Source: Acutalibacteraceae bacterium | GTDB lineage: Bacteria; Bacillota; Clostridia; Oscillospirales; Acutalibacteraceae | Assembly: GCA_045536245.1 (NCBI GenBank) | Contig: JAZSNE010000001.1 | Location: 36,789-100,788 of the forward strand | Direction: 5' to 3' | Length of the DNA: 64,000 bases | Shown here: in pieces, positions 1-64,000 of the stretch | Position numbering within the stretch: the stretch's first letter is position 1 | Layout of the letters: the number at the start of each line of letters is the position of its first letter | Position numbers and translations under genes: made by a program | Notes under the pieces: model-generated | Seen by the model: the letters and a program-made list of their open reading frames with translations, nothing else | Database searches by the model: none | What the model was told of the DNA's origin: nothing

Positions 1-1
1 A

Positions 2-1084
2 ACAAAGCTCGTCTGGGCAGAAGGATATTTCTGGGGCAAAGCAACGCAAAGAGCGTTTGACAATTTCTGGAAAAACGCCGAGTATAACGGCATTCCGCTG
101 CAAACATATTTCTGCAAAATGTGGCAGCACATAGCAGAACGATTCAAAGACCACCCTGCCCTTTTCGGCTTTGATATGCTCAACGAGCCTTTCCCCGGCA
201 CTGACGGCGGCAAGGTTTTCAGAAAGCTCATCGGCAACCTTGTTAAAACGGTTATCACGGATAAACGTTGCAACATCGGCTGGATGGCAAAGCAAATCAT
301 CACGGGCAACCCCATCCGTGTGCTTGAGCCTTTCAATGACCCTGATTTGTTCCGCAAGGTTACAAGCGCCGCAAACGGTCTGATTTATAAGTTTGACGTG
401 GGCCCGTATTCGCAGTTCATCAACAGAACGGCAAAGGCAATCAGAAACGTTACGGATAACGGCATAATGATAATGGAAAACAGCTATTATTCCAATATGG
501 GCATTCCTTACAGCACACCCGTTATCAACTATGACGGCGTGCGTGAAGAAAAGGTTTGCTTTGCGCCTCACGCATATGACCTGATGGTTGACACCCCTGC
601 TTATAAATACGCAAGCAATTCCAGAGTCGGCTCAATTTTTGACCAGCACAGAAAATCACAGCAGCGTCTTGACGTTCCCGTTATCGTTGGTGAATGGGGC
701 GGTCAGTCAGAAGGAACGGACTGGCTTTTCCACATCAACTTCCTTCTCGATAAATTTGACAAAAACCGTTGGAGCCAGACATATTGGGCATATTATGACG
801 GTCTGCTTGAAAACCCGATTATGGAAAGCCTTAACAGAACGGTGCCCGTTGCAATCTGCGGCGATATTATTGACTACACAACGGACCGTGAAAACGGCGT
901 TTTCACCCTTGAGTTTGAGCAGGACAAGGACTATGACGTTCCTTCGGAGGTGTTTGTTCACAAGGCATTTGCTTCAATCGAATGCAATGCGGAATATGAA
1001 CTTGAGGCTGTTGAAGGCACAGAAGCATCAATCCTTAAAATCAACGGTAAGCCCGGCAAAAACAGAGTTACCGTTAAATTTTAA
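2..1084 (+). CDS. GH5 glycoside hydrolase, endoglycoceramidase-like, with C-terminal beta-sandwich (5' truncated by window edge)
   Basis: Frame is open from base 2 (TKLVWAEGYFWGKATQRAFDNFWKN...). GH5 acid/base motif GFDMLNEP and nucleophile motif VIVGEWGG; AFDNFW is typical of EGCase-like GH5. Confidence 0.8.
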   Translation, partial: TKLVWAEGYFWGKATQRAFDNFWKNAEYNGIPLQTYFCKMWQHIAERFKDHPALFGFDMLNEPFPGTDGGKVFRKLIGNLVKTVITDKRCNIGWMAKQIITGNPIRVLEPFNDPDLFRKVTSAANGLIYKFDVGPYSQFINRTAKAIRNVTDNGIMIMENSYYSNMGIPYSTPVINYDGVREEKVCFAPHAYDLMVDTPAYKYASNSRVGSIFDQHRKSQQRLDVPVIVGEWGGQSEGTDWLFHINFLLDKFDKNRWSQTYWAYYDGLLENPIMESLNRTVPVAICGDIIDYTTDRENGVFTLEFEQDKDYDVPSEVFVHKAFASIECNAEYELEAVEGTEASILKINGKPGKNRVTVKF

Positions 1085-1093
1085 AAATCAAAA

Positions 1094-1118
1094 GCGGCAG
1101 GGCTGAAAACCCTGCCGC
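1094..1118. terminator. Intrinsic terminator hairpin between convergent GH5 and radC
   Basis: GCGGCAGGG-ctgaaaa-CCCTGCCGC, 9-bp stem. Confidence 0.75.
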
Positions 1119-1129
1119 ATTGATTGTGT

Positions 1130-1831
1130 TTATAGGAATAATTTCGAATATTTATATGACGTTGCAAACGAGAAAGTATCCGTGCCTGCAACAATGATAT
1201 GGTCAGCAAACTTTATTCCGACCTTTCTGAAAACAGTCATAAACTCGGTTGTAACGTCAACGTCATCTTTTGACGGTGCCGCTATTCCGTTCGGATGGTT
1301 ATGAGCCAGAACCACGGTATCAGCCTTGACCCTGAGAACCGTTTCAAGAATAGTTCTTTTGTCAAACATAACGGTTTCAGAAGTGCCCTCGCCCAGCTTG
1401 AAGCAATTAATCAGATTGCCCAGCGCATCAAGGCAAACAACACTTACAACCTCTTTCCTTTCGCCGTAATATTTGGATTTTATGTATTCAAGCATATCCT
1501 CCGGCTCCGAAAGATTGATTTTTTTGCCGTAGCCGCTTTCAATATACCGCCTGCATATGCCGGGAATAAGCGAAATCAGCAAAGCGGAGTTTTCACCAAC
1601 TCCCTCAACGTTCAGAAGCTGGTCATAGGTTGCGTTAAAAACACCGTTGAGCGAACCGAAGGCATTGAGCAGGCTGTGGGCAATTTCATTTGTATCTTTT
1701 CTGGGTATGGAATAAAAAAGCAAATATTCAAGCAGATTCACATCGGATATGCTGCCAACACCAGTTTTGCGAATTGTTTCACGCATCCTGGACCTGTGAT
1801 TTTTATGGATATTTTCTTTTGACTGACTCAC
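1130..1831 (-). CDS. radC: RadC family JAB-domain protein
   Basis: N-terminal HxNHRxRMR and HhH region (GVGENSA); JAB motif AHNHPNG...DHII. Confidence 0.93.
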   Translation of the reverse strand: MSQSKENIHKNHRSRMRETIRKTGVGSISDVNLLEYLLFYSIPRKDTNEIAHSLLNAFGSLNGVFNATYDQLLNVEGVGENSALLISLIPGICRRYIESGYGKKINLSEPEDMLEYIKSKYYGERKEVVSVVCLDALGNLINCFKLGEGTSETVMFDKRTILETVLRVKADTVVLAHNHPNGIAAPSKDDVDVTTEFMTVFRKVGIKFADHIIVAGTDTFSFATSYKYSKLFL

Positions 1832-1958
1832 TGCCTTATCTCTCCTTGCGTTGCTGCCAAAAGATATCTTTCTTTTTCAGCGGTTATCTTATATTATTGC
1901 ACAAACACATTGTTTTTTCAACCATATTTTATCTGCAATCTGAAACGGAGGTTGAATT

Positions 1959-2924
1959 TTGAAAAGCTTTTTAATTTCAAAGAACGATTCGGGACAAAGA
2001 CTTGATAAATTCATAACAAAAGCCGTGCCGAATCTGCCGCAATCGCTGATGTATAAGTATATCAGAATGAAAAGAATAAAAGTCAACGGCAAAAGGGGCG
2101 AAATTTCGCTCAAGCTGTGCGAAGGTGACACGGTTGATATGTATATCAACGACGAATTTTTTGCTCCTGCACCCGAGCATTATGATTTTCTTTCCGCTTC
2201 AAAAAAGCTCGACATTGTTTATGAAGACGAAAACATTATTTTGCTTGATAAAAAAGTCGGTCTGCTCTCTCACCCCGATGAAACGGAATATAACGACACC
2301 CTCATAACAAGGGTGAAGCGTTATCTTTTTGAAAAAGGAGAATACAACCCGAAAGACGAAAACTCATTCACGCCGTCGCTCGTAAACAGAATTGACCGCA
2401 ACACGGGCGGAATTGTTATTGCTGCAAAAAATGCAGAGAGTCTGAGAATTCTGAACCAAAAGCTCAAAGACAGAGAGCTTGAAAAGTTTTATCTTTGCGT
2501 TATCCACGGCAAGCTTGCAAAAAAGAAAGGCTTACTTGAAGGCTGGCTGATTAAAGATGAAAAGAAAAACAAAGTTTCCGTTTATACACAGCAAAAAAGC
2601 GGAGCAAAGCAGATACGCACAAAATACAGCGTTATTGCGGAAAACAAGAATCTGAGCCTTGTGGAGGTTGAGCTTCTCACAGGCAGAACCCACCAGATAA
2701 GAGCACATTTTGCAAGCATAGGTCATCCGCTTCTCGGTGACGGAAAATACGGCACAAACGAGCTCAATAAAGCTCACGGCGGTTATAAAAAACAGTTTTT
2801 ATATTCTTACCGCCTTAAATTCGCTTTTTCAACAGATGCAGGAATGCTCAATTATCTTAACGGCAAGAGCTTCGAAGCGCCGGAAATCTGGTTCAGAACA
2901 GAGTTTTTGAACGGTAAATTGTAA
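1959..2924 (+). CDS. RluA/RluC/RluD family 23S rRNA pseudouridine synthase (TTG start)
   Basis: S4 domain (GQRLDKF), catalytic NRIDRNTGG, TGRTHQIRAH, GHPLLGDGKYG. Confidence 0.93.
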   Translation: MKSFLISKNDSGQRLDKFITKAVPNLPQSLMYKYIRMKRIKVNGKRGEISLKLCEGDTVDMYINDEFFAPAPEHYDFLSASKKLDIVYEDENIILLDKKVGLLSHPDETEYNDTLITRVKRYLFEKGEYNPKDENSFTPSLVNRIDRNTGGIVIAAKNAESLRILNQKLKDRELEKFYLCVIHGKLAKKKGLLEGWLIKDEKKNKVSVYTQQKSGAKQIRTKYSVIAENKNLSLVEVELLTGRTHQIRAHFASIGHPLLGDGKYGTNELNKAHGGYKKQFLYSYRLKFAFSTDAGMLNYLNGKSFEAPEIWFRTEFLNGKL

Positions 2925-3052
2925 AGAATTATTGTTTATTACATAAAATTTATAAAAAAAGCTTGCTTATTTCATAAAAATAGTATAATATATATTCATT
3001 ATGCTGGTTTAATATCAGCTTTTAATTCACAGAAGAAAAGGATGAACACAAA

Positions 3053-4750
3053 ATGGCTAAAAACGAAAACGCCAAGAGCAAAGCCGAAATCTACCGTGAG
3101 GAACGAAAAGAAAGGTTAGCCAAGGCGGCAAAGAAAAACGCCAAAAACGTTAAAAACCGCACTCTTGCCATCGCTATCGCAAAGAAAGCTGTTGCAGTTC
3201 TTCTTATCGTTGCAGTTGTATGTGGCATCGGCTGGTTTATAGTTGACCACTTCGGCATCAACAAAAAGTTAGCAACCGCCGTAACCGTTGGTGAAGAAAA
3301 AATCAACGTTGCACAGTATGAATACTATTATTCGATGGCTTACCAGTATTTCCAGCAGATGGAATCCAGCTACCAGCAGCAGGGTATGTCAATGGGCTTC
3401 CCGCTTGACAAATCACCTGACGAAGTTTCCACCGGCCAGAAAGACGCTGCAGGCAACGAAATGTTTTATGACCAGGTAATCGCTGACTACGCCGCAAACC
3501 TTGCTTTCCAGCAGCTTGCACTTTACACAGAGGCAAAGAAGGCCGGTTACACCATCAACGCTGATGAGCAGAAGCAGATTGACGAAGCTGTCGCTTCCAT
3601 CAACGAGCAGGCTGAAGCAAACGGCTATTCACTCAATGCCTTCATCAGAGAAAACTACTCCAGAGGTCTTAACGAAAAAGGTCTGCGCGAGCTTCTTGAG
3701 ATGGAACTTGTTGCTTCACGCTACAATGAAGATTTTGAAACCAAAGCTCACGAAAGCATTACAAAAGAGCAGATTGACGCTGAATACAAAGCAAACCCCA
3801 ACACTTATAATTATGTCAACATCCGTTACTATTCAGTTACCCTTCCCTCTGTAACAATTGCTGCTTCTGAAACAGAAGAAGAATTTGCAAAGAGAAAAGA
3901 AGAAGTTCAGAAGAACGCTATTGCTGAAGCTCAGGCTATCTTTGACAAAGTAACAGACGCAGAATCACTCAAGGCTGCTGCTCTTGAACATAAGAATAAG
4001 GACCTCAAGGAAGGCACAAAGCCCGCTGAAGGCGACATCACAGTTGTTAACAAGGGCGTTACTCACAACACACTCAAGACCAGCCTTTCAGAAGAAGCTG
4101 CAAACTGGATTTTTGCTGCTGAACGCAAAGCAGGCGAAAAGAAAATGTTTACAACCGACAAGGCTGCTTACATTGTTATTGTTGAAGCTCCCGCATTTGC
4201 AGGCAACAGCGTTGACGTTCGCCACTGCCTGATTAAGTTTGACGTTAAGGAAAACGAAAAGCCCACAGACGAGCAGAAGAAAGCTGCTTATGAAGAAGCC
4301 GAAAAGGTCAGAAAAGAATGGGTTTCTGCCGGCGGAACAGAAGAAGCTTTCATCGAAATCGTTAAAAAGTATAACGAAGACACCGCTTCAACAGCTAACG
4401 GCGGTCTTTACGAAGACGTAAGACACAACTCAAATTATATGGAAAGCTTCAAATTCTGGGCAGTTGACGCTGCAAGAAAAGAAGGCGACTGCGAAATCGT
4501 TGAAACCGATTACGGTTACCACATTATGTATTTCGTAAAGAACAACGGCCCCGATTGGGAACTCACCGCACGCGAAAAGCTTCAGCAGGAAGCATATAGC
4601 GACGCTTTTGAAGCTCTGCTCGGTGAAAACGGCTCATACAAGATGGAAAAGAACGATAAAAACATCGCCAAAGCAAGCAAGTCATTCTGCAAAAAGCTTA
4701 AGAACAGACTTGCACAGCAGTCATCACAGCAGAACACAGTCACTCTTTAA
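3053..4750 (+). CDS. Membrane-anchored parvulin-type peptidyl-prolyl isomerase (PrsA/SurA-like foldase)
   Basis: Basic N-terminus plus one TM helix, SurA-like N domain, PpiC motifs VRHCLI, NEDTAS..NGGLY, ETDYGYHIM. Confidence 0.85.
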   Translation: MAKNENAKSKAEIYREERKERLAKAAKKNAKNVKNRTLAIAIAKKAVAVLLIVAVVCGIGWFIVDHFGINKKLATAVTVGEEKINVAQYEYYYSMAYQYFQQMESSYQQQGMSMGFPLDKSPDEVSTGQKDAAGNEMFYDQVIADYAANLAFQQLALYTEAKKAGYTINADEQKQIDEAVASINEQAEANGYSLNAFIRENYSRGLNEKGLRELLEMELVASRYNEDFETKAHESITKEQIDAEYKANPNTYNYVNIRYYSVTLPSVTIAASETEEEFAKRKEEVQKNAIAEAQAIFDKVTDAESLKAAALEHKNKDLKEGTKPAEGDITVVNKGVTHNTLKTSLSEEAANWIFAAERKAGEKKMFTTDKAAYIVIVEAPAFAGNSVDVRHCLIKFDVKENEKPTDEQKKAAYEEAEKVRKEWVSAGGTEEAFIEIVKKYNEDTASTANGGLYEDVRHNSNYMESFKFWAVDAARKEGDCEIVETDYGYHIMYFVKNNGPDWELTAREKLQQEAYSDAFEALLGENGSYKMEKNDKNIAKASKSFCKKLKNRLAQQSSQQNTVTL

Positions 4751-4794
4751 CATCAAGCTGACGGGTGATTAAGCAAAAAACAAATGATAAAGAC

Positions 4795-4826
4795 AGCAGG
4801 CCCGCACCAAACGGTGCGAGCCTGCT
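4795..4826. terminator. Bidirectional terminator hairpin
   Basis: AGCAGGC-CCGCACC-aaac-GGTGCG-AGCCTGCT between convergent genes. Confidence 0.7.
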
Positions 4827-4858
4827 TTTCTGTTTCTATGTAAGAACAAACGCTTTTA

Positions 4859-5692
4859 TTATGGCAGCAGAGTTTTTTCAAGATAACTCATCCACGCGGA
4901 GGAATATTTTTTGTTCAGGTGAATGCCGTCACTTGCCGCACCGTCAATAAGATTTCCCTGAGCATCAAGCAAGCACTGCGGCACATCAATATAATCAACG
5001 TTATTGTCCTCGGCAAGCTGCTTTATTCCGGCGTTCATTTCAGAAATAGTTTTATTATTGCAGCCACATTCATTTTTGGCAGAAGCTTCGGAGCTGACAG
5101 GGATAATTGAGTGCAGATAAATCTTTGCATCCGGCTGTTTAGCTTTAACCGCATCAATTACCTCAGCGTATTTTTTGATAAAATAATCACGGTTCGGCCA
5201 GCCTGTTTCGTTCTCGCCAAACAATAAAACAACAGCATCAAAGGCTTTGCCGTCAAGCTCGTTGATAACCGCAACATCGCTGCCGCTGACGTGCTTAGTA
5301 AACACGGTTCTGACATCAAGGCCGACAACGGGATAAACGTTCGGCGCAAGGCCGTAATCTTTGAGCGAAATAAATCTGGAATTGCCCATAAAAGCGATGT
5401 TATCGAAGCTTGAAAATTCAGCCTTCTGCGTTGTTTCTGTTTTTGCAGCTGAAGTCTGCGCAGACGTTTCAGCCGCAGTCAAAGCGGAAGTTGTTTCTTT
5501 GTGAGCAACCTCAGCCGATGTTTTTTGCGCATACGTTAAGGCTGTGCTGTTTGTTGTGCCGATTGTTACGCTTTCCGTTTTATCCTCAATTTCAGCTCCG
5601 CCGCCAAAAAGACTGACAGTGAGCACCCCGATAACCGCAACAGCTGCCGCTGAAACCGCAAAAAGCGCTATTCTGTTTTTCACGAAATTCAC
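4859..5692 (-). CDS. Membrane-anchored SGNH/GDSL hydrolase with Thr/Ala-rich linker
   Basis: N-terminal TM, low-complexity T/A/S linker, block I FMGNSR, block III LFGENE, block V DGIHLN. Confidence 0.8.
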   Translation of the reverse strand: MNFVKNRIALFAVSAAAVAVIGVLTVSLFGGGAEIEDKTESVTIGTTNSTALTYAQKTSAEVAHKETTSALTAAETSAQTSAAKTETTQKAEFSSFDNIAFMGNSRFISLKDYGLAPNVYPVVGLDVRTVFTKHVSGSDVAVINELDGKAFDAVVLLFGENETGWPNRDYFIKKYAEVIDAVKAKQPDAKIYLHSIIPVSSEASAKNECGCNNKTISEMNAGIKQLAEDNNVDYIDVPQCLLDAQGNLIDGAASDGIHLNKKYSSAWMSYLEKTLLP

Positions 5693-5716
5693 CTTGATTC
5701 ATTGGATTGCGACTTG

Positions 5717-5772
5717 ATTATAACACACAATCCGCGAAAAGCCAAATTACAGTTCAGTTACAAACAATTACA
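5717..5772 (-). promoter_or_regulatory. Promoter of SGNH gene with OmpR/WalR-like TGTAA direct repeats abutting the -35
   Basis: Minus strand: TGTAAT-n4-TGTAAC-n5-TGTAAT (5772-5746), weak -35 TTGGCT, 17 bp, extended -10 TGtTATAAT. Confidence 0.5.
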
Positions 5773-5888
5773 AAATAAAACCGTAAATTACAATTTGTAA
5801 TCATTATTTACAATCAAAAAAATCAGCACTTTGCAAGCGAATAATCTGCCTGCAAAATGCTGACCGAAGCGCCTTTGCGCTTGCTCTG

Positions 5889-8711
5889 TTATAACATTTT
5901 CTTCAGATAGTGGCCCGTATAGGACTTGGGATTTGCCGCAACCTCTTCCGGAGTACCCTCGGCAACAATTTCGCCGCCGCCGTTACCTCCTTCGGGACCA
6001 AGGTCGATAATATGGTCAGCAACCTTGATTACGTCAAGGTTATGCTCAATCACAAGAACCGTGTTGCCTGAATCCACAAACCGCTGCAAAACGTCAATCA
6101 GCCTGTGTACATCGGCTGTATGCAGGCCTGTTGTGGGCTCATCAAGAATATAAATCGTTTTGCCTGTTGAATGCTTTGCAAGCTCGGTTGCAAGCTTGAC
6201 TCTTTGTGCCTCACCGCCCGAAAGAGTTGTTGCAGGCTGACCTATTTTAACGTAACCCAGACCCACATCGTAAAGAGTTTTCATTTTGCGGTGAATTTTA
6301 GGGATACTTTCAAAGAAATTCATCCCCTCTTCAACCGTCATTTCAAGAATATCGTGGATATTCTTGCCCTTATAACGCACCTCAAGGGTTTCGTTGTTAT
6401 ATCGCTGACCCTTACAAACTTCACACGGCACATAGATATCGGCAAGGAAATGCATTTCAATTTTTACTATACCGTCACCCTGGCAAGCTTCGCATCTGCC
6501 GCCTTTGACATTGAACGAAAAGCGGTTAGCCTTGTAGCCTTTCTTCTTTGAATCAACGGTTGATGCAAAAAGCTCTCTGATATCATTGAACACTCCCGTA
6601 TAAGTTGCAGGGTTTGAACGGGGTGTTCTGCCGATGGGTGACTGGTCGATGTTGATAACCTTATCAAGATGCTCAATGCCGCTGATGCCGTCATGCTTGC
6701 CGGCAATTTTTTTGGCGTTATTAAGCTCTGTTGCAAGGCGTTTATTGAGTATTTCGTTAATAAGCGAGGATTTGCCGCTGCCCGAAACACCCGTAACACA
6801 AATGAACTTGCCCAGAGGAAACTCAACATCAATATTTTTGAGGTTATTTTCTCTTGCGCCGTGAACAACAAGCTTTTTGCCGTTACCATCTCTGCGTTTT
6901 TCGGGAACGGGAATAAACTTTTTGCCGCTGAGGTAATGACCGGTAACGGAATTCTCGCACGCAATAATATCGTCAAGCGTACCGCAGGCAACAATCTCGC
7001 CGCCGTGAATACCTGCACCCGGTCCGACGTCAACAATGTAATCTGCAGCACGCATTGTATCCTCATCGTGCTCAACAACAATCAGAGTGTTGCCGATATC
7101 ACGCAGGCGGCGGAGGGTTGCAATCAGCTTCTCGTTATCTCGCTGATGCAGACCGATGCTCGGCTCATCAAGGATATACAGCACGCCCATAAGCGACGAG
7201 CCTATCTGCGTGGCAAGGCGGATACGCTGAGCCTCACCGCCCGAAAGAGTGGCTGAAGAACGGGAAAGAGAAAGATAATCAAGGCCGACGCTTGAGAGAA
7301 AATGAAGCCTGCTTCTGATTTCTTTGATTATCATACAGGCAATCATCTTTTCACGCTCGGTGAGAACAAGAGAATCAATAAACTCAATTTCTTCGTTGAT
7401 TGATTTATGAACAAATTCGTTTATATTTATGCCGCCAACCGTTACGCAAAGCGACTCTTTGCGCAGCCTTGCGCCTCCGCATTCGGGGCATTCGTCATTG
7501 GTCATATAACTCTCAATCTCGTTGCGGGAATATTCACTCGTTGTTTCTTTATAGCGTCTTTCAAGGTTATTGATTACGCCCTCGAAATCTGTCATATAAG
7601 TGCCCGAACCGTATTCGCTTTTACGCTCAAGCTTTATTTTTTCACCCTTTGTGCCATAGAAAATAACGTCTTTTGCTTTCTTGGAAAGTTTATCAAACGG
7701 AGTGTCAAGTGAAAAATCATAGGCATTTGCAAGACCTTCAAAATACATATGAGCAATTGTTCCGCCGTCAGCTTTGCCCCAACCGCTTGCTTTTATAGCT
7801 CCGTCGTTAATAGAAAGACTGCCGTCGGGAACGATGAGCTTGGGGTCGATATGCATAAACACGCCGAGTCCGAGGCACTTGGGACACGCACCGAAAGGAT
7901 TATTGAACGAAAACGAGCGTGGTTCAAGTTCCTCAATGCTCACACCGTGTTCGGGACAGGCATAATTGAGCGAAAAGAGCAGCTCCTCACCGCCGATAAC
8001 GTCAACCATAAGCAGACCGTCCGTAAGGCCGACAGCCGTTTCAATTGAATCAGCAAGCCTTGAACGGATACCGTCTTTGATAACAAGGCGGTCAACGATA
8101 ACCTCGATGTTGTGCTTGATGTTTTTATCAAGCTTTATTTCCTCCGAGAGGTCATAGGTTATTGAATCAATTCTGACCCTTGCATAGCCGTCCTTGCGTA
8201 TTCTTTCAAGTTCTTTTACATATTCGCCCTTTTTGCCTCTTGCAACGGGCGCCATAATCTGAATTCTTGTGCCTTCTTCAAGCTCAAGAACCTGTTTTGT
8301 TATGTCATCAACCGTCTGCCTTGCAATTTCTCTGCCGCATTCGGGGCAGTGAGGAATGCCGATTCGGGCATAAAGCAGACGAAGATAGTCATAAATCTCC
8401 GTAACCGTGCCGACGGTTGAACGGGGATTTTTTGACGTTGTTTTCTGGTCGATTGAAATTGCGGGCGAAAGACCCTCAATGCTTTCAACGGCAGGCTTTT
8501 CCATCTGACCGAGAAACTGCCTTGCATAAGACGAAAGGGACTCAACATATCTGCGCTGACCTTCCGCATATATTGTGTCAAATGCGAGCGAGGATTTGCC
8601 GCTGCCCGAAAGACCTGTGAAAACAACAAGCTTATCCCTGGGAATCGTTATATCAACGTTTTTGAGGTTATGCTCCCTTGCTCCTTTGACCGTAAGGTTT
8701 TTTATTGCCAT
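5889..8711 (-). CDS. uvrA: Excinuclease ABC subunit A
   Basis: GAREHNLKN, two Walker A motifs ([16 protein letters not shown]), Zn-finger CxxC motifs, LSGGEAQR twice; start set to MAIKNL. Confidence 0.99.
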
Positions 8712-8712
8712 T

Positions 8713-10671
8713 TTATTTACCTCTTCTGAGCTTTTCAATTCTGTCACGCAGGTATGCGGCGTGTTCGAATTCAAGTATCTTTGCCGCCGCCTTCATCTCT
8801 GCCGTGAGCTTGATTATCATCTGCTCTCTTTCTTTCTTGCTCATCTTGGAAATTGATTTTTCTTCATCGGATTTTGCAGAAATTTCGATTATCTCACGAA
8901 CGTCCTTGACGATTGTTTTTGGCGTTATGCCGTGTTCTTCGTTATATTTCATCTGCTTTTCACGGCGGCGGTTGGTTTCGGTTATTGCCCTTTCCATTGA
9001 GGGCGTAACGGTATCGGCATACATAATAACAGTGCCTTCTGCGTTTCTTGCCGCTCTGCCGATTGTCTGGATAAGCGAAGTTTCAGAGCGCAGAAAGCCC
9101 TCTTTGTCTGCATCAAGAATGGCAACGAGCGAAACCTCGGGGATATCAAGACCTTCACGCAGCAGGTTGATGCCGATTAACACATCAAAATCACCCAGAC
9201 GCAGACCTCTGATAATCTCCATTCTTTCTATAGTGTCAATATCGTGGTGCATATAACGCACCTTTATATCAAGGTTTTCAAGGTAATCCGTCAAATCCTC
9301 CGCCATTCGCTTGGTGAGGGTTGTAACAAGCACCCTCTCACCCTTTGCCGTGCGGATATTGATTTCTGACACAAGGTCATCAATCTGGCCTTCAACAGGT
9401 CTGACGGAAATCTCGGGGTCGAGCAGACCCGTTGGTCTGATAACCTGCTCGGCAACCTGAGCGCTCTTGCTTTTTTCAAGCTCACCGGGAGTTGCGCTCA
9501 CAAAAATCTTCTGACCCGTTCTTTCATAAAATTCATCAAACGTAAGCGGTCTGTTATCATAAGCAGAAGGCAGACGGAAGCCGAATTCTATCAGGCTGTC
9601 CTTGCGTGCTTTGTCGCCGCCGTACATTGCTCTGACCTGCGGCAGAGTAACGTGAGATTCATCAACAAACAACAGAAAATCATCAGGGAAATAATTGAGA
9701 AGCGTAAAAGGAGCGCTGCCGGGTTCTCTGCCCGACATAACTCTTGAATAGTTTTCAATGCCCTTGCAGAAGCCCGTTTCACGGAGCATTTCGATATCGT
9801 ATTCGGTGCGCTGCCTTATGCGCTGCGCCTCAAGCAATTTGCCCTCTTTTTCAAACTGCGCAACTCTTTCAAGCATTTCGCCGTAGATAAGACTGATTGA
9901 TTTTTCCATTTTATCGGCGGAAATAACGTAGTGCGACGCAGGGTAAATCGCAACGTGCGAAACAACACTTTTGACCTGACCTGTGAGTGCGTTTATCTCG
10001 CTTATCCTGTCAATTTCGTCGCCGAAAAACTCAATTCTGTAAGCATTTTCGTTTGAATAAACAGGAAAAATTTCAACAACATCTCCCCTGACCCTGAATT
10101 TGTTGCGGCTGAAATCAATATCATTGCGCTCATACTGGATTGAAACAAGCTTTTCGATAAGCTCATCACGGCTTTTTTCCATACCCGTTCGCAGCGAAAT
10201 AACCATACTGCGGTAATCAATCGGGTCGCCCAGAGTGTAAATACAAGAAACGCTGGCAACAATAATTACGTCTCGGCGTTCAGAAAGAGCAGACGTTGCC
10301 GAGTGGCGGAGTTTATCAATTTCATCATTGACGGCGGAATCCTTTTCGATGTAGGTATCCGTTGTGGGAATGTAAGCCTCGGGCTGGTAGTAATCGTAAT
10401 AAGACACAAAATATTCAACCGCATTCTCGGGGAAGAATTCACGGAATTCACTGCAAAGCTGAGCAGCAAGCGTTTTGTTATGAGCCAAAACAAGAGTGGG
10501 TCTGTTAGCCTGTGCAATTACGTTTGCCATTGTGAAGGTTTTGCCCGAACCCGTAACGCCGAGCAAAGTCTGCTCCGCATAGCCTTTATTAAGACCGTCA
10601 ACAAGCTCCGTTATAGCCTGCGGCTGGTCACCCGTCGGCTGATAAGGCGCAACCAATTTAAACTTTTCCAC
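8713..10671 (-). CDS. uvrB: Excinuclease ABC subunit B (GTG start)
   Basis: [35 protein letters not shown]-terminal UVR domain FEHAAYLRD. Confidence 0.99.
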
Positions 10672-10694
10672 AGCAAAACCTCCTTTTTCATCAT

Positions 10695-10740
10695 AAACAA
10701 ATGTTCACTTTATTATATTACATTATATTTTAAATGTAAA
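10695..10740 (-). promoter_or_regulatory. uvrBA promoter with LexA (Cheo-type) box at the start site
   Basis: TTTACA-17-TATAAT (10740-10712). AAAC-aaat-GTTC at 10695-10706 is one mismatch from the Firmicutes GAAC-N4-GTTC SOS box. Confidence 0.65.
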
Positions 10741-10833
10741 GACCAAAAAAGATTTTTCTTGTTTCATTTTAAACACACGATGTATTGTTCCGTCACACTA
10801 CATAAATATTACACTATTGTAACCTTTATTTGT

Positions 10834-10862
10834 TTGACATTTTCAACAAAAGATGGTATTAT
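10834..10862 (+). promoter_or_regulatory. Sigma-A promoter of rmlA-rmlC
   Basis: TTGACA-17-TATTAT with extended -10 TG. Confidence 0.7.
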
Positions 10863-10927
10863 ATGCAAAGGTGTAAAACATTGTCAATTATCATTATACT
10901 GCTTTATTATGAAATGGAGTGTGTTTG

Positions 10928-11869
10928 ATGAAAGGTATTATTCTGGCAGGCGGCTCGGGAACAAGACTCTATCCGCTTACCATGGTAACAAGTAAACAGC
11001 TTCTGCCTGTTTACGATAAGCCTATGATTTATTATCCCCTCTCAACACTTATGCTTGCGGGCATCCGTGAGATTCTTATTATATCAACCCCCACCGATAC
11101 GCCCAAATTCAAAGAGCTTTTAGGCAACGGCAGACAGTTTGGCTTAAGCCTTTCTTACGCAGTTCAGGAAAGCCCCGACGGCCTTGCTCAGGCATTCATC
11201 ATCGGCGAAGAATTCATCGGCGACGATGACGTTGCAATGGTTCTCGGTGATAATATTTTCTATGGCAACGGTCTTGGTCATATGCTCCGCCAGGCAGCAA
11301 AAAACAAAGGCAGAGCAACCATATTCGGCTATTATGTTGATAATCCGCAGAGCTTCGGCGTTGTTGAATTCAACGAAAAAGGCGAAGCAGTTTCAATTGA
11401 AGAAAAGCCGGCAGTTCCCAAGTCAAACTATGCGGTAACAGGTCTTTATTTCTATGATAACAGAGTTGTTGAATATGCAAAATCACTCAAGCCCTCAAAA
11501 AGAGGCGAGCTTGAGATAACGGACATCAACCAGATATATCTGCAGAACGGCGACCTTGATATAAGGCTGATGGGCAGAGGCTTTGCCTGGCTTGACACGG
11601 GAACCGTTGAAAACCTGATGAACGCCGCAAACTTTATTCAGACGGTTGAAAAGCTGCAGGGAATCAAGATTTCGGCTCCCGAAGAAATCGCCTACAATAT
11701 GCGCTGGATAAGCCGCGAGGCTCTGCTGCGTTCAGCAGAAAAATACGGCAAATCCTCATACGGTCAGCATTTACGTGCCGTTGCAGAGGGCAAAATTCTT
11801 TATTCTGCCGACAGACCGGGTGAAAGACCCTGCTGGGGCACAGAGGAGCAAAACATAAATGAAAAGTGA
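10928..11869 (+). CDS. rfbA: Glucose-1-phosphate thymidylyltransferase
   Basis: [50 protein letters not shown]; ATG at 10928 after GGAG. Confidence 0.98.
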
Positions 11870-12410
11870 GCAGACCGCCATTAACGGCGTATTTATCATA
11901 GAGCCTGCTGTTTTTGGTGATAACAGAGGTTGGTTTTGCGAAACATATTCAAAAAAAGCATTTAAAGAACTCGGTATTTTTGCCGATTTTGTTCAGGATA
12001 ACCGTTCCTTCTCCGCCAAAAAAGGCACATTGAGAGGTCTGCATTGCCAGACCGACCCAAAATCGCAGGCAAAGCTTGTTTCCTGCACAAAAGGAAAAAT
12101 CATTGACGTTGCCGTTGACATAAGAGAAGGTTCGCCCACATACAAAAAATGGGTTGCGGTTGAGCTTTCGGAAGAAAATAAAAAAATGCTGTTTATCCCC
12201 AAAGGTTGCCTGCACGGCTTTGTTACAATTTCAGATAACGTTGAGCTTTCATACAAGGTTGACGATTTTTATTCACCTGAAAATGACAGAAGCATATGCT
12301 GGTGTGACCCTGATTTGGGTGTTGAATGGGGCATTGACGAACCCATTCTTTCAGCAAAAGACAGCGACGCTCCCCTTCTGAAGGACAGCGACGTTAAATT
12401 TAAATTCTAA
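11859..12410 (+). CDS. rfbC: dTDP-4-dehydrorhamnose 3,5-epimerase
   Basis: [35 protein letters not shown]. Confidence 0.97.
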
Positions 12411-12489
12411 AATTTTACAAATTTATCAGGCATAATATTATTTTTTCAGTCCATACTATCTGTGAAAAGCAAAGTAAGGAGTTGAAACT

Positions 12490-12717
12490 ATGCTTGATAA
12501 AATTTCACTTGCACTTGTTATCATCGGCGCACTCAACTGGGGCAGCATCGGTCTTTTTCAGTTTGACCTGGTTGCGTGGATTTTCGGCGGTCAGGGTGCG
12601 ATTCTCAGCAGAATCGTTTACACACTTGTTGCCCTCGCAGGCATCTGGTGCATTTCTCTGCTTTTCAGAGATACCGAAGCTGCCGTTGTTCACACCGATG
12701 ATGAATTCAGAGGTTAA
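12490..12717 (+). CDS. DUF378 family small membrane protein
   Basis: LVIIGALNWG.IGLFQFDLVAWIFG...RIVYTLV.LAG pattern. Confidence 0.88.
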   Translation: MLDKISLALVIIGALNWGSIGLFQFDLVAWIFGGQGAILSRIVYTLVALAGIWCISLLFRDTEAAVVHTDDEFRG

Positions 12718-12734
12718 AAAAGTAAAACAAAAAC

Positions 12735-12768
12735 ATCCGCTCTGTTTTTTGCAGGGCGGATATTTTTT
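12735..12768 (+). terminator. Intrinsic terminator of DUF378 gene
   Basis: ATCCGCTCTG/CAGGGCGGAT stem followed by T-tract. Confidence 0.7.
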
Positions 12769-12805
12769 TGCACCGTTGATTATTTGAAACGACTATAAAA
12801 ACAAA

Positions 12806-12835
12806 AAGGCTCGCTTGTATCAACAAGCAAGCCTT
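12806..12835 (-). terminator. Terminator of rplU-prp-rpmA
   Basis: AAGGCT-CGCTTGT-atca-ACAAGC-AAGCCTT hairpin with A-run on the left (T-tract on minus strand). Confidence 0.65.
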
Positions 12836-12872
12836 GAATGTTTTTGTTCTTCGCTTTGTGAAGAAGAAAATC

Positions 12873-13157
12873 TTATTCTTCTACTGCGTAAACGCTTACC
12901 TTCTTGCGGTCTTTACCCATACGCTCGAACTTAACTGTGCCGTCGATGAGTGCGAAGAGAGTATCGTCTGAACCCTTACCAACGTTGTTGCCGGGATGGA
13001 TGTGTGTGCCTCTCTGTCTTACAAGGATGTTACCTGCAAGAACAAACTGGCCGTCAGCTCTCTTTGCGCCGAGTCTTTTGGATTCGGAATCACGGCCGTT
13101 ACGGGTTGAACCCATACCTTTTTTATGAGCGAAAAGCTGTACATTTATCTTAAGCAT
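12873..13157 (-). CDS. rpmA: 50S ribosomal protein L27 with Firmicutes N-terminal extension
   Basis: MLKINVQLF|[21 protein letters not shown]. Confidence 0.99.
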
Positions 13158-13473
13158 TCTTTACACCTCCGTAAATTACTTTAATGTTGTGTGGATACTG
13201 CTTTGAAAGCTCGGTTAAATGAAGCTCAAGGCCACGCAGAACTGCTTCTGTTTTATCGTTTGTTTCGCTCAGATGAAAAACCATTGAGCCGCTTTCAGCC
13301 TCTGCCCTTGCGGGAGTGCCGATGATTTCTGTTACGGTGTTTGCCGCCATTAAAGCTGCCGACGAAACCGCCGCACAAACGATATCCTGACCTTCGGGAG
13401 CGAACATTGAATGACCGCTGATTTCAAAGCCGTGGAGTCGGTTGTTACCGATTAAAAACTTGACCCTTGTCAT
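13150..13473 (-). CDS. prp: Ribosomal-processing cysteine protease Prp (YsxB)
   Basis: ISGHS...[11 protein letters not shown] motif; located between rplU and rpmA. Confidence 0.95.
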
Positions 13474-13484
13474 AGGGTTGCAAA

Positions 13485-13796
13485 TTATGCGTTGATGGCA
13501 GAAATTTCAACCTTTGTGTAAGGCTGTCTGTGACCCATCTTGCGCTTGGAGTTCTTCTTGGGCTTGTAAGTCATAACTGTGATCTTTTTGCCCTTGCCGT
13601 TCTTAACTACCTTGGCAGCTACGGTTGCGCCTTCAACATAGGGAGCACCAACCTTGATGCCGTCATCGGTTCCAACTGCGATAACCTTATCAAAGGTGTA
13701 TTCGCTTGCTTCTTCTGCGCCAAGCTTTTCGATGAAGATAACATCGCCTGCTTCAACCTTGTACTGCTTGCCGCCTGTTTCGATAATTGCGTACAT
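13485..13796 (-). CDS. rplU: 50S ribosomal protein L21
   Basis: [14 protein letters not shown]...GHRQPYT; start set to MYAII. Confidence 0.99.
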
Positions 13797-13821
13797 TCGG
13801 AATATCAATCCTTTTCTTATA

Positions 13822-13915
13822 GACTCGCTATTCTTGTAACACTTATAACTGGGTTACCTGAGGCACAGAGAACCTGTTTTTGGGCACAAGTCACCCGCCC
13901 CGAATATGCGGCATA
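13822..13915 (-). ncRNA. L21 leader-like cis-regulatory RNA
   Basis: 5' UTR of rplU begins TATGCCGCA and ends GCGAGTC just before the RBS, as in Firmicutes L21 leaders; boundaries approximate. Confidence 0.6.
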
Positions 13916-13919
13916 TAGG

Positions 13920-13948
13920 ATTATAGCACAAGGTTCAACAGATGTCAA
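13920..13948 (-). promoter_or_regulatory. Perfect sigma-A promoter of rplU operon
   Basis: TTGACA-17-TATAAT with extended -10 TG. Confidence 0.9.
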
Positions 13949-13976
13949 ACATTTTTTGTGCTTTTATAAAAAATTT

Positions 13977-14216
13977 TTAATTATAATTAGTATAGTTGCC
14001 CTGCTGATAGTTATCGGGACCAAAATTATCGGGTTCTTCAGGCATTATGAGAGCACAAACAATATAAAGAATAACCGGGCTTCCTATAACAAAGATTGAC
14101 AGCAAAACATAAACTACTCTGAGCATTGTTGAATCAACATCAAAATACTGTGCCACACCGCCGATTACACCGAAAAGCTTTTTATCATAACGGCTTCTGT
14201 AAAGCTTCTTTTTCAT
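13977..14216 (-). CDS. PspC domain protein
   Basis: KKLYRSRYDKKLFGVIGGVAQYFDVD..MLR...YIVCALIMPEEP. Confidence 0.9.
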   Translation of the reverse strand: MKKKLYRSRYDKKLFGVIGGVAQYFDVDSTMLRVVYVLLSIFVIGSPVILYIVCALIMPEEPDNFGPDNYQQGNYTNYN

Positions 14217-14237
14217 TTTATGCACCCTTTCTATACA

Positions 14238-15089
14238 TTATATATTATTCTGCTCCTTGCAGGCTGTAAGAGTGTTTTGCATAAGCATTGCGATGGTCAT
14301 AGGACCAACACCACCGGGCACGGGCGTTATCATTAAAGCCTTATCCTTGACAGCTTCAAAATCAACGTCGCCGCAGAGCTTGCCGCTTTCGAGCCTGTTG
14401 ATACCGACATCGAGAACGATTGCACCCTCGCCGACCATATCCGCCGTTACAAAGTTGGGAATACCAACCGCCGCAACAAGGATATCCGCCTGCTTTGTGA
14501 TTGAAGGCAGGTCAACTGTTTTTGAGTGGCAGATTGTTACCGTTGCGCTCTTTGAGAGCATAAGCATTGCCATAGGCTTGCCGACGATATCGCTTCTGCC
14601 GATGATTACGCAGTGCTTGCCTGCAGGGTCAACACCTTCATACTCAAGCATCTTCATCATACCCATGGGCGTGCAGGGCATAAGCTTGCCCATACCCGTT
14701 GAGAGCAGACCCACGTTTTCAGGGTGGAAGCAGTCAACGTCTTTCTCGGGAAGAATTCTTCTGAGCACCTGGTTTTTATCAATATGTTTGGGCACGGGAA
14801 GCTGGCAGAGAATGCCGCTGACCGTTGCATCTGCGTTGAGTTTATCAATCAGAGCAAGAAGCTCCTCTGTTGTGGTTTCTTCGGGCATAGCAAACTCAAG
14901 CGAGCGCATACCGACTCTTTCACAAGCTGTTTTTTTGTTGTTGACATACACCCTTGAAGCAGGGTCGCTGCCGACGATGATAACTGCAAGAGCAGGCTCG
15001 ACGCCTTTTTCTTTGAGAGCGGCAACCTCAGCCGCAATTTTATCAAGGTTATATTCTCTTATAGCCTTGCCGTCAATAAGCTTTGCCAT
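14238..15089 (-). CDS. folD: Bifunctional methylene-THF dehydrogenase/cyclohydrolase
   Basis: YVNNK, KDVDCFHP, PCTPMG, GRSDIVGKP, TPVPGGVGPMT. Confidence 0.98.
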   Translation of the reverse strand: MAKLIDGKAIREYNLDKIAAEVAALKEKGVEPALAVIIVGSDPASRVYVNNKKTACERVGMRSLEFAMPEETTTEELLALIDKLNADATVSGILCQLPVPKHIDKNQVLRRILPEKDVDCFHPENVGLLSTGMGKLMPCTPMGMMKMLEYEGVDPAGKHCVIIGRSDIVGKPMAMLMLSKSATVTICHSKTVDLPSITKQADILVAAVGIPNFVTADMVGEGAIVLDVGINRLESGKLCGDVDFEAVKDKALMITPVPGGVGPMTIAMLMQNTLTACKEQNNI

Positions 15090-15091
15090 AT

Positions 15092-16105
15092 TTACACCTC
15101 TTCTTCTGCCGTTACGGTATTTTCCGATTCTGCAGTTTCATTTGTTTTTGTTTGAGCGTCAGCCTTTTCTTTTTTTGTGCTTTCTTTTGCAACAACATCG
15201 GCATCAAAATAATCAATGCCTTCAATGGGCTTCGGGTTCTTTGTATATTTTATAAGGAGCACAACCAGCAGAATTGTGCAAACAACAACGATTGCACCCG
15301 AAAGAGCCTGCGAGGTTCTTATCTGCGTGCCTGCAATATAAAGGCTGTCTGTGCGCAGGCCTTCAACAATCATTCTTTCAAGGCCGTACCAGATACCGTA
15401 GCAAAGGAAGGTCTGACCGCTGAATTTGCGGAATTTGGTTGTGATGATATAAAGCACGAGCACGCCGAGCAAACACCAGATTGATTCGTAAAGGAAGGTG
15501 GGGTGAACGTATTTATCGGGGTCAACGGAAAAACCGTTTGCTGCAAATTCAGCCTGATTAAAAACGATATAATCGTGCACCTTCGGACTCCACATACCCC
15601 AGGGCATATCGGTGTTAACACCAAAAGCTTCCTGATTTGTGAAGTTGCCCCATCTGCCGATGCCCTGGCCGATAAGCAGGCTCATACCCGCAATATCAAG
15701 CAGATTCCAGAAGTTGAGCTTGCGCACCTTGCAAACAACGAACGCCGCCGCTATACCGCCGATGATGCCGCCGTAAATCGCAAGTCCGCCCTCCCAGATT
15801 TTGATAATATCTGCAGGGTTTGCGGAATAGTTATCCCATTTTGAAAAAACATAATAAAGTCTTGCACCGATGATGGCGGAAATTGTGCCGTAGATGAGCA
15901 CGTCAATCATCTTATCAAGGCTCATTTTCCACTTATAAGCCATTCTGCCGCCGAAAAGAACGGCAAGAGTGAAGCCAAAAGCAATAATTGCGCCGTAAAA
16001 CTTAATTGATATTTCATTGCCGAAAAGAGTGAATTCGGCAAGAACGCTGGGAATTTCAAAGGTTTTTTCAAGTCCTTTGAATGATACTGTTGTGAAATCA
16101 GACAT
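15092..16105 (-). CDS. lgt: Prolipoprotein diacylglyceryl transferase
   Basis: GARLYYV, IWEGGLAIYGG, GQGIGRWGNF.NQEAFG, HPTFLYES. Confidence 0.97.
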   Translation of the reverse strand: MSDFTTVSFKGLEKTFEIPSVLAEFTLFGNEISIKFYGAIIAFGFTLAVLFGGRMAYKWKMSLDKMIDVLIYGTISAIIGARLYYVFSKWDNYSANPADIIKIWEGGLAIYGGIIGGIAAAFVVCKVRKLNFWNLLDIAGMSLLIGQGIGRWGNFTNQEAFGVNTDMPWGMWSPKVHDYIVFNQAEFAANGFSVDPDKYVHPTFLYESIWCLLGVLVLYIITTKFRKFSGQTFLCYGIWYGLERMIVEGLRTDSLYIAGTQIRTSQALSGAIVVVCTILLVVLLIKYTKNPKPIEGIDYFDADVVAKESTKKEKADAQTKTNETAESENTVTAEEEV

Positions 16106-16117
16106 ACCGCAACCTCC

Positions 16118-17389
16118 TTATTCAACAGGGCTGATGACCGAAAGAGCCGAATATTCGTTTTTGATTTTGGCAAGTCTTGCCTGTGCCTTTTCGAGCGTAA
16201 CGTTCTTACAGGCTTCGATTTCAGCAAAAGGCTCATAGCCGTTGAAATAGAGATTCATCAGCAGGTTTGCCGTGTCGTCGATATCGTTATAGCTCATAAC
16301 GTATCTGCCGTAGAACTTGCGTTTTGCTCTTTCAAAAGCGGCAGAATCAATTCCCTCCGCATTGAGCTTTTCAAATTCTTCTTTGATAATTGCAGCAGCA
16401 GCCTCGGGGTCTTTGCTTGAGCCGCCGAGCATTACGCAGGAAAAGCCGAAGCCGTTGAAAAGCTCCGAGCCGAAGCTCATATCAATAAGCTCCGCATCAA
16501 GCAGCTTTTTGAAAAGCGGAGAAGATTTGCCGGCAATTGCTTCAAGCATAATCTGCGACGCAATTTCATCTTCAAGCGAAAGAAGCGGCTCTGAAAGGTC
16601 TTCCTTGAAGCCGAGCATAAACTGCTTTTGCGCAACAGAGAGATTTTGCTCAATATAATCCTGAACAGGAACGGGATTTTCTTTTTCAAACTTACGCTCG
16701 CATTCGGCACCTTCAGTTTTTTTGACGTTGCTTTCAACAATTTCGGCAACTTTTTCGGGCGTGATATCGCCCACAACGCTCAGCACCATATTGCCGGGGT
16801 TATAGAAGTTTTCATAAAGCCTGTAAAGCAGGTCGGCATCAATCTGCGCAATTGATTCCTGCGTGCCTGCAATATCAATGCGAACAGGGTGGTTGCTGTA
16901 AAGCGCTTTAAGAAGATTAAACATTACCTGCCAATCGGGCAAATCCTGATACATACGGATTTCCTGGCCGATGATGCCCTGCTCTTTTTCAACCGTCTGC
17001 TGGGTGAAATAAGGGTTCTGAACAAAATCGAGGAGAATTACAAGCGATTCATCAACATTTTCCGAGCCTTTAAAAAGATAGGCGGTTTTTTCAAAGCTTG
17101 TGTAAGCATTTGCGCTTGCGCCTGTTTTGGCAAAGCGTTCAAAGGCGTTCAAATCCTCGCTTTCAAAAAGCTTGTGCTCAAGGAAATGCGCCGTACCCTC
17201 GGGGATTGTTTCAAACTCGCCCGATGCGTTTTTGACTGCTGTATCAATTGAGCCGTATTTGACGCCGAACACCGCATACGTTGAAGAATATCCTTCTTTG
17301 GGGAGCACTCTGATTTCAAGACCCGATGAATGCTTACCGCAATAAACGGTTTCGCCAAGCTTTTTATCTGTATATTTCTTAAACTTCAT
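16118..17389 (-). CDS. ymfH: M16 family zinc peptidase (YmfH-like)
   Basis: HxxEH motif AHFLEHKLF, NAYTS, VEKEQGIIGQEI; start set to MKFKKY. Confidence 0.9.
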   Translation of the reverse strand: MKFKKYTDKKLGETVYCGKHSSGLEIRVLPKEGYSSTYAVFGVKYGSIDTAVKNASGEFETIPEGTAHFLEHKLFESEDLNAFERFAKTGASANAYTSFEKTAYLFKGSENVDESLVILLDFVQNPYFTQQTVEKEQGIIGQEIRMYQDLPDWQVMFNLLKALYSNHPVRIDIAGTQESIAQIDADLLYRLYENFYNPGNMVLSVVGDITPEKVAEIVESNVKKTEGAECERKFEKENPVPVQDYIEQNLSVAQKQFMLGFKEDLSEPLLSLEDEIASQIMLEAIAGKSSPLFKKLLDAELIDMSFGSELFNGFGFSCVMLGGSSKDPEAAAAIIKEEFEKLNAEGIDSAAFERAKRKFYGRYVMSYNDIDDTANLLMNLYFNGYEPFAEIEACKNVTLEKAQARLAKIKNEYSALSVISPVE

Positions 17390-18653
17390 TTTCTTCTGCC
17401 TCCTCCTGCGCCGAAAGCATAAAGATGGTGTCAATGGAAAGCTTCTTTGCTGCTGCGCAGACATCATCCATCGTTACCTGCTCAATGCCTCTGACCATCT
17501 CTTCGGGAGTTATTACTTCATCACAGGTTGCCTGCGACGAATACCAGCCGAGAATGCCCTCGGGAGTTGTGAGGGTATGCTTCTCACGCAGAGCACGTTT
17601 TGAGGAATCGAGCACCTCGGGGTCAGTTTTGCCGTTTCTTAAATCGGAAAGCTGGCTGAGCACCTCTGCAGAAACCTTTTTCTCTTTGTAAGTGTCAATT
17701 CCGCTTTCAACAAGCACAATGCCCTTTGCCGCAACAAGCCTTGACCAGCAATAATATGCAAGGCTCATTTTTTCACGGATATTCATAAAGAGCTTGGAAT
17801 AGGTGCCCATACCGAAAATATCGTTCATAACAACCATTGCAAAGATGTTATCTCTTCTGTGCTGCATACCTGCTCTGAAGCCCATAACAAGCTTGCCCTG
17901 ATTAACGGGAAACTTTTCTTCATAATGATTGAAGCGTCTGCTGCGCTGAACAAACACTGTTTCAAGCGTTGCAGGGTTACGCTCAACTTTTGCAAAAGCC
18001 TTTTCAAAAATCGCTGCAACTTTTTCTGCATCCGCCGCACCGACAACGGTAATCTGGAAAACTGCGGTTGAGAGCAGAGTTTTCCACGCCTCATAAACCT
18101 CTGCCATTTTTACGGCTTCAATTTCTTCAACCGTGCCGTATTTATCCTTACCGTATGCCTCATTCTGGCACATATAGCTGATGCATTTATTGAATGCGTA
18201 GGAACGTTTATCGTTCATTTCTTCTTCAATGCGCTGGATAAGCAGGCGTTTTTCCATTGCGAGCGACTCTGCGCCGAAGGAGCCGTTTTTGACGTTGGGC
18301 TTGAAGATGATATCGCACAAAAGCTGTGCCGCTTCAAGCTGAATGCTCTCGCCCTCAAGAGCAAATTTATCGGCAAGGCTGGTGATGCTCAGGGTCAGCA
18401 CCTGCGCTTCACCGTTTTTGGAAACACCTGCGCCGAGGATTGCACCGTAAAGCTCATCGAGCTTGCCGTTGAGCAAAGAAAGCTCGGGGTAAGCCTTGCA
18501 GGAGCGTTTGAGAAGATAAACAAGCAGCGAATTTGCCGCCATTCTTTCGTCCATAGGCAGAGCCATTGAAACGGAAATACAGCCTGTTTTGAATTTATCG
18601 GCAGGCTCGGAAACAAGCCTTACCTTATCAGCGAGCATTTTAATCTGAGGCAT
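17379..18653 (-). CDS. ymfF: M16 peptidase-like non-catalytic subunit (YmfF-like)
   Basis: M16 fold without HxxEH; SKLFMNIREKMSLAYYC; paired with ymfH. Confidence 0.85.
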   Translation of the reverse strand: MPQIKMLADKVRLVSEPADKFKTGCISVSMALPMDERMAANSLLVYLLKRSCKAYPELSLLNGKLDELYGAILGAGVSKNGEAQVLTLSITSLADKFALEGESIQLEAAQLLCDIIFKPNVKNGSFGAESLAMEKRLLIQRIEEEMNDKRSYAFNKCISYMCQNEAYGKDKYGTVEEIEAVKMAEVYEAWKTLLSTAVFQITVVGAADAEKVAAIFEKAFAKVERNPATLETVFVQRSRRFNHYEEKFPVNQGKLVMGFRAGMQHRRDNIFAMVVMNDIFGMGTYSKLFMNIREKMSLAYYCWSRLVAAKGIVLVESGIDTYKEKKVSAEVLSQLSDLRNGKTDPEVLDSSKRALREKHTLTTPEGILGWYSSQATCDEVITPEEMVRGIEQVTMDDVCAAAKKLSIDTIFMLSAQEEAEENEV

Positions 18654-18675
18654 TGAATCACTTCCTTAAAAGTAA

Positions 18676-19974
18676 TCAGATGTCGCAAGCGGCGACCATC
18701 TCATAGGTTTCTCTTTTAACAACCGTTCTTGCCTTGCCGTTATCAACCATAACAACGGGAAGCTTGGGGATACGGTTATAGTTTGATGCCATTGAATAGT
18801 TATATGCACCCGTTGAAAGAACAGCAAGAATATCCCCTGCTTCAACGGTCTGAACTTTTGTGTTTTCCTGAATAAGGTCACCGCTTTCGCAGCACTTGCC
18901 CGCAACGGTAACCGTCATATTCTTTTCTTCGTTCGCCTTGTTGGCGCAGACAACCTGATAATCTGCGTGATAAAGAGCATATCTGGGGTTATCCGCCATA
19001 CCGCCGTCAACAGAAACAAAGGTGCGTATGCCCGGAATCTCTTTGACTGCGCCGACGGTGTAGAGCGTCAGACCTGCCGCACCGACCACGGAGCGACCCG
19101 GCTCAATAAGAATGAAAGGCATTTTAAGACCGAGCTTTTCTGTTTCTGCCTTAACTACGGCTGAAACGTTCTTCATATATTCGCCGTAAGGAATGGGCGT
19201 GTCGCCGTCAACGTATTTTATACCGAAACCGCCGCCGAGATTCAGCTCGTCAAGCTCTGCTCCCGTTTCGTCTTTGATTTGCTTATAGAGGTCAAGCATA
19301 ACCTCGGCTGCAAGCTCAAAGGGGTCGATATCAAAAATCTGCGAGCCGATATGGCAATGCAGACCTCTGAGCTTAAGGTTTGGCATTGCAAGAGCTGCCT
19401 TTGCCGCTTCAAGAGCCTCGCCCGTTTCAAGAGCAAAGCCGAATTTGGAATCAATCTGACCCGTTTTAATAAAATCGTGTGTATGTGCATCAACGCCGGG
19501 CTTTATGCGCAGCATAATGCCGACGGTTTTGCCTGCACCTGCGGCGATTTCGTTAAGCTTTTTAAGCTCCGTGAGGTTATCAACAACAACTCTGCCGACG
19601 CCGTTTTCAACAGCCATCAAAAGCTCGTCGGGAGTTTTGTTGTTGCCGTGAAAAACAATGTTTTCTGCAGGGAAATCAACGGAAAGAGCGGTATAAAGCT
19701 CGCCGCCCGAAACAACGTCAACGCCTGTGCCCTCCTGCTTGCAGATGCGGTAAATCTCTTTGCAGCTGAAAGCCTTGCTGGCGTAGCACACAAGACCGTT
19801 GCCGCCGTAGTTTTCTTCAATTGAATTCCTGAAAGCACGCAGATTTGCCCTTATCTCGTTTTCATCAAAAACATAAACGGGCGTGCCGAATTCCTTTGCA
19901 AGCTCAACGGTATCCGCCGAGCCGATGGTCAGATGACCTTTTTCGTTTATTGAAATACAGTCTGAAACAAACAT
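18676..19974 (-). CDS. lysA: Diaminopimelate decarboxylase
   Basis: YASKAF (PLP Lys), HCHIGSQ, LNLGGGFG, EPGRS, GKCCESGD, GAY.YSMASNYN. Confidence 0.98.
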   Translation of the reverse strand: MFVSDCISINEKGHLTIGSADTVELAKEFGTPVYVFDENEIRANLRAFRNSIEENYGGNGLVCYASKAFSCKEIYRICKQEGTGVDVVSGGELYTALSVDFPAENIVFHGNNKTPDELLMAVENGVGRVVVDNLTELKKLNEIAAGAGKTVGIMLRIKPGVDAHTHDFIKTGQIDSKFGFALETGEALEAAKAALAMPNLKLRGLHCHIGSQIFDIDPFELAAEVMLDLYKQIKDETGAELDELNLGGGFGIKYVDGDTPIPYGEYMKNVSAVVKAETEKLGLKMPFILIEPGRSVVGAAGLTLYTVGAVKEIPGIRTFVSVDGGMADNPRYALYHADYQVVCANKANEEKNMTVTVAGKCCESGDLIQENTKVQTVEAGDILAVLSTGAYNYSMASNYNRIPKLPVVMVDNGKARTVVKRETYEMVAACDI

Positions 19975-20001
19975 TTTTAATCCTTCTCTTTATCAGAATA
20001 A

Positions 20002-20589
20002 TCACATATCAGTAACCGCCGAAACGATTTCAGCCTTGATTTCATCAACACCCGTACCCTTGACGGATGAAAACTCAACCTTGGTGATATCCGCATAATC
20101 GGCAAGCTCCGCTTTAAGCTCTTCTCTGCGTTTTTCGGTTTCGGTTTTGTTGAGCTTATCACATTTTGTGAGAGCAATCACAAAAGGAATTTCCATCTGA
20201 CGCAGGAAATAAAGCATATCCATATCATCCGCAGAGGGTGCGTGGCGCATATCAATGAGCTGAACAACAAGCGCAATGTTTCTGCCCGACTGAAAATAGC
20301 CTTCCATAAGGTCTGCCCAGCGTTTCTTTTCGCTCTGCTCACGCTTTGCATAGCCGTAGCCGGGTAAATCGGCAAAAATAACGCCGTCACCTTTAAAGAA
20401 ATTGACTGTTATTGTTTTGCCCGGCATCGAGCTTACTCTTGCAAGATTTTTGCGGTTAAAAACCTTGTTGATGAGCGATGATTTGCCCACGTTGGAGCGG
20501 CCCGAAAAAACAATTTCAGGCATACCAGAAGGCGGAAGCTGCTTTGAAGTGCCGTAAGCGGCAGTGAATTCTATTTTATCAAATCTCAT
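20002..20589 (-). CDS. engB: Ribosome biogenesis GTPase YsxC/EngB
   Basis: GRSNVGKSS, PGKT, DLPGYG, TKCDK. Confidence 0.97.
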   Translation of the reverse strand: MRFDKIEFTAAYGTSKQLPPSGMPEIVFSGRSNVGKSSLINKVFNRKNLARVSSMPGKTITVNFFKGDGVIFADLPGYGYAKREQSEKKRWADLMEGYFQSGRNIALVVQLIDMRHAPSADDMDMLYFLRQMEIPFVIALTKCDKLNKTETEKRREELKAELADYADITKVEFSSVKGTGVDEIKAEIVSAVTDM

Positions 20590-20612
20590 ATTATCAATCC
20601 TGTGTTTTCTGA

Positions 20613-23021
20613 TTATTGCGCAATCGTGGGGCGTTTGCCGCTTTCGCTGACGGGAATACGGCTTTTTTCATTTTTCTCAACCTGAGCTTTTTCAAGTGCA
20701 ATGTCCCACACTGCGCTGACCGTCTTAACAGGCATAAAGGTTATTGCCTCTTTAACCTTGGGGTCAACCTCATCAAGGTCCGCAATGTTATCATAAGGAA
20801 TAATAACCGTTTTGATGCCCGCCCTGTAAGCTGCCATTGATTTTTCTTTAAGACCGCCGATGGGAAGCACTCTGCCTCGCAGCGTGATTTCACCGGTCAT
20901 TGCAACGTCCTTACGAACCTTTCTGCCCGAAAGAGCTGAAACAAGAGCCGTTGCAATTGTTACGCCTGCCGAAGGGCCGTCCTTGGGTGTTGCGCCCTCG
21001 GGAACGTGAACGTGGATATCTTTATCTTTATAGAAGCTAGCGCTGACAGGGAGCTCATCTGCCTTTGAACGGATATAGCTGACTGCCGCCTTTGCGCTCT
21101 CCTGCATAACGTCGCCGAGTGAGCCTGTGAGCTCCAGCTTACCGCTGCCGTCAAGCACCGCCGCCTCAATCTCAAGCATATCGCCACCTACGGCTGTCCA
21201 GGCAAGACCGTTGACAACGCCAACCTCGTTTTCTTTGACGATTGAATCGTTTTTGAATTTGCGTGAGCCGAGAAGATTTTCAACGTCCTCGGGCTTTACG
21301 GAAACCTTTTCTGCTCCGTTCTCAATAATCTGCATTGCCGCTTTTCTGCAAACTGCAGCTATCTGCTGCTCAAGCGCACGCACGCCTGCTTCACGGGTAT
21401 AGCCTTCGATTATGAGGCGAAGTGCCTTATCTGAAATCTTAAGCTGTTTTGCAGTCATTCCGTGGCGTTTAATCTGCTTGGGTAGAAGATGCTTTTTGGC
21501 AATGTTGAACTTTTCTTCAAAAGTGTAGCTGCCAAGCTCAATGATTTCCATTCTGTCCTGAAGCGGCTCGGGAATGTTTGCCCTGACGTTTGCGGTTGTG
21601 ATAAACATTACCCTGCTCAGGTCATATGGCATTTCAATATAGTGATCTCTGAAAGTTGCGTTCTGCTCGGGATCAAGCACTTCAAGCAGAGCCGAGGTCG
21701 GGTCGCCCTTATAATCAGACGAGAGCTTATCAACCTCATCAAGCAGTATAAGCGGGTTGTTTGTGCCTGCCTGCTGCATAGCGTTGATAATTCTGCCGGG
21801 CATTGAGCCGATATATGTTTTTCTGTGGCCTCTGATTTCTGCTTCGTCTTTAACACCGCCGAGCGAAATGCGGGCGTAATTTCTGCCTGTTGCTCTTGCA
21901 ACAGAGCGTGCAACCGAGGTTTTACCCACACCGGGAGGACCCACAAGGCAGATTATCTGACCCTTGATATCGGGAGCAAGAGCTCTGACGGCAAGGTATT
22001 CAAGAATTCTCTGCTTGACCTTTTCAAGGCCGTAATGGTCATCATCAAGCATCTTTCGGGACTTTTTGATATCAGCATTTTCTTTGCTGAAATTATTCCA
22101 CGGCAGAGCAAGGCAGGCCTCAATATAATTTCTGCTGACCGCCGCTTCGGGTGACGAGGGTGAATATTTCTCAAGCTTATCGCATTCCTTGAAAAGCTTT
22201 TCTTTTATTTCATCAGCCGCTTTCAGATGAAAAATCTTTTCTCTGAATTCGCTGAGCTCCTCTTCGTGAGAAACACCGCCGCCAAGCTCGGTGGAAATAA
22301 CCTTCATCTGCTCACGCAGATAGTATTCTCGCTGGTTTTTATCAATTGCCTCCTGCACCTTGTCGCCGATTTCAGCTTCAATTGAAAGCAGGTTGCCTTC
22401 ACTTGCAAGCAAAATGCAAAGCTCTTCAAGACGCTTGATGGGGTTTATGACGTCAAGAATGCTCTGCCTGTCCTCATATTCAAGCATAATGTTGCCTGCA
22501 ACGTAATCAGCAAGTTTGCCGGGATCTGTTTCCTGCATAACGCTTGTTACAAGGTCGGCAGGCATCTGAGGAGCGCAGTCTGCATAATCTGCAAAAACAT
22601 CCTTTGCGTGGCGAACAAGTGCCTTGGCATAATCTGCCTTATCGCCTCTCACTGACGGCTCTTTGATTGGGAATATCATAGCCTTGAGGTGGCTGCCGTT
22701 TGACGCAAGCATACCTTCAACAAGCCTTGCTCTGTAAAGTCCCTCAACGGCAACTCTGACGTTTCCGTTTTTGCCGGGAAGTTTGAGAACCTGTTTGACG
22801 CTTGCAACAACGCCGATTTCATAAAGCTCATTGAAACCGGGGTCATCAACGCTGATATCCTTCTGCGTAACGAGGAAGATTTCCTGGTCGGTATCCATCG
22901 CTTTTTTAAGCGCATTGATTGATTTTTCTCTGCCCACATCAAAGTGAATGAACATATCAGGGAAAACAACAAGTCCCCTGAGAGCCACCGCAGGCATAAG
23001 TCTTAAGCTTTCTTCTTTCAT
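20613..23021 (-). CDS. lon: ATP-dependent Lon protease
   Basis: LON N domain, [21 protein letters not shown] (catalytic Ser), IGGLKEK. Confidence 0.99.
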
Positions 23022-23081
23022 ATGTGTAAAACTCCTTAAAAATAGAGATAGTTATTAAAATAAACATTTAGTTAGTTTAAT

Positions 23082-23110
23082 ATTATATAATATTATATAC
23101 AAGCCGTCAA
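23082..23110 (-). promoter_or_regulatory. Sigma-A promoter of lon operon
   Basis: TTGACG-17-TATAAT. Confidence 0.7.
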
Positions 23111-23262
23111 CTGTAATAAATGCAGAAAAAGTTATGAAAATGCAAACTTAATGTTAACAAAGGGCATAAAACAGCCTGCTCATATCGGTTTGTTTAAGGT
23201 AAAGTGCCAAAAAAACAGCTGCCCTGCTCTGAACAACGATGCTTCGGTTTTTAAACAAAAAA

Positions 23263-23286
23263 GCTGCTCCGCAAAAGCGAAGCAGC
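23263..23286 (-). terminator. Terminator downstream of the 126-aa gene
   Basis: GCTGCT-CCGC-aaaa-GCG-AAGCAGC hairpin preceded by an A-run. Confidence 0.6.
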
Positions 23287-23306
23287 CTGATGCTTTTATT
23301 ATATTA

Positions 23307-23687
23307 TTATTTAAGCCTTGAAATAAGCTGGCAGGCAACGTAGATATTCTGAATCTTTTTTGCCTGTGCGCCTGTGGGTGTTAAAGTGATGGGCTGAGTT
23401 TCTGACGGAGTAACGTAAAGCTTGAAGGCTATTGCATCCTGACCCACACGCATATCCTTGACTTCTTTGTATTCATAATCTCTCTCTTCAACATTGAGAT
23501 ACTTAAACACAATATCCTCAAGGTTGCGGCCTGTGAATACCTTGATAACGTCGTCCTCATCGTGCATATCAACTATAGCCTTTGCCTCTTCAAATGTAAG
23601 GCTTGTGCATTTGAATTCACCGTCATTGAGAATTGTCATAACATTCTGGTTGTCTACCAAAAGAAGAGGAAGCTGAGTTCTTGCCAT
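23307..23687 (-). CDS. 126-aa protein resembling DUF1874 (STIV B116 / YddF / AcrIII-1) family, catalytic His absent
   Basis: GEFKCTSLTFEEAKAIV, VFTGR, LNV, MRVGQDAIAFKLY and C-terminal LISRL parallel the family pattern as recalled from memory; RBS AAGGGTG before ATG 23687. Confidence 0.55.
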   Translation of the reverse strand: MARTQLPLLLVDNQNVMTILNDGEFKCTSLTFEEAKAIVDMHDEDDVIKVFTGRNLEDIVFKYLNVEERDYEYKEVKDMRVGQDAIAFKLYVTPSETQPITLTPTGAQAKKIQNIYVACQLISRLK

Positions 23688-23756
23688 AAAAATCACCCTT
23701 TTCTGTTAAATTTTAATGAAAAGTATTCACAATTATGCCTTTTCATTGTTTATTTT

Positions 23757-23785
23757 ATAATATAATATGATTTCAATTTTGTCAA
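23757..23785 (-). promoter_or_regulatory. Sigma-A promoter of the 126-aa gene
   Basis: TTGACA-17-TATTAT. Confidence 0.7.
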
Positions 23786-23855
23786 TATGCCAACAAAATT
23801 TTTCTGAAAAAGTGAAAAATCGCCTCGCAGATTTTGCTCCGCAAGGCGATTTCGT

Positions 23856-26585
23856 TTATTTTCTGTTAAGCCTGATTACCGTCACAGAATATGCCGGAAC
23901 AGTGTAATTGAACTTATCTCCGAAGCCGTTGACGGTGAATTCCTCAATCTTACAGTCCTCGGGTTGGCCGAGAATGTTATCGTTTGCAAGGCTGTCACCT
24001 GCCACCTGAGAAACCTTTGCACTTGAAGCAACGCCGGCATTTTCAACGTTGACGGCAAGAGTTTTTGATGAACCCGTGACGTTAACGATTTTGACGATGA
24101 TATCGCCGTTTTCGTCTGTGCTGACAACGTGGTAAGCTTCTGCCTCCGCCTTTGAAGCGGTGTCAAAATCAACGTAAAGCTCGCCGTCAATCCAGCATTT
24201 CACCTTTGTGCCGCTGACCTCAACCTTAAGCTGATAGGTTTTGCCCTCAACAGCGGTAAAAGGTCTGACCGTTCCGATAATCTGATTTGATTTTATGCCG
24301 TTTTCAACCTGCTGCAGACAGGAAACGGTGTTATCCCAGCCGCCGATATTCCAGAACCAGCAATTATCGTGGTCTTTAACCGCAAAGGGAATAATGAAAC
24401 CCTCGTTGCCGCTTACTTTTTTGGCATCAACGGTGTAAGTGTAATCCGTCCATTCGTCAAAACCCGTGTAAGCAACCGAGCCTGTGAGGCTGTAAGGCAT
24501 ATTTGTTGCGTCGTTTGTGAGCACTCCGTTTTTGGCAGTTATCTTACCGTCGTTTGCCTTGTTCCAGTTCCACGCAAGGGTGTTTATGGCAAAATTATCG
24601 CTGTAAAGAGTTTCGCCTGTTTTGTTATCCGTTACAAGCACGTTATCAAATTCCGCAACGGTATACCACGCACCCACGCCGACTCTGCCGCTTAAATCCT
24701 TTTGCTCAACCTGCGCACCGTTAAGCTTTGATTCAAGCAGAGCTTTGCCAGTGTTGGTTGAAAAGAGCTTTTGCACATAGTAGCTGATTGAGCCTGTGAC
24801 CTGATGGTTATTGAACCATATGAGGTCGGGTGACCAGTGGGTTGCCGTAAGATTGCCGAAAAGCGGAGCATAGGCCGCCATTCTGACAATATCACCGTTA
24901 CGCTCAAGACCCGTCATATATGCCGCCTCAGCAAGCGCCGCCTTAAGGGTATTTGACCTTGCGGCGTATTCGCCGAGGAACACCTTAAGTCCGCCGCCGT
25001 AGATTGAATCGGTCATACCGTCAACGTCACGGCTGTAATTGGCGTGGTCATAATAGTCTGCATTTTTAAGGAACCATTCGGGTTCGTTATAATAATGCTG
25101 GTCAGTTGCACCTGCAAAATCGCTTGCGTTGCCGCTGCCTATCTGTTCCTTAGCATATTCGTATGACGGCAGATAATTTGCGCCGTGAGTTGCATCAAAA
25201 GCACCCGAAGAATAAATCAGTTCAATACCCTCATAAAGTTCGGGGCTCTCTGCCTTTGCGGCATTGAAGGTATCAAGGAAAGCCTGATAACGTTCAAAAT
25301 AAACCTGACCCTCATTCTCGTTACCGATGCAGATATAGGGCAACTCAAACGGTTCTTCGTGGCCGAGTGCCGCTCTCACCTTGCCCCACTTTGTATCTGC
25401 TCCGCCTCTGCAGAATTCAACAAGGTCAAGCATATCCTGCAGGTATTGCTCAAATTCGGGGGTATACATATCGACGGGTCCCCTGCCTCTCATCTGGCAG
25501 TAAAGGCCGCAGTTGATAACGGGCACGCCGACTGCGCCGAGGTCTTCGGCAAGCTGAAAATACTCAAAGAAGCCAAGACCGTAGCTCATAAAGCTCGGGT
25601 ACGGATCTTCTGCCATTGAAAGGTTTGTCCAGAGGTTTGTGCCTTGTTTTCTTGCGGCAACGTCGCCGTAAGTGCCGCCGAATTCAAGCGGTTCGCCGTT
25701 TCTGCCAACACCGATTGAATCCTTCCAATTGTATGCGGTTTCGGCATCATACCCCTCAATTATGCAGCCGCCCGGAAAACGCAGAAACTTGGGTTCAAGA
25801 GCCTCGAGCATTTCGCCCAAATCCTTACGCATACCGTTTTTGCGGTTTTTGAAGGTGTGCTCGGGGAACATTGAAACCATATCAAACGCTGCCGAACCGC
25901 TGTCAATCAGAACAGCAAGCGTAACGCCGCTGTGTGCTGTTTGCGAAGCTTTAACCGTAAGCTCATATTTCTGCCACTCGCCCGAAACAGAAGCAATTTC
26001 GCCCTGACCGAGCACAGCGTCACCGCAGAGGATTCTTACGCTGACCTTGCCGTTATAGCCGTCAAGACCTTTTGCATAGAAAGAAACGTTATAGTTTTCC
26101 CCTGCTTCAACGGCAATGCCGTCAAGAAAGCCCCTGTTTTGCGCTCCGCCGAAAACAGAGCCCGTATTATTGATTACAAGGTAATTGGGGTTGTTTTCGT
26201 TAAGCTTATCGGCTGCGTTTTTGGCAACGGAAAGTTCTGCGCCGTTCACGCTGCTCCAGCCGTGGAGCTCATCGCCGCTTGCAATCTGCGTAAATTCAAA
26301 AGAACGGTTAACGATTTTTTCGGCATAAAGTCCGCCGTCTGCCGCAAAGTTGATATCCTCAAAGAAAATGCCGAACAGCAAATCGCTGATATCATAAAGC
26401 TCATTGCCTGCATCAACGTCAAGAGTATAGTCCGCCGCCAAAACGTCATAAGCTGCAACGGTGTTTGCCTCAGGCGTTTTTACAGGCGGCTCGGGTGACG
26501 GAAAAATCAAGCCGGACAGCGCCGTAAAAGCCGAAACTATTGCAGCAAAAATCTTTCTGATAAATGTAACCAGAGTATATTTCAT
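23856..26585 (-). CDS. GH51 alpha-L-arabinofuranosidase with inserted lectin-like beta-sandwich domain
   Basis: FFEDINFAADGGLYAE, LRFPGGC, IGNENEG, FLGEYAA, GLERNGDIVRMAAYAPL, C-terminal PAYSVTVIRL; start set to MKYTLV. Confidence 0.9.
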   Translation of the reverse strand: MKYTLVTFIRKIFAAIVSAFTALSGLIFPSPEPPVKTPEANTVAAYDVLAADYTLDVDAGNELYDISDLLFGIFFEDINFAADGGLYAEKIVNRSFEFTQIASGDELHGWSSVNGAELSVAKNAADKLNENNPNYLVINNTGSVFGGAQNRGFLDGIAVEAGENYNVSFYAKGLDGYNGKVSVRILCGDAVLGQGEIASVSGEWQKYELTVKASQTAHSGVTLAVLIDSGSAAFDMVSMFPEHTFKNRKNGMRKDLGEMLEALEPKFLRFPGGCIIEGYDAETAYNWKDSIGVGRNGEPLEFGGTYGDVAARKQGTNLWTNLSMAEDPYPSFMSYGLGFFEYFQLAEDLGAVGVPVINCGLYCQMRGRGPVDMYTPEFEQYLQDMLDLVEFCRGGADTKWGKVRAALGHEEPFELPYICIGNENEGQVYFERYQAFLDTFNAAKAESPELYEGIELIYSSGAFDATHGANYLPSYEYAKEQIGSGNASDFAGATDQHYYNEPEWFLKNADYYDHANYSRDVDGMTDSIYGGGLKVFLGEYAARSNTLKAALAEAAYMTGLERNGDIVRMAAYAPLFGNLTATHWSPDLIWFNNHQVTGSISYYVQKLFSTNTGKALLESKLNGAQVEQKDLSGRVGVGAWYTVAEFDNVLVTDNKTGETLYSDNFAINTLAWNWNKANDGKITAKNGVLTNDATNMPYSLTGSVAYTGFDEWTDYTYTVDAKKVSGNEGFIIPFAVKDHDNCWFWNIGGWDNTVSCLQQVENGIKSNQIIGTVRPFTAVEGKTYQLKVEVSGTKVKCWIDGELYVDFDTASKAEAEAYHVVSTDENGDIIVKIVNVTGSSKTLAVNVENAGVASSAKVSQVAGDSLANDNILGQPEDCKIEEFTVNGFGDKFNYTVPAYSVTVIRLNRK

Positions 26586-26641
26586 TTGTTTTCTCCCGTG
26601 TTTCAATTAAGGGACCGCCTTGTGACAGTCCCTTGGTAATA

Positions 26642-27232
26642 TTATACGTTCAACGCAATATCTTTCAGAATCTTGGTGCATTCATCAATGCCGATAAACG
26701 AGCTGTCAAGACAGATATGGTAATTGCGGCTGTCGCCCCACTTCATATCCGTATAATGCTGATAATACGCCATTCTGCGTTTATCCTTATCCTGAACACG
26801 CTTTATAGGCGTGTCATCCTTTTCGCCGTATACCTCAACAACTCTTTTGGCTCTCGCCTCAATGTTACCGCGGATAAAAACGTTCATCACGTCATCTCTG
26901 TCACGCAGAATATAGTCCGCACATCTGCCAACGATAACGCACGGGCCTTTTTCAGCAAGCTCTTTTATGATCTTGCACTGCAGAATCCAGATTTTATCCT
27001 CGTTGGTCGGGCCTGTATAAAGAGTTCTGTTTGTGAACAGGCTCATAATAAGGCTCGGGTGAGTGTATTCTCCCTTTTCTTTGATATATTCTTCTGCAAA
27101 GCCGCTTTCTGCAGCAACCTTTTCAATAATCTCGCTGTCATAGCAGGGAACGCCGAGCTCTTCGGCAAGGTGCTTGCCGATTGTTCTGCCGCCGCTGCCA
27201 AACTCACGGCTGATGGTGATTATTCTTTTCAT
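26642..27232 (-). CDS. Cytidylate kinase-like family protein
   Basis: ITISREFGSGGRTIG, CVIVGRCADYIL, YHICLDSS. Confidence 0.88.
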   Translation of the reverse strand: MKRIITISREFGSGGRTIGKHLAEELGVPCYDSEIIEKVAAESGFAEEYIKEKGEYTHPSLIMSLFTNRTLYTGPTNEDKIWILQCKIIKELAEKGPCVIVGRCADYILRDRDDVMNVFIRGNIEARAKRVVEVYGEKDDTPIKRVQDKDKRRMAYYQHYTDMKWGDSRNYHICLDSSFIGIDECTKILKDIALNV

Positions 27233-27272
27233 AGTGTTTCTCCTTTCAGTCGCAACAGTATTGTCAGATTAT

Positions 27273-28526
27273 TTATAAATGTTCCTGAACGTTTTTGGCG
27301 TAATGTCCCGAATCCTGAAAGCCGTTTTCGGTGCGGATACATTCGCCCCATTTGCGTGCAATTTCTTCGTAGCTGTCGGTTTCGATTTTTGCCCTTTCAA
27401 AACCGTCCTTACTGCCTCTGATGCACCAATCGCTTGACCACATTCCGTGACCAGTTGCTTTGTATGTCCAGAGGAACCAGCTGTAACCGAGAGCGTCAAG
27501 GGTATTGAAGCAATTCTCCCACGTTGTTTTCTGATGAGGGTAGAATTCACCCATCATCATGGGAACGTTGCAGAAAATAAGCTGAGTAAAGAAAGCAAAA
27601 AGATTAAAAATAAAGTTCGAGTTGTTATAAAAATGAACCTGATAAACAACGTTTTTCCAGCCTTTAAAAGCTGCGTTGGGCAGAGCGATAGCTGTCCAGA
27701 TGCACTCCATTGTTATGATATGGTCTGCATCGGCTTCTCTGACAACGTCATAAAGGCGTGTATAAATAAACTCATTGTTTTTTCTTCTTTGGAGTTCGTT
27801 TGTGGGCACGTCGCACATCGGTTCATTGAGAAGGTCATACATAGCAACCGCAGGGTTACCTTTGAATCGGGTTGCTATTTCACGCCAGAGTTCATCAGTC
27901 AGTTCACGGTATCTTTCGCCCTGCTCCGAATCGTCATAAAGACCGCAGGAACCTTTTTTGCCGCTGTGCGGAGCATCGCTCTGATAACCGACTGCGCCGT
28001 GCATATCAAGCACAACGTAGAGCCTGCGTTTTGAGCATTCTTCAACAACCCATTCAAGACGGCTGAAATCCCAGCTGCCGTTTTCATCAAGAATCTTTCT
28101 GCCGTTATCGTCATAATAAAAATTGCGGAACCAGAACGGAACACGGACACTGTTAAAGCCCATAGCCTTGATATCGTCAAGGTCTTTTTCGGTTATCCAG
28201 TTATCCATATAGGTGTTAAAAAGTTCATATGCCTTTTCTTCGCCGAAACGGTTTGTGAGCTTTGTGAGAACGTCATAATGGTCGGTTGCTTCTTCATAGG
28301 GGCAGAGCCAATCCTCCCATATCATCCAGCTGCCGAGGTTAACGCCTTTGAGCCTGACCTCCTCACCTTTGCGATTAACGATTTTTCTGCCCTTTGTTGT
28401 GAGAAAATCATCAGCTGTGAAGCCTTCCTGCAGCTGTGCTTCGGCAGAGGAAACCATTGAAAAACCAAAGGTTGAAAACACGGTTGCTGCCACAAGCATA
28501 ACCGAAACAAATTTTTTGATATTCAT
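27273..28526 (-). CDS. Secreted GH5 glycoside hydrolase
   Basis: Classical signal peptide (..SSAEA), GVNLGSW, NSVRVP, LDMHG, YDLLNEP, VHFY, MGEF. Confidence 0.9.
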   Translation of the reverse strand: MNIKKFVSVMLVAATVFSTFGFSMVSSAEAQLQEGFTADDFLTTKGRKIVNRKGEEVRLKGVNLGSWMIWEDWLCPYEEATDHYDVLTKLTNRFGEEKAYELFNTYMDNWITEKDLDDIKAMGFNSVRVPFWFRNFYYDDNGRKILDENGSWDFSRLEWVVEECSKRRLYVVLDMHGAVGYQSDAPHSGKKGSCGLYDDSEQGERYRELTDELWREIATRFKGNPAVAMYDLLNEPMCDVPTNELQRRKNNEFIYTRLYDVVREADADHIITMECIWTAIALPNAAFKGWKNVVYQVHFYNNSNFIFNLFAFFTQLIFCNVPMMMGEFYPHQKTTWENCFNTLDALGYSWFLWTYKATGHGMWSSDWCIRGSKDGFERAKIETDSYEEIARKWGECIRTENGFQDSGHYAKNVQEHL

Positions 28527-28559
28527 TTCAACACATCTCCTTTTTGGATTCGCATAACG

Positions 28560-29933
28560 TTAAAAATTTTCAACCGCATCCCAATCGGCTACCTTGCCCG
28601 TTTTTGCCCAGAGAAGCTCCGCTTCTTTTGCCCAGGCTTCATAGCCGGCAGGCGTTTCGGGATATTTTTCATAATGCGCAGTAAGCTTGCCGCTTGTCAC
28701 GATTGCGTTGATTACGGCTTTCAGCTCGGCAGGCTTTATGTTGCCCGTCACAAGACCGACAACAACAAAAATCAGCGTTTTGGCGTAATCGGCAAAGCTG
28801 AGCTGAATGCCGTTGCCCATACTGCTGAGCAGCTTACAGCTGAAAATAACGTCTTTTTTGAAAAGATATTCGTTTGCCTTTGCGCTGTGGCGCACGATTG
28901 AACCGAGAAGCGCCATAAGGCTTGCAAACTCTTTACCCTGGGTATCGTTATATCTCTTATTGATGCTCCAGAGAGCCGCTCTTGTGGGGTATGCTCCGTT
29001 TGCCATAACCTGCGAAGCAACGTCAACGGCAATATCGCTCAGCGCAAGCGCAGAGGTGCAGCCCTCGCCGCAGTTGGGTTTTGTGAGGCAAGCGGCATCA
29101 CCCATGGCAATAAAGCCGTCTGAAACAAACGAATACGGCGCTCTGTGATAGGGGGTTATGCCCTTTTCAATTTTTGTTACCCTGTGAGCAGGGAGCCTGA
29201 CTGTTTTTTCAAACAGCTTATACACCTTTTCGGCAACGTCAAAGCCGCCGCAGGCGCCGATACCGATAAGAGCATCGCTGCCGCCGCTCGGAGCGAGCCA
29301 CGATTTGAAATAGAGCCAGAAATCGGAGCGGAGATAGCGGCTGTTTCTTTTTTCTTCAAAATCAATATATCGAAGTATTACATAGAATATGTCATCGGGT
29401 TTAAGCTCGAATTTTTCAATACCGTAGCCGTCGGGCAAACTGCGTCTGACAACGGCAGGGATACCCGAGCAGTCGGCAACCAGGCGGCAGTTGACGGTGA
29501 TTTCCGCACCGTCTTTTTCATAGACAACGCCGTTGATTTTGCCGTTTGCATCATATGTAAGCTTTTTGAACGAGGCTTCGTATTCGAGCACTGCGCCTGC
29601 CTGAGCCGCCCAATCGTTCATCAGCACGCAGTATTTATGCTTATGCATACCGACAACGGCAAGCTTTGAAGGTTTGGGGTGGTTACCGTAAACAGAGCAG
29701 ATTGCCGAATCCTCAAACGTGAATTCATATATGCCGTCGCCCTCTTTTACCTCGGGCAAACCGAACTGCTTCATTTCGTCCTTGCCCATATGGAAGATAT
29801 CGTATGAGGGGCTGAGTTTATCTCTGCTGTCCTTATCAATAAGCAAAACGGAAAAACCTTTTTCCGCCATTCTTCTTGCAAAATAGCTGCCTGCAGTTGA
29901 AGCACCTACTATTACAACATCATAATTTTTCAT
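28560..29933 (-). CDS. FAD-dependent oxidoreductase, geranylgeranyl reductase/FixC-like
   Basis: DVVIVGASTAG dinucleotide fold, VADCSG, MGDAACLTKPNCGEGC. Confidence 0.8.
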   Translation of the reverse strand: MKNYDVVIVGASTAGSYFARRMAEKGFSVLLIDKDSRDKLSPSYDIFHMGKDEMKQFGLPEVKEGDGIYEFTFEDSAICSVYGNHPKPSKLAVVGMHKHKYCVLMNDWAAQAGAVLEYEASFKKLTYDANGKINGVVYEKDGAEITVNCRLVADCSGIPAVVRRSLPDGYGIEKFELKPDDIFYVILRYIDFEEKRNSRYLRSDFWLYFKSWLAPSGGSDALIGIGACGGFDVAEKVYKLFEKTVRLPAHRVTKIEKGITPYHRAPYSFVSDGFIAMGDAACLTKPNCGEGCTSALALSDIAVDVASQVMANGAYPTRAALWSINKRYNDTQGKEFASLMALLGSIVRHSAKANEYLFKKDVIFSCKLLSSMGNGIQLSFADYAKTLIFVVVGLVTGNIKPAELKAVINAIVTSGKLTAHYEKYPETPAGYEAWAKEAELLWAKTGKVADWDAVENF

Positions 29934-29948
29934 TTTTTCACCCCATAA

Positions 29949-31274
29949 TTATTTCAACTTAAGCTGTGCGTTATTATCGGAAAAGCCTTTGTTATTGGAA
30001 ATTGTGTTGAGAAGCATATCCGTCAGGTCAACCTTAACGCCGTTTTTGGAGAGCTTCGGTTCAACCTTTTTGATTATGAAGCGGAATCTTTTAAGCACCT
30101 TTGCAATCACCTTGCCCTCGGGGGTATCGGTTGAATAAGGCATATCACCCTTGAAAATTGCTATGCCGATATTGCACGCATAGTCCATAAACTGTGTTTT
30201 TCTTAAAGGCTTGTCAACCTTAATCCACAAAAGTCTGCCCAAACCGCCGACTGTTATGCCCGAAAGCAGCTTTTTGCCTGCTTTTTTGAGAACTTTAACA
30301 ACACCTTTGCCGCCGCTCAGCGCACTGAAAATGCGGTGTCTGATTGAGCATTCAAACTGTTTATCAAAAAACTCCTGCAGTTCAAGACCCTTGGTATCAG
30401 CGCCGAAATCGGGCACGTCGATTGTTTCAACGTTCACGGTGTCGCCGCCAATGCTGATTTTTCTGTATTTTGCAGGGCTGCCGATAAGACAGGAAGTGCA
30501 GATGTCTGTTATTTTATTGTTGTTTTCGGAAACGTATTCGTTGATGCTCTGAATATGCATATGACCCGTCAGAATAAGCTCAACGCCGTTATCGGCAAGG
30601 AAAGATGCCGTTCTGCGCCAATCCTTGAGCTTGGCATCACCTACAAGGTCAAAAACGGGCACGGAGGGAATCATGGGATAGTGGCACATTGCCACAACGG
30701 AGCAGCCGTCTTTTTTTGCCGCATCAAGCTGAATTTTAATCCAGCCTTCAAGCCTTTCGTCAACCTTGCCCTTGGGGTTGCCGTCGCTGTCACAGTTGAT
30801 GGCAAGCAAGCGTACACCGGGGGCGATTTCCGCTATATAAGAAAGAGTTGAATCATCAACCGCAAGCGCCTGCGAATAGCCGAAATCGGCATAAAGCTCA
30901 CGAAGCTGCTTAAAGGGTGTGCCCTCAACCTCAATCTGTTCATCGTTGACAAACGCCCTTGATTTTTCGCCGTAATCGTGGCCTGCGGTTAAAACAAAAA
31001 TCCTTTTGCCGGCTTCCTTGAGCTTGTTAAGCTCCTTAACAAAGCTTTTGTGGCTTTCGATTTCGCCGTTTTTGCTCAGGTCGCCCGGAATAAGCACAAG
31101 GTCAACGCTGCTGTCTGCGGCAATTTTTGCAAAGGTTGCTTTAACTATATCACTGCTTTCGAGCATAAAATACTGCTCTTTGCGCATATATTCATCAAAC
31201 GCCTTGCCGCCGGCTCCCAGCGACGGCTCAAAATAATGGGTATCTGTTACAAGATAAAAGTTTACGGGATTCAT
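29949..31274 (-). CDS. Calcineurin-like metallophosphoesterase
   Basis: TDTH, PGDLS, AGHD, MCHYP, TGHMH; start set to MNPVNF. Confidence 0.85.
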   Translation of the reverse strand: MNPVNFYLVTDTHYFEPSLGAGGKAFDEYMRKEQYFMLESSDIVKATFAKIAADSSVDLVLIPGDLSKNGEIESHKSFVKELNKLKEAGKRIFVLTAGHDYGEKSRAFVNDEQIEVEGTPFKQLRELYADFGYSQALAVDDSTLSYIAEIAPGVRLLAINCDSDGNPKGKVDERLEGWIKIQLDAAKKDGCSVVAMCHYPMIPSVPVFDLVGDAKLKDWRRTASFLADNGVELILTGHMHIQSINEYVSENNNKITDICTSCLIGSPAKYRKISIGGDTVNVETIDVPDFGADTKGLELQEFFDKQFECSIRHRIFSALSGGKGVVKVLKKAGKKLLSGITVGGLGRLLWIKVDKPLRKTQFMDYACNIGIAIFKGDMPYSTDTPEGKVIAKVLKRFRFIIKKVEPKLSKNGVKVDLTDMLLNTISNNKGFSDNNAQLKLK

Positions 31275-31447
31275 CTCAATCACCCTTATAATATATAGTT
31301 AAAATTATATTATCATAGTTTTTATGTTAATTCAACCAAATACTTATAAATTAAACATATTTTTTTGTAAAAAATCACCTCGTTCCGATTGATTTTCAGG
31401 CAATTTTATGCTATCATTCAGACATAAAACAAAAGCGAGGTAACAAT

Positions 31448-33595
31448 ATGGATTCTCTGTTTATAAGAATAACTGCTTTTTTCAGCGGCATTCTCATCTG
31501 GCTGGGTGCAATTTTCAGCCATCCGAATATTATCCCCGAATTCCCCGAAGTTAATGAAAAAAGCAAAAACGCATTTGAAGAAGGTGAATTTGAGATGGGC
31601 GAATTTGACATCGTTGTATCGCCTGACGGCGACGATGCAAACGTAGGCTCACTCGAAAATCCCCTTAAAACCCTTGAAGCAGCAAAAGAAAAAGCAAAAT
31701 CCGCTGAAACAGACGGTCAAATAACCGTATGGTTCAGAGAAGGAACTTACGTGCTTGAAAATACGGTTGATTTTACCGCTGCCGACAAAGATAACGTTCT
31801 TTACCGCTCTTACCCCGATGAAAAGGTTGAATTTTCGGGTGCAAAGGAAATAAGCGGTTTCAGCGAATCAACTCTCAACGGTGTCAAGGTCTTTGTGACT
31901 GACGTTCAGCTTGACTCGGAAGACGATTATTTCCGCTCTCTTTTTAACGGCGAAAAGCGTCTTAAACGCCCCGAATACCCCAAGGAAGGTACTTTCAAAA
32001 TCAAAGACCCCAAGCTTGACGAAGCGGTTGCCCCCGAAATTGACCCAAACTTTTTCACACACTCCGCAGTGTTTTATGCTCACACACAAGACGTGCTTGA
32101 TTTTGCAAACGCAGGCGACGTTGAAGTTAAAGTAATGCACTTCTGGTGTGACGAGCATCTGCCCGTTCATTCCGTTGACAGCGCAACAGGCAGGGTGGAA
32201 ACAACCAAGCCCTCATCAATGACCCTCAGGGTTGACGATAACTATATTTTTGAAAATGTTAAAGAAGCTCTTTCCTTACCCGGCGAATGGTATCTTGACC
32301 GCGCTGAAGAAAAGCTTTATTACGTTCCCGAAAACGGCGAAACACCCGAAAACACTGTGCTTTATGCCGGCGTTAACGAGCAGCTTTTCACCTTCAGGAA
32401 TGTTCAGAACGTTTCATTCCGAGGCATTGATTTTATCAATACAGACTGGGAACCCGTTGGCAAAAGCGGCGCTTTTTACGGCAATGTTTTTGACGAATCG
32501 CACCCTCTCCATAACAACATAGAATACAGCGCAGTGCATCCGCAGGCAGCATATGAAACCCCCGCCGCAATTCTTATTTCTGCTTCATCGGGCATCAATT
32601 TCACTGACTGCCGCTTTGAAAACATTTCATACACCGCAGTTAAATTTGAAAACGCTGCAGCCGACTGCTGCATAAGAAGCTGCCTTTTCAATGAAATCGG
32701 CGCAAACGCAGTTTTCATTCACGGCGAATTTGTTGTGCCTGCTTCAACAAGAAACATTGACGTAATCGACTGCAACATCGGCAACTACGGCAGAATTTTC
32801 AACAACGCAATCGGCATTCTTCTCACTCATGCCATTGACTGCGACCTGACGAACAACGAAATTCACGACGGTTGGTACACAGGCATTTCCGTTGGCTGGA
32901 ACTGGGGCTACACCCCCAACTCAACAAACAACATCAACATCAGCAACAACCTCATTTATAACATCGGCAACGGCTGGCTCTCCGATATGGGCGGCATTTA
33001 TACCCTCGGCATTCAGCCCGGCACAGTTATCAGAGGCAACGTTATTCACAACGTCGGCTGCGATGAAGGTCAATACGGCTACGGCGGCTGGGGAATTTAT
33101 CTTGACGAAGGCTCAAGCGAAATTCTTGTTGAAAACAACCTTGTTTATGACTGCTCTTCAGAAACCTTCCACCAGCACTATGGCAGAGATAACATTATCA
33201 AAAACAATATTTTTGCATTCGGCGGCGAAGGTGCTTTTATTATCACAAGGCACGAAGAACACAATTCACTCACCGCAGAAAACAACATCTTTGTTGTTGA
33301 CGATGCAACGATGTATGCTTTTGACGTTGACAGCGATTGGTTCAGAGATAACGGCAACCTTTTCTGGGATTATGAAAGAGGCGGCAACGTTTACTCGGGT
33401 CACACAACAAAGCTTTTTGACAGATATACCATACCGATTGTGATGTCAAAGGGATACTATAATAACGCAGTGTTTGCAGACCCGTTATTCAAAGATGCCG
33501 CAAACCGTGATTTCACGCTTGCGACCAACTCCCCTGCTCTTGAAACAGGTTTTGTGCCGTTTGAATATAACGCAGGCACGATGACACAGTTCTGA
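31448..33595 (+). CDS. Right-handed parallel beta-helix protein, GH141-like glycoside hydrolase
   Basis: VVSPDGDD.N.G...P.KTL start, PGEWYLD, YTGISVGW.WG, DMGGIYTLG.QPGT, GIYLDEGSS, PbH1-type repeats. Confidence 0.7.
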   Translation: MDSLFIRITAFFSGILIWLGAIFSHPNIIPEFPEVNEKSKNAFEEGEFEMGEFDIVVSPDGDDANVGSLENPLKTLEAAKEKAKSAETDGQITVWFREGTYVLENTVDFTAADKDNVLYRSYPDEKVEFSGAKEISGFSESTLNGVKVFVTDVQLDSEDDYFRSLFNGEKRLKRPEYPKEGTFKIKDPKLDEAVAPEIDPNFFTHSAVFYAHTQDVLDFANAGDVEVKVMHFWCDEHLPVHSVDSATGRVETTKPSSMTLRVDDNYIFENVKEALSLPGEWYLDRAEEKLYYVPENGETPENTVLYAGVNEQLFTFRNVQNVSFRGIDFINTDWEPVGKSGAFYGNVFDESHPLHNNIEYSAVHPQAAYETPAAILISASSGINFTDCRFENISYTAVKFENAAADCCIRSCLFNEIGANAVFIHGEFVVPASTRNIDVIDCNIGNYGRIFNNAIGILLTHAIDCDLTNNEIHDGWYTGISVGWNWGYTPNSTNNINISNNLIYNIGNGWLSDMGGIYTLGIQPGTVIRGNVIHNVGCDEGQYGYGGWGIYLDEGSSEILVENNLVYDCSSETFHQHYGRDNIIKNNIFAFGGEGAFIITRHEEHNSLTAENNIFVVDDATMYAFDVDSDWFRDNGNLFWDYERGGNVYSGHTTKLFDRYTIPIVMSKGYYNNAVFADPLFKDAANRDFTLATNSPALETGFVPFEYNAGTMTQF

Positions 33596-33606
33596 CAAAA
33601 AAATCA

Positions 33607-33635
33607 CCCCGAAGCCGAAAAAATCGGTTTCGGGG
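33607..33635. terminator. Bidirectional terminator
   Basis: CCCCGAAGCCGA-aaaaa-TCGGTTTCGGGG between convergent genes. Confidence 0.75.
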
Positions 33636-33642
33636 TTTGGTT

Positions 33643-34575
33643 TTATTTAGGCATTTTGTCTTTATACTGATAGCATTTCACATAGTCCACCTTGAACTCG
33701 GCAGGCCAGTTTTCGGCAGGTGTTTTGCTGATTTCACCGGTGCCGTGTCTGTCTGAATGCTGAACACCGTTATCACCGGCAAACTCACACGAAACCAGAA
33801 GATATTCGGGATTCTGCGAAACTCCGCCTGCATCAAGCCTGCCCGTTTCATAGCCGTTGATATAAAAGATATATTCATTCTCATTCCACTCAACGCCGTA
33901 AGTGTTATATTCTTCATACGGATTATTTTCAATAAAATATTTGCCGATAGAAGCGTTTTGAATTTCAGGGCCGTAGCCGTCATAGATAATTCCCGTGGTG
34001 ATGCAGTCGTTACCCCACCAATTGTCTTTGTAATAGAACGACTCAAAAACGTCAACCTCCGTGCCGTCTTTGCCCGAGCCGTCAACGTTGGTAACGTCGC
34101 CGTTCATCATCCAGAACGCGCTCCACATACCCGTTGCAGCAGGCAGAATGCATCTGATTTCAAAATAGCCGTAGGTCTGCTCGTATTTGCCCTGGGTTGT
34201 TATCTCGCCCGTGTACCAACCCGCCTTGTATTCTTTGAAGTCAATCTCATCGTGCCATTCGTCATAATAGCGGTTTTCAAGCGGCTCATCAAGATACTGC
34301 GCAGTGATAATAAGATTGCCGCCCTCAACACGCACCATATCCTCGTGCCAGTAGCCGCCCTTGCGCTCCGTTACCCACCACGAAGAACCCCATTTTGTTT
34401 TGTCAAGCTCTGTTCCGTTGAAATCATCTCGCCAGACCTCAACAAACTTGCTCATATCAATCTGCTTGGTTTTATCGGGCATTTTGCCGATATCAAGCAA
34501 ATCAAGAAACTGCGGATTAATCATCATCATTATTGAAATAAAAAAGCTGAGAATTGTTTTAATCATTTTATCCAC
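33643..34575 (-). CDS. GH16 glycoside hydrolase (beta-glucanase/laminarinase-like)
   Basis: WRDDFNG..LD..KW, YGYFEIR, WSAFWM, catalytic EVDVFE, VDYVK. Confidence 0.88.
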   Translation of the reverse strand: MDKMIKTILSFFISIMMMINPQFLDLLDIGKMPDKTKQIDMSKFVEVWRDDFNGTELDKTKWGSSWWVTERKGGYWHEDMVRVEGGNLIITAQYLDEPLENRYYDEWHDEIDFKEYKAGWYTGEITTQGKYEQTYGYFEIRCILPAATGMWSAFWMMNGDVTNVDGSGKDGTEVDVFESFYYKDNWWGNDCITTGIIYDGYGPEIQNASIGKYFIENNPYEEYNTYGVEWNENEYIFYINGYETGRLDAGGVSQNPEYLLVSCEFAGDNGVQHSDRHGTGEISKTPAENWPAEFKVDYVKCYQYKDKMPK

Positions 34576-34676
34576 CTCTTAAATTAAAATATCATAGAGG
34601 AAAAATATTGTCAACATATTGATTTAGAAATCAAACGGTTGTATAATTATAAAAAAATAAATAAAGAGATGATTAT

Positions 34677-35555
34677 GTGAAAATTATTGATATTATCAGC
34701 AGCAACGCCCTTATGCTCTCGTTTGAGGTTTTTCCGCCGAAAACGGAAACAGCATTTGAAAGCGTTAAAACCGCAACCGAAGAAATTGCAAAGCTGCGCC
34801 CCTCATTTATGAGTGTCACCTACGGCGCAGGCGGCGGCACAAGCAAATACACGCTTGACATTGCCAAAAACATAAAAGAGCGTTACGGTGTGCCGAGCCT
34901 TGCCCACCTGACCTGCGTTTCATCAACAAAAGAAACGGTGAAGCAGAAAATAAACGAAATCAAAGCGGCAGGCATCAGCAACGTTATGGCTCTCAGGGGC
35001 GATATTCCCGCAGGACTTGAAAACGCTGACAGAAGCGGCTGGGATTATAAGCACGCCATTGACCTTATCCGTGAATTAAAAGAAATCAACCCCGATTTTT
35101 GTATCGGCGGCGCTTGCTACCCCGAGATTCACCCCGAAAGCGCAAATCAGAAAGAGGATATTTTTTATCTGAAAGAAAAGGTTGACGCAGGCTGCGATTT
35201 TTTGACAACGCAGATGTTTTTTGATAACAACCTGCTCTATAATTTCCTTTATAAAATCCGTGAAGCAGGGATAACCGTGCCGATTATCCCCGGCATTATG
35301 CCTATCACAAACGCAAATCAGGTTGACAGAGCAATCAAACTTTCAGGCTCGTTTATGCCTCAAAGATTCAAGAGCCTTGTTGATAAATTCGGCTCTGACC
35401 CTGCCGCAATGAAGCAGGCAGGCATTGCCTACGCAACCGACCAGATAATTGACCTTTATGCAAACGGCATAACCAACGTTCACGTTTATTCAATGAACAA
35501 ACCCGACGTTGCAATGAAAATTCAGGCAAATCTCTCAGACATTCTCGGCAAATAA
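34677..35555 (+). CDS. metF: 5,10-methylenetetrahydrofolate reductase (GTG start)
   Basis: SFEVFPPK, SVTYGAGG, AHLTC, ALRGD, YPEIH, TQMFFD, PGIMPI, HVYSMN. Confidence 0.96.
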   Translation: MKIIDIISSNALMLSFEVFPPKTETAFESVKTATEEIAKLRPSFMSVTYGAGGGTSKYTLDIAKNIKERYGVPSLAHLTCVSSTKETVKQKINEIKAAGISNVMALRGDIPAGLENADRSGWDYKHAIDLIRELKEINPDFCIGGACYPEIHPESANQKEDIFYLKEKVDAGCDFLTTQMFFDNNLLYNFLYKIREAGITVPIIPGIMPITNANQVDRAIKLSGSFMPQRFKSLVDKFGSDPAAMKQAGIAYATDQIIDLYANGITNVHVYSMNKPDVAMKIQANLSDILGK

Positions 35556-35622
35556 AGCTTTGCTGACAAAAGACGTTTTTGTTTTTTATTTAAAATTTAG
35601 CTAAAAATAAGGAGATGTTTAT

Positions 35623-36699
35623 ATGAAATATCGATGGTGCTTTTCAAAACTGGTATCAGACCCGTCACCGCTTCGTGAATTCATTTGCGAAGAAACAGAC
35701 ATCGGCTTTGTTATTGAGTTTGAAGACAAAGATGCTGCCGAAATTTATGACAGACATCTTCGTTCGGAAATTGACAGCGAATCCCGTGGGTTTTTTAGAC
35801 GCTTTGAAAACCGTGGAGGTTGCAGTGTGTTCTGCTGTTCGGTTGAAAACGGAATGATATACAGCATTTCTCCCGACGGTTTAAAATCCACAGGTCAAAA
35901 AACTTCATTAAAAAAACGGCTAAAACAAATTGAAAAGTATCACAGAATAATGACCGCTCGGAACAAAGACGCTGACAGCAAGGTTGCCCGTATTCCATGC
36001 ACACAATCGGTTTCAAAGCCGACCGTTTCTAAATTCAAGCGTTATGAATTCATCAGCAAAGAGCATAAATTCGTTATTCCCTACCATTTCAAGCCTGCAA
36101 AAAAACCTGACCAACCTCTTGTTATTTTTGCATACGGTCTCGGAGGTTTAAAGCGCTTTCATTTATGGAGCAAGCTTAAAAAGCGTGATTGCTCCGTGCT
36201 TGTTCTTGACTATATCAAAACTGATTTTTTCGGAAAAAGAGGCTTATTTGAATCTGTTGACGCTACAAAACAGCTTACAGACAGCCTTTGCGAGAAATAT
36301 AATGCCGACAAAAACAGAATATATTTCACAGGTATTTCGGGCGGCGGCAGAATCGCCTGGATTTCCGCTTACAAATACCCCGAATATTACGCCTGTATTG
36401 TTCCTGCCATGGGTTCGTTAACCGTAGGCGAAGAGCCTGATTACGAAAGGCTGAAAAACGTTCCGATATGGATTGCGCAAGCAGAGGATGATAAAATTGC
36501 GTCTCCTTTGCTAAATGACGAAGCCTATGACGCCCTTAAAAAAATCGGCGGCAACGTAAAATACACACGCTATGAAAAAGGCGGACACGGTATTTCGCCA
36601 AAATTCTTTAAAAACGAAAACTGGGACGAATGGATGTTCAGCCAGAGCCTTGAAAACAGAAGTATCCTCAACTGCTCTGTCGGAGGGGAACAACTATGA
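35623..36699 (+). CDS. Alpha/beta hydrolase (predicted esterase/peptidase) with unknown N-terminal domain, paralog 1
   Basis: RIYFTGISGGG nucleophile elbow, VPIWIAQAEDD, KYTRYEKGGHG. Confidence 0.75.
   Translation: MKYRWCFSKLVSDPSPLREFICEETDIGFVIEFEDKDAAEIYDRHLRSEIDSESRGFFRRFENRGGCSVFCCSVENGMIYSISPDGLKSTGQKTSLKKRLKQIEKYHRIMTARNKDADSKVARIPCTQSVSKPTVSKFKRYEFISKEHKFVIPYHFKPAKKPDQPLVIFAYGLGGLKRFHLWSKLKKRDCSVLVLDYIKTDFFGKRGLFESVDATKQLTDSLCEKYNADKNRIYFTGISGGGRIAWISAYKYPEYYACIVPAMGSLTVGEEPDYERLKNVPIWIAQAEDDKIASPLLNDEAYDALKKIGGNVKYTRYEKGGHGISPKFFKNENWDEWMFSQSLENRSILNCSVGGEQL
36547..36660 (+). repeat. 114-bp direct repeat, copy 1 (3' end of esterase 1)
   Basis: 113/114 identical to 37608-37721. Confidence 0.95.
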
Positions 36700-37724
36700 A
36701 TTTTCGGATTGTGTTCCCCAACCACAGCGCTTATGATTTCTCTGCTCTCGGCAGGTTCGTGTTTCTTTCAAATAAGAAGTATTCTATTATACAATTCAGC
36801 CAAAAGGATATAGCGGACTTTTTAAAACTTTATCCCGACTGTTTTAAAGATGAAGAGGAAAAAGCTTATATAATTGCAAATCTCGGCGAAGGTGTATCTT
36901 GCATAGGCGATGACGGCTTCTGTTATATTGTTAAACCTGAAGATGCACAAAAAACCGATTTCAAAGCATCCGTATGCAAAGAAATCCAAAAGGCAAAAAA
37001 GCTTTATCGAATGTTAATAACTGGCTATGATGCAAATGAAAGCCTTCTTTCCTCGGCAAATGAAACTCATCTTTCCGTTAAACCGTCAAGCACCTTTTTT
37101 AAAAAATCCGTTTACGTCAACAAAGAGAACGATTATGCTCTTGGGTTCTGTTTTAAACAAAGCAAGAAAGAAAACCAACCTCTTGTTATTATCCTTTGCG
37201 GAAAAAGATTTGTGCGTTCTCACCTTTGGCACAGGCTGAAAAAGCACGATTGCTCCGTTCTTATTCCTCAAATGCCGGCACCGAAGCTCCACGGCAAATT
37301 CAGCTATACGCATTTTCCTGATGCCCTCATAGCACTGACAGAGTTAATCTGCAATAAATATAAAACAGATAAAAACCGAATTTATATTTCAGGCGTTTCT
37401 GCAGGTGCAGAAATCACCTGGCTTTGCATTCACAGATTTCCCGATTTTTTTGCCTGCGGAATACCTGTTATGGGCGCAACGACCGCAACAGATAAGCTCG
37501 ATTACGGAAGATTCAAAAGCACACCCCTTTGGGTTGTTCACGCCGAAAACGATAAAGTTGTCCGCATTGATTTCAATGACCAAAGTGTTAAGGAAATCCT
37601 TGCACTTGGCGGCAACGTAAAATACACACGCTATGAAAAAGGCGGACACGGTATTTCGCCAAAATTCTTTAAAAACGAAAACTGGGATGAATGGATGTTC
37701 AGCCAGAGCCTTGAAAACAGATAA
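36696..37724 (+). CDS. Alpha/beta hydrolase, paralog 2
   Basis: RIYISGVSAGA, TPLWVVHAEND, KYTRYEKGGHG; ATGA overlap with paralog 1. Confidence 0.75.
   Translation: MNFRIVFPNHSAYDFSALGRFVFLSNKKYSIIQFSQKDIADFLKLYPDCFKDEEEKAYIIANLGEGVSCIGDDGFCYIVKPEDAQKTDFKASVCKEIQKAKKLYRMLITGYDANESLLSSANETHLSVKPSSTFFKKSVYVNKENDYALGFCFKQSKKENQPLVIILCGKRFVRSHLWHRLKKHDCSVLIPQMPAPKLHGKFSYTHFPDALIALTELICNKYKTDKNRIYISGVSAGAEITWLCIHRFPDFFACGIPVMGATTATDKLDYGRFKSTPLWVVHAENDKVVRIDFNDQSVKEILALGGNVKYTRYEKGGHGISPKFFKNENWDEWMFSQSLENR
37608..37721 (+). repeat. 114-bp direct repeat, copy 2 (3' end of esterase 2)
   Basis: One C/T difference from copy 1. Confidence 0.95.
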
Positions 37725-37730
37725 GAAAGA

Positions 37731-37760
37731 GGGACTGTATCAAAAGAATGATACAGTCCC
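37731..37760. terminator. Bidirectional terminator
   Basis: Perfect 12-bp stem GGGACTGTATCA-aaagaa-TGATACAGTCCC. Confidence 0.8.
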
Positions 37761-37766
37761 TTGATT

Positions 37767-38996
37767 TTATTTTGCTTTTCTCTGCTGTCCGTAAAGAACG
37801 TCAACGTTCTTTTTGAAAAGCAGCCAGTCATATTTGGGCTTCCAATTTTCGCCAAGGTCAACGGAAGCCTCAAGCTTTTCTTCGGACTCTGCTTCAACGC
37901 AAATCTGAGCGATGCCCTTCAGATTACCGTCCTCTTTAAAAACCGTGTCCCAGAATGCGTGATGGCCGATATAGGTTACGCTATCGGGGATATAGAGATA
38001 TTCCATCTCACGGTTATAGCTGAAAGCATCGGAGCCGATATACTTGAGTCCGTCGGGCAGTGAAAGATAAACCTCGCCAAGAGTTTCTTCACCCGTGAAG
38101 TGAGAATCGGCAACGTTTTCGCCCTTATAGGAATAAACGTTTTTCAGCGGCGGAATCTTGAAGAAAGCCAGAGTTTCAATTGTTTCAAGTCCCTCGGGCA
38201 GATAAACGTTTTTCATATTGGCATAGTTGAACGCCATTTCGCCGATTGTTTTAACGCTCGAAGGCACAACAAAGGTCATAACGTCTTTTTCATACTGTGC
38301 GTATCTCGGGTCTTCGGGTGCAAACTCAATACGCCAGCCGTTTTCATCATATTCTGCCAGACCGTGTTTTTCTGCAAGATAGGTGTCGTGGTCGCAGGGT
38401 CGGAAAATGAGCACGGTTTTGTCTTTGTTATAGAGAACGCCGTCAACGTCGCAATAGTTGGGGTTGTTTTCGTCAACGTCAACCTCACGCAGTGCCCAGC
38501 AGGAATAGAAAGCCTTGGGGTCAATCTTTTTAACGCCTGCGCCGATGGTGATTTTTTGCACCTTTTCGTCGCAGTTAAGCACGTAAGCACCAATTTCAAC
38601 AATGGGCTTCGACTTATCTTTGACTATCTCAAAATTCTCGTTGGGGTCGGAATTGCCGAGCTCATATTTTACGTCAAGAGCATAATCAATTTCAAGCTCC
38701 GTTATGTAACCCGTGTTGCTGAAACGGGCAAACTTATAGCCGCCGTCAACCTTCTCATATTCAAAGGTTTCCTTCATAAGAGCCATAACACTGAAGGCAA
38801 CCGAAAGAGCAACAGCCACAACGATAACCAGCACAAACAGCACCTTTTTGATGGCGTAATGCTTGGGTGTGACGCCGATTCTGGGTGCGGCAAGACCCTT
38901 TATCTGATAAGTCCATATATCCTCTTCGGGGATGTCAAGCCTGATTTCTTCAACCTGGTCTGCAGGCTTCTTTTCTTTTTTATTCACGCTTGCCAC
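37767..38996 (-). CDS. Membrane-anchored BspA-type leucine-rich repeat protein (GTG start)
   Basis: One TM helix near N-terminus; repeats ITIGAGVKKIDPKAF, VPSSVKTIGEMAF, LPEGLETIETLAF, IPDSVTYIGHHAF; DVDGVLYNKDKT. Confidence 0.85.
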   Translation of the reverse strand: MASVNKKEKKPADQVEEIRLDIPEEDIWTYQIKGLAAPRIGVTPKHYAIKKVLFVLVIVVAVALSVAFSVMALMKETFEYEKVDGGYKFARFSNTGYITELEIDYALDVKYELGNSDPNENFEIVKDKSKPIVEIGAYVLNCDEKVQKITIGAGVKKIDPKAFYSCWALREVDVDENNPNYCDVDGVLYNKDKTVLIFRPCDHDTYLAEKHGLAEYDENGWRIEFAPEDPRYAQYEKDVMTFVVPSSVKTIGEMAFNYANMKNVYLPEGLETIETLAFFKIPPLKNVYSYKGENVADSHFTGEETLGEVYLSLPDGLKYIGSDAFSYNREMEYLYIPDSVTYIGHHAFWDTVFKEDGNLKGIAQICVEAESEEKLEASVDLGENWKPKYDWLLFKKNVDVLYGQQRKAK

Positions 38997-39000
38997 CTCC

Positions 39001-40755
39001 TTAACCGATATATCCGCCGGTAACCTTTTCGCCGTCTTTTTCGGCTTGCTTTTCGGTTACCTCTGCACGGCGTTTGAGAACCTCAATAACCATATCCTGC
39101 TTTTTGCTGTCATAATCCCAGAAGAAATAGGGAATCGTCATCAGCAGGAAGCCAACAACGTCAAACAGGAGCGGAACGATGATTATGTTTGCTCTGGAGG
39201 CATCATAGAACAGGATTTCCCAGTTGCTGTTGAAGCCGTAGCCAAGAAGCATAAGAGGAATGATAAGACCGACAAAATTCTTTACGGGATCGGTGAACCA
39301 ACCCATAACGCTTGAAAACTGCTCAAGGCGTTCACCCGAAAGATACATCTGATAGTCGCCGATTCTGGCATCCATATCGTGACCTGCGGTTGTGGGAACA
39401 GTCTTTGTCATTTCCATAAGGAACAGGATAACAACACAGATTGTGCCGCAAAGGTTAAGGTTATCGCCAAAGAACCACATTGCCGCCGCAACGCCTGCGT
39501 TACCAAGCGCACGTGTTACCTGATAGAAAATCATAATCTGCTTATACGAAAACCGCTTGAGGAAATAGGGCGAAAGCAGATCGGGCGGTGTGCCTGCAAA
39601 CGAAATGAGGAAAACGATAAGCGTATAGGGCAGACCGCTCAGACGGAAGGTGTAAAGATAAAGAACCGTTGCAAAGGGCAGCATACCGTTGCCCAGAGCA
39701 TCAATAAGCTCAACAAGCTTTTTGATAAGCAGATATTTGTTGCGTAGAACGCCGAACATACCGTCCCAGAACTTAATCTGAACCTTCTTTTCAATGGGAG
39801 GCTGAGGGATTCTTTCTTTGACTCTGCCTGCAAAAACAAGGGTCAATGCAACAAAGAAAATGAACGAAATCGGAATAACGAACCTGTAAACGTTGATATC
39901 AGCCCATTCATCCTTCAGGAAGCCGATGGCAACAGAAATAACAAGGGTTGAAATGGTGTTGAAAAAGTGCGAAAGCTTAACGGGATAGCTGCGCACAAGG
40001 ATTCTCTCCTGCATATTGGGGCTGATGGTTTTGGTGCAGGTTTCAAGGTTATTTTCAAAGCCGAAAACGTTATAGGTTGCAAACAGCAGGTTGCCGACCC
40101 ATACTCTTGTTGCAACGTCGGCAATGTTATAAACGGGAAGCCAGCCGATAAGAATAACCATTATGCTCTTGGGAACGGCGTCGCAATAAAGCGAATACTT
40201 ATATCTGCCGAACTTGGGCAGAAGCTTTTTGCGCCAGAAGATGTTTCTTGCGCCGACCCAGCCTGTATAAAGAAAATGAGTGCCGAAGGTTTTGAAGCAC
40301 GCCGTGGCGTTCATACCCTCAAAGCTGTTTAAAATTCTGATGAACGTGCCTGTCTGGTCAAAAAGCAGCGAAAAATCAAACACAATGCTTGCAATTCCGA
40401 ATATCATCATCAGACCGTAGGCTAAGTAGAATTTCTTTTCGGTCTTTTTGGGCAGGAAGCCGAGGTTATCGCAAACAAGCCACCACATAAGTGCCGAAAG
40501 ATAGTTAAGCGGCATATTAAGAACACTGATAACCGAGAAAGTCAGATAGGGCAGCTTATAATGGTGCATAATAAGGTAACACCAGGAAGCAAACCCTATG
40601 TAATCAAGCACCTTGCGGCCTGCGTAGTTACTGCCTACCGATAAAACAACGTCTTTATACTCCTTGTAAGGCACGTATTTGCCCTCTGCCGGAGTATCCC
40701 AATGAGTTTTAATTTCGGTAAACAGCCATTTGGCTTTGCCGACTAATTTACTCAT
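39001..40755 (-). CDS. MFS transporter (glycoside-pentoside-hexuronide / MFS_2-like)
   Basis: About 12 hydrophobic segments, KFGRYK loop, DYQMYLSGERLE motif; ATG 40755 chosen by AGGAGG spacing. Confidence 0.75.
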   Translation of the reverse strand: MSKLVGKAKWLFTEIKTHWDTPAEGKYVPYKEYKDVVLSVGSNYAGRKVLDYIGFASWCYLIMHHYKLPYLTFSVISVLNMPLNYLSALMWWLVCDNLGFLPKKTEKKFYLAYGLMMIFGIASIVFDFSLLFDQTGTFIRILNSFEGMNATACFKTFGTHFLYTGWVGARNIFWRKKLLPKFGRYKYSLYCDAVPKSIMVILIGWLPVYNIADVATRVWVGNLLFATYNVFGFENNLETCTKTISPNMQERILVRSYPVKLSHFFNTISTLVISVAIGFLKDEWADINVYRFVIPISFIFFVALTLVFAGRVKERIPQPPIEKKVQIKFWDGMFGVLRNKYLLIKKLVELIDALGNGMLPFATVLYLYTFRLSGLPYTLIVFLISFAGTPPDLLSPYFLKRFSYKQIMIFYQVTRALGNAGVAAAMWFFGDNLNLCGTICVVILFLMEMTKTVPTTAGHDMDARIGDYQMYLSGERLEQFSSVMGWFTDPVKNFVGLIIPLMLLGYGFNSNWEILFYDASRANIIIVPLLFDVVGFLLMTIPYFFWDYDSKKQDMVIEVLKRRAEVTEKQAEKDGEKVTGGYIG

Positions 40756-40900
40756 TTTTTGCAACGCCTCCTTAATTCAAAAATATTTATACTATTTTAT
40801 CATATATCAACAAAAATAACAACCATAAAAACTGCGTTTTTGTAAATATTTTAAGCGAATCATCGTTTGGCGGTGCAGCATCAACAAAAAAACGGATTGC

Positions 40901-41416
40901 TCAAAGCAATCCGAATTTTTTATGCTTAATTGTTTTTTCAAAAGCCGCAAGCACCATTCCCGGCTCTGTTTCAAGGCGCTTACCCGTATCGCAATAGCCT
41001 GCTTTCTCATAGCATCTGCGGTTTTTCTGAAGCTTTTCAGGGAAATCAACGTAAAGCTTTTTGGGCTTTTTCAGATATTTTTCAGAAAGAAGAATCGCCT
41101 GCGTTGCTACGCCCTTGCCCTGATTTTCGGGCAGAACGTAAACCCTTGAAAGATAGTATTCTCCCCTGCCGAGTTTTTCAACAAACGGAGTTTTGCCCTT
41201 GATTTTATACATCAGACCGCCAACGGTTTTGCCGTCGCAGAGAATTGTAAAATATAAAAAGTCAGGACTTTCAAGCCTGCAGGTTATATCCTCCCTGCCC
41301 CTGAGGCACGGGTTACCCTCGTCGTGATATTCTTCGTAAATCGGCAAAAACGCCTGCCTCTGTATTTCAAGAAGCTCATTAACTTCATTTTCTGTTGTAA
41401 GCCTTATTTCAATCAT
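40901..41416 (-). CDS. GNAT family N-acetyltransferase
   Basis: VYVLPENQGKGVA acetyl-CoA motif; NRRCYEKAGY. Confidence 0.88.
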   Translation of the reverse strand: MIEIRLTTENEVNELLEIQRQAFLPIYEEYHDEGNPCLRGREDITCRLESPDFLYFTILCDGKTVGGLMYKIKGKTPFVEKLGRGEYYLSRVYVLPENQGKGVATQAILLSEKYLKKPKKLYVDFPEKLQKNRRCYEKAGYCDTGKRLETEPGMVLAAFEKTIKHKKFGLL

Positions 41417-42048
41417 TTCCGTGTCTCCAGATCTCTGGCTATTTCATCAAAATCAATTCGCTTATCTTTAAAATAAAACTCCCTGTCGTGCTCGCCGATT
41501 TCACGCATAACTCTGCACGGATTGCCCACGGCAACAACGTTTGCGGGGATATCCTTTGTGACAACGCTGCCTGCGCCGATGACGGTGTTGTCGCCTATCG
41601 TTACGCCGGGCATAATCAGTGCGCCTGCGCCAATCCAGCAATTTCTGCCGATATGTACGGGCATATTATACTGATAAGCCTTTTCACGCAGTTCAGGCAG
41701 AATGGGGTGACCTGCGGTTGCAATAACAACGTTGGGCGCAAGCATAGTATAGTCGCCCACGTAGATGTGCGTATCGTCAACAAGAGTAAGGTTGAAATTG
41801 GCATAAACGTTTTTGCCGAAGTGGCAGTGCTTGCCGCCCCAGTTTGCGTGCAGAGGAGGCTCAATATAACAGTTTTCGCCGATTTCGGCAAACATTTCTT
41901 TGAGCAACGCCTCACGCTTTTCAAGCTCCGTGGGGCGTGTCTGATTATAATCATACTGTCTGTCAAGACACTGAAGCTGTTCGCTCATTATCTCTTCGCC
42001 GTCGGGCAGATATAAATCACCCGAGGTCATTTTTTCTTTTTGAGTCAT
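41413..42048 (-). CDS. Sugar O-acetyltransferase (maltose/galactoside acetyltransferase family)
   Basis: KEKMTSGDLY, hexapeptide repeats, WIGAGA..MPGVTIG, AGSVVTKDIP, GNPCR. Confidence 0.93.
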   Translation of the reverse strand: MTQKEKMTSGDLYLPDGEEIMSEQLQCLDRQYDYNQTRPTELEKREALLKEMFAEIGENCYIEPPLHANWGGKHCHFGKNVYANFNLTLVDDTHIYVGDYTMLAPNVVIATAGHPILPELREKAYQYNMPVHIGRNCWIGAGALIMPGVTIGDNTVIGAGSVVTKDIPANVVAVGNPCRVMREIGEHDREFYFKDKRIDFDEIARDLETRK

Positions 42049-42155
42049 AGTCTTTTCTCCTTAAGAGGTTATGTGTTGGCTTTATTATAACAGAAACAGA
42101 AACATTTGCAAGGTGAGCAAATCAATATAATTATTAATAACGGTATAAAAAGCAA

Positions 42156-42458
42156 TTAACTCTTTTGCTCTTTTTTCTTATCAAGCTTATAATTTCTGAA
42201 ATAGATGCACAAATCAGCGCCGACCATCAGCAGATTGAGAACGTAAAAGAAAAGAACGTACCATTTTGAAGAAAAAGACGCCATATATGATTCATTTAGT
42301 ATTTTGGAAGAAATACCTGCAACGTAGCCCAAAAATATCAGACACAAAAAGCCGAGGCTCTTGCCTTTGGTTGTTCTTGCTTTATAGGATTTGATAACGT
42401 TAAGCGGCCAGGAAGCACCGAAACTCACAATCATTATCACTTCTAAAATGTCAGACAT
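42156..42458 (-). CDS. 100-aa triple-helix membrane protein, PQ-loop/SemiSWEET-like
   Basis: SWP.NVIKSYKARTTKGKS..FL.LI..GY pattern, three TM helices; start set to MSDILE. Confidence 0.55.
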   Translation of the reverse strand: MSDILEVIMIVSFGASWPLNVIKSYKARTTKGKSLGFLCLIFLGYVAGISSKILNESYMASFSSKWYVLFFYVLNLLMVGADLCIYFRNYKLDKKKEQKS

Positions 42459-42668
42459 TTTCACTCCGCCTTTATTATTTTTCATTATAATTATATCAGA
42501 CTTAACAAAAATTTTCAACCGAGGTGTGAGGGCTGCCGGATTCATCACATAATCCATCATAAAATACTTACCGTAAACAAGTCACATAAAAGCATAGAAT
42601 AAACGGTTGTTTGATAAGCTGCATATATAAGATGTAACCACGGGCAATTGAGTTGCAATTTTACAGTA

Positions 42669-42697
42669 TTGCATATCAGAATTTTTCATGATATAAT
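42669..42697 (+). promoter_or_regulatory. Sigma-A promoter upstream of hypothetical membrane gene
   Basis: TTGCAT-17-TATAAT with extended -10 TG. Confidence 0.6.
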
Positions 42698-42796
42698 TTT
42701 GCCATAAAATAAAAAAGAAAGGATGCAGGCGGTGAAACGCCACAGTTAATTCTGCCGAAAATTGTTTTGTGATTAAATCAACAGAGGTGTAAATTT

Positions 42797-43378
42797 ATGA
42801 AAGAAAAACACAAAAAATTAAAAAAACAAATTTTAATATTAAGCGTTATTCCGATTGCTTCAGTATTACTGATAGCATTGCTTTATATTTTTGCAAATTC
42901 AAATGACTCGGATGTAGTAGGGTTTATTCTTTTGGTATTACTGATATCATCTGCAATAAGTATAATTTTACTTCCTGTAAAGCTTTTCAGTTTTATATCT
43001 CTGAAAAAACATAAAGAGATTCCCGAAGATGTTATGAGGGGTATAGATTTGAAAAAGATGCCTGATCTTATAGATTCGGGAATATATTGCGGTGATAACG
43101 CTTTGTTTGCTTCTAAAGAAAAGCTGTTTATCCCATATGATGATTTTGCATGGACTTATTATATGAAAATCAATCTTTACCATTTATCCAACGCACACAG
43201 AGCGGTCATTTGTTTCAAAAATGCAAAAGCAATTAGAATCAAGTGCACCCGTGAAGAACTTGCCTATATTATTAACAAACACGTAATTCCCCGTTCTCCG
43301 GAAGTTCTTGTCGGATACAACAAAGAAAATATAAAAGAATACAGACGCAGATGTAAAGAATGGAAAAAACAGAGATAA
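42797..43378 (+). CDS. Hypothetical membrane protein (2 TM + soluble domain), AT-rich
   Basis: 193-aa ORF, RBS AGAGGT, two N-terminal hydrophobic helices. Confidence 0.7.
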   Translation: MKEKHKKLKKQILILSVIPIASVLLIALLYIFANSNDSDVVGFILLVLLISSAISIILLPVKLFSFISLKKHKEIPEDVMRGIDLKKMPDLIDSGIYCGDNALFASKEKLFIPYDDFAWTYYMKINLYHLSNAHRAVICFKNAKAIRIKCTREELAYIINKHVIPRSPEVLVGYNKENIKEYRRRCKEWKKQR

Positions 43379-43384
43379 TAAACA

Positions 43385-43411
43385 GAACCCCCCGGCTAAG
43401 CCGGGGGGTTC
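43385..43411. repeat. GC-rich perfect hairpin, IS200/IS605-end or REP-like
   Basis: GAACCCCCCGGC-taa-GCCGGGGGGTTC, 12-bp stem, no T-tract. Confidence 0.55.
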
Positions 43412-43417
43412 AAATAC

Positions 43418-43453
43418 AAGAAGTAAGCCCCAAGAACTTTCGTCCTTGGGGCT
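43418..43453 (-). repeat. 36-bp copy of the tRNA-Cys terminator (island boundary)
   Basis: AAGAAGTAAGCCCCAAGAACTTTCGTCCTTGGGGCT identical to 45984-46019. Confidence 0.95.
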
Positions 43454-43481
43454 CTGACAGTACGTCTCATTTTAGAACCAT
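43454..43481 (-). repeat. 28-bp tRNA-3'-end-like repeat, copy A
   Basis: Minus strand ATGGTTCTAAAATGAGACGTACTGTCAG; 26/28 identical to 44993-45020. Confidence 0.9.
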
Positions 43482-43499
43482 AGTTTGATAAATTGTCAA

Positions 43500-43817
43500 T
43501 TAAAAAATACCATTATTATATTTTTTCTGCACAAAAAAAATACAGATAAATCCGATTATCAATCCAACAATCAATACAAAAACCGCAATCAATGTATTCT
43601 TTTCCGAACTTCCAAACAGACTTACTATGCCACTGAGCAAAAGTGCCGTTGAAATAATAAACATGGCTTTTCCGAAAGATTTTCCGTATGCGGCTTTATC
43701 GGTAACATTTGTTTGATGATAATCATGAATCAAATTGGTTTTTCCCCGATATATCGCAACACCAAGCACAGCAAAAAGTACCGCTGTCAAAAACATAATT
43801 ATCGAATATGTAATCAT
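43500..43817 (-). CDS. Small 3-TM membrane protein (DUF3784-like)
   Basis: LGVAIYRGKTNLIHDYH pattern; three hydrophobic helices. Confidence 0.7.
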   Translation of the reverse strand: MITYSIIMFLTAVLFAVLGVAIYRGKTNLIHDYHQTNVTDKAAYGKSFGKAMFIISTALLLSGIVSLFGSSEKNTLIAVFVLIVGLIIGFICIFFVQKKYNNGIF

Positions 43818-43852
43818 AATATTACCTCTGTAAATTGGAATTTGTCTGGCTT

Positions 43853-44701
43853 TTAATTTTTGGATAAGTTCAAAAATATTTCTATCTTTTCCGCATCTTT
43901 ATATCCGAGCTGATACAATTTGTTTAATCCGATTTTATTTCTTGTAGCCGTTTTAATCCCAAAACAATCTTCAGGATAAAGTATCAGCACTTTACCTTGT
44001 TTTTCAAGTTCAAGAATTTCATTTATTCTATTATGATATAATGTGTGTGACATTGTTATAGCTTTTGCAATTCGAGGATACTTAAAAAGCAAAGGATTGA
44101 CAAGCCATTTGGGAAAGGCTGATTTCTTATAGCTGATAGGAAGCGTCAAACAAATAATCAGTTTATCGCAACCATCATCAAATGCTTTTTTATACGGAAT
44201 CGGATCAGAAATTCCGCCATCAAAATATCTTCCGTTTTTAAACAAAACAGGTTGACGGGTTGCTATAGGTAATGCACAGCTTGCCTTTAACAAAGTAAAA
44301 TCATCATATTCTAAATCACTTTTATAAAAATATTTCTGTTCAGCAGTCTGTGCATCCGTTACTGCGGCAACAAACTTTTTAGGTGATTTCATTATGGATT
44401 TAAAGTCCAGTGGATTCTTACCGTAACTGTTTGTTATATCGGAATATATATAATCAAGATTTATATACATTCCTTTGTTGCAATAGTTGCCTACACTCAT
44501 ATATTGTTTTTCAAAAGAATAGTCCTCATAAAAGCTTTTTAATCGTCCCCGCTGACCTGCTATGTAAGTAATAAGGTTTGCACTTCCTGCAGAAATGCCC
44601 AAACAATATTCAATATCAATAGAATTATCAAGAAGATAATCGATAATACCGCTTACATAATTTCCTCTCAATCCGCCGCCAACATCCATTATTCCTACCA
44701 T
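43853..44701 (-). CDS. Patatin-like phospholipase
   Basis: DVGGGLRG oxyanion loop, GISAG nucleophile, DGG catalytic Asp; start set to MVGIMD. Confidence 0.9.
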   Translation of the reverse strand: MVGIMDVGGGLRGNYVSGIIDYLLDNSIDIEYCLGISAGSANLITYIAGQRGRLKSFYEDYSFEKQYMSVGNYCNKGMYINLDYIYSDITNSYGKNPLDFKSIMKSPKKFVAAVTDAQTAEQKYFYKSDLEYDDFTLLKASCALPIATRQPVLFKNGRYFDGGISDPIPYKKAFDDGCDKLIICLTLPISYKKSAFPKWLVNPLLFKYPRIAKAITMSHTLYHNRINEILELEKQGKVLILYPEDCFGIKTATRNKIGLNKLYQLGYKDAEKIEIFLNLSKN

Positions 44702-44785
44702 GATGTACCTCATTAAATTCTTATTTATCGAGTTGATTATACCACACACAATGTAAAATTACAATCGGGTGCGGGAGTTCGTAAA

Positions 44786-44955
44786 ATGAAATATGGCTAC
44801 GCCATATGAAATAATCCTGACGGATTGTGAAATTTGATGCTTACGCATCAAGTGAAATGAAATAAATCCACTCACGCCCGCAGGCATTTCACATTGCGAA
44901 GCGATATTTCACTGCCGAAGGCAATTTCACAAATCCCGCAAGGGATTTATTTCGT
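44786..44955. repeat. Structured intergenic element: 4x RTGAAAT and 4x ATTTC(AC/GT) separated by mini-hairpins
   Basis: Unit coordinates and hairpins read directly from the sequence (see finding). Confidence 0.85.
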
Positions 44956-44992
44956 TGAAAAAGAAAAGACAAGTCTTTCGACTTGCTTTTTT

Positions 44993-45020
44993 CTGGCAGT
45001 ACATCTCATTTTAGAACCAT
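44993..45020 (-). repeat. 28-bp tRNA-3'-end-like repeat, copy B
   Basis: Minus strand ATGGTTCTAAAATGAGATGTACTGCCAG, followed by terminator-like AAAAAAGCAAGTC-gaaa-GACTTGTCTTTT. Confidence 0.9.
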
Positions 45021-45047
45021 CAATATATTTCTGTAAATTTTAATTTA

Positions 45048-45464
45048 TTAACAGTAATAAATCATATTCACTTCGTGACAATCATTTTCGTCAACGATAT
45101 CAGTTTCAACAAACCCTATTTTTTCATAAATATGTTTAGCATGTGTGTTACCACAAATATATGTTGTTGTCATTTTTGTCATATTATATGTTTCTTGCAT
45201 AAAACATATAAACTCAACTAAAGTGTTTGTTCCGTAACTTTGATTTTGGTATCTGTAATCTATTGCATAATCCCAAAGGAAGTATGCTCCCTCGTCAAAC
45301 TTTCGCACCATAACAAACCCCACAAGTAAATCATAAGAATAAATATCAAAAGCCATCACGCTTTCGTTTATGCAAGCCTCTTGAATATCTTGCTGTGATG
45401 ACAAGTATTTTTCTTGTTCAGGTAAAACAGAAATTTTCATTGATTTTGATAATTTAAAAAGCAT
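45048..45464 (-). CDS. GNAT acetyltransferase (polyamine acetyltransferase-like)
   Basis: IDYRYQNQSYG, NTHAKHIYEKIGF. Confidence 0.8.
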   Translation of the reverse strand: MLFKLSKSMKISVLPEQEKYLSSQQDIQEACINESVMAFDIYSYDLLVGFVMVRKFDEGAYFLWDYAIDYRYQNQSYGTNTLVEFICFMQETYNMTKMTTTYICGNTHAKHIYEKIGFVETDIVDENDCHEVNMIYYC

Positions 45465-45483
45465 AAATATCCTTCTTTACAAA

Positions 45484-45834
45484 TTACTTCTTTTGATTTG
45501 CTTTAGCGGTATTTAAAGATGAAATTAAAAGTTTCTTAACCTCAATACACATATCAAGAATATCTCTGTTGTCGTAATATCCACTTTCAATAAGAAGTTC
45601 GAGCCAATATTCACTCTCGCTGCACTCTTTTAATGCAATCTGCAATTTAGCAATAAAATCCGCCTTACCGTGACCGTAAAAAGCTTCGCGGATATTTGCA
45701 CCTACACTTGTACCTGAACGGATAAGCTGATTTGTCAGAACAGTTTCCCTTTTACTCTGTTTTACAAAGTTACATACTTTTATTATTTCAAGTGCAAAGG
45801 ATTTTGATTTTGTAATCAATAAACTATCAGCCAC
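45484..45834 (-). CDS. Four-helix-bundle protein (TIGR02436 / IVS-protein family; GTG start)
   Basis: KSKSFA..I, QLIRSGTSVGANIREA, DFIAKLQIALKECSESEYWLELL. Confidence 0.92.
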   Translation of the reverse strand: MADSLLITKSKSFALEIIKVCNFVKQSKRETVLTNQLIRSGTSVGANIREAFYGHGKADFIAKLQIALKECSESEYWLELLIESGYYDNRDILDMCIEVKKLLISSLNTAKANQKK

Positions 45835-45904
45835 AATAATACCGCCTTTCTGAAAATATTATACTACCTCAAAATAAAAATAGCAAGGCAAAGCCTTGCA
45901 GAAA

Positions 45905-45992
45905 TACTTATTCCTTATTACCTATTACTTATTACTTACCAAAGCCCCAAGGAAATTGAAGTAATAGTGAAGAAGTAATAAGTAAGAAGTAA
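45905..45992. repeat. Inverted blocks of 7-bp tandem repeats
   Basis: 5x TACTTAT-like (45905-45939), 18-bp spacer, 5x (G/T)AAGTAA-like (45958-45992). Confidence 0.85.
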
Positions 45993-46020
45993 GCCCCAAG
46001 AACTTTCGTCCTTGGGGCTT
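45984..46020 (-). terminator. tRNA operon terminator hairpin (duplicated at 43418-43453)
   Basis: AAGCCCCAAGGAC-gaaa-GTTCTTGGGGCTT directly after tRNA-Cys CCA. Confidence 0.85.
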
Positions 46021-46094
<74 letters not shown>

Positions 46095-46139
46095 GTGTTA
46101 TTAAATTATGCGCTGTTTTTGGTTTTTATGCCAAAAAAA

Positions 46140-46215
46140 TGGAGCGGATGACGAGGCTCGAACTCGCTACCTCCACCTTGGCAAGGTGGCGCTCTACCAG
46201 ATGAGCTACATCCGC
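46140..46215 (-). tRNA. tRNA-Gly(GCC)
   Basis: GCGGATG...TT-GCC-AA...GTTCGAG...TCCA, 76 nt. Confidence 0.97.
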
Positions 46216-46221
46216 ACCTGT

Positions 46222-46297
46222 TGGTGCCTCCGGCCGGAATCGAACCAGCGACACGTGGATTTTCAGTCCACTGCTCTACCAACTGAGCTACAGAGGC
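46222..46297 (-). tRNA. tRNA-Phe(GAA)
   Basis: GCCTCTG...CT-GAA-AA...GGTTCGATT...ACCA, 76 nt. Confidence 0.97.
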
Positions 46298-46335
46298 ATA
46301 GAAATGACCTGTAATATAAATTACAGGTCACTCAA

Positions 46336-46412
46336 TGGCGACCCGGAACGGGCTCGAACCGTCGACCTCTAGCGTGACAGGCTAGCGTTCTAACCAGCTG
46401 AACTACCGGGCC
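46336..46412 (-). tRNA. tRNA-Asp(GTC)
   Basis: GGCCCGG...CT-GTC-AC...GGTTCGAG...GCCA, 77 nt. Confidence 0.97.
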
Positions 46413-46415
46413 AAA

Positions 46416-46491
46416 TGGTGGGAACAACAGGGCTCGAACCTGTGACCCTCTGCTTGTAAGGCAGATGCTCTCCCAGCTGAGCTATGCTCCC
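46416..46491 (-). tRNA. tRNA-Val(TAC)
   Basis: GGGAGCA...TT-TAC-AA region, GGTTCGAG...ACCA, 76 nt. Confidence 0.97.
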
Positions 46492-46525
46492 ACGTTGGCG
46501 TTGCTCTCGTCAAGCAACGTACTGT

Positions 46526-46554
46526 ATAATACACTACTTTTTCGAAATTGTCAA
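46526..46554 (-). promoter_or_regulatory. Sigma-A promoter of tRNA operon
   Basis: TTGACA-17-TATTAT. Confidence 0.85.
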
Positions 46555-46683
46555 CCCTTTTTTTAAAAAAATTTCAAAAATTTTTAAGTTTTTTTATTTT
46601 TCTTTCAGGGCATTAAAATTATGCTTTTTAATAACAATAACTCGCCTGCCAAACGCACGGTCTGGCAGGCACAAAAAGCTTTG

Positions 46684-47550
46684 TTATTCAGACATTTTAA
46701 GGATTTCGGCAGGTGTGAATCTGTATTTTTTATCGCAGAAATGGCAGCTTACCTCTGTTACAGGGTCGTTGGCCATTTCTTTAAGCTCATCCTTGCCGAG
46801 AGTGAGCAGAGCCTTTGAAACCCTTTCTTTTGAGCAGTTGCACTTATACTCGGGCGATGAAGCGTCAAGAAAATCAAGCTCAAAGCTTTTGAGCACACTG
46901 CGGCAAATCTGCTCGGGTGTCATACCGCTTGTGAGCATCTGCGTAACCGAGGGTATATCCTTGATGCACTCCTCAACCATATCAATTGTGTCATCCATTG
47001 CGGTGGGCAGAAGCTGAATCATAAAGCCGCCTGCCGCCTTGATGGTGAGGTCGGGGTTAACGAGCACGCCCAGAGCGCAAACGGTGGGAGTCTGCTCGCT
47101 TGTTGCAAAATAGCTTGTTATATCCTCTGCGATTTCGCCGGTCACAATCGGAATCTGACCGATATAAGGCTCTTTCATACCGAGGTCTTTCATAACGGTG
47201 AGGGTGCCGTTGGTGCCGACTGCGCCCGCAACGTCAAGCTTACCTTTAATGTTAAGCGGAATTTCAACAACGGGGTTTGCAACGTAGCCTCTGACGTTAC
47301 CGAAGCTGTCTGCAACGGCAATAACCGAGCCTGCAGGACCGTCGCCGTTTATGCGCAGAGTTACGCTGTTATCCTTGCCTTTCAAAACGGCGCCCATCAT
47401 TGAAGCCGCAGTGAGCAGTCTGCCCAGAGCCGCTGAGGTTACGGCAGACGTGCGGTGAATCTGCTCCATTCTGTTTATCATATCGGTTGAGTCAACTGCC
47501 ATAACGGTCAGAGTGCCGTCAACCGCAATCATTCTTACAAGTTCGCTCAT
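46684..47550 (-). CDS. hslO: Hsp33 redox-regulated chaperone
   Basis: AALGRLLT, GEIAEDI.YFATSEQ, C-terminal CNC...CHFC Zn motif. Confidence 0.97.
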   Translation of the reverse strand: MSELVRMIAVDGTLTVMAVDSTDMINRMEQIHRTSAVTSAALGRLLTAASMMGAVLKGKDNSVTLRINGDGPAGSVIAVADSFGNVRGYVANPVVEIPLNIKGKLDVAGAVGTNGTLTVMKDLGMKEPYIGQIPIVTGEIAEDITSYFATSEQTPTVCALGVLVNPDLTIKAAGGFMIQLLPTAMDDTIDMVEECIKDIPSVTQMLTSGMTPEQICRSVLKSFELDFLDASSPEYKCNCSKERVSKALLTLGKDELKEMANDPVTEVSCHFCDKKYRFTPAEILKMSE

Positions 47551-47554
47551 AATA

Positions 47555-48295
47555 TCACTTCTTCTTTGCTAAAAATACTGCACGCTCCGTTTCGGGGTGT
47601 GCTTTTTCTGTTGTCATATCGTCAAATATTCCCACAACCTCAAAGCCTGCTTCTTCAAGCCACTTTACAATTTCGTCAAGGTCATACGCCCTTTCCGTAA
47701 AGCTTTCGCCCGAGCGGTAATATGCGCCGTCATCTTCTTCAAAGAAATCAAGCGTAATATCAACGCTGCCGTCGTCTTGGTTAAAGCTGTTCTGCCAGAC
47801 GCAGTAAAGCTCGTCAAGGTCATAAACAAAGGTGTTATCGGCAAGAACGTTTTTGTGCTTATGGAGCGTATTAACGTCAAACGCAAACGCACCGCCCTTG
47901 TTCATAAAGAGCGAAACCTTTTTAAAGGTGCGCCTGACCTGCTCCGCATTTTCAAGGTGATTGATGCTGTCCAGCACGCAGACTGCGCAGTCAACAGTGC
48001 CGTAAAGGTCAATATCGTCCATACTCTGGTTGAGCAGAAGAATCTGTTTGCCGCTTTCAAAAGCCTTTTCACGCGCCGCATTGAGCATACCTATGCTTGA
48101 ATCAACGCCGATAACGTCAAATCCCATCTCTGCCATTGCAACGGATATGCTGCCCGTGCCGCAGGCAAGGTCAAGCAGAATGCCGTCCTTTATGCCGCAC
48201 AAGGAAAGAAGCCTGCAAAAATAATCTGCACGCTTCTGATATTCCACATTATCTGTTAAGAGATCATAGTAACGGGAGAAATTATCGTAAGACAT
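47555..48295 (-). CDS. Class I SAM-dependent methyltransferase
   Basis: LLDLACGTG, GVDSS..ML, CVLDSINHL. Confidence 0.9.
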   Translation of the reverse strand: MSYDNFSRYYDLLTDNVEYQKRADYFCRLLSLCGIKDGILLDLACGTGSISVAMAEMGFDVIGVDSSIGMLNAAREKAFESGKQILLLNQSMDDIDLYGTVDCAVCVLDSINHLENAEQVRRTFKKVSLFMNKGGAFAFDVNTLHKHKNVLADNTFVYDLDELYCVWQNSFNQDDGSVDITLDFFEEDDGAYYRSGESFTERAYDLDEIVKWLEEAGFEVVGIFDDMTTEKAHPETERAVFLAKKK

Positions 48296-48582
48296 TATTC
48301 TTCCATCCTCTTGAAAATCTCTTCGTAGCCGTTACAGCCGTACTGCAACGAACGGTTAACACGGCTGATTGTTGCGGTGCTTGCGCCTGTTTCGCTGACG
48401 ATGTCGCTGTAAACCTTTTTATCACGCAGCATCTTGGCAACAACAATTCTCTGCGAAATGGATTTTATTTCGGTAACGGTGCAGAGATCCTCAAAGAAAT
48501 CGTAGCACTCTTCCATTGTGCGCAGGTTAAGAATTGCTTCAAAGAGAAAATCAACGTTCTTATCTTTAATTTTATCGCTCAT
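48295..48582 (-). CDS. TrpR-like YerC/YecD DNA-binding protein
   Basis: FFEDLCT..EI..ISQR, ETGASTATISRVNRSL.YG. Confidence 0.92.
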   Translation of the reverse strand: MSDKIKDKNVDFLFEAILNLRTMEECYDFFEDLCTVTEIKSISQRIVVAKMLRDKKVYSDIVSETGASTATISRVNRSLQYGCNGYEEIFKRMEE

Positions 48583-48712
48583 ATTAAACCGCCTTTCCGA
48601 TTTATGCGCTTTTACACTTTAATATTTTAACACGTGAAACGTAAAATGTAAAGAAAAATTTTATTTTTAATAAGAAAAAACAAAATTTGTTTCAAGATAA
48701 TCAATTTGTCTA

Positions 48713-48741
48713 TTGCACCCAAGGAATAAAATGTATATAAT
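48713..48741 (+). promoter_or_regulatory. Sigma-A promoter of galT
   Basis: TTGCAC-17-TATAAT. Confidence 0.7.
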
Positions 48742-48771
48742 AATGAAAGCAAATGTAAACGGAGGTTTATT

Positions 48772-50259
48772 ATGACAGATTCATATATCAAAGCATTAAT
48801 CAATTATGCGATAAAAAACAACCTCATTGAAGAAAGCGACAGATACTACTGCACAAACGCCGTTCTTTCAATGCTTAAGATGGATGCATATGACGACAGC
48901 TGCGAGGCTGCACAGGGCGAAATTAACGAAATATTGGACAAGCTTTGCGACGTTGCGGCAGAAAAAGAAATCATTATTGATTCAATTACATACAGAGACC
49001 TTTTTGACACGGCAATTATGGGCGTGCTGACCCCCAGACCCTCACAGGTTATTGAAAAATTCAACGCACTCTATGCCGAATCACCCGAAAAGGCAACCGA
49101 CTATTATTACAAACTCAGCGGTGACACAAACTATATCCGCCGTGACAGAATCGCAAAAATCCTCAAATGGCAGCAGACGGGCGAATACGGCACAATTGAC
49201 ATAACCGTTAACCTTTCAAAGCCCGAAAAAGACCCCAAGGCTATCGCCATCGCAAAGAATGCACCGCAGTCGGGTTATCCCAAATGTATGCTCTGCAGAG
49301 AAAACGAGGGCTACGCAGGCAGAGTTGATTTCCCTGCAAGGCAGAATCACAGGATTATTCCCATCACCATAGACAATTCACCGTGGTTTATGCAGTATTC
49401 ACCCTACGTTTATTATAACGAGCACTGCATTGTTTTCAACAGCAAGCATCTGCCGATGACCATTGATAAATCCGCTTTTGCAAAGCTGCTTGAATTCACA
49501 GCACGTTTCCCCCACTATTTCATCGGTTCAAACGCTGACCTGCCCATCGTTGGCGGTTCAATCCTCAGCCACGAGCATTTTCAGGGCGGCAGATTTGAGT
49601 TTGCCATGGAGCGTGCACCGATTGAAACAAAAATCAGCTTCAACGGCTTTGAGGATATTGAAGCAGGCATCGTGAAATGGCCTATGTCAACAATCCGTCT
49701 GCTCTCTGACTGCCGTGAAAGACTTGTTGAGCTTGCAGACAAAATTCTCACAAAGTGGAGAGCATACAGCGACGAAAGCGCATTCATCTTTGCAGAAACA
49801 GACGGCACACCGCACAACACAATAACACCCATTGCAAGACGCAGGGGCGAAAAATTTGAGCTTGACCTTGTTCTGCGCAACAACATCACAACAGACGAGC
49901 ATCCCATGGGCGTTTATCACCCCCATGCAGAGCTGCACCACATCAAAAAGGAAAACATCGGTCTGATTGAGGTTATGGGTCTTGCTGTGCTTCCGCCCAG
50001 ACTCAAGCCTGAGCTTGAAGCTCTTGCCGACGCTATCGTTAACGGCAAGGATTTGCGTGCAAACGAACTGACCGCAAGCCACGCAGACTGGGCAGAGGAA
50101 TTCATCAAGGAATATGACGAAATCAACGCAGAAAACGCAATGAGCATCATCGAAGCCGAGGTCGGCAAGGTGTTTGCAAAGGTGCTTGAGCACGCAGGCG
50201 TTTATAAGCGCAACGAAGAAGGCAAAGCGGCATTCCTCCGCTTTGTTGAATCGGTATAA
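48772..50259 (+). CDS. galT: UDP-glucose--hexose-1-phosphate uridylyltransferase (Firmicutes type)
   Basis: INLSKPEKDPK pattern, YPKCMLC.ENEGY, QYSPYVYYNEH, NADLPIVGGSIL.HEHFQGG, KENIGLIEVMG. Confidence 0.96.
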   Translation: MTDSYIKALINYAIKNNLIEESDRYYCTNAVLSMLKMDAYDDSCEAAQGEINEILDKLCDVAAEKEIIIDSITYRDLFDTAIMGVLTPRPSQVIEKFNALYAESPEKATDYYYKLSGDTNYIRRDRIAKILKWQQTGEYGTIDITVNLSKPEKDPKAIAIAKNAPQSGYPKCMLCRENEGYAGRVDFPARQNHRIIPITIDNSPWFMQYSPYVYYNEHCIVFNSKHLPMTIDKSAFAKLLEFTARFPHYFIGSNADLPIVGGSILSHEHFQGGRFEFAMERAPIETKISFNGFEDIEAGIVKWPMSTIRLLSDCRERLVELADKILTKWRAYSDESAFIFAETDGTPHNTITPIARRRGEKFELDLVLRNNITTDEHPMGVYHPHAELHHIKKENIGLIEVMGLAVLPPRLKPELEALADAIVNGKDLRANELTASHADWAEEFIKEYDEINAENAMSIIEAEVGKVFAKVLEHAGVYKRNEEGKAAFLRFVESV

Positions 50260-50265
50260 AAAATC

Positions 50266-50289
50266 AACGGCATCCTTTCGGGTGCCGTT
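50266..50289 (+). terminator. galT terminator
   Basis: AACGGCATCC-tttc-GGGTGCCGTT plus T-run. Confidence 0.8.
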
Positions 50290-50340
50290 TTTGTTTATTT
50301 AGTTTTGTTTGTAATCCTCAGGCGTACCGCACAGCACACT

Positions 50341-50503
50341 TTGTAGGGGACGGCGACTCGACGTCCCGAACGTGACACACAGTCATAACAAAAGATCTGA
50401 CGGTTTATCGGGGGTCGCCAACCCCTACATTTATCGGATTTCGGCACACGAAATATAATCTGTTTTTTCAAATAAGCGGCGGCTTGAGGGCAAGCCGCCC
50501 TAC
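50341..50503. repeat. Cluster of GTAG-type REP-like palindromes
   Basis: GTAGGGGACGGCGACTCGACGTCCCG (50343-50368), ..GGGGTCGCCAACCCCTAC (to 50428), GCGGCGGCTTGAGGGCAAGCCGCCCTAC (50476-50503). Confidence 0.75.
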
Positions 50504-50585
50504 CCGGTTGCCGTCAGTCAATTTACAGCAAAATATGAAAAAAACACCGGACTTGTTTGGGTTCACCCCTTGCAAGCCCTGTTTT

Positions 50586-50813
50586 TTACTGTTCAATTTC
50601 TTCCTCAATCAGCTTCATCAGTGCGCTGGGTTTGATGCCCATTGCATCGGCAATTCTGAAAAAGGTTTCAATGGTCGGTTTGCGAACGCCTCTTTCGATT
50701 GCGCTCAGGTGAGTTCTGCCGATATCGGCAAGACCGCTCACAACCTCCTGCGAAAGACCTTTCTTTTCACGCACGCTCTGTATAACTCTGCCAACAATAA
50801 CCGAATCAAGCAT
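50586..50813 (-). CDS. XRE-family helix-turn-helix regulator
   Basis: REKKGLSQEVVSGLADIGRTHLSAIERGVRKPTIET. Confidence 0.92.
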   Translation of the reverse strand: MLDSVIVGRVIQSVREKKGLSQEVVSGLADIGRTHLSAIERGVRKPTIETFFRIADAMGIKPSALMKLIEEEIEQ

Positions 50814-50862
50814 CACATCATCTCCTTACAACAGAATTGTAAGCTGATACGCACCTGTTTAT

Positions 50863-50902
50863 GAATACATATGTTGACAATTGAACACAAATGTATTATA
50901 AT
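50863..50902 (+). promoter_or_regulatory. Perfect sigma-A promoter overlapped by an inverted operator-like pair
   Basis: TTGACA (50874)-17-TATAAT (50897); half-sites AATACATATGT / ACAAATGTATT with 12-bp spacer. Confidence 0.7.
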
Positions 50903-51017
50903 TTCAGCATAAAGGAGATGTTTCCGATGAACTGACATACAATTAGCATATGATATTTACATTATAGTAATATTATGGTATAATTATAATAACCAATATT
51001 AACAAGGGGGATTTTTT

Positions 51018-51467
51018 ATGTCATTAATCAGTGGATTTTTCGCAAAGATAATTGCTCTGTTTATGTCTTTGATAACTTTTATCACAGGCTTATTCGGCGG
51101 AATATTTATGCCGCCCGTTGACGGCTACGTTGCTTTGGAAAACACAAGCATTTCAACAGGAAACGGCAAATATCTTATAATCGACAGTTATGACGATTTT
51201 GTTGAGGCTGTTGGCGAAATCAAGAACGAAACCAAGAAATACGACGAAGAATATTTTGAAACAAAATCGGTTCTTGTTTTCAATGCCACTCTGCCGCAGA
51301 CAAATTACTTTGTTGTTTGCGATTCAATCGATGAAGCAGGCGAAACGGTTACGGTCAGATATCATCTTGAGAATGACGGCGGTTTTGGCGCAACAATGAT
51401 TTCATCGCAGACGGTGTTGGTCGAAATCAGCAAGAACGTAGAAAACGCAAGCATTTTGACCGTTTAA
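51018..51467 (+). CDS. Exported hypothetical protein, PrcB C-terminal-like domain
   Basis: N-terminal amphipathic helix; YDEEYFETKSVLV...VTVRY...MIS.QTVLVEISK pattern. Confidence 0.55.
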   Translation: MSLISGFFAKIIALFMSLITFITGLFGGIFMPPVDGYVALENTSISTGNGKYLIIDSYDDFVEAVGEIKNETKKYDEEYFETKSVLVFNATLPQTNYFVVCDSIDEAGETVTVRYHLENDGGFGATMISSQTVLVEISKNVENASILTV

Positions 51468-51493
51468 TTAAAACCCAACAAATAATTTCAATC

Positions 51494-51523
51494 AGGGTAG
51501 CAAGAATTTAATCTTGCTACCCT
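51494..51523. terminator. Bidirectional terminator
   Basis: AGGGTAGCAAGA-attta-ATCTTGCTACCCT. Confidence 0.75.
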
Positions 51524-51792
51524 ATTCTTCTGCGCTGGCGCGGGTTTTGTTCGCAGCTTGTTTTGCACACAAGGATTGTGTCGCTGCCGATAACGTCAAT
51601 ATCTTCCCAGCAGATGCGTATGCGCTCCCGTCTGCCGCAGATGCCGAAATATTTGGGTCTGCCGTAAACAATCAGCGCCACCACCCTGCCGCAGCTTTTA
51701 TCAACCTCAATGTCGCTCACAAAGCCGAGCCTGCAGCCGTTTGATTTGTTGATTATCTCCTTGCACCGCAGTTCGGTTATGCAACAGTTCAT
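51517..51792 (-). CDS. YlmC/YmxH family sporulation protein (PRC barrel)
   Basis: ELRCKEIIN..NG.RLG.VSDIEVD..CGRVVALIV, I.WEDI..IG.D.ILV; TAG stop. Confidence 0.9.
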   Translation of the reverse strand: MNCCITELRCKEIINKSNGCRLGFVSDIEVDKSCGRVVALIVYGRPKYFGICGRRERIRICWEDIDVIGSDTILVCKTSCEQNPRQRRRIG

Positions 51793-52109
51793 CAGCATCA
51801 CTCCGTTATATAATATGTTATTATATTTTATGCCGAAAGCGTTGAAAGGTTGACAGCGAGCCGTGCGCTCTGCGCGGCTTAAGAAGGCAAGTCAGCGCAG
51901 ACGTTGGATATCGGCAAGCAGCATAACGAGCGAATTTCTCCCTTATCTGCAGTTTTTCGGGCAGCCATACGTGGCTGCCCTTTTTATATGAAATGAATAG
52001 GTTTAAAAAAATTTCAAAATTTTTTCAAAAAAGTTTAGACCAACTCCGATTTTGCATCGTCATTAGGGTGAAAGGCAAAAAAAGCAAACAAAAATCGGAG
52101 GTAAATAAA

Positions 52110-53285
52110 ATGAAAAACACACTCAGAAAAACAATCGCACTCTTTCTCGCATCGTCAATAATCGCCACGGCGGCTGTTACCGCATCGGCGGCAGAAACAA
52201 AAACAGACGTTATTCCCCTTGAGCCGGAAATCTCACTTTCGTTCATAGAAAAGCTTGCGGAATACTTCAGAGGATTTATGGCAATATTCAGCTCGGAGCA
52301 GGAAGAAACAAGCTCGGTTGAGTTCACAATGGAGCAGGGTGAAATCTTCGGCAAAAAAGAATTCTTCAACAGCTCCCACGCCTCAACTGTTTTAAGGCTT
52401 GCAAACGGCACCGTTATTTCCGCTTGGTTCGGCGGATCAGGCGAAGGCGGCAGCGACGTTCGCATCTGGTACGCAACCTATGACGGCGAATGGAGCGACG
52501 CAAAGGTTATCGAAACGGCAGACAACGAGGCTCACTGGAACCCTGTTCTTCATGACTTCGGTTCGTTCGTAAGACTTTATTACAAGGTTGGCAAGGACAC
52601 AAAGGTATGGGTCACAAAATTCGTTGATTCTTTTGACGGCGGCAAAACCTGGACTGCTCCGCAAGAGCTTGTTGCCGGCGACACAAGCGGCGGCAGAGGT
52701 CCCGTCAGAAACAAAAACTTTGTAACGGCAGACGGCGTTATCATTGCCCCTGCATCAACAGAGCAGGGCAGCTGGAAAGCATTCTTTGACATTTCTGAAG
52801 ACGGCGGCAACACCTGGACAAAAACAGCTTATGTTGAAGCTTATGATAAAAACGGCAAAGAGGTTCAGATGATTCAGCCCACAATCTGGCAGAGCAGCGA
52901 AGGAATTCACGCAATGTTCAGAACAAAATCCGGTTATATCTACAGAAGCGATTCCTTTGACGGCGGCTACACCTGGTGCACAGCTTACTCAACAGGCATT
53001 TACAATAACAACAGCGGCATTGACTGCGTGATGACGGATAACGGCTGGCTCTGGCTTGCTTATAACCCCATCAGGGTTTCAGGCATCCGCAACAAGCTTT
53101 CACTTGCTGTTTCAAAGGATAACGGCAAAACCTGGGAGGACGTAACGGTTCTTGAATCAACTCCCCTCAACCTTTTCGCAGAGTATTCTTACCCTGCCAT
53201 TATTGCAAACGGCAACAAGCTGTTCATTACCTACACTTACAAAAGAGTTCAGATTAAATACGCTTTCATCGAATTTGAAGGCTGA
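52110..53285 (+). CDS. Secreted BNR/Asp-box beta-propeller protein (predicted neuraminidase-like)
   Basis: Signal peptide (..ASA|AE), four Asp-boxes SFDGGKTW, SEDGGNTW, SFDGGYTW, SKDNGKTW; HAST, GPVRNK, EYSYP. Confidence 0.8.
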   Translation: MKNTLRKTIALFLASSIIATAAVTASAAETKTDVIPLEPEISLSFIEKLAEYFRGFMAIFSSEQEETSSVEFTMEQGEIFGKKEFFNSSHASTVLRLANGTVISAWFGGSGEGGSDVRIWYATYDGEWSDAKVIETADNEAHWNPVLHDFGSFVRLYYKVGKDTKVWVTKFVDSFDGGKTWTAPQELVAGDTSGGRGPVRNKNFVTADGVIIAPASTEQGSWKAFFDISEDGGNTWTKTAYVEAYDKNGKEVQMIQPTIWQSSEGIHAMFRTKSGYIYRSDSFDGGYTWCTAYSTGIYNNNSGIDCVMTDNGWLWLAYNPIRVSGIRNKLSLAVSKDNGKTWEDVTVLESTPLNLFAEYSYPAIIANGNKLFITYTYKRVQIKYAFIEFEG

Positions 53286-53410
53286 TTCAATAAACAGTTA
53301 TGAGAGAAACCGTAACGGCGGCGGAAATCGGTGCTGCGATAACGCCGCTTTTCGGTTGAACAAATGAGGAGTTTAAAACATATAACAACAATCAAAAGGA
53401 GAATAAAACA

Positions 53411-53641
53411 ATGAAAAAACTCATTTTCGGTCTCGGCGTATTTTTTACAAGCGTTCTCGGCATTTTAAGCTCAATAGGATTTGACATTTTGGGCAAAATG
53501 TTTTTGGAATTGCACGGCTTTTACCCTGCAAACGCAATGGAAATGACTGGTTATTGCCTGTTTGCGTTTGTTATTACCGCCGTAATCGGTTTTGCGGTTG
53601 CTCTTGTTGGTGCATTTACCCGAGAAAAAAACATAAAGTGA
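53411..53641 (+). CDS. Small 2-TM membrane protein, MKKLI-G paralog 1
   Basis: RBS AAGGAG; 76 aa; two hydrophobic helices. Confidence 0.7.
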   Translation: MKKLIFGLGVFFTSVLGILSSIGFDILGKMFLELHGFYPANAMEMTGYCLFAFVITAVIGFAVALVGAFTREKNIK

Positions 53642-53652
53642 GGTAACGGGCA

Positions 53653-53807
53653 ATGAAAAGGCTTAAAAACAGCAAGTTTTTCTTATGGTTTGGCAAAGGC
53701 ACAAAAGCACAGGTTTTGTTAAAAAGTCAGCAGCCGTTGCCATGGCTTTTCTGATGTGTTACCTTGTCGGCTACGGCTTCGGCGCACTGCTGAAGGTTAT
53801 TGTTTAA
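53653..53807 (+). pseudogene. Probable frameshifted small membrane protein
   Basis: RBS GAGG and ATG 53653 give MKRLKNSKFFLWFGKGTK; one extra A in ACAAAAGC would continue STGFVKKSAAVAMAFLMCYLVGYGFGALLKVIV* to TAA 53807. Confidence 0.45.
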
Positions 53808-53820
53808 AGTAGGGATATGA

Positions 53821-54087
53821 ATGAAAAAAACAGTTTTCGGCATCGGCACGATGCTGTCGGGTGCAATCGTTTTGGCAGGGATTGTTATCAAAAGAGGGTA
53901 GGGAGATTATTATTCATACTCGAGGGTTGAAGATGCATTTATGATAATGATAGGAGTAGGCTTTATGCTTGCCCTGACCGCCGCCTATGACATTGATTAC
54001 AAGGCTCTGTTCGAGAAAGCCAAAGCTTTTTTCAAAAACAAAAAATCAGCAAAAATTAAAGGAGAGAACAAAGATGAAACTAACTGA
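53821..54087 (+). pseudogene. MKKLI-G paralog 2 interrupted by in-frame TAG
   Basis: MKKTVFGIGTMLSGAIVLAGIVIKRG-TAG(53899-53901)-GDYYSYSRVEDAFMIMIGVGFMLALTAAYD...ETN*, same frame, second TM after the stop. Confidence 0.65.
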
Positions 54088-54496
54088 AAAAGAAACCGCA
54101 AAAAGGATTATCACCCTTGCCGCTTATCCCGTTATCTGGGCGCTTTGCATTGCTTGCTTCTGGGTCAGAGGTGAATTCCTTGACGCTATGGGCTACAGTC
54201 TTATCGTTATCTGGTTTCTTATCCCTTTTTCAACCGCCGCTGTTTCTTTCTTCATCGGCAAAAAAGATTACCTCGGCAAGCTTAAATATGCGTCGCCTCT
54301 GTTCTTCGGAACAATGTTTATGCTTCTGGATTATTTAACTTTCAGTCTTGCCAACACAGTAGCCTTCGGCAAACTCAATGAGCCCGAAGCAGAATTGTTC
54401 GTTGCAGGCACAGCGATTTCTCTTATAAGCCTTATCATCGGAGTTGTATTTAACTATATAAATAAAAATGAACAAAAGGAGTGCATATCAAAATGA
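54074..54496 (+). CDS. 4-TM membrane protein resembling the C-terminal membrane domain of XRE membrane regulators
   Basis: DAMGYSLI..W..IP, SFFIGKKDY.GK.K, LFFG.M.ML..Y.TFSLAN; start set to MKLTEK. Confidence 0.65.
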   Translation: MKLTEKETAKRIITLAAYPVIWALCIACFWVRGEFLDAMGYSLIVIWFLIPFSTAAVSFFIGKKDYLGKLKYASPLFFGTMFMLLDYLTFSLANTVAFGKLNEPEAELFVAGTAISLISLIIGVVFNYINKNEQKECISK

Positions 54497-54732
54497 AAAA
54501 ATTAATTCTCGGTATCGTAATGTTTATTGTAGGTATATCAAAGTTTGTTGATATTTATAACATATCAACTATACTGCGCTCAGCTCAGAGTATGATGCGT
54601 TTCAACGACTTTGACTTTGTTGTCTGCACATTCTTCGGCGCAATAATGTTTATCATCGGCATTGCAGGTATTGCGGTTGCTTTTATCGGCGCATTTTCAC
54701 GCAAAAAATCAACAAGTGAGGTGGAAAAATGA
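54493..54732 (+). CDS. Small 2-TM membrane protein, paralog 3
   Basis: MKKLILGIVMF...; ATGA overlap with upstream gene. Confidence 0.7.
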   Translation: MKKLILGIVMFIVGISKFVDIYNISTILRSAQSMMRFNDFDFVVCTFFGAIMFIIGIAGIAVAFIGAFSRKKSTSEVEK

Positions 54733-54947
54733 AAAAATTAATTCTCGGCATTGCAATGCTTTTCACCGGTATGACCGCATTTGCAAAAATGTATAACACA
54801 ACGGCTGCAATTCTGATGTCCCCCCTTCAGGGCAGCGATATGAACTTTGCAGAGATTATCAGCATACTTTTCACCGCAGTTATGTTTTTGATTGGAATAA
54901 TCGGTCTGGTTTACGCCGTTGAGGACACAAAAGACAAACGAACATAA
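54729..54947 (+). CDS. Small 2-TM membrane protein, paralog 4
   Basis: MKKLILGIAMLF...; first 20 nt identical to paralog 3; ATGA overlap. Confidence 0.7.
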   Translation: MKKLILGIAMLFTGMTAFAKMYNTTAAILMSPLQGSDMNFAEIISILFTAVMFLIGIIGLVYAVEDTKDKRT

Positions 54948-55057
54948 AGGTAAACCGACTTACGTAAACACCAAATATTTTTACTCAAAAAACAGGCAAT
55001 TCGCCCATGCATTGCCTCAAAACAAAAACTTTTATCAACATTTAAGGAGATGTTACC

Positions 55058-55834
55058 ATGTCAGCTATCATTTCAAAAATCGTTTCTGTTTTCACATCAA
55101 TCATTATGTCATTTCTCGCCCTTTTCGTCCCTTCCGCTCCGCCTGCCGATGACCCCTATGCAAGGCTTGAACTGCCCGAATACTATCTTGGCGAATGCGT
55201 TTCAACTGACGCCGAAGAAGCTGTTTTTCTCTATAATGACGCCGTTAAAAAGAGCCGCAAAGTCTATTTTGCAAACCTTGAAGGCGAGCAGAAAATCAAG
55301 CGTATCGGCGAAATCGAAGGCGACGGTGCAATCGGCGCAGTTCTCAAGGTAGCCGTACCGGTTATTGACAAGGCTATTGAAAAGAACAATTTTGAGGTGG
55401 ACTATGTTCCCGGCAGAGGCAACCTTATGGCAAGCGACGTTACAACGGCAGCCACATACAAAACCGATGACGGCAAAACCTATGTTGCTCTTTATCTCAA
55501 AGACCAGATTGACGGCCCTGACGGCACGCAGTATGACGGCGGCCCCGTTTCAAGAGGCATAGGCACTCTGGGCGGCGTTGAGCACGCACTTATGGAGCTT
55601 GGAGCAACAATCAAATCAGGCAGAGAAACAATCAGGATTGAATACACAAACGCTTATATCATTTGCGAGATAAGCTCAAGCGGCTACATTGTTGGCGGCA
55701 CATGGCATTATGACGTTAACGTTACTGTAGGCGATGCTAAGATTAAGATTTCAGCCATTTCAGCAAACGTTAAGAATCTCACAGCCAAGCTTGAATATGC
55801 AATCGTTCTCAGAGATGAACCCGTTCAGGTATGA
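55058..55834 (+). CDS. Exported hypothetical protein
   Basis: RBS AAGGAG; 258 aa; amphipathic N-terminal helix plus Pro-rich linker. Confidence 0.75.
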   Translation: MSAIISKIVSVFTSIIMSFLALFVPSAPPADDPYARLELPEYYLGECVSTDAEEAVFLYNDAVKKSRKVYFANLEGEQKIKRIGEIEGDGAIGAVLKVAVPVIDKAIEKNNFEVDYVPGRGNLMASDVTTAATYKTDDGKTYVALYLKDQIDGPDGTQYDGGPVSRGIGTLGGVEHALMELGATIKSGRETIRIEYTNAYIICEISSSGYIVGGTWHYDVNVTVGDAKIKISAISANVKNLTAKLEYAIVLRDEPVQV

Positions 55835-55850
55835 TATTAATCCGTAAAAG

Positions 55851-55873
55851 AGGCTCCTTCGGGAGCCTTTTTT
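55851..55873 (+). terminator. Intrinsic terminator with UUCG loop
   Basis: AGGCTCC-TTCG-GGAGCCT-TTTTT. Confidence 0.85.
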
Positions 55874-55892
55874 CTTTCAGCGAGCCTCTTTG

Positions 55893-55921
55893 TTGACTTT
55901 TAATAAAAGAATTGATATAAT
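55893..55921 (+). promoter_or_regulatory. Sigma-A promoter of GT2 gene
   Basis: TTGACT-17-TATAAT with extended -10 TG. Confidence 0.75.
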
Positions 55922-55957
55922 AGTTTTGTATAAAGTTTTAGATTTCAGAGGTTAAAA

Positions 55958-56905
55958 ATGAAGCTTTCATTGATTGTTCCCTGCTATAACGAAGAGGGTA
56001 ACGTTGAAAAATTTTTCAGCGAAGTCAACCGTGTTTTTGAAAACACGGTTGAAGATTATGAGTTTGTGTTTGTTAATGACGGCAGCACAGACAAAACCTA
56101 TAAAAAGCTTAAATATATCCACAGCGAGCTCAACGCAAAAAACAACGTTCAGGTGCTCACCTTCAGCCGCAACTTCGGCAAGGAATCGGCAATATACGCA
56201 GGTCTTTCAAAGGCAAAGGGTGACCTTGTTTGCCTTATTGACGCTGATTTGCAGCAAAGGCCCGAGGTTGTGCTTGAAATGCTTGACGTGCTCAATTCCG
56301 ACGAGGAGCTTGACTGCGTAACGGCATATCAGGAAAAGCGCAAAGAGAACGCAGCCGTTTCGTTTATCAAATCTTCGTTCTATAGATTCATCAACAAAAT
56401 TTCTGACGTTGATTTTGTTAACGGCGCATCGGATTTCAGACTTATGAAACGCCCGATGGTTGATGCAATCCTGCAGATGTCGGAATTTCACCGCTTTTCA
56501 AAGGGTATTTTCAGCTACGTCGGCTTTAACACAAAATATATCCCTTACACGGTTGCAGAGCGTGAAAGCGGCGAATCAAAGTGGGGTATGCGCAAGCTCT
56601 TTAAATATGCGCTTGAGGGCATTTTTGCTTTTTCAACAATGCCGCTCAAAATCTCAACCTTTATCGGTCTGCTCGCATCGTTTGTTTCAATCATTTACCT
56701 CGGCGTTGTTGTTATTCAAAAGATATTCTGGGGCATTGACGTGCCCGGCTATGCAACAATCGTTGCGCTGATGCTGCTTATCGGCGGACTTGTTCTTTTC
56801 TGCCTGGGCATCATCGGCGAATACCTGTCAAAGATGTACGTTCAGGTCAAAAACAGGCCGATATATATTCTCAAAGAGCACCTTGACGATAAGGAAGATA
56901 AATAA
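55958..56905 (+). CDS. GT2 polyprenol-phosphate glycosyltransferase (GtrB-like)
   Basis: IVPCYNEE, VNDGSTD, FSRNFGKESA, IDADLQ, DFRLM, two C-terminal TMs. Confidence 0.92.
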   Translation: MKLSLIVPCYNEEGNVEKFFSEVNRVFENTVEDYEFVFVNDGSTDKTYKKLKYIHSELNAKNNVQVLTFSRNFGKESAIYAGLSKAKGDLVCLIDADLQQRPEVVLEMLDVLNSDEELDCVTAYQEKRKENAAVSFIKSSFYRFINKISDVDFVNGASDFRLMKRPMVDAILQMSEFHRFSKGIFSYVGFNTKYIPYTVAERESGESKWGMRKLFKYALEGIFAFSTMPLKISTFIGLLASFVSIIYLGVVVIQKIFWGIDVPGYATIVALMLLIGGLVLFCLGIIGEYLSKMYVQVKNRPIYILKEHLDDKEDK

Positions 56906-57260
56906 CAAAAACGGGTTGTTCAAGCGAACAACCCGTTTCAACTTGTCGAAAAACTTGTTTTTCAGCAAGGTGTGGCTGTTGAGAAAGGAAACTGAATGAC
57001 AGCCTCCCCTGCAGGGGAGGTGCTGAGTGTTAGCGAAGCGGAGGGGTTTAATCTTCGCTTGAAGGCGGATAAAGATACATCGAAAAGCGAAAAAACGGCA
57101 AATAAACAAAATGATATTGTTGTTTTGCGGGACGTCGGGTCGCCGTCCCCTACAATAAATAACGGCGGGATGAAGGCATCCCGCCCTACTCTGTTTTCGT
57201 TTATGTTTCAGCGACTTTATCAACAGTCAAAAACGGGTTGTTCAAGCGAACAACCCGTTT
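56906..57260. mobile_element. Non-autonomous composite insert (MITE/REP) flanked by a 33-bp duplicated terminator
   Basis: CAAAAACGGGTTGTTCAAGCGAACAACCCGTTT at 56906-56938 and 57228-57260; internal palindromes and two REP-like CTAC units (57128-57189). Confidence 0.7.
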
Positions 57261-57271
57261 TATTGTTACCG

Positions 57272-57763
57272 TTACCCCATCTTCGGTGCGGGGCGGTGCT
57301 TGGCGGTGAATTCCGAAACGTCGATTCTGATAATGCTCACAACCGCCGCCATTTTGTCTTCAAACTCAAAATCCTTGCCTGTCTGCGTTTTCATAAGATA
57401 AGAAAGCGCAGCTTTTTTTATTTCGATATCCTCAATTATTTCGGCTTTACCTCTGCCCATAATCGAGGAATATTCAATGCCGTATTTGCAGGCGATTTCA
57501 CCTTCAAACGGCTGAATGCCGCATTCCATTTCAAAGAAAACCTTGTGGTTTGCTCTTATCAGGTCAAGCTTTCTGCCTCTTTTTGCGCCGTGAAGCCAGA
57601 GGGTGAGCTTGCCGTCTTCAAGCGTGTAGCCATAATTCATCGGCACAACGTAGGCTTCGTCGCCATCAACAAGGCCGAGGTGGAGCACCTTTGATTTATC
57701 GAGAATCTCTTTGATTTTATCGATATCGGTTACTTCTCTTTCTCTGCGTGTCATTCCGTTCAT
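57272..57763 (-). CDS. Pyridoxamine 5'-phosphate oxidase-like FMN-binding protein (Nim-like)
   Basis: MTRREREV, YVVPMNYGY, HGAKRGRK, YSSIMGRG. Confidence 0.85.
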   Translation of the reverse strand: MNGMTRREREVTDIDKIKEILDKSKVLHLGLVDGDEAYVVPMNYGYTLEDGKLTLWLHGAKRGRKLDLIRANHKVFFEMECGIQPFEGEIACKYGIEYSSIMGRGKAEIIEDIEIKKAALSYLMKTQTGKDFEFEDKMAAVVSIIRIDVSEFTAKHRPAPKMG

Positions 57764-57766
57764 AGT

Positions 57767-58600
57767 TTATCCCTCAATTCCGTAAAAATCAAGCAGCGCA
57801 GGCATAATCACCGTGTCGGTCTGTTCAAAGCAAGTGCTGTGGCCGCCGCCGATAACCATAAGCTCCTTTGCGCCCTCAATTGACTTGGTTATTCCCTTTG
57901 AATGCCAACGCTGAATCATATCGTGCTCGCCGTAGATATTGAAAAACGGCACTTTGATTGCGGAAATATCCTTGAAGGTAAGGCTCGGCTGGCCAACCAT
58001 CATACCCTTGATATCACGGCGGATTTTTGTTTCTGTGTCACCCTTAAAAAGTGCTTCAACGCAAAGCACGATATACTGCCAGGTTATCTGAATCTGGTCA
58101 AAGGTGTTTGTGCCGAGGGTGTTTATGTTTGAGCCCATAACGGTGAGTGAAAGAACTCTGCTCTGATATTTGAGAGTAAAAACAAAGCCGAGGTTGCCGC
58201 CGTCACTGAAGCCGAAAATATGTGTTTTTTCAACGTTGAGGTGGTCGAGCACCTTGGCAACGTCGTCGGCAAAGGTTTCAAAATTCATTGTGCCCTCTGC
58301 CCAGCCGGAATTGCCCGTACCTCTGGGTGAAACGGTGATAACCTTGAAATGCTTGGACATTTCGGGCAGAATGGTGTCGTCAAGGCTGTGCATATCGCCG
58401 CCGTTGGGAGGCAGAAGCAGCAGCGCTTCACCCTCAAGGTTGCCGTATACGCCGTATTCGATTTTAACGCCGTCACATTCAACAAAGCCGTATTCTTTCA
58501 TTTCAGGTTTTACTTCTTCCTGCGCAAAGCAAACAGGCATTGCACCGAATGCAAAACAAAAAGCAAGAATAATTGCAATTATTTTTTTGGTTTTATTCAT
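57767..58600 (-). CDS. Secreted alpha/beta hydrolase
   Basis: Signal peptide, SPRGTGNS, GFSDGG nucleophile, YGEHD, GGGH. Confidence 0.85.
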   Translation of the reverse strand: MNKTKKIIAIILAFCFAFGAMPVCFAQEEVKPEMKEYGFVECDGVKIEYGVYGNLEGEALLLLPPNGGDMHSLDDTILPEMSKHFKVITVSPRGTGNSGWAEGTMNFETFADDVAKVLDHLNVEKTHIFGFSDGGNLGFVFTLKYQSRVLSLTVMGSNINTLGTNTFDQIQITWQYIVLCVEALFKGDTETKIRRDIKGMMVGQPSLTFKDISAIKVPFFNIYGEHDMIQRWHSKGITKSIEGAKELMVIGGGHSTCFEQTDTVIMPALLDFYGIEG

Positions 58601-59721
58601 TGTAAATCCTCCTTTTGATTAAGTGCCGCCTTAAAAGCGGCATTATAAAGGTCAGTTTCACAACTTTGCAGAATTTCTGCAAAAGTTTTTTCTCCGTTAA
58701 CGGCAAAATACATTTCGCTGACGCCGCAATCGAGGATTTTTTCTGCGCCCTCTCCCCTGCAGCCGCAAACGGCAACAACCTTTTTGCCGAGCCGTTTTGC
58801 ACGCTTTGCAACGCCCGAAATCACCTTGCCGTCAGCAGACTGAAAATCAAGCCTGCCCTCACCTGTCACAACAAGGTCGCACTCAGCCGCAAGAGCATCA
58901 AACCCCGATTCATCAAGAATGATGTCTATGCCCTTTTTAAGCTCTGCATCAAGAAACACAAGCGCACCCGCGCCCATACCGCCTGCCGCACCCGAGCCTT
59001 TGATATCGGCAACGGTTTTGCCTGTTTCTTTTTCAATAACCTTTGCAAAACTTCGCAGACCGTTATCAAGCCTTTGCACCATCTCTTTGTCTGCACCTTT
59101 CTGCGGAGCAAAAACATAAGCCGCACCGTTTGCGCCGTAAAGCGGATTTTCAACGTCACACGCCGCCGTAACAGGCAGACCGAGCGGTTTTGGGGGTGGA
59201 ATAATCTTTTGAATTTTTGAAAGCGATGCACCGCAAGGCTCAACGCTGTTTCCGTTTTCATCAAGGAATTTCCAACCCAGAGCTGTTGCCATACCGATGC
59301 CGCAATCGTTTGTGGCGCTGCCACCGAGCCCGAGCAGGATTGATTTTGCGCCGTTTTGCTTTGCGTGGAGCATAAGCTCGCCCACGCCGAGGGTTGTTGC
59401 CTTTTCTGGATTTTTATTATCGCCTGCAAGCGGCAGCCCTGCGCACGACGCCGTTTCGATAACCGCAGTGTTATTTTCAAGCATAAAATATTCTGCCGTC
59501 AGCTTTTCACCAAACACGCCGCTGACCGTGGCTGATATCCGTTTACCCTTGGCAAAGCTCTCAAAGCAGGCGCAAAGCCCCTCGCCGCCGTCGGCAGCGG
59601 GGAGCTTTGTTATTTTAACGTCTTTTATTGCGTCGGTGAATGCCTTTGCCGCAATATCGCACACCTGTGCCGCAGAAAGTGTTCCTTTGAAGCTGTCGGG
59701 TGCGATAAGAACGGTGGGCAT
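58597..59721 (-). CDS. glxK: Glycerate kinase
   Basis: IAPDSFKG, ADGGEG, GLGGSATND, FAPQKGA, GAAGG, TGEGRLD. Confidence 0.95.
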   Translation of the reverse strand: MPTVLIAPDSFKGTLSAAQVCDIAAKAFTDAIKDVKITKLPAADGGEGLCACFESFAKGKRISATVSGVFGEKLTAEYFMLENNTAVIETASCAGLPLAGDNKNPEKATTLGVGELMLHAKQNGAKSILLGLGGSATNDCGIGMATALGWKFLDENGNSVEPCGASLSKIQKIIPPPKPLGLPVTAACDVENPLYGANGAAYVFAPQKGADKEMVQRLDNGLRSFAKVIEKETGKTVADIKGSGAAGGMGAGALVFLDAELKKGIDIILDESGFDALAAECDLVVTGEGRLDFQSADGKVISGVAKRAKRLGKKVVAVCGCRGEGAEKILDCGVSEMYFAVNGEKTFAEILQSCETDLYNAAFKAALNQKEDLQ

Positions 59722-59739
59722 TTTATCACGCTTTCTTAA

Positions 59740-61215
59740 TTATTCTGCTGATGCCTTCTTAACGTATCTCTTGAAGAAAGCAACTGCGGGTTCAATTGCT
59801 GAAACAGGAATTCTCTCATTTGTGGCGTGAGTGCAACGGAGCAGCTCAACACTTACCTTATAAGGCGAATAACGGAAGATGTTTTCGCAAACAGGCTCAT
59901 AGTAGCAGGCATCGGTGCCGCCCATTACAAGATAGGGAGCAACGATGGCGTTCTTGTTTTCCTGAACGCAAAGCTCTTCAATAATCTTGAAGGTTCTTGA
60001 TTCTGTGGGTGAGAAGCTTGAAGCTTCCTTTGCCTTGAGAACCTTGATTTCAATATCCTTATTGCGGCAAACCCTGCGGATATGGGCAATAACGTCATCA
60101 ACAGTTGTGCCGGGCATCTGCCTGAAGTTAACAACAACGCTTGCCTTCTGGGGCAGAACGTTTGCAGCAGGGCTGCCCTGAGCCATTGTTACTGCTGTGG
60201 TTGTTCTGACAAGGCAGGCAGTGAAGGGGATTTTGGTCATACCGAACTTAAGAAGCGGCTTCATATAAGGCAGGTTGCAGGTAACAAGTCTGACGGGGTA
60301 AGTGCAGCTTCTGCCGAGGTTTGAGAAAAGGTCACTCACAAAAGGCATAAGCTCCGCCTTGAACTGGTTGCCCTCAAGGTCTCTGATAACCTGAGCAAGC
60401 TCGCCGAGTGCAGAATGAACGGGAGGCTGCGAAGAGTGACCGCCCTTGGCGTTGACCGTGATTTCAATATCGGTATAGCCCTTTTCTGCAATGCCGACAC
60501 CGATGAGGTCTTTATTTTCAATAACACCCTTTACGTTAAGGGGAATAATTGCGCCGCCTTCATCAATCACGCTGTCAAGGTGAATGCCTCTCTCTTTGAG
60601 AGTATACATTATGTTCTTTGCGCCGCCGTTGCCCGAAGCAACAACCTCTTCATCCTGACCGAAAAGAAGATAAACGTCTCTTTCAGGCTTGAAGCCTTCT
60701 TCAAGAAGAGTTTCAACAGCTTCCATAACGGCGATAAGGTGGTTTTTCATATCAAGAGCGCCTCTGCCCCAGATAAACTCGCCGTCATTTACGCCGCCGA
60801 AGGGAGGATTTGTCCAGTCGCCCTCCGTACCCTCCGAAACAGGCACAACGTCCTGATGAGCAAGCAGAGCGATTGGGTCAAGGTCGCTTCTCGTACCTTC
60901 CCACTTATAGATGAGGCTTGCTTCAAGAACAACCTCTTTTGTAAGATTCTTGTGAATAAGCGGATATGCTTCTTCAAGGAATTTATGGAATTTTTCAAAC
61001 TGTGAAAAATCAACCTTTTCTTTTTCGGGGTAGCTGACCGTGGGAATGGAAATTGCCTTTGAAAGGTTATCCATAGCACGCTGAAGATTAACGTTTTCAA
61101 CCGAAGGCTCGCCGAAATCTTTCTTTTCGGGAACAAATTTTGCTGCTCTGACTGCGTTGATGCCTGCTGCTACACCTGCTGCAACGCCGGCAGCAATTGC
61201 AAATTTTTTGCCCAT
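59740..61215 (-). CDS. M20 metallopeptidase (Gly-Xaa carboxypeptidase/PM20D1-like)
   Basis: LAHQDVVP, WGRGALDMK, GQDEE, IDEGG, GGHSS, GGTD, HATNERI; start set to MGKKF. Confidence 0.9.
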   Translation of the reverse strand: MGKKFAIAAGVAAGVAAGINAVRAAKFVPEKKDFGEPSVENVNLQRAMDNLSKAISIPTVSYPEKEKVDFSQFEKFHKFLEEAYPLIHKNLTKEVVLEASLIYKWEGTRSDLDPIALLAHQDVVPVSEGTEGDWTNPPFGGVNDGEFIWGRGALDMKNHLIAVMEAVETLLEEGFKPERDVYLLFGQDEEVVASGNGGAKNIMYTLKERGIHLDSVIDEGGAIIPLNVKGVIENKDLIGVGIAEKGYTDIEITVNAKGGHSSQPPVHSALGELAQVIRDLEGNQFKAELMPFVSDLFSNLGRSCTYPVRLVTCNLPYMKPLLKFGMTKIPFTACLVRTTTAVTMAQGSPAANVLPQKASVVVNFRQMPGTTVDDVIAHIRRVCRNKDIEIKVLKAKEASSFSPTESRTFKIIEELCVQENKNAIVAPYLVMGGTDACYYEPVCENIFRYSPYKVSVELLRCTHATNERIPVSAIEPAVAFFKRYVKKASAE

Positions 61216-61286
61216 AAACAACGTCCTTTCATTTTTGCGTTTACTCTATAATTATAATGCAACGGTATTGATTTTTCAAGATATAG

Positions 61287-61985
61287 TTAAATAAAGAATT
61301 TTTTGTGAAGCCACATTTTCATCTTCTTGCTCTTATCAAGAACAAGGAAAAATATCATAAGAGAAATGCAGCACGCCGTCATAACCAGCGTTACAACGAA
61401 CTCAAGCTTACCCAAAAAGAAGGCGCTTGCTCTTATTTCACAAATAAACGTCAAAACGTTTATTGCGGCAAGCACACCGACGGCGATTGCCGATTTGCTC
61501 CTTTTCTTTTTAAGCCAGAGCAAAAATGCGTTTATTATTATCCACAGTGCTATAACAACGGGCACAACGAAGGAATCAACCCAGCCTGTATCGTGGCCGC
61601 CGATTTTAAACAGCTGAAAATATAAAAGCACGGCAACCGAATCAATTGTTACAAGCGCCGCAGGTATCGGCTTTTTCCACATAAGAGGAAGCAGAAACCA
61701 CACCCAGGCAAGAGCAGCTGCGCCAACCACATATTTTATAACGGGGTTATTGAAAAACACTGCATTGATTATTGTGGAAACGAGAATCGGAATCAGAAGA
61801 ATCAGCGAAAATACAAATGCCAGATAGAGGTTGTTTGTTGATTTAGGGATTGAAAGTACGTCGGGATAAGCAAGCTTTGCTGACGGCTCCGTTTTTTCTC
61901 TCGGGTTTATGACGGGGGTGTCACAGAGCGGACAGGCTTTGCAAGCCTTTTCAAGCTCAACACCGCAATTAACACAATATGACAT
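61287..61985 (-). CDS. Zinc-ribbon plus multi-TM protein (DUF6320-like)
   Basis: YCVNCGVEL...CPLC.TPV.NP followed by about 6 TM helices. Confidence 0.75.
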   Translation of the reverse strand: MSYCVNCGVELEKACKACPLCDTPVINPREKTEPSAKLAYPDVLSIPKSTNNLYLAFVFSLILLIPILVSTIINAVFFNNPVIKYVVGAAALAWVWFLLPLMWKKPIPAALVTIDSVAVLLYFQLFKIGGHDTGWVDSFVVPVVIALWIIINAFLLWLKKKRSKSAIAVGVLAAINVLTFICEIRASAFFLGKLEFVVTLVMTACCISLMIFFLVLDKSKKMKMWLHKKFFI

Positions 61986-63295
61986 CAGACCTCACCTCCT
62001 GATATGGCGCTTTTATTGCTTTCGATTTTAACTGGTATGCCCTCTTTGACAAAGGTTGTGAAAATTTCTCTCTGAACGTCGGTGCTTTCATAGATGTTGG
62101 TGACGCTCAAGGCAAGCGTGCCGTTATAAGAAACTGCTCCGCACCTTGCCGCATTAACCATACCCTGCGCAAGCACGAGCGACATTTTTTCAACGTAAGG
62201 CTCAATTTCTTTGGGTGCTTTTATAAGACCGATATTTGATATCAGCGAGCTTGTTGCTCTTTCACCCGTGAGCTTATAAAGCACGTTTATGCCGAAATCC
62301 TTCATAAACGAAGGGATAACACGCATAAGCGGATTTTTTTCGATTGCCGCATTGCCGTTAAGCATTGCCTGCAGGTTCTTTTCATTATTGATATAACGCA
62401 GATAAAGCGAGAGCTGACGGAGCACCTCGGGGAAGGTGTATTCCCCCATTTTGGGGTCAAGCTGAAAAGAATAGCAGAGCATAAAATTGCGCATTGTTTC
62501 TGTTTCAAAAAACTGACGCACATTAACGGGAATCTGCACTCCTACAGGCTTTTTGCGGTTAAACGGTTCTTCTTTTTGCAGGTTATACATAACCCACACA
62601 AGCACGCCTGCAATATATTCGGTTATGGTTACGCCGTATTCCGCCGCTTTTTTCTTAAGGGCATCCACAGGCATATAGCCTGTGGTGACGTTGATAAAAT
62701 GCTTGGGCAGCCTTTTGCTTTTTGCCTGATAGGCAAATTTTTCAACTCGCTTTGCCTTGGCGGTTGGCTTGACGTATTTGAGATATGCGTCCTCATTTTC
62801 GCTTTCGCTCGGAGACTGCTCAACATCAAGCACCGCACCGCCGACGGGGATATCCTTACCCGTCAGCCGCAGGTAAACCGCAAGCAGAGTCATAAAAAAG
62901 CGTGATGCACCGAAGCCGTCGGTCAAAACGTGGTAAAACTCAACGGACATTCTGTTTTCATAATAGAAAACTCTGAGCAGATAGCCGTTATTCTCCTTGG
63001 GGCTGACACGCAGGCACGGGTTTGCCGAGTCGGGCCTGACGGGCGGAGCTCCGTTGGGATTCTTTTCAAGATAATGCCAGAAAAAGCCGTTTCGCATTCT
63101 GACGTCAAAAGACGGAAAACGGGGCATTGTTTTGAGAAGAGCCTGCTCAAGCAGCTGAGGGTCAACGTTTTCTTTGAGCGTTACGGTCAGCCTGTATACG
63201 TTGGAATATGATGACGTGCTCTGACCCGGAAATATTTTTGCGGCATTATCGAGTTTAAACCATATTCTGTTTGCAGGTTTTGTTATGTTTTTCAT
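61985..63295 (-). CDS. Alcohol acetyltransferase / condensation-domain acyltransferase
   Basis: WFKLDNAAKIFP, LR.GFFWHY, HxxxDG motif FYHVLTDGFG, PVNVR..F.T.TMRNF; start set to MKNITK. Confidence 0.85.
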   Translation of the reverse strand: MKNITKPANRIWFKLDNAAKIFPGQSTSSYSNVYRLTVTLKENVDPQLLEQALLKTMPRFPSFDVRMRNGFFWHYLEKNPNGAPPVRPDSANPCLRVSPKENNGYLLRVFYYENRMSVEFYHVLTDGFGASRFFMTLLAVYLRLTGKDIPVGGAVLDVEQSPSESENEDAYLKYVKPTAKAKRVEKFAYQAKSKRLPKHFINVTTGYMPVDALKKKAAEYGVTITEYIAGVLVWVMYNLQKEEPFNRKKPVGVQIPVNVRQFFETETMRNFMLCYSFQLDPKMGEYTFPEVLRQLSLYLRYINNEKNLQAMLNGNAAIEKNPLMRVIPSFMKDFGINVLYKLTGERATSSLISNIGLIKAPKEIEPYVEKMSLVLAQGMVNAARCGAVSYNGTLALSVTNIYESTDVQREIFTTFVKEGIPVKIESNKSAISGGEV

Positions 63296-63351
63296 TTTAA
63301 CTCCGATCAAGGTGAACGGGCAATCCAAACCGTGATTACCGCATCACCTTA

Positions 63352-64000
63352 TTAAAAGAAGCTCAGCTGTGTTGATTTGGGCAGAGAATCAAGGGCTCCA
63401 CCCTCTTCAAGAGCCGTTATAATGGACTTTGAAACGCCCGAACGAAGCTGCAAATCCTCAATGGAGAGGAATTCACCGCCTCCGTCATTGCGGCAGTCTT
63501 CAAGACTCTGCGCCGCTGCACCGCCGCAGCCTGCAATTGCAGAAAACGGAAGCCTTATCTTGCCGTCCTCAACAACGTAGCGGTTTGCGGTTGATTTATA
63601 AATATCAATCGGCAGAAGCTCAACGCCTCTTGCCATCATCTCGTTGATAACCTGAAGCGAAGTGAACGTGCCTTCTTCCTTCGCCGTGGCGGTTTTCATT
63701 TGCATTTTCTGCTTGATTTCGTCCATTCTTGCCTTAACGGCTTTTCTGCCGCCAAGAACGGCAACGGTGTCAATATCTTCACCGCGCACCGTCATAAAGG
63801 TTGCATAATACTCAACGGGTCGGTAAAGCTTATACCACGCAAGGCGCATTGCGGCGCTTACGTAAGCGGCAGCGTGAGCCTTGGGGAACATATATTTGAT
63901 TTTCATACAAGAATCAAGGTACCACTGCGGAACGCCGTTATCAAGCATTGCCTGCTTATGCTCATCGGTGAGCAGAGAGGTTGCCTTGCCCTTACGCACG
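63352..64000 (-). CDS. polC: DNA polymerase III PolC, C-terminal part (truncated by window edge)
   Basis: SC.KIKYMFPKAHAAAYV..A.R.AW.K, PF..I.G.G, QLSFF end. Confidence 0.97.
   Translation of the reverse strand, partial: VRKGKATSLLTDEHKQAMLDNGVPQWYLDSCMKIKYMFPKAHAAAYVSAAMRLAWYKLYRPVEYYATFMTVRGEDIDTVAVLGGRKAVKARMDEIKQKMQMKTATAKEEGTFTSLQVINEMMARGVELLPIDIYKSTANRYVVEDGKIRLPFSAIAGCGGAAAQSLEDCRNDGGGEFLSIEDLQLRSGVSKSIITALEEGGALDSLPKSTQLSFF

Follow-up and report, generated by a model that had tools for sequence, protein, structure and literature searches.

Some 53 proteins of a 2.5-Mb MAG labelled Acutalibacteraceae, an uncultured ruminant-gut bacterium, share one N-terminal design, namely a charge-poor helix that is rich in Phe and Ile and carries a Ser/Thr stripe. 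Five of them lie in the window (the whole 64-kb stretch of DNA analysed here), where 1.35 would be expected (Poisson p = 0.0125). We lean towards reading this helix as a Sec-type signal-anchor that escapes cleavage and keeps hydrolases tethered to the membrane. Most likely the design is a known mechanism in a lineage-typical form and not a new secretion system. The class accounts for about 53 of the approximately 270 N-terminally hydrophobic single-span proteins that we counted in the MAG, the survey genome, and it sits on clearly extracytoplasmic hydrolases; in this, the recurrent and distinct class proposed in an earlier note on the window is borne out.

The five N-termini quoted in that note are all present where it placed them, with one shifted start. 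On the minus strand, the GH51 arabinofuranosidase (gene 23856-26585; Pfam ASD1_dom, Alpha-L-AF_C, and CBM_4_9) opens with a helix and Pro stalk (MKYTLVTFIRKIFAAIVSAFTALSGLIFPSPEPP, 26484..26585) that matches the class profile at 26.7 bits, and a GGGAG Shine-Dalgarno sequence lies upstream of its ATG. The beta-helix/GH141-like protein (plus strand, gene 31448-33595), identified by profile match and Pfam, carries its helix (MDSLFIRITAFFSGILIWLGAIFSHP) at 31448..31525. The GH16 protein (minus strand, gene 33643-34566) has its helix (MIKTILSFFISIMMMINP) at 34513..34566. Judging from its relatives, its start is most likely the ATG at 34566 (MIKTILSFF...), three codons downstream of the GTG at 34575 chosen earlier, because M-[IL]-K is the start of 79 orthologues and conservation does not reach further upstream. 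In these orthologues, K3, I10, I16, and P18 of the helix are conserved, and the segment as a whole is more variable than the catalytic domain. With its Lys at position 3 and a hydrophobic run of 13 residues, the GH16 helix is a borderline class member. A 149-aa protein without a Pfam match (plus strand, gene 51018-51467) follows, its helix (MSLISGFFAKIIALFMSLITFITGLFGGIFMPP, 51018..51116; profile match) ending in the recurrent G-L-F-G-G and its ATG preceded by GGGGG as Shine-Dalgarno sequence. The fifth, a 258-aa protein of unassigned function (p55058; plus strand, gene 55058-55834), carries a helix and Pro linker (MSAIISKIVSVFTSIIMSFLALFVPSAPP, 55058..55144) that form the top profile match of the MAG (30.7 bits). 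Four of the five start with ATG behind a Shine-Dalgarno-like purine run.

Class members have no basic MKK start. A single Lys or Arg (median position 6) stands behind three to five hydrophobic residues, and 43 of the 53 have exactly one K/R within the first 12 residues. This residue alone breaks a hydrophobic stretch that extends from about residue 2 to 21-26; the charge-free run behind it has a median of 14-20 residues (13 in the GH16 protein). The N flank has a net charge of +0.87, as against +2.54 in classical signals, and the C flank one of -1.40. Mean hydrophobicity (0.73-0.81) is the same as that of classical signals and internal membrane helices.

On one face of the helix, Ser, Thr, or Ala repeat at i, i+3/4, and i+7, and this polar face, first remarked on in the five window proteins, holds up across the class. 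The hydrophobic moment is 0.25-0.30 versus 0.13-0.15 in ordinary signals. With the N-terminal classes set without use of Ser, it is 0.25 versus 0.13-0.14 in all other classes (p about 3e-7), shows a sharp maximum at 100 degrees, and is twice that of within-segment shuffles. The Pro linker proposed alongside likewise recurs in the class: in 32 of 53 members the hydrophobic stretch stops at a Pro, and over the 20 residues that follow, Pro reaches 11%, versus 3.9% and 4.8% in the other classes (p about 1e-9). Many members end G-L-F-G-G-like, so that Gly occupies position -1 and a helix-breaking residue position -4.

The lack of processing sites also extends from the window to the class. A rule-based scan of the 53 members found no [AVS]-x-A near the helix end and no lipobox ([LVI][ASTVI][GAS]-Cys); seven members have a nearby Cys that does not fit the motif. 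A late first K/R is tied to the lack of both sites (Fisher p = 6e-12). Other known signals were not encountered either. None of the 53 has RR within its first 25 residues (Tat motif sought: S/T-R-R-x-F-L-K) or the type IV prepilin (class III) motif G-[FMLIVA]-[STA]-[LI]-x-E, and a regex motif search found no prepilin peptidase in the MAG. For the five window proteins, the curated NCBIfam sorting signals (YSIRK, KxYKxGKxW, SipW-type, and others) gave no N-terminal match at E <= 1.

In a Pfam scan of 52 members, the matched families were almost all extracytoplasmic-type hydrolases: Metallophos (six), GH16 and ceramidase (three each), GDPD, GH36, phosphodiesterase, and Exo_endo_phos (two each), the further glycoside hydrolase families GH92, GH30, GH43, GH18, GH39, and GH51, and also S8, M23, alkaline phosphatase, PI-PLC, and lipase. 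A tag for displaying CAZymes, as once suggested, would be too narrow a description, since phosphoesterases, lipase-like proteins, ceramidases, and peptidases carry the helix too. Nor did dedicated export genes turn up near class members, where there is no conserved neighbor and no recurrent small membrane-protein partner (small membrane-protein neighbors at 0.11 near class members versus 0.13 near other genes).

In profile searches, the charge-poor helix class is common across the host's genus and, in the genomes searched, limited to that genus and one near relative; among the strong matches in about 150 other Clostridia genomes the class is absent, those matches being ordinary signals. The suspected lineage specificity is supported as a strong enrichment in the host lineage (profile scan of the MAG and other genomes), to be read with the profile's training on the MAG itself and with shared ancestry, which explains part of it.

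Close kinship ties the class to ordinary Sec signals. When the sequences are lined up at the Lys/Arg, positions +1 to +7 (I, I/L, S/A, x, I/F, L/F, S/A) follow the pattern of the MAG's SPase-I and lipoprotein signals, and the core motif singled out earlier, K-I-I-S-x-F-L-S, begins ordinary signal peptides and lipoprotein signals of the MAG as well. A leave-one-out profile gives the class 10.7 bits, SPI signals 7.5, lipoproteins 7.1, and 830 internal membrane helices 1.6, a gap of only about 3 bits between the class and ordinary signals, and the iterated profile drifts directly into classical signals. Class and ordinary signals are also similar in length and interchange on homologous domains. 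They differ in that ordinary signals have an N-flank charge of +2.4 to +2.5 (class +0.9), whereas the class lacks the MKK start, the AxA site, and the lipobox Cys, has twice the moment, and has about three times as much Pro after the helix. From these likenesses, the segments are most likely a variant of the ordinary Sec-type export signal. An export tag separate from Sec is not supported, the core motif being the n/h-boundary pattern of the MAG's ordinary SPase-I and lipoprotein signals.

Three further proteins in the window serve as comparators. The GH5 cellulase (27273..28526, minus strand; MNIKKFVSVMLVAATVFSTFGFSMVSSAEA↓Q) and the alpha/beta hydrolase (57767..58600, minus strand; MNKTKKIIAIILAFCFAFGAMPVCFA↓QEE), both assigned by translation and Pfam, have classical signal peptides, as the earlier note had stated from the translations. 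It had also taken the BNR/sialidase-like protein (52110..53285, plus strand) to carry a class-like helix behind its classical signal peptide (MKNTLRK...ASAAE), which would make the module separable from Sec targeting. This second helix (SFIEKLAEYFRGFMAIFS) is charged, amphipathic, and outside the class: its score with the class profile is -2.1 bits, its mean hydrophobicity 0.30 (class 0.73-0.81), and its moment 0.51. Separability loses its support with it, the core motif being common to ordinary signals in any case.

As a signal-anchor, the very hydrophobic, F/I-rich helix would be recognized co-translationally like any Sec/SRP signal. It would then enter the lateral gate of SecYEG, leaving the N-terminus and the single Lys/Arg in the cytoplasm, while the hydrolase domain would be translocated together with the C-terminal flank, which is acidic and rich in Pro. 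Signal peptidases would not cut, as the segment offers neither an AxA nor a lipobox site and Pro mostly stands directly after the helix, which would remain as a single membrane span. The enzyme would be held at the outer membrane face on a short Pro-rich stalk, and where sortase substrates are nearly absent, such a tether could be the functional equivalent of a lipoprotein anchor. For the Ser/Thr stripe, a plain observation in itself, helix-helix packing is the most plausible guess, and it might equally reflect translocon contact or nothing specific. Ser/Thr motifs and small-xxx-small motifs are known to drive association of transmembrane helices; the class resembles them in its Ser/Thr/Ala spacing at i, i+3/4, and i+7, its self-association being putative.

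Several lines of evidence argue for this anchor. In Gram-positive bacteria, proteins anchored by an N-terminal signal that is left in place form a large and recognized class (LocateP, PMC2375117), and positive charges before an uncleaved hydrophobic signal place its C-terminus outside (review PMC9360617). A mean hydrophobicity on a par with internal membrane helices and the flank charges (+0.9 N, -1.4 C) suggest a membrane span, with an asymmetry weaker than in typical anchors. That the helix stays uncut is indicated by the late K/R without AxA or lipobox, by the Pro at the run end, and by the unconserved helix end in the p55058 family (VPSAPP in some related proteins, FGLGGE in others). Lipid anchors appear to interchange with the class helix: paralogues of the p55058 domain in the MAG and the genus are lipoproteins with long acidic linkers, and the closest out-of-family homologue of the GH51 protein (57% identity) is a lipoprotein as well. 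Selection probably retains the p55058 helix: across the 12 closest homologues its conservation matches that of the domain (identity 0.62 vs 0.58), and S10 and S14 are invariant. The AlphaFold2 model of p55058 is consistent with this picture, predicting helix 2-20 as detached, residues 21-45 as a disordered linker, and residues 46-252 as a globular domain apart from the helix. Finally, the sortase system is sparse (about two LPXTG-like tails and one sortase-like protein by motif search), which leaves few other routes to retention.

The anchor reading has to accommodate contrary observations. The charge-free run of 14-20 residues is short, and the 13 residues of the GH16 protein are signal-peptide-like and no comfortable membrane span. 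One positive charge is a weak topology determinant, and type I signal peptidase could conceivably use the G-L-F-G-G-like ends. The GH16 segment evolves faster than its domain across orthologues, as cleaved signals do. Moreover, the beta-helix protein has a same-family homologue with a cleavable classical signal (MAKKF...AYA), so at least this family can be released; its other-family homologues have no signal.

Among known systems, the type II signal-anchor (N-terminally anchored) proteins of monoderms (LocateP, PMC2375117) come closest to our preferred anchor. They, too, have a single N-terminal hydrophobic helix without a peptidase site, a catalytic domain outside the membrane (for the class, as the domain types imply), flank charges of the sign expected from the positive-inside rule, and a sizeable fraction of all exported proteins (for the class, about 53 in some 270 N-terminally hydrophobic single-span proteins). 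Differences lie in the missing basic cytoplasmic n-region, replaced by one embedded Lys/Arg near residue 6, in the F/I-rich composition with its pronounced Ser/Thr stripe and Gly or Pro terminator, and in the near restriction of the class to hydrolases, with enrichment in one uncultured genus.

An unlikely alternative is that the segments are atypical Sec signals that SPase I cuts at non-AxA sites (L-F-G↓G or S-x-G↓), releasing the hydrolases. In its favor, the n/h-boundary motif and overall length are those of ordinary signals (median run end at residue 21 vs a median cleavage site at 23), a Gly/Pro helix breaker with small residues a few positions on is common, the GH16 segment is short and fast-evolving, and one beta-helix homologue has a cleavable signal. 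The MAG also encodes a tandem pair of SPase I paralogues, possibly of different specificity. However, more than 150 other signals of the MAG carry textbook AxA or lipobox sites, so its peptidases recognize the usual motif. Pro at +1 blocks SPase I, and Pro follows the helix directly in 32 of 53 members. The putative site is unconserved among p55058-family proteins, whose helix and domain are equally conserved, and homologues of two members (p55058 and GH51) are lipid-anchored, not released.

We consider it improbable that the helix is a dedicated lineage-specific sorting signal on top of Sec, in which a membrane factor reads the Ser/Thr stripe, the embedded Lys, and the Gly/Pro end. The reader could be an oligomerizing partner or an intramembrane protease, clustering or conditionally releasing the hydrolases. 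The stripe is indeed real, class-specific, and of alpha-helical periodicity, its residues are conserved between orthologues, and the class is nearly confined to hydrolases and, in the genomes searched, to one genus and a near relative, with the G-L-F-G-G ending recurring in other species of the genus. Yet the neighborhoods (0.11 vs 0.13) yielded no candidate reader, none of the five window proteins hit a curated sorting-signal model, and the class scores only about 3 bits above ordinary signals; GH16 orthologues are under weak sequence constraint, and the enrichment seen with a MAG-trained profile is partly shared ancestry. We give similarly slim credence to a genuine sorting signal of the genus, read by some further factor, that marks about 50 hydrolases per genome for a fate beyond release or simple anchoring. 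If true, such fates might include membrane hydrolase clusters held together by packing of the helices, or an intramembrane protease freeing the enzymes conditionally, and the signal would follow the logic of LPXTG or PEP-CTERM signals from the N-terminal side.

While anchoring as such, which the earlier note had proposed, is the best reading, its in-plane, amphipathic, Sec-independent form is very improbable despite the raised moment, since hydrophobicity is in the transmembrane range (0.73-0.81, vs 0.30 in the BNR helix, which is truly amphipathic), Ser/Thr and one Lys make up the polar face, and an extracytoplasmic enzyme without another signal needs the segment for export. Wrongly chosen start codons, included in the same slight probability and hinted at by in-frame basic codons upstream of the ATG in a few members (e.g., GH51, TTG at 26606), are opposed by the starts themselves, most of which are ATG with a Shine-Dalgarno-like purine run; many of the upstream frames close within a few codons, and the same starts are kept in orthologues.

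All five N-termini reported in the earlier note are found in the translation of the window. They belong to a GH51 arabinofuranosidase (23856-26585, minus strand; MKYTLVTFIRKIFAAIVSAFTALSGLIFPSPEPP) and a beta-helix/GH141-like protein (31448-33595, plus strand; MDSLFIRITAFFSGILIWLGAIFSHP), and furthermore to a GH16 protein (33643-34566/34575, minus strand), a 149-aa protein (51018-51467, plus strand; MSLISGFFAKIIALFMSLITFITGLFGGIFMPP), and a 258-aa protein that we call p55058 (55058-55834, plus strand; MSAIISKIVSVFTSIIMSFLALFVPSAPP). Of the five genes, identified by translation and a Pfam scan, four have an ATG start with a Shine-Dalgarno-like purine run upstream. The GH16 gene offers two starts, ATG at 34566 and GTG at 34575; the ATG (giving MIKTILSFF) is most likely the true one, given that 79 orthologues begin with M-[IL]-K and the region upstream of this ATG is not conserved. 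The proteins at 27273 and 57767, described earlier as having ordinary signals, indeed carry a textbook MKK...AxA signal, as does the BNR protein (start at 52110).

The observation is real and reaches far beyond the window. The assembly (2.5 Mb in 56 contigs, 44.6% GC, with the window at C48:36789-100788) has close relatives among ruminant-gut MAGs labelled Acutalibacteraceae, Clostridia, or Oscillospiraceae bacterium, and a simple gene caller based on codon usage and Shine-Dalgarno sequences predicted 2,132 genes in it. When the five segments were turned into a profile, as the earlier note had proposed, it retrieved many further N-termini of this design from other contigs of the genome. After inspection of all proteins with a hydrophobic N-terminus, we curated 53 members of the class, most of which have an ATG start and a discernible Shine-Dalgarno sequence. 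An objective rule (a single hydrophobic N-terminal segment, the first Lys/Arg past residue 3, fewer than two Lys/Arg in the first eight residues, and neither AxA nor lipobox) selects 53 of 2,108 proteins and overlaps heavily with the curated set.

According to Pfam, the carriers are almost all hydrolases of an extracytoplasmic type: metallophosphoesterases (six), GH16 and ceramidase (three each), GDPD, GH36, phosphodiesterase, and Exo_endo_phos (two each), and one each of GH92, GH30, GH43, GH18, GH39, GH51, subtilase, M23 peptidase, alkaline phosphatase, PI-PLC, and a lipase-like protein. From this we infer that the class helix is their export signal. A tag for the display of CAZymes, as had been suggested, is too narrow a description, since phosphoesterases, ceramidases, peptidases, and lipase-like proteins carry the helix as well. 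The window holds five class members where 1.35 are expected, and seven pairs of class genes lie at most 4 kb apart genome-wide (e.g., C12:54811 and 55712, C51:57888 and 58962, C55:8605 and 9605, and C18:197 and 1681), suggesting that hydrolase genes with this signal tend to cluster.

What sets the class apart is, first of all, its charge. The MKK n-region is absent and is replaced by three to five hydrophobic residues followed by one Lys/Arg (median position 6), which leaves a net N-flank charge of +0.87 versus +2.54 in classical signals. AxA and lipobox are missing too, and their absence is associated with the late Lys/Arg (Fisher p = 6e-12). The helix is rich in F/I/S instead of A/L/V, and its hydrophobic moment has a sharp maximum at 100 degrees, reaching 0.30 versus 0.14-0.15 in the curated sets (p ~1e-16), 0.25 versus 0.13-0.14 in the objectively defined ones (p ~3e-7), and twice the value of within-segment shuffles. 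Ser/Thr residues spaced at i, i+3/4, and i+7 produce this moment. In 32 of 53 members the hydrophobic run stops at a Pro, and Pro accounts for 11% of the 20 residues past the run, compared with 3.9% and 4.8% in the other groups. G-L-F-G-G-like ends are common among class members, both here and in other species of the genus. Tat and prepilin signals were considered and discarded, as their motifs are absent from class members.

The core of the motif is nevertheless mostly common to the Sec signals of this organism, even though it exceeds plain hydrophobicity. Alignment of class members on the lone Lys/Arg gives I, I/L, S/A, x, I/F, L/F, S/A for the seven residues after it, and the same pattern follows the last Lys/Arg of the genome's classical SPase-I (n = 71) and lipoprotein (n = 71) signals. 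Iterating the five-segment profile was of no use for bounding the class, as it drifted into classical MKK signals within five rounds, which marks the core motif as generic. In a leave-one-out class profile, held-out members have a median of 10.7 bits, classical signals 7.5, and lipoproteins 7.1, whereas 830 internal membrane helices have 1.6. An enrichment past general hydrophobicity thus exists, and together with the shared pattern and the drift these scores indicate that most of the motif is a general Sec property here.

The earlier proposal of a module separable from Sec leaned on a similar helix behind the cleavable signal of the BNR protein (52110-53285, plus strand). That helix (SFIEKLAEYFRGFMAIFS, residues about 43-62) is a charged amphipathic one with a hydrophobicity of 0.30 and a moment of 0.51, and it scores -2.1 bits against the class profile. 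It is no match and gives a separable module no backing. Two other window loci may be mentioned. A 274-aa protein (4859-5683, minus strand; start MKNRIALFAVSAAAVAVIGVLTVSLFGGGAEIEDK) has a classical basic n-region and a helix ending in L-F-G-G-G, as in many class members. Furthermore, an array of small two-helix membrane proteins (53411-54947, plus strand) includes one whose second helix, FAEIISILFTAVMFLIGIIGL, scores 11.0 bits and is the sole non-N-terminal segment of the proteome at or above 10 bits against the class profile.

The claim of a lineage-enriched signal is borne out by profile surveys, which are informative only at stringent thresholds and with inspection of the sequences. Per-genome counts at E <= 1 proved unspecific as an index, with the best matches in other families being classical signals or lipoproteins. 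Elsewhere in the genus, twelve species yielded 4-31 matches each (E <= 0.02), and most of the 30 top ones inspected share the design, although the profile was trained on this genome and the within-genus enrichment is partly orthology. In a wider set from the order (120 genomes, 30 families), nearly all of the best matches inspected proved to be classical signals or lipoproteins, and one same-family genome held a convincing member. Among 150 genomes of the taxonomic class (108 genera; E <= 5e-4), this genome has 20 matches and one same-family genome three; eight others have one each, all eight being MKK signals, and the remainder have none. We also ran our own gene caller on 160-400 kb samples of five other genomes, which are small and noisy: 727 sampled genes from three other families contained no clear member (at most one candidate, in the genome G028) versus ~18 expected at the rate seen here, and two sampled genomes of the genus gave 2/132 and 0/215 genes. 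The latter has 53% GC and, while assigned to the same genus, shows very few profile matches.

The family of p55058 illustrates how the helix relates to other anchors. A search of 17 genera recovered it from this genus alone, with six paralogues in the present genome (among them C41:783-1550, C47:29517-30233, C4:135891-136784, C47:19333-20202, and C24:19769-20683). The 12 closest homologues keep the helix (e.g., MSALIAKIVSIFTSVIMSII...IPSAPP) with S10 and S14 invariant, and in distant pairs among them helix and domain are equally conserved (identity 0.62 vs 0.58). Of ten more distant homologues, nine have an MKK...FAAC lipoprotein signal with a long acidic linker and the tenth a classical signal. 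A confident AlphaFold2 model (pTM 0.78) predicts a helix (residues 2-20) detached from a separate alpha/beta domain (46-252), with a disordered linker (21-45) between the two. The domain, whose invariants include a V-x-R-G-I-G-T-L motif, has no Pfam or NCBIfam match and no significant PDB match in a fold search. Likewise, the nearest out-of-family homologue of the GH51 protein (57% identity) is a lipoprotein, so that sequence comparison shows an exchange of the class helix with lipoprotein signals on homologous domains. A sister-genus homologue of the beta-helix protein has a classical cleavable signal, and more distant ones have none. Among GH16 orthologues the catalytic domain is better conserved than the segment (entropy 0.69, against 1.41 for the segment), yet K3, I10, I16, and P18 persist.

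The most economical reading of these sequences is that the class helix is an uncleaved Sec-type signal-anchor. It has the generic Sec recognition pattern, lacks a standard peptidase site, and in most cases has Pro right behind it; its charge asymmetry is weak but of the sign that places the C-terminal domain outside; the carrier domains are enzymes for extracellular substrates; and on homologous domains the helix is swapped for a lipoprotein anchor, another membrane tether. The helix would be targeted by SRP/Sec, escape cleavage, and keep the carrier enzymes at the membrane, with the Ser/Thr stripe possibly having a role of its own. The anchoring foreseen in the earlier note is therefore probable, but its non-Sec, separable character is not upheld. 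N-terminally anchored proteins with an uncut signal are a large, established class in Gram-positives (PMC2375117), and positive-inside logic, the -3/-1 rule, and the helix-breaker rule are standard (PMC9360617). The class would be a variant of this known kind, one that appears undescribed, as we found no description in the literature searched on signal peptides of the family and atypical signal anchors.

The only finds of a motif search of the genome for a dedicated partner were a tandem pair of genes for type I signal peptidases (of 185 and 195 aa; C12:105210-106367, minus strand), a single TLxTC protein resembling a sortase (C28:7684-8700), and LPXTG-like tails on about two proteins, all identified at the regex level only. 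With so few LPXTG tails and one sortase-like protein, membrane tethering would be the main route of surface retention. Cleavage at an atypical Gly site by one of the two peptidase paralogues is the strongest competitor of an uncleaved anchor and is plausible, though less probable; short members like GH16 and those with G-L-F-G-G ends are its likeliest cases. A dedicated reader of the Ser/Thr stripe is improbable: no curated signal model fits (those for N-terminal signals in NCBIfam had no match among the five window proteins), class and ordinary signals are only ~3 bits apart, and no small membrane-protein neighbour recurs. Genome-wide, such neighbours number 0.11 near class members versus 0.13 near other genes, so that they are not enriched. 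Unlikely, finally, are a Sec-independent in-plane anchor, against whose purely in-plane form speaks a mean hydrophobicity of 0.73-0.81 (the transmembrane range, level with internal membrane helices), and start-codon artefacts, rejected on the grounds of Shine-Dalgarno evidence and orthologue agreement.

If the helices are uncut anchors, about one-fifth of the genus's N-terminally hydrophobic single-span (exported-type) proteins, and with them a large share of its hydrolases, would be displayed on the membrane and not released, which bears on how abundant ruminant-gut bacteria capture the breakdown products of polysaccharides and phosphoesters. Since the class lacks both a basic n-region and an AxA site, we suspect that standard predictors call many members non-secreted or ambiguous, in which case secretome and extracellular-CAZyme counts of such MAGs would be too low; the class thus has practical consequences for secretome prediction in gut MAGs. 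Two contrasting signal designs on homologous domains within one genome also form a natural test set for rules of cleavage, retention, and topology (the amount of positive charge required of a signal-anchor, the choice between cutting and keeping it, and whether the Ser/Thr stripe has a function).

Phe-rich helices also occur at the C-terminus of large proteins with classical signals (e.g., GFFQKIIAFFKNLFGL and GLINSIKAFFANIISFFASVFKF), namely at C32:63763-66075 (residues 743-765 of 770), C6:23854-27936 (the last 16 of 1360), and C4:5644-7011 (residues 430-455 of 455). Their likeness to the class is weak (2.6-6.3 bits against the five-sequence profile), and they may be membrane-binding or anchoring elements.
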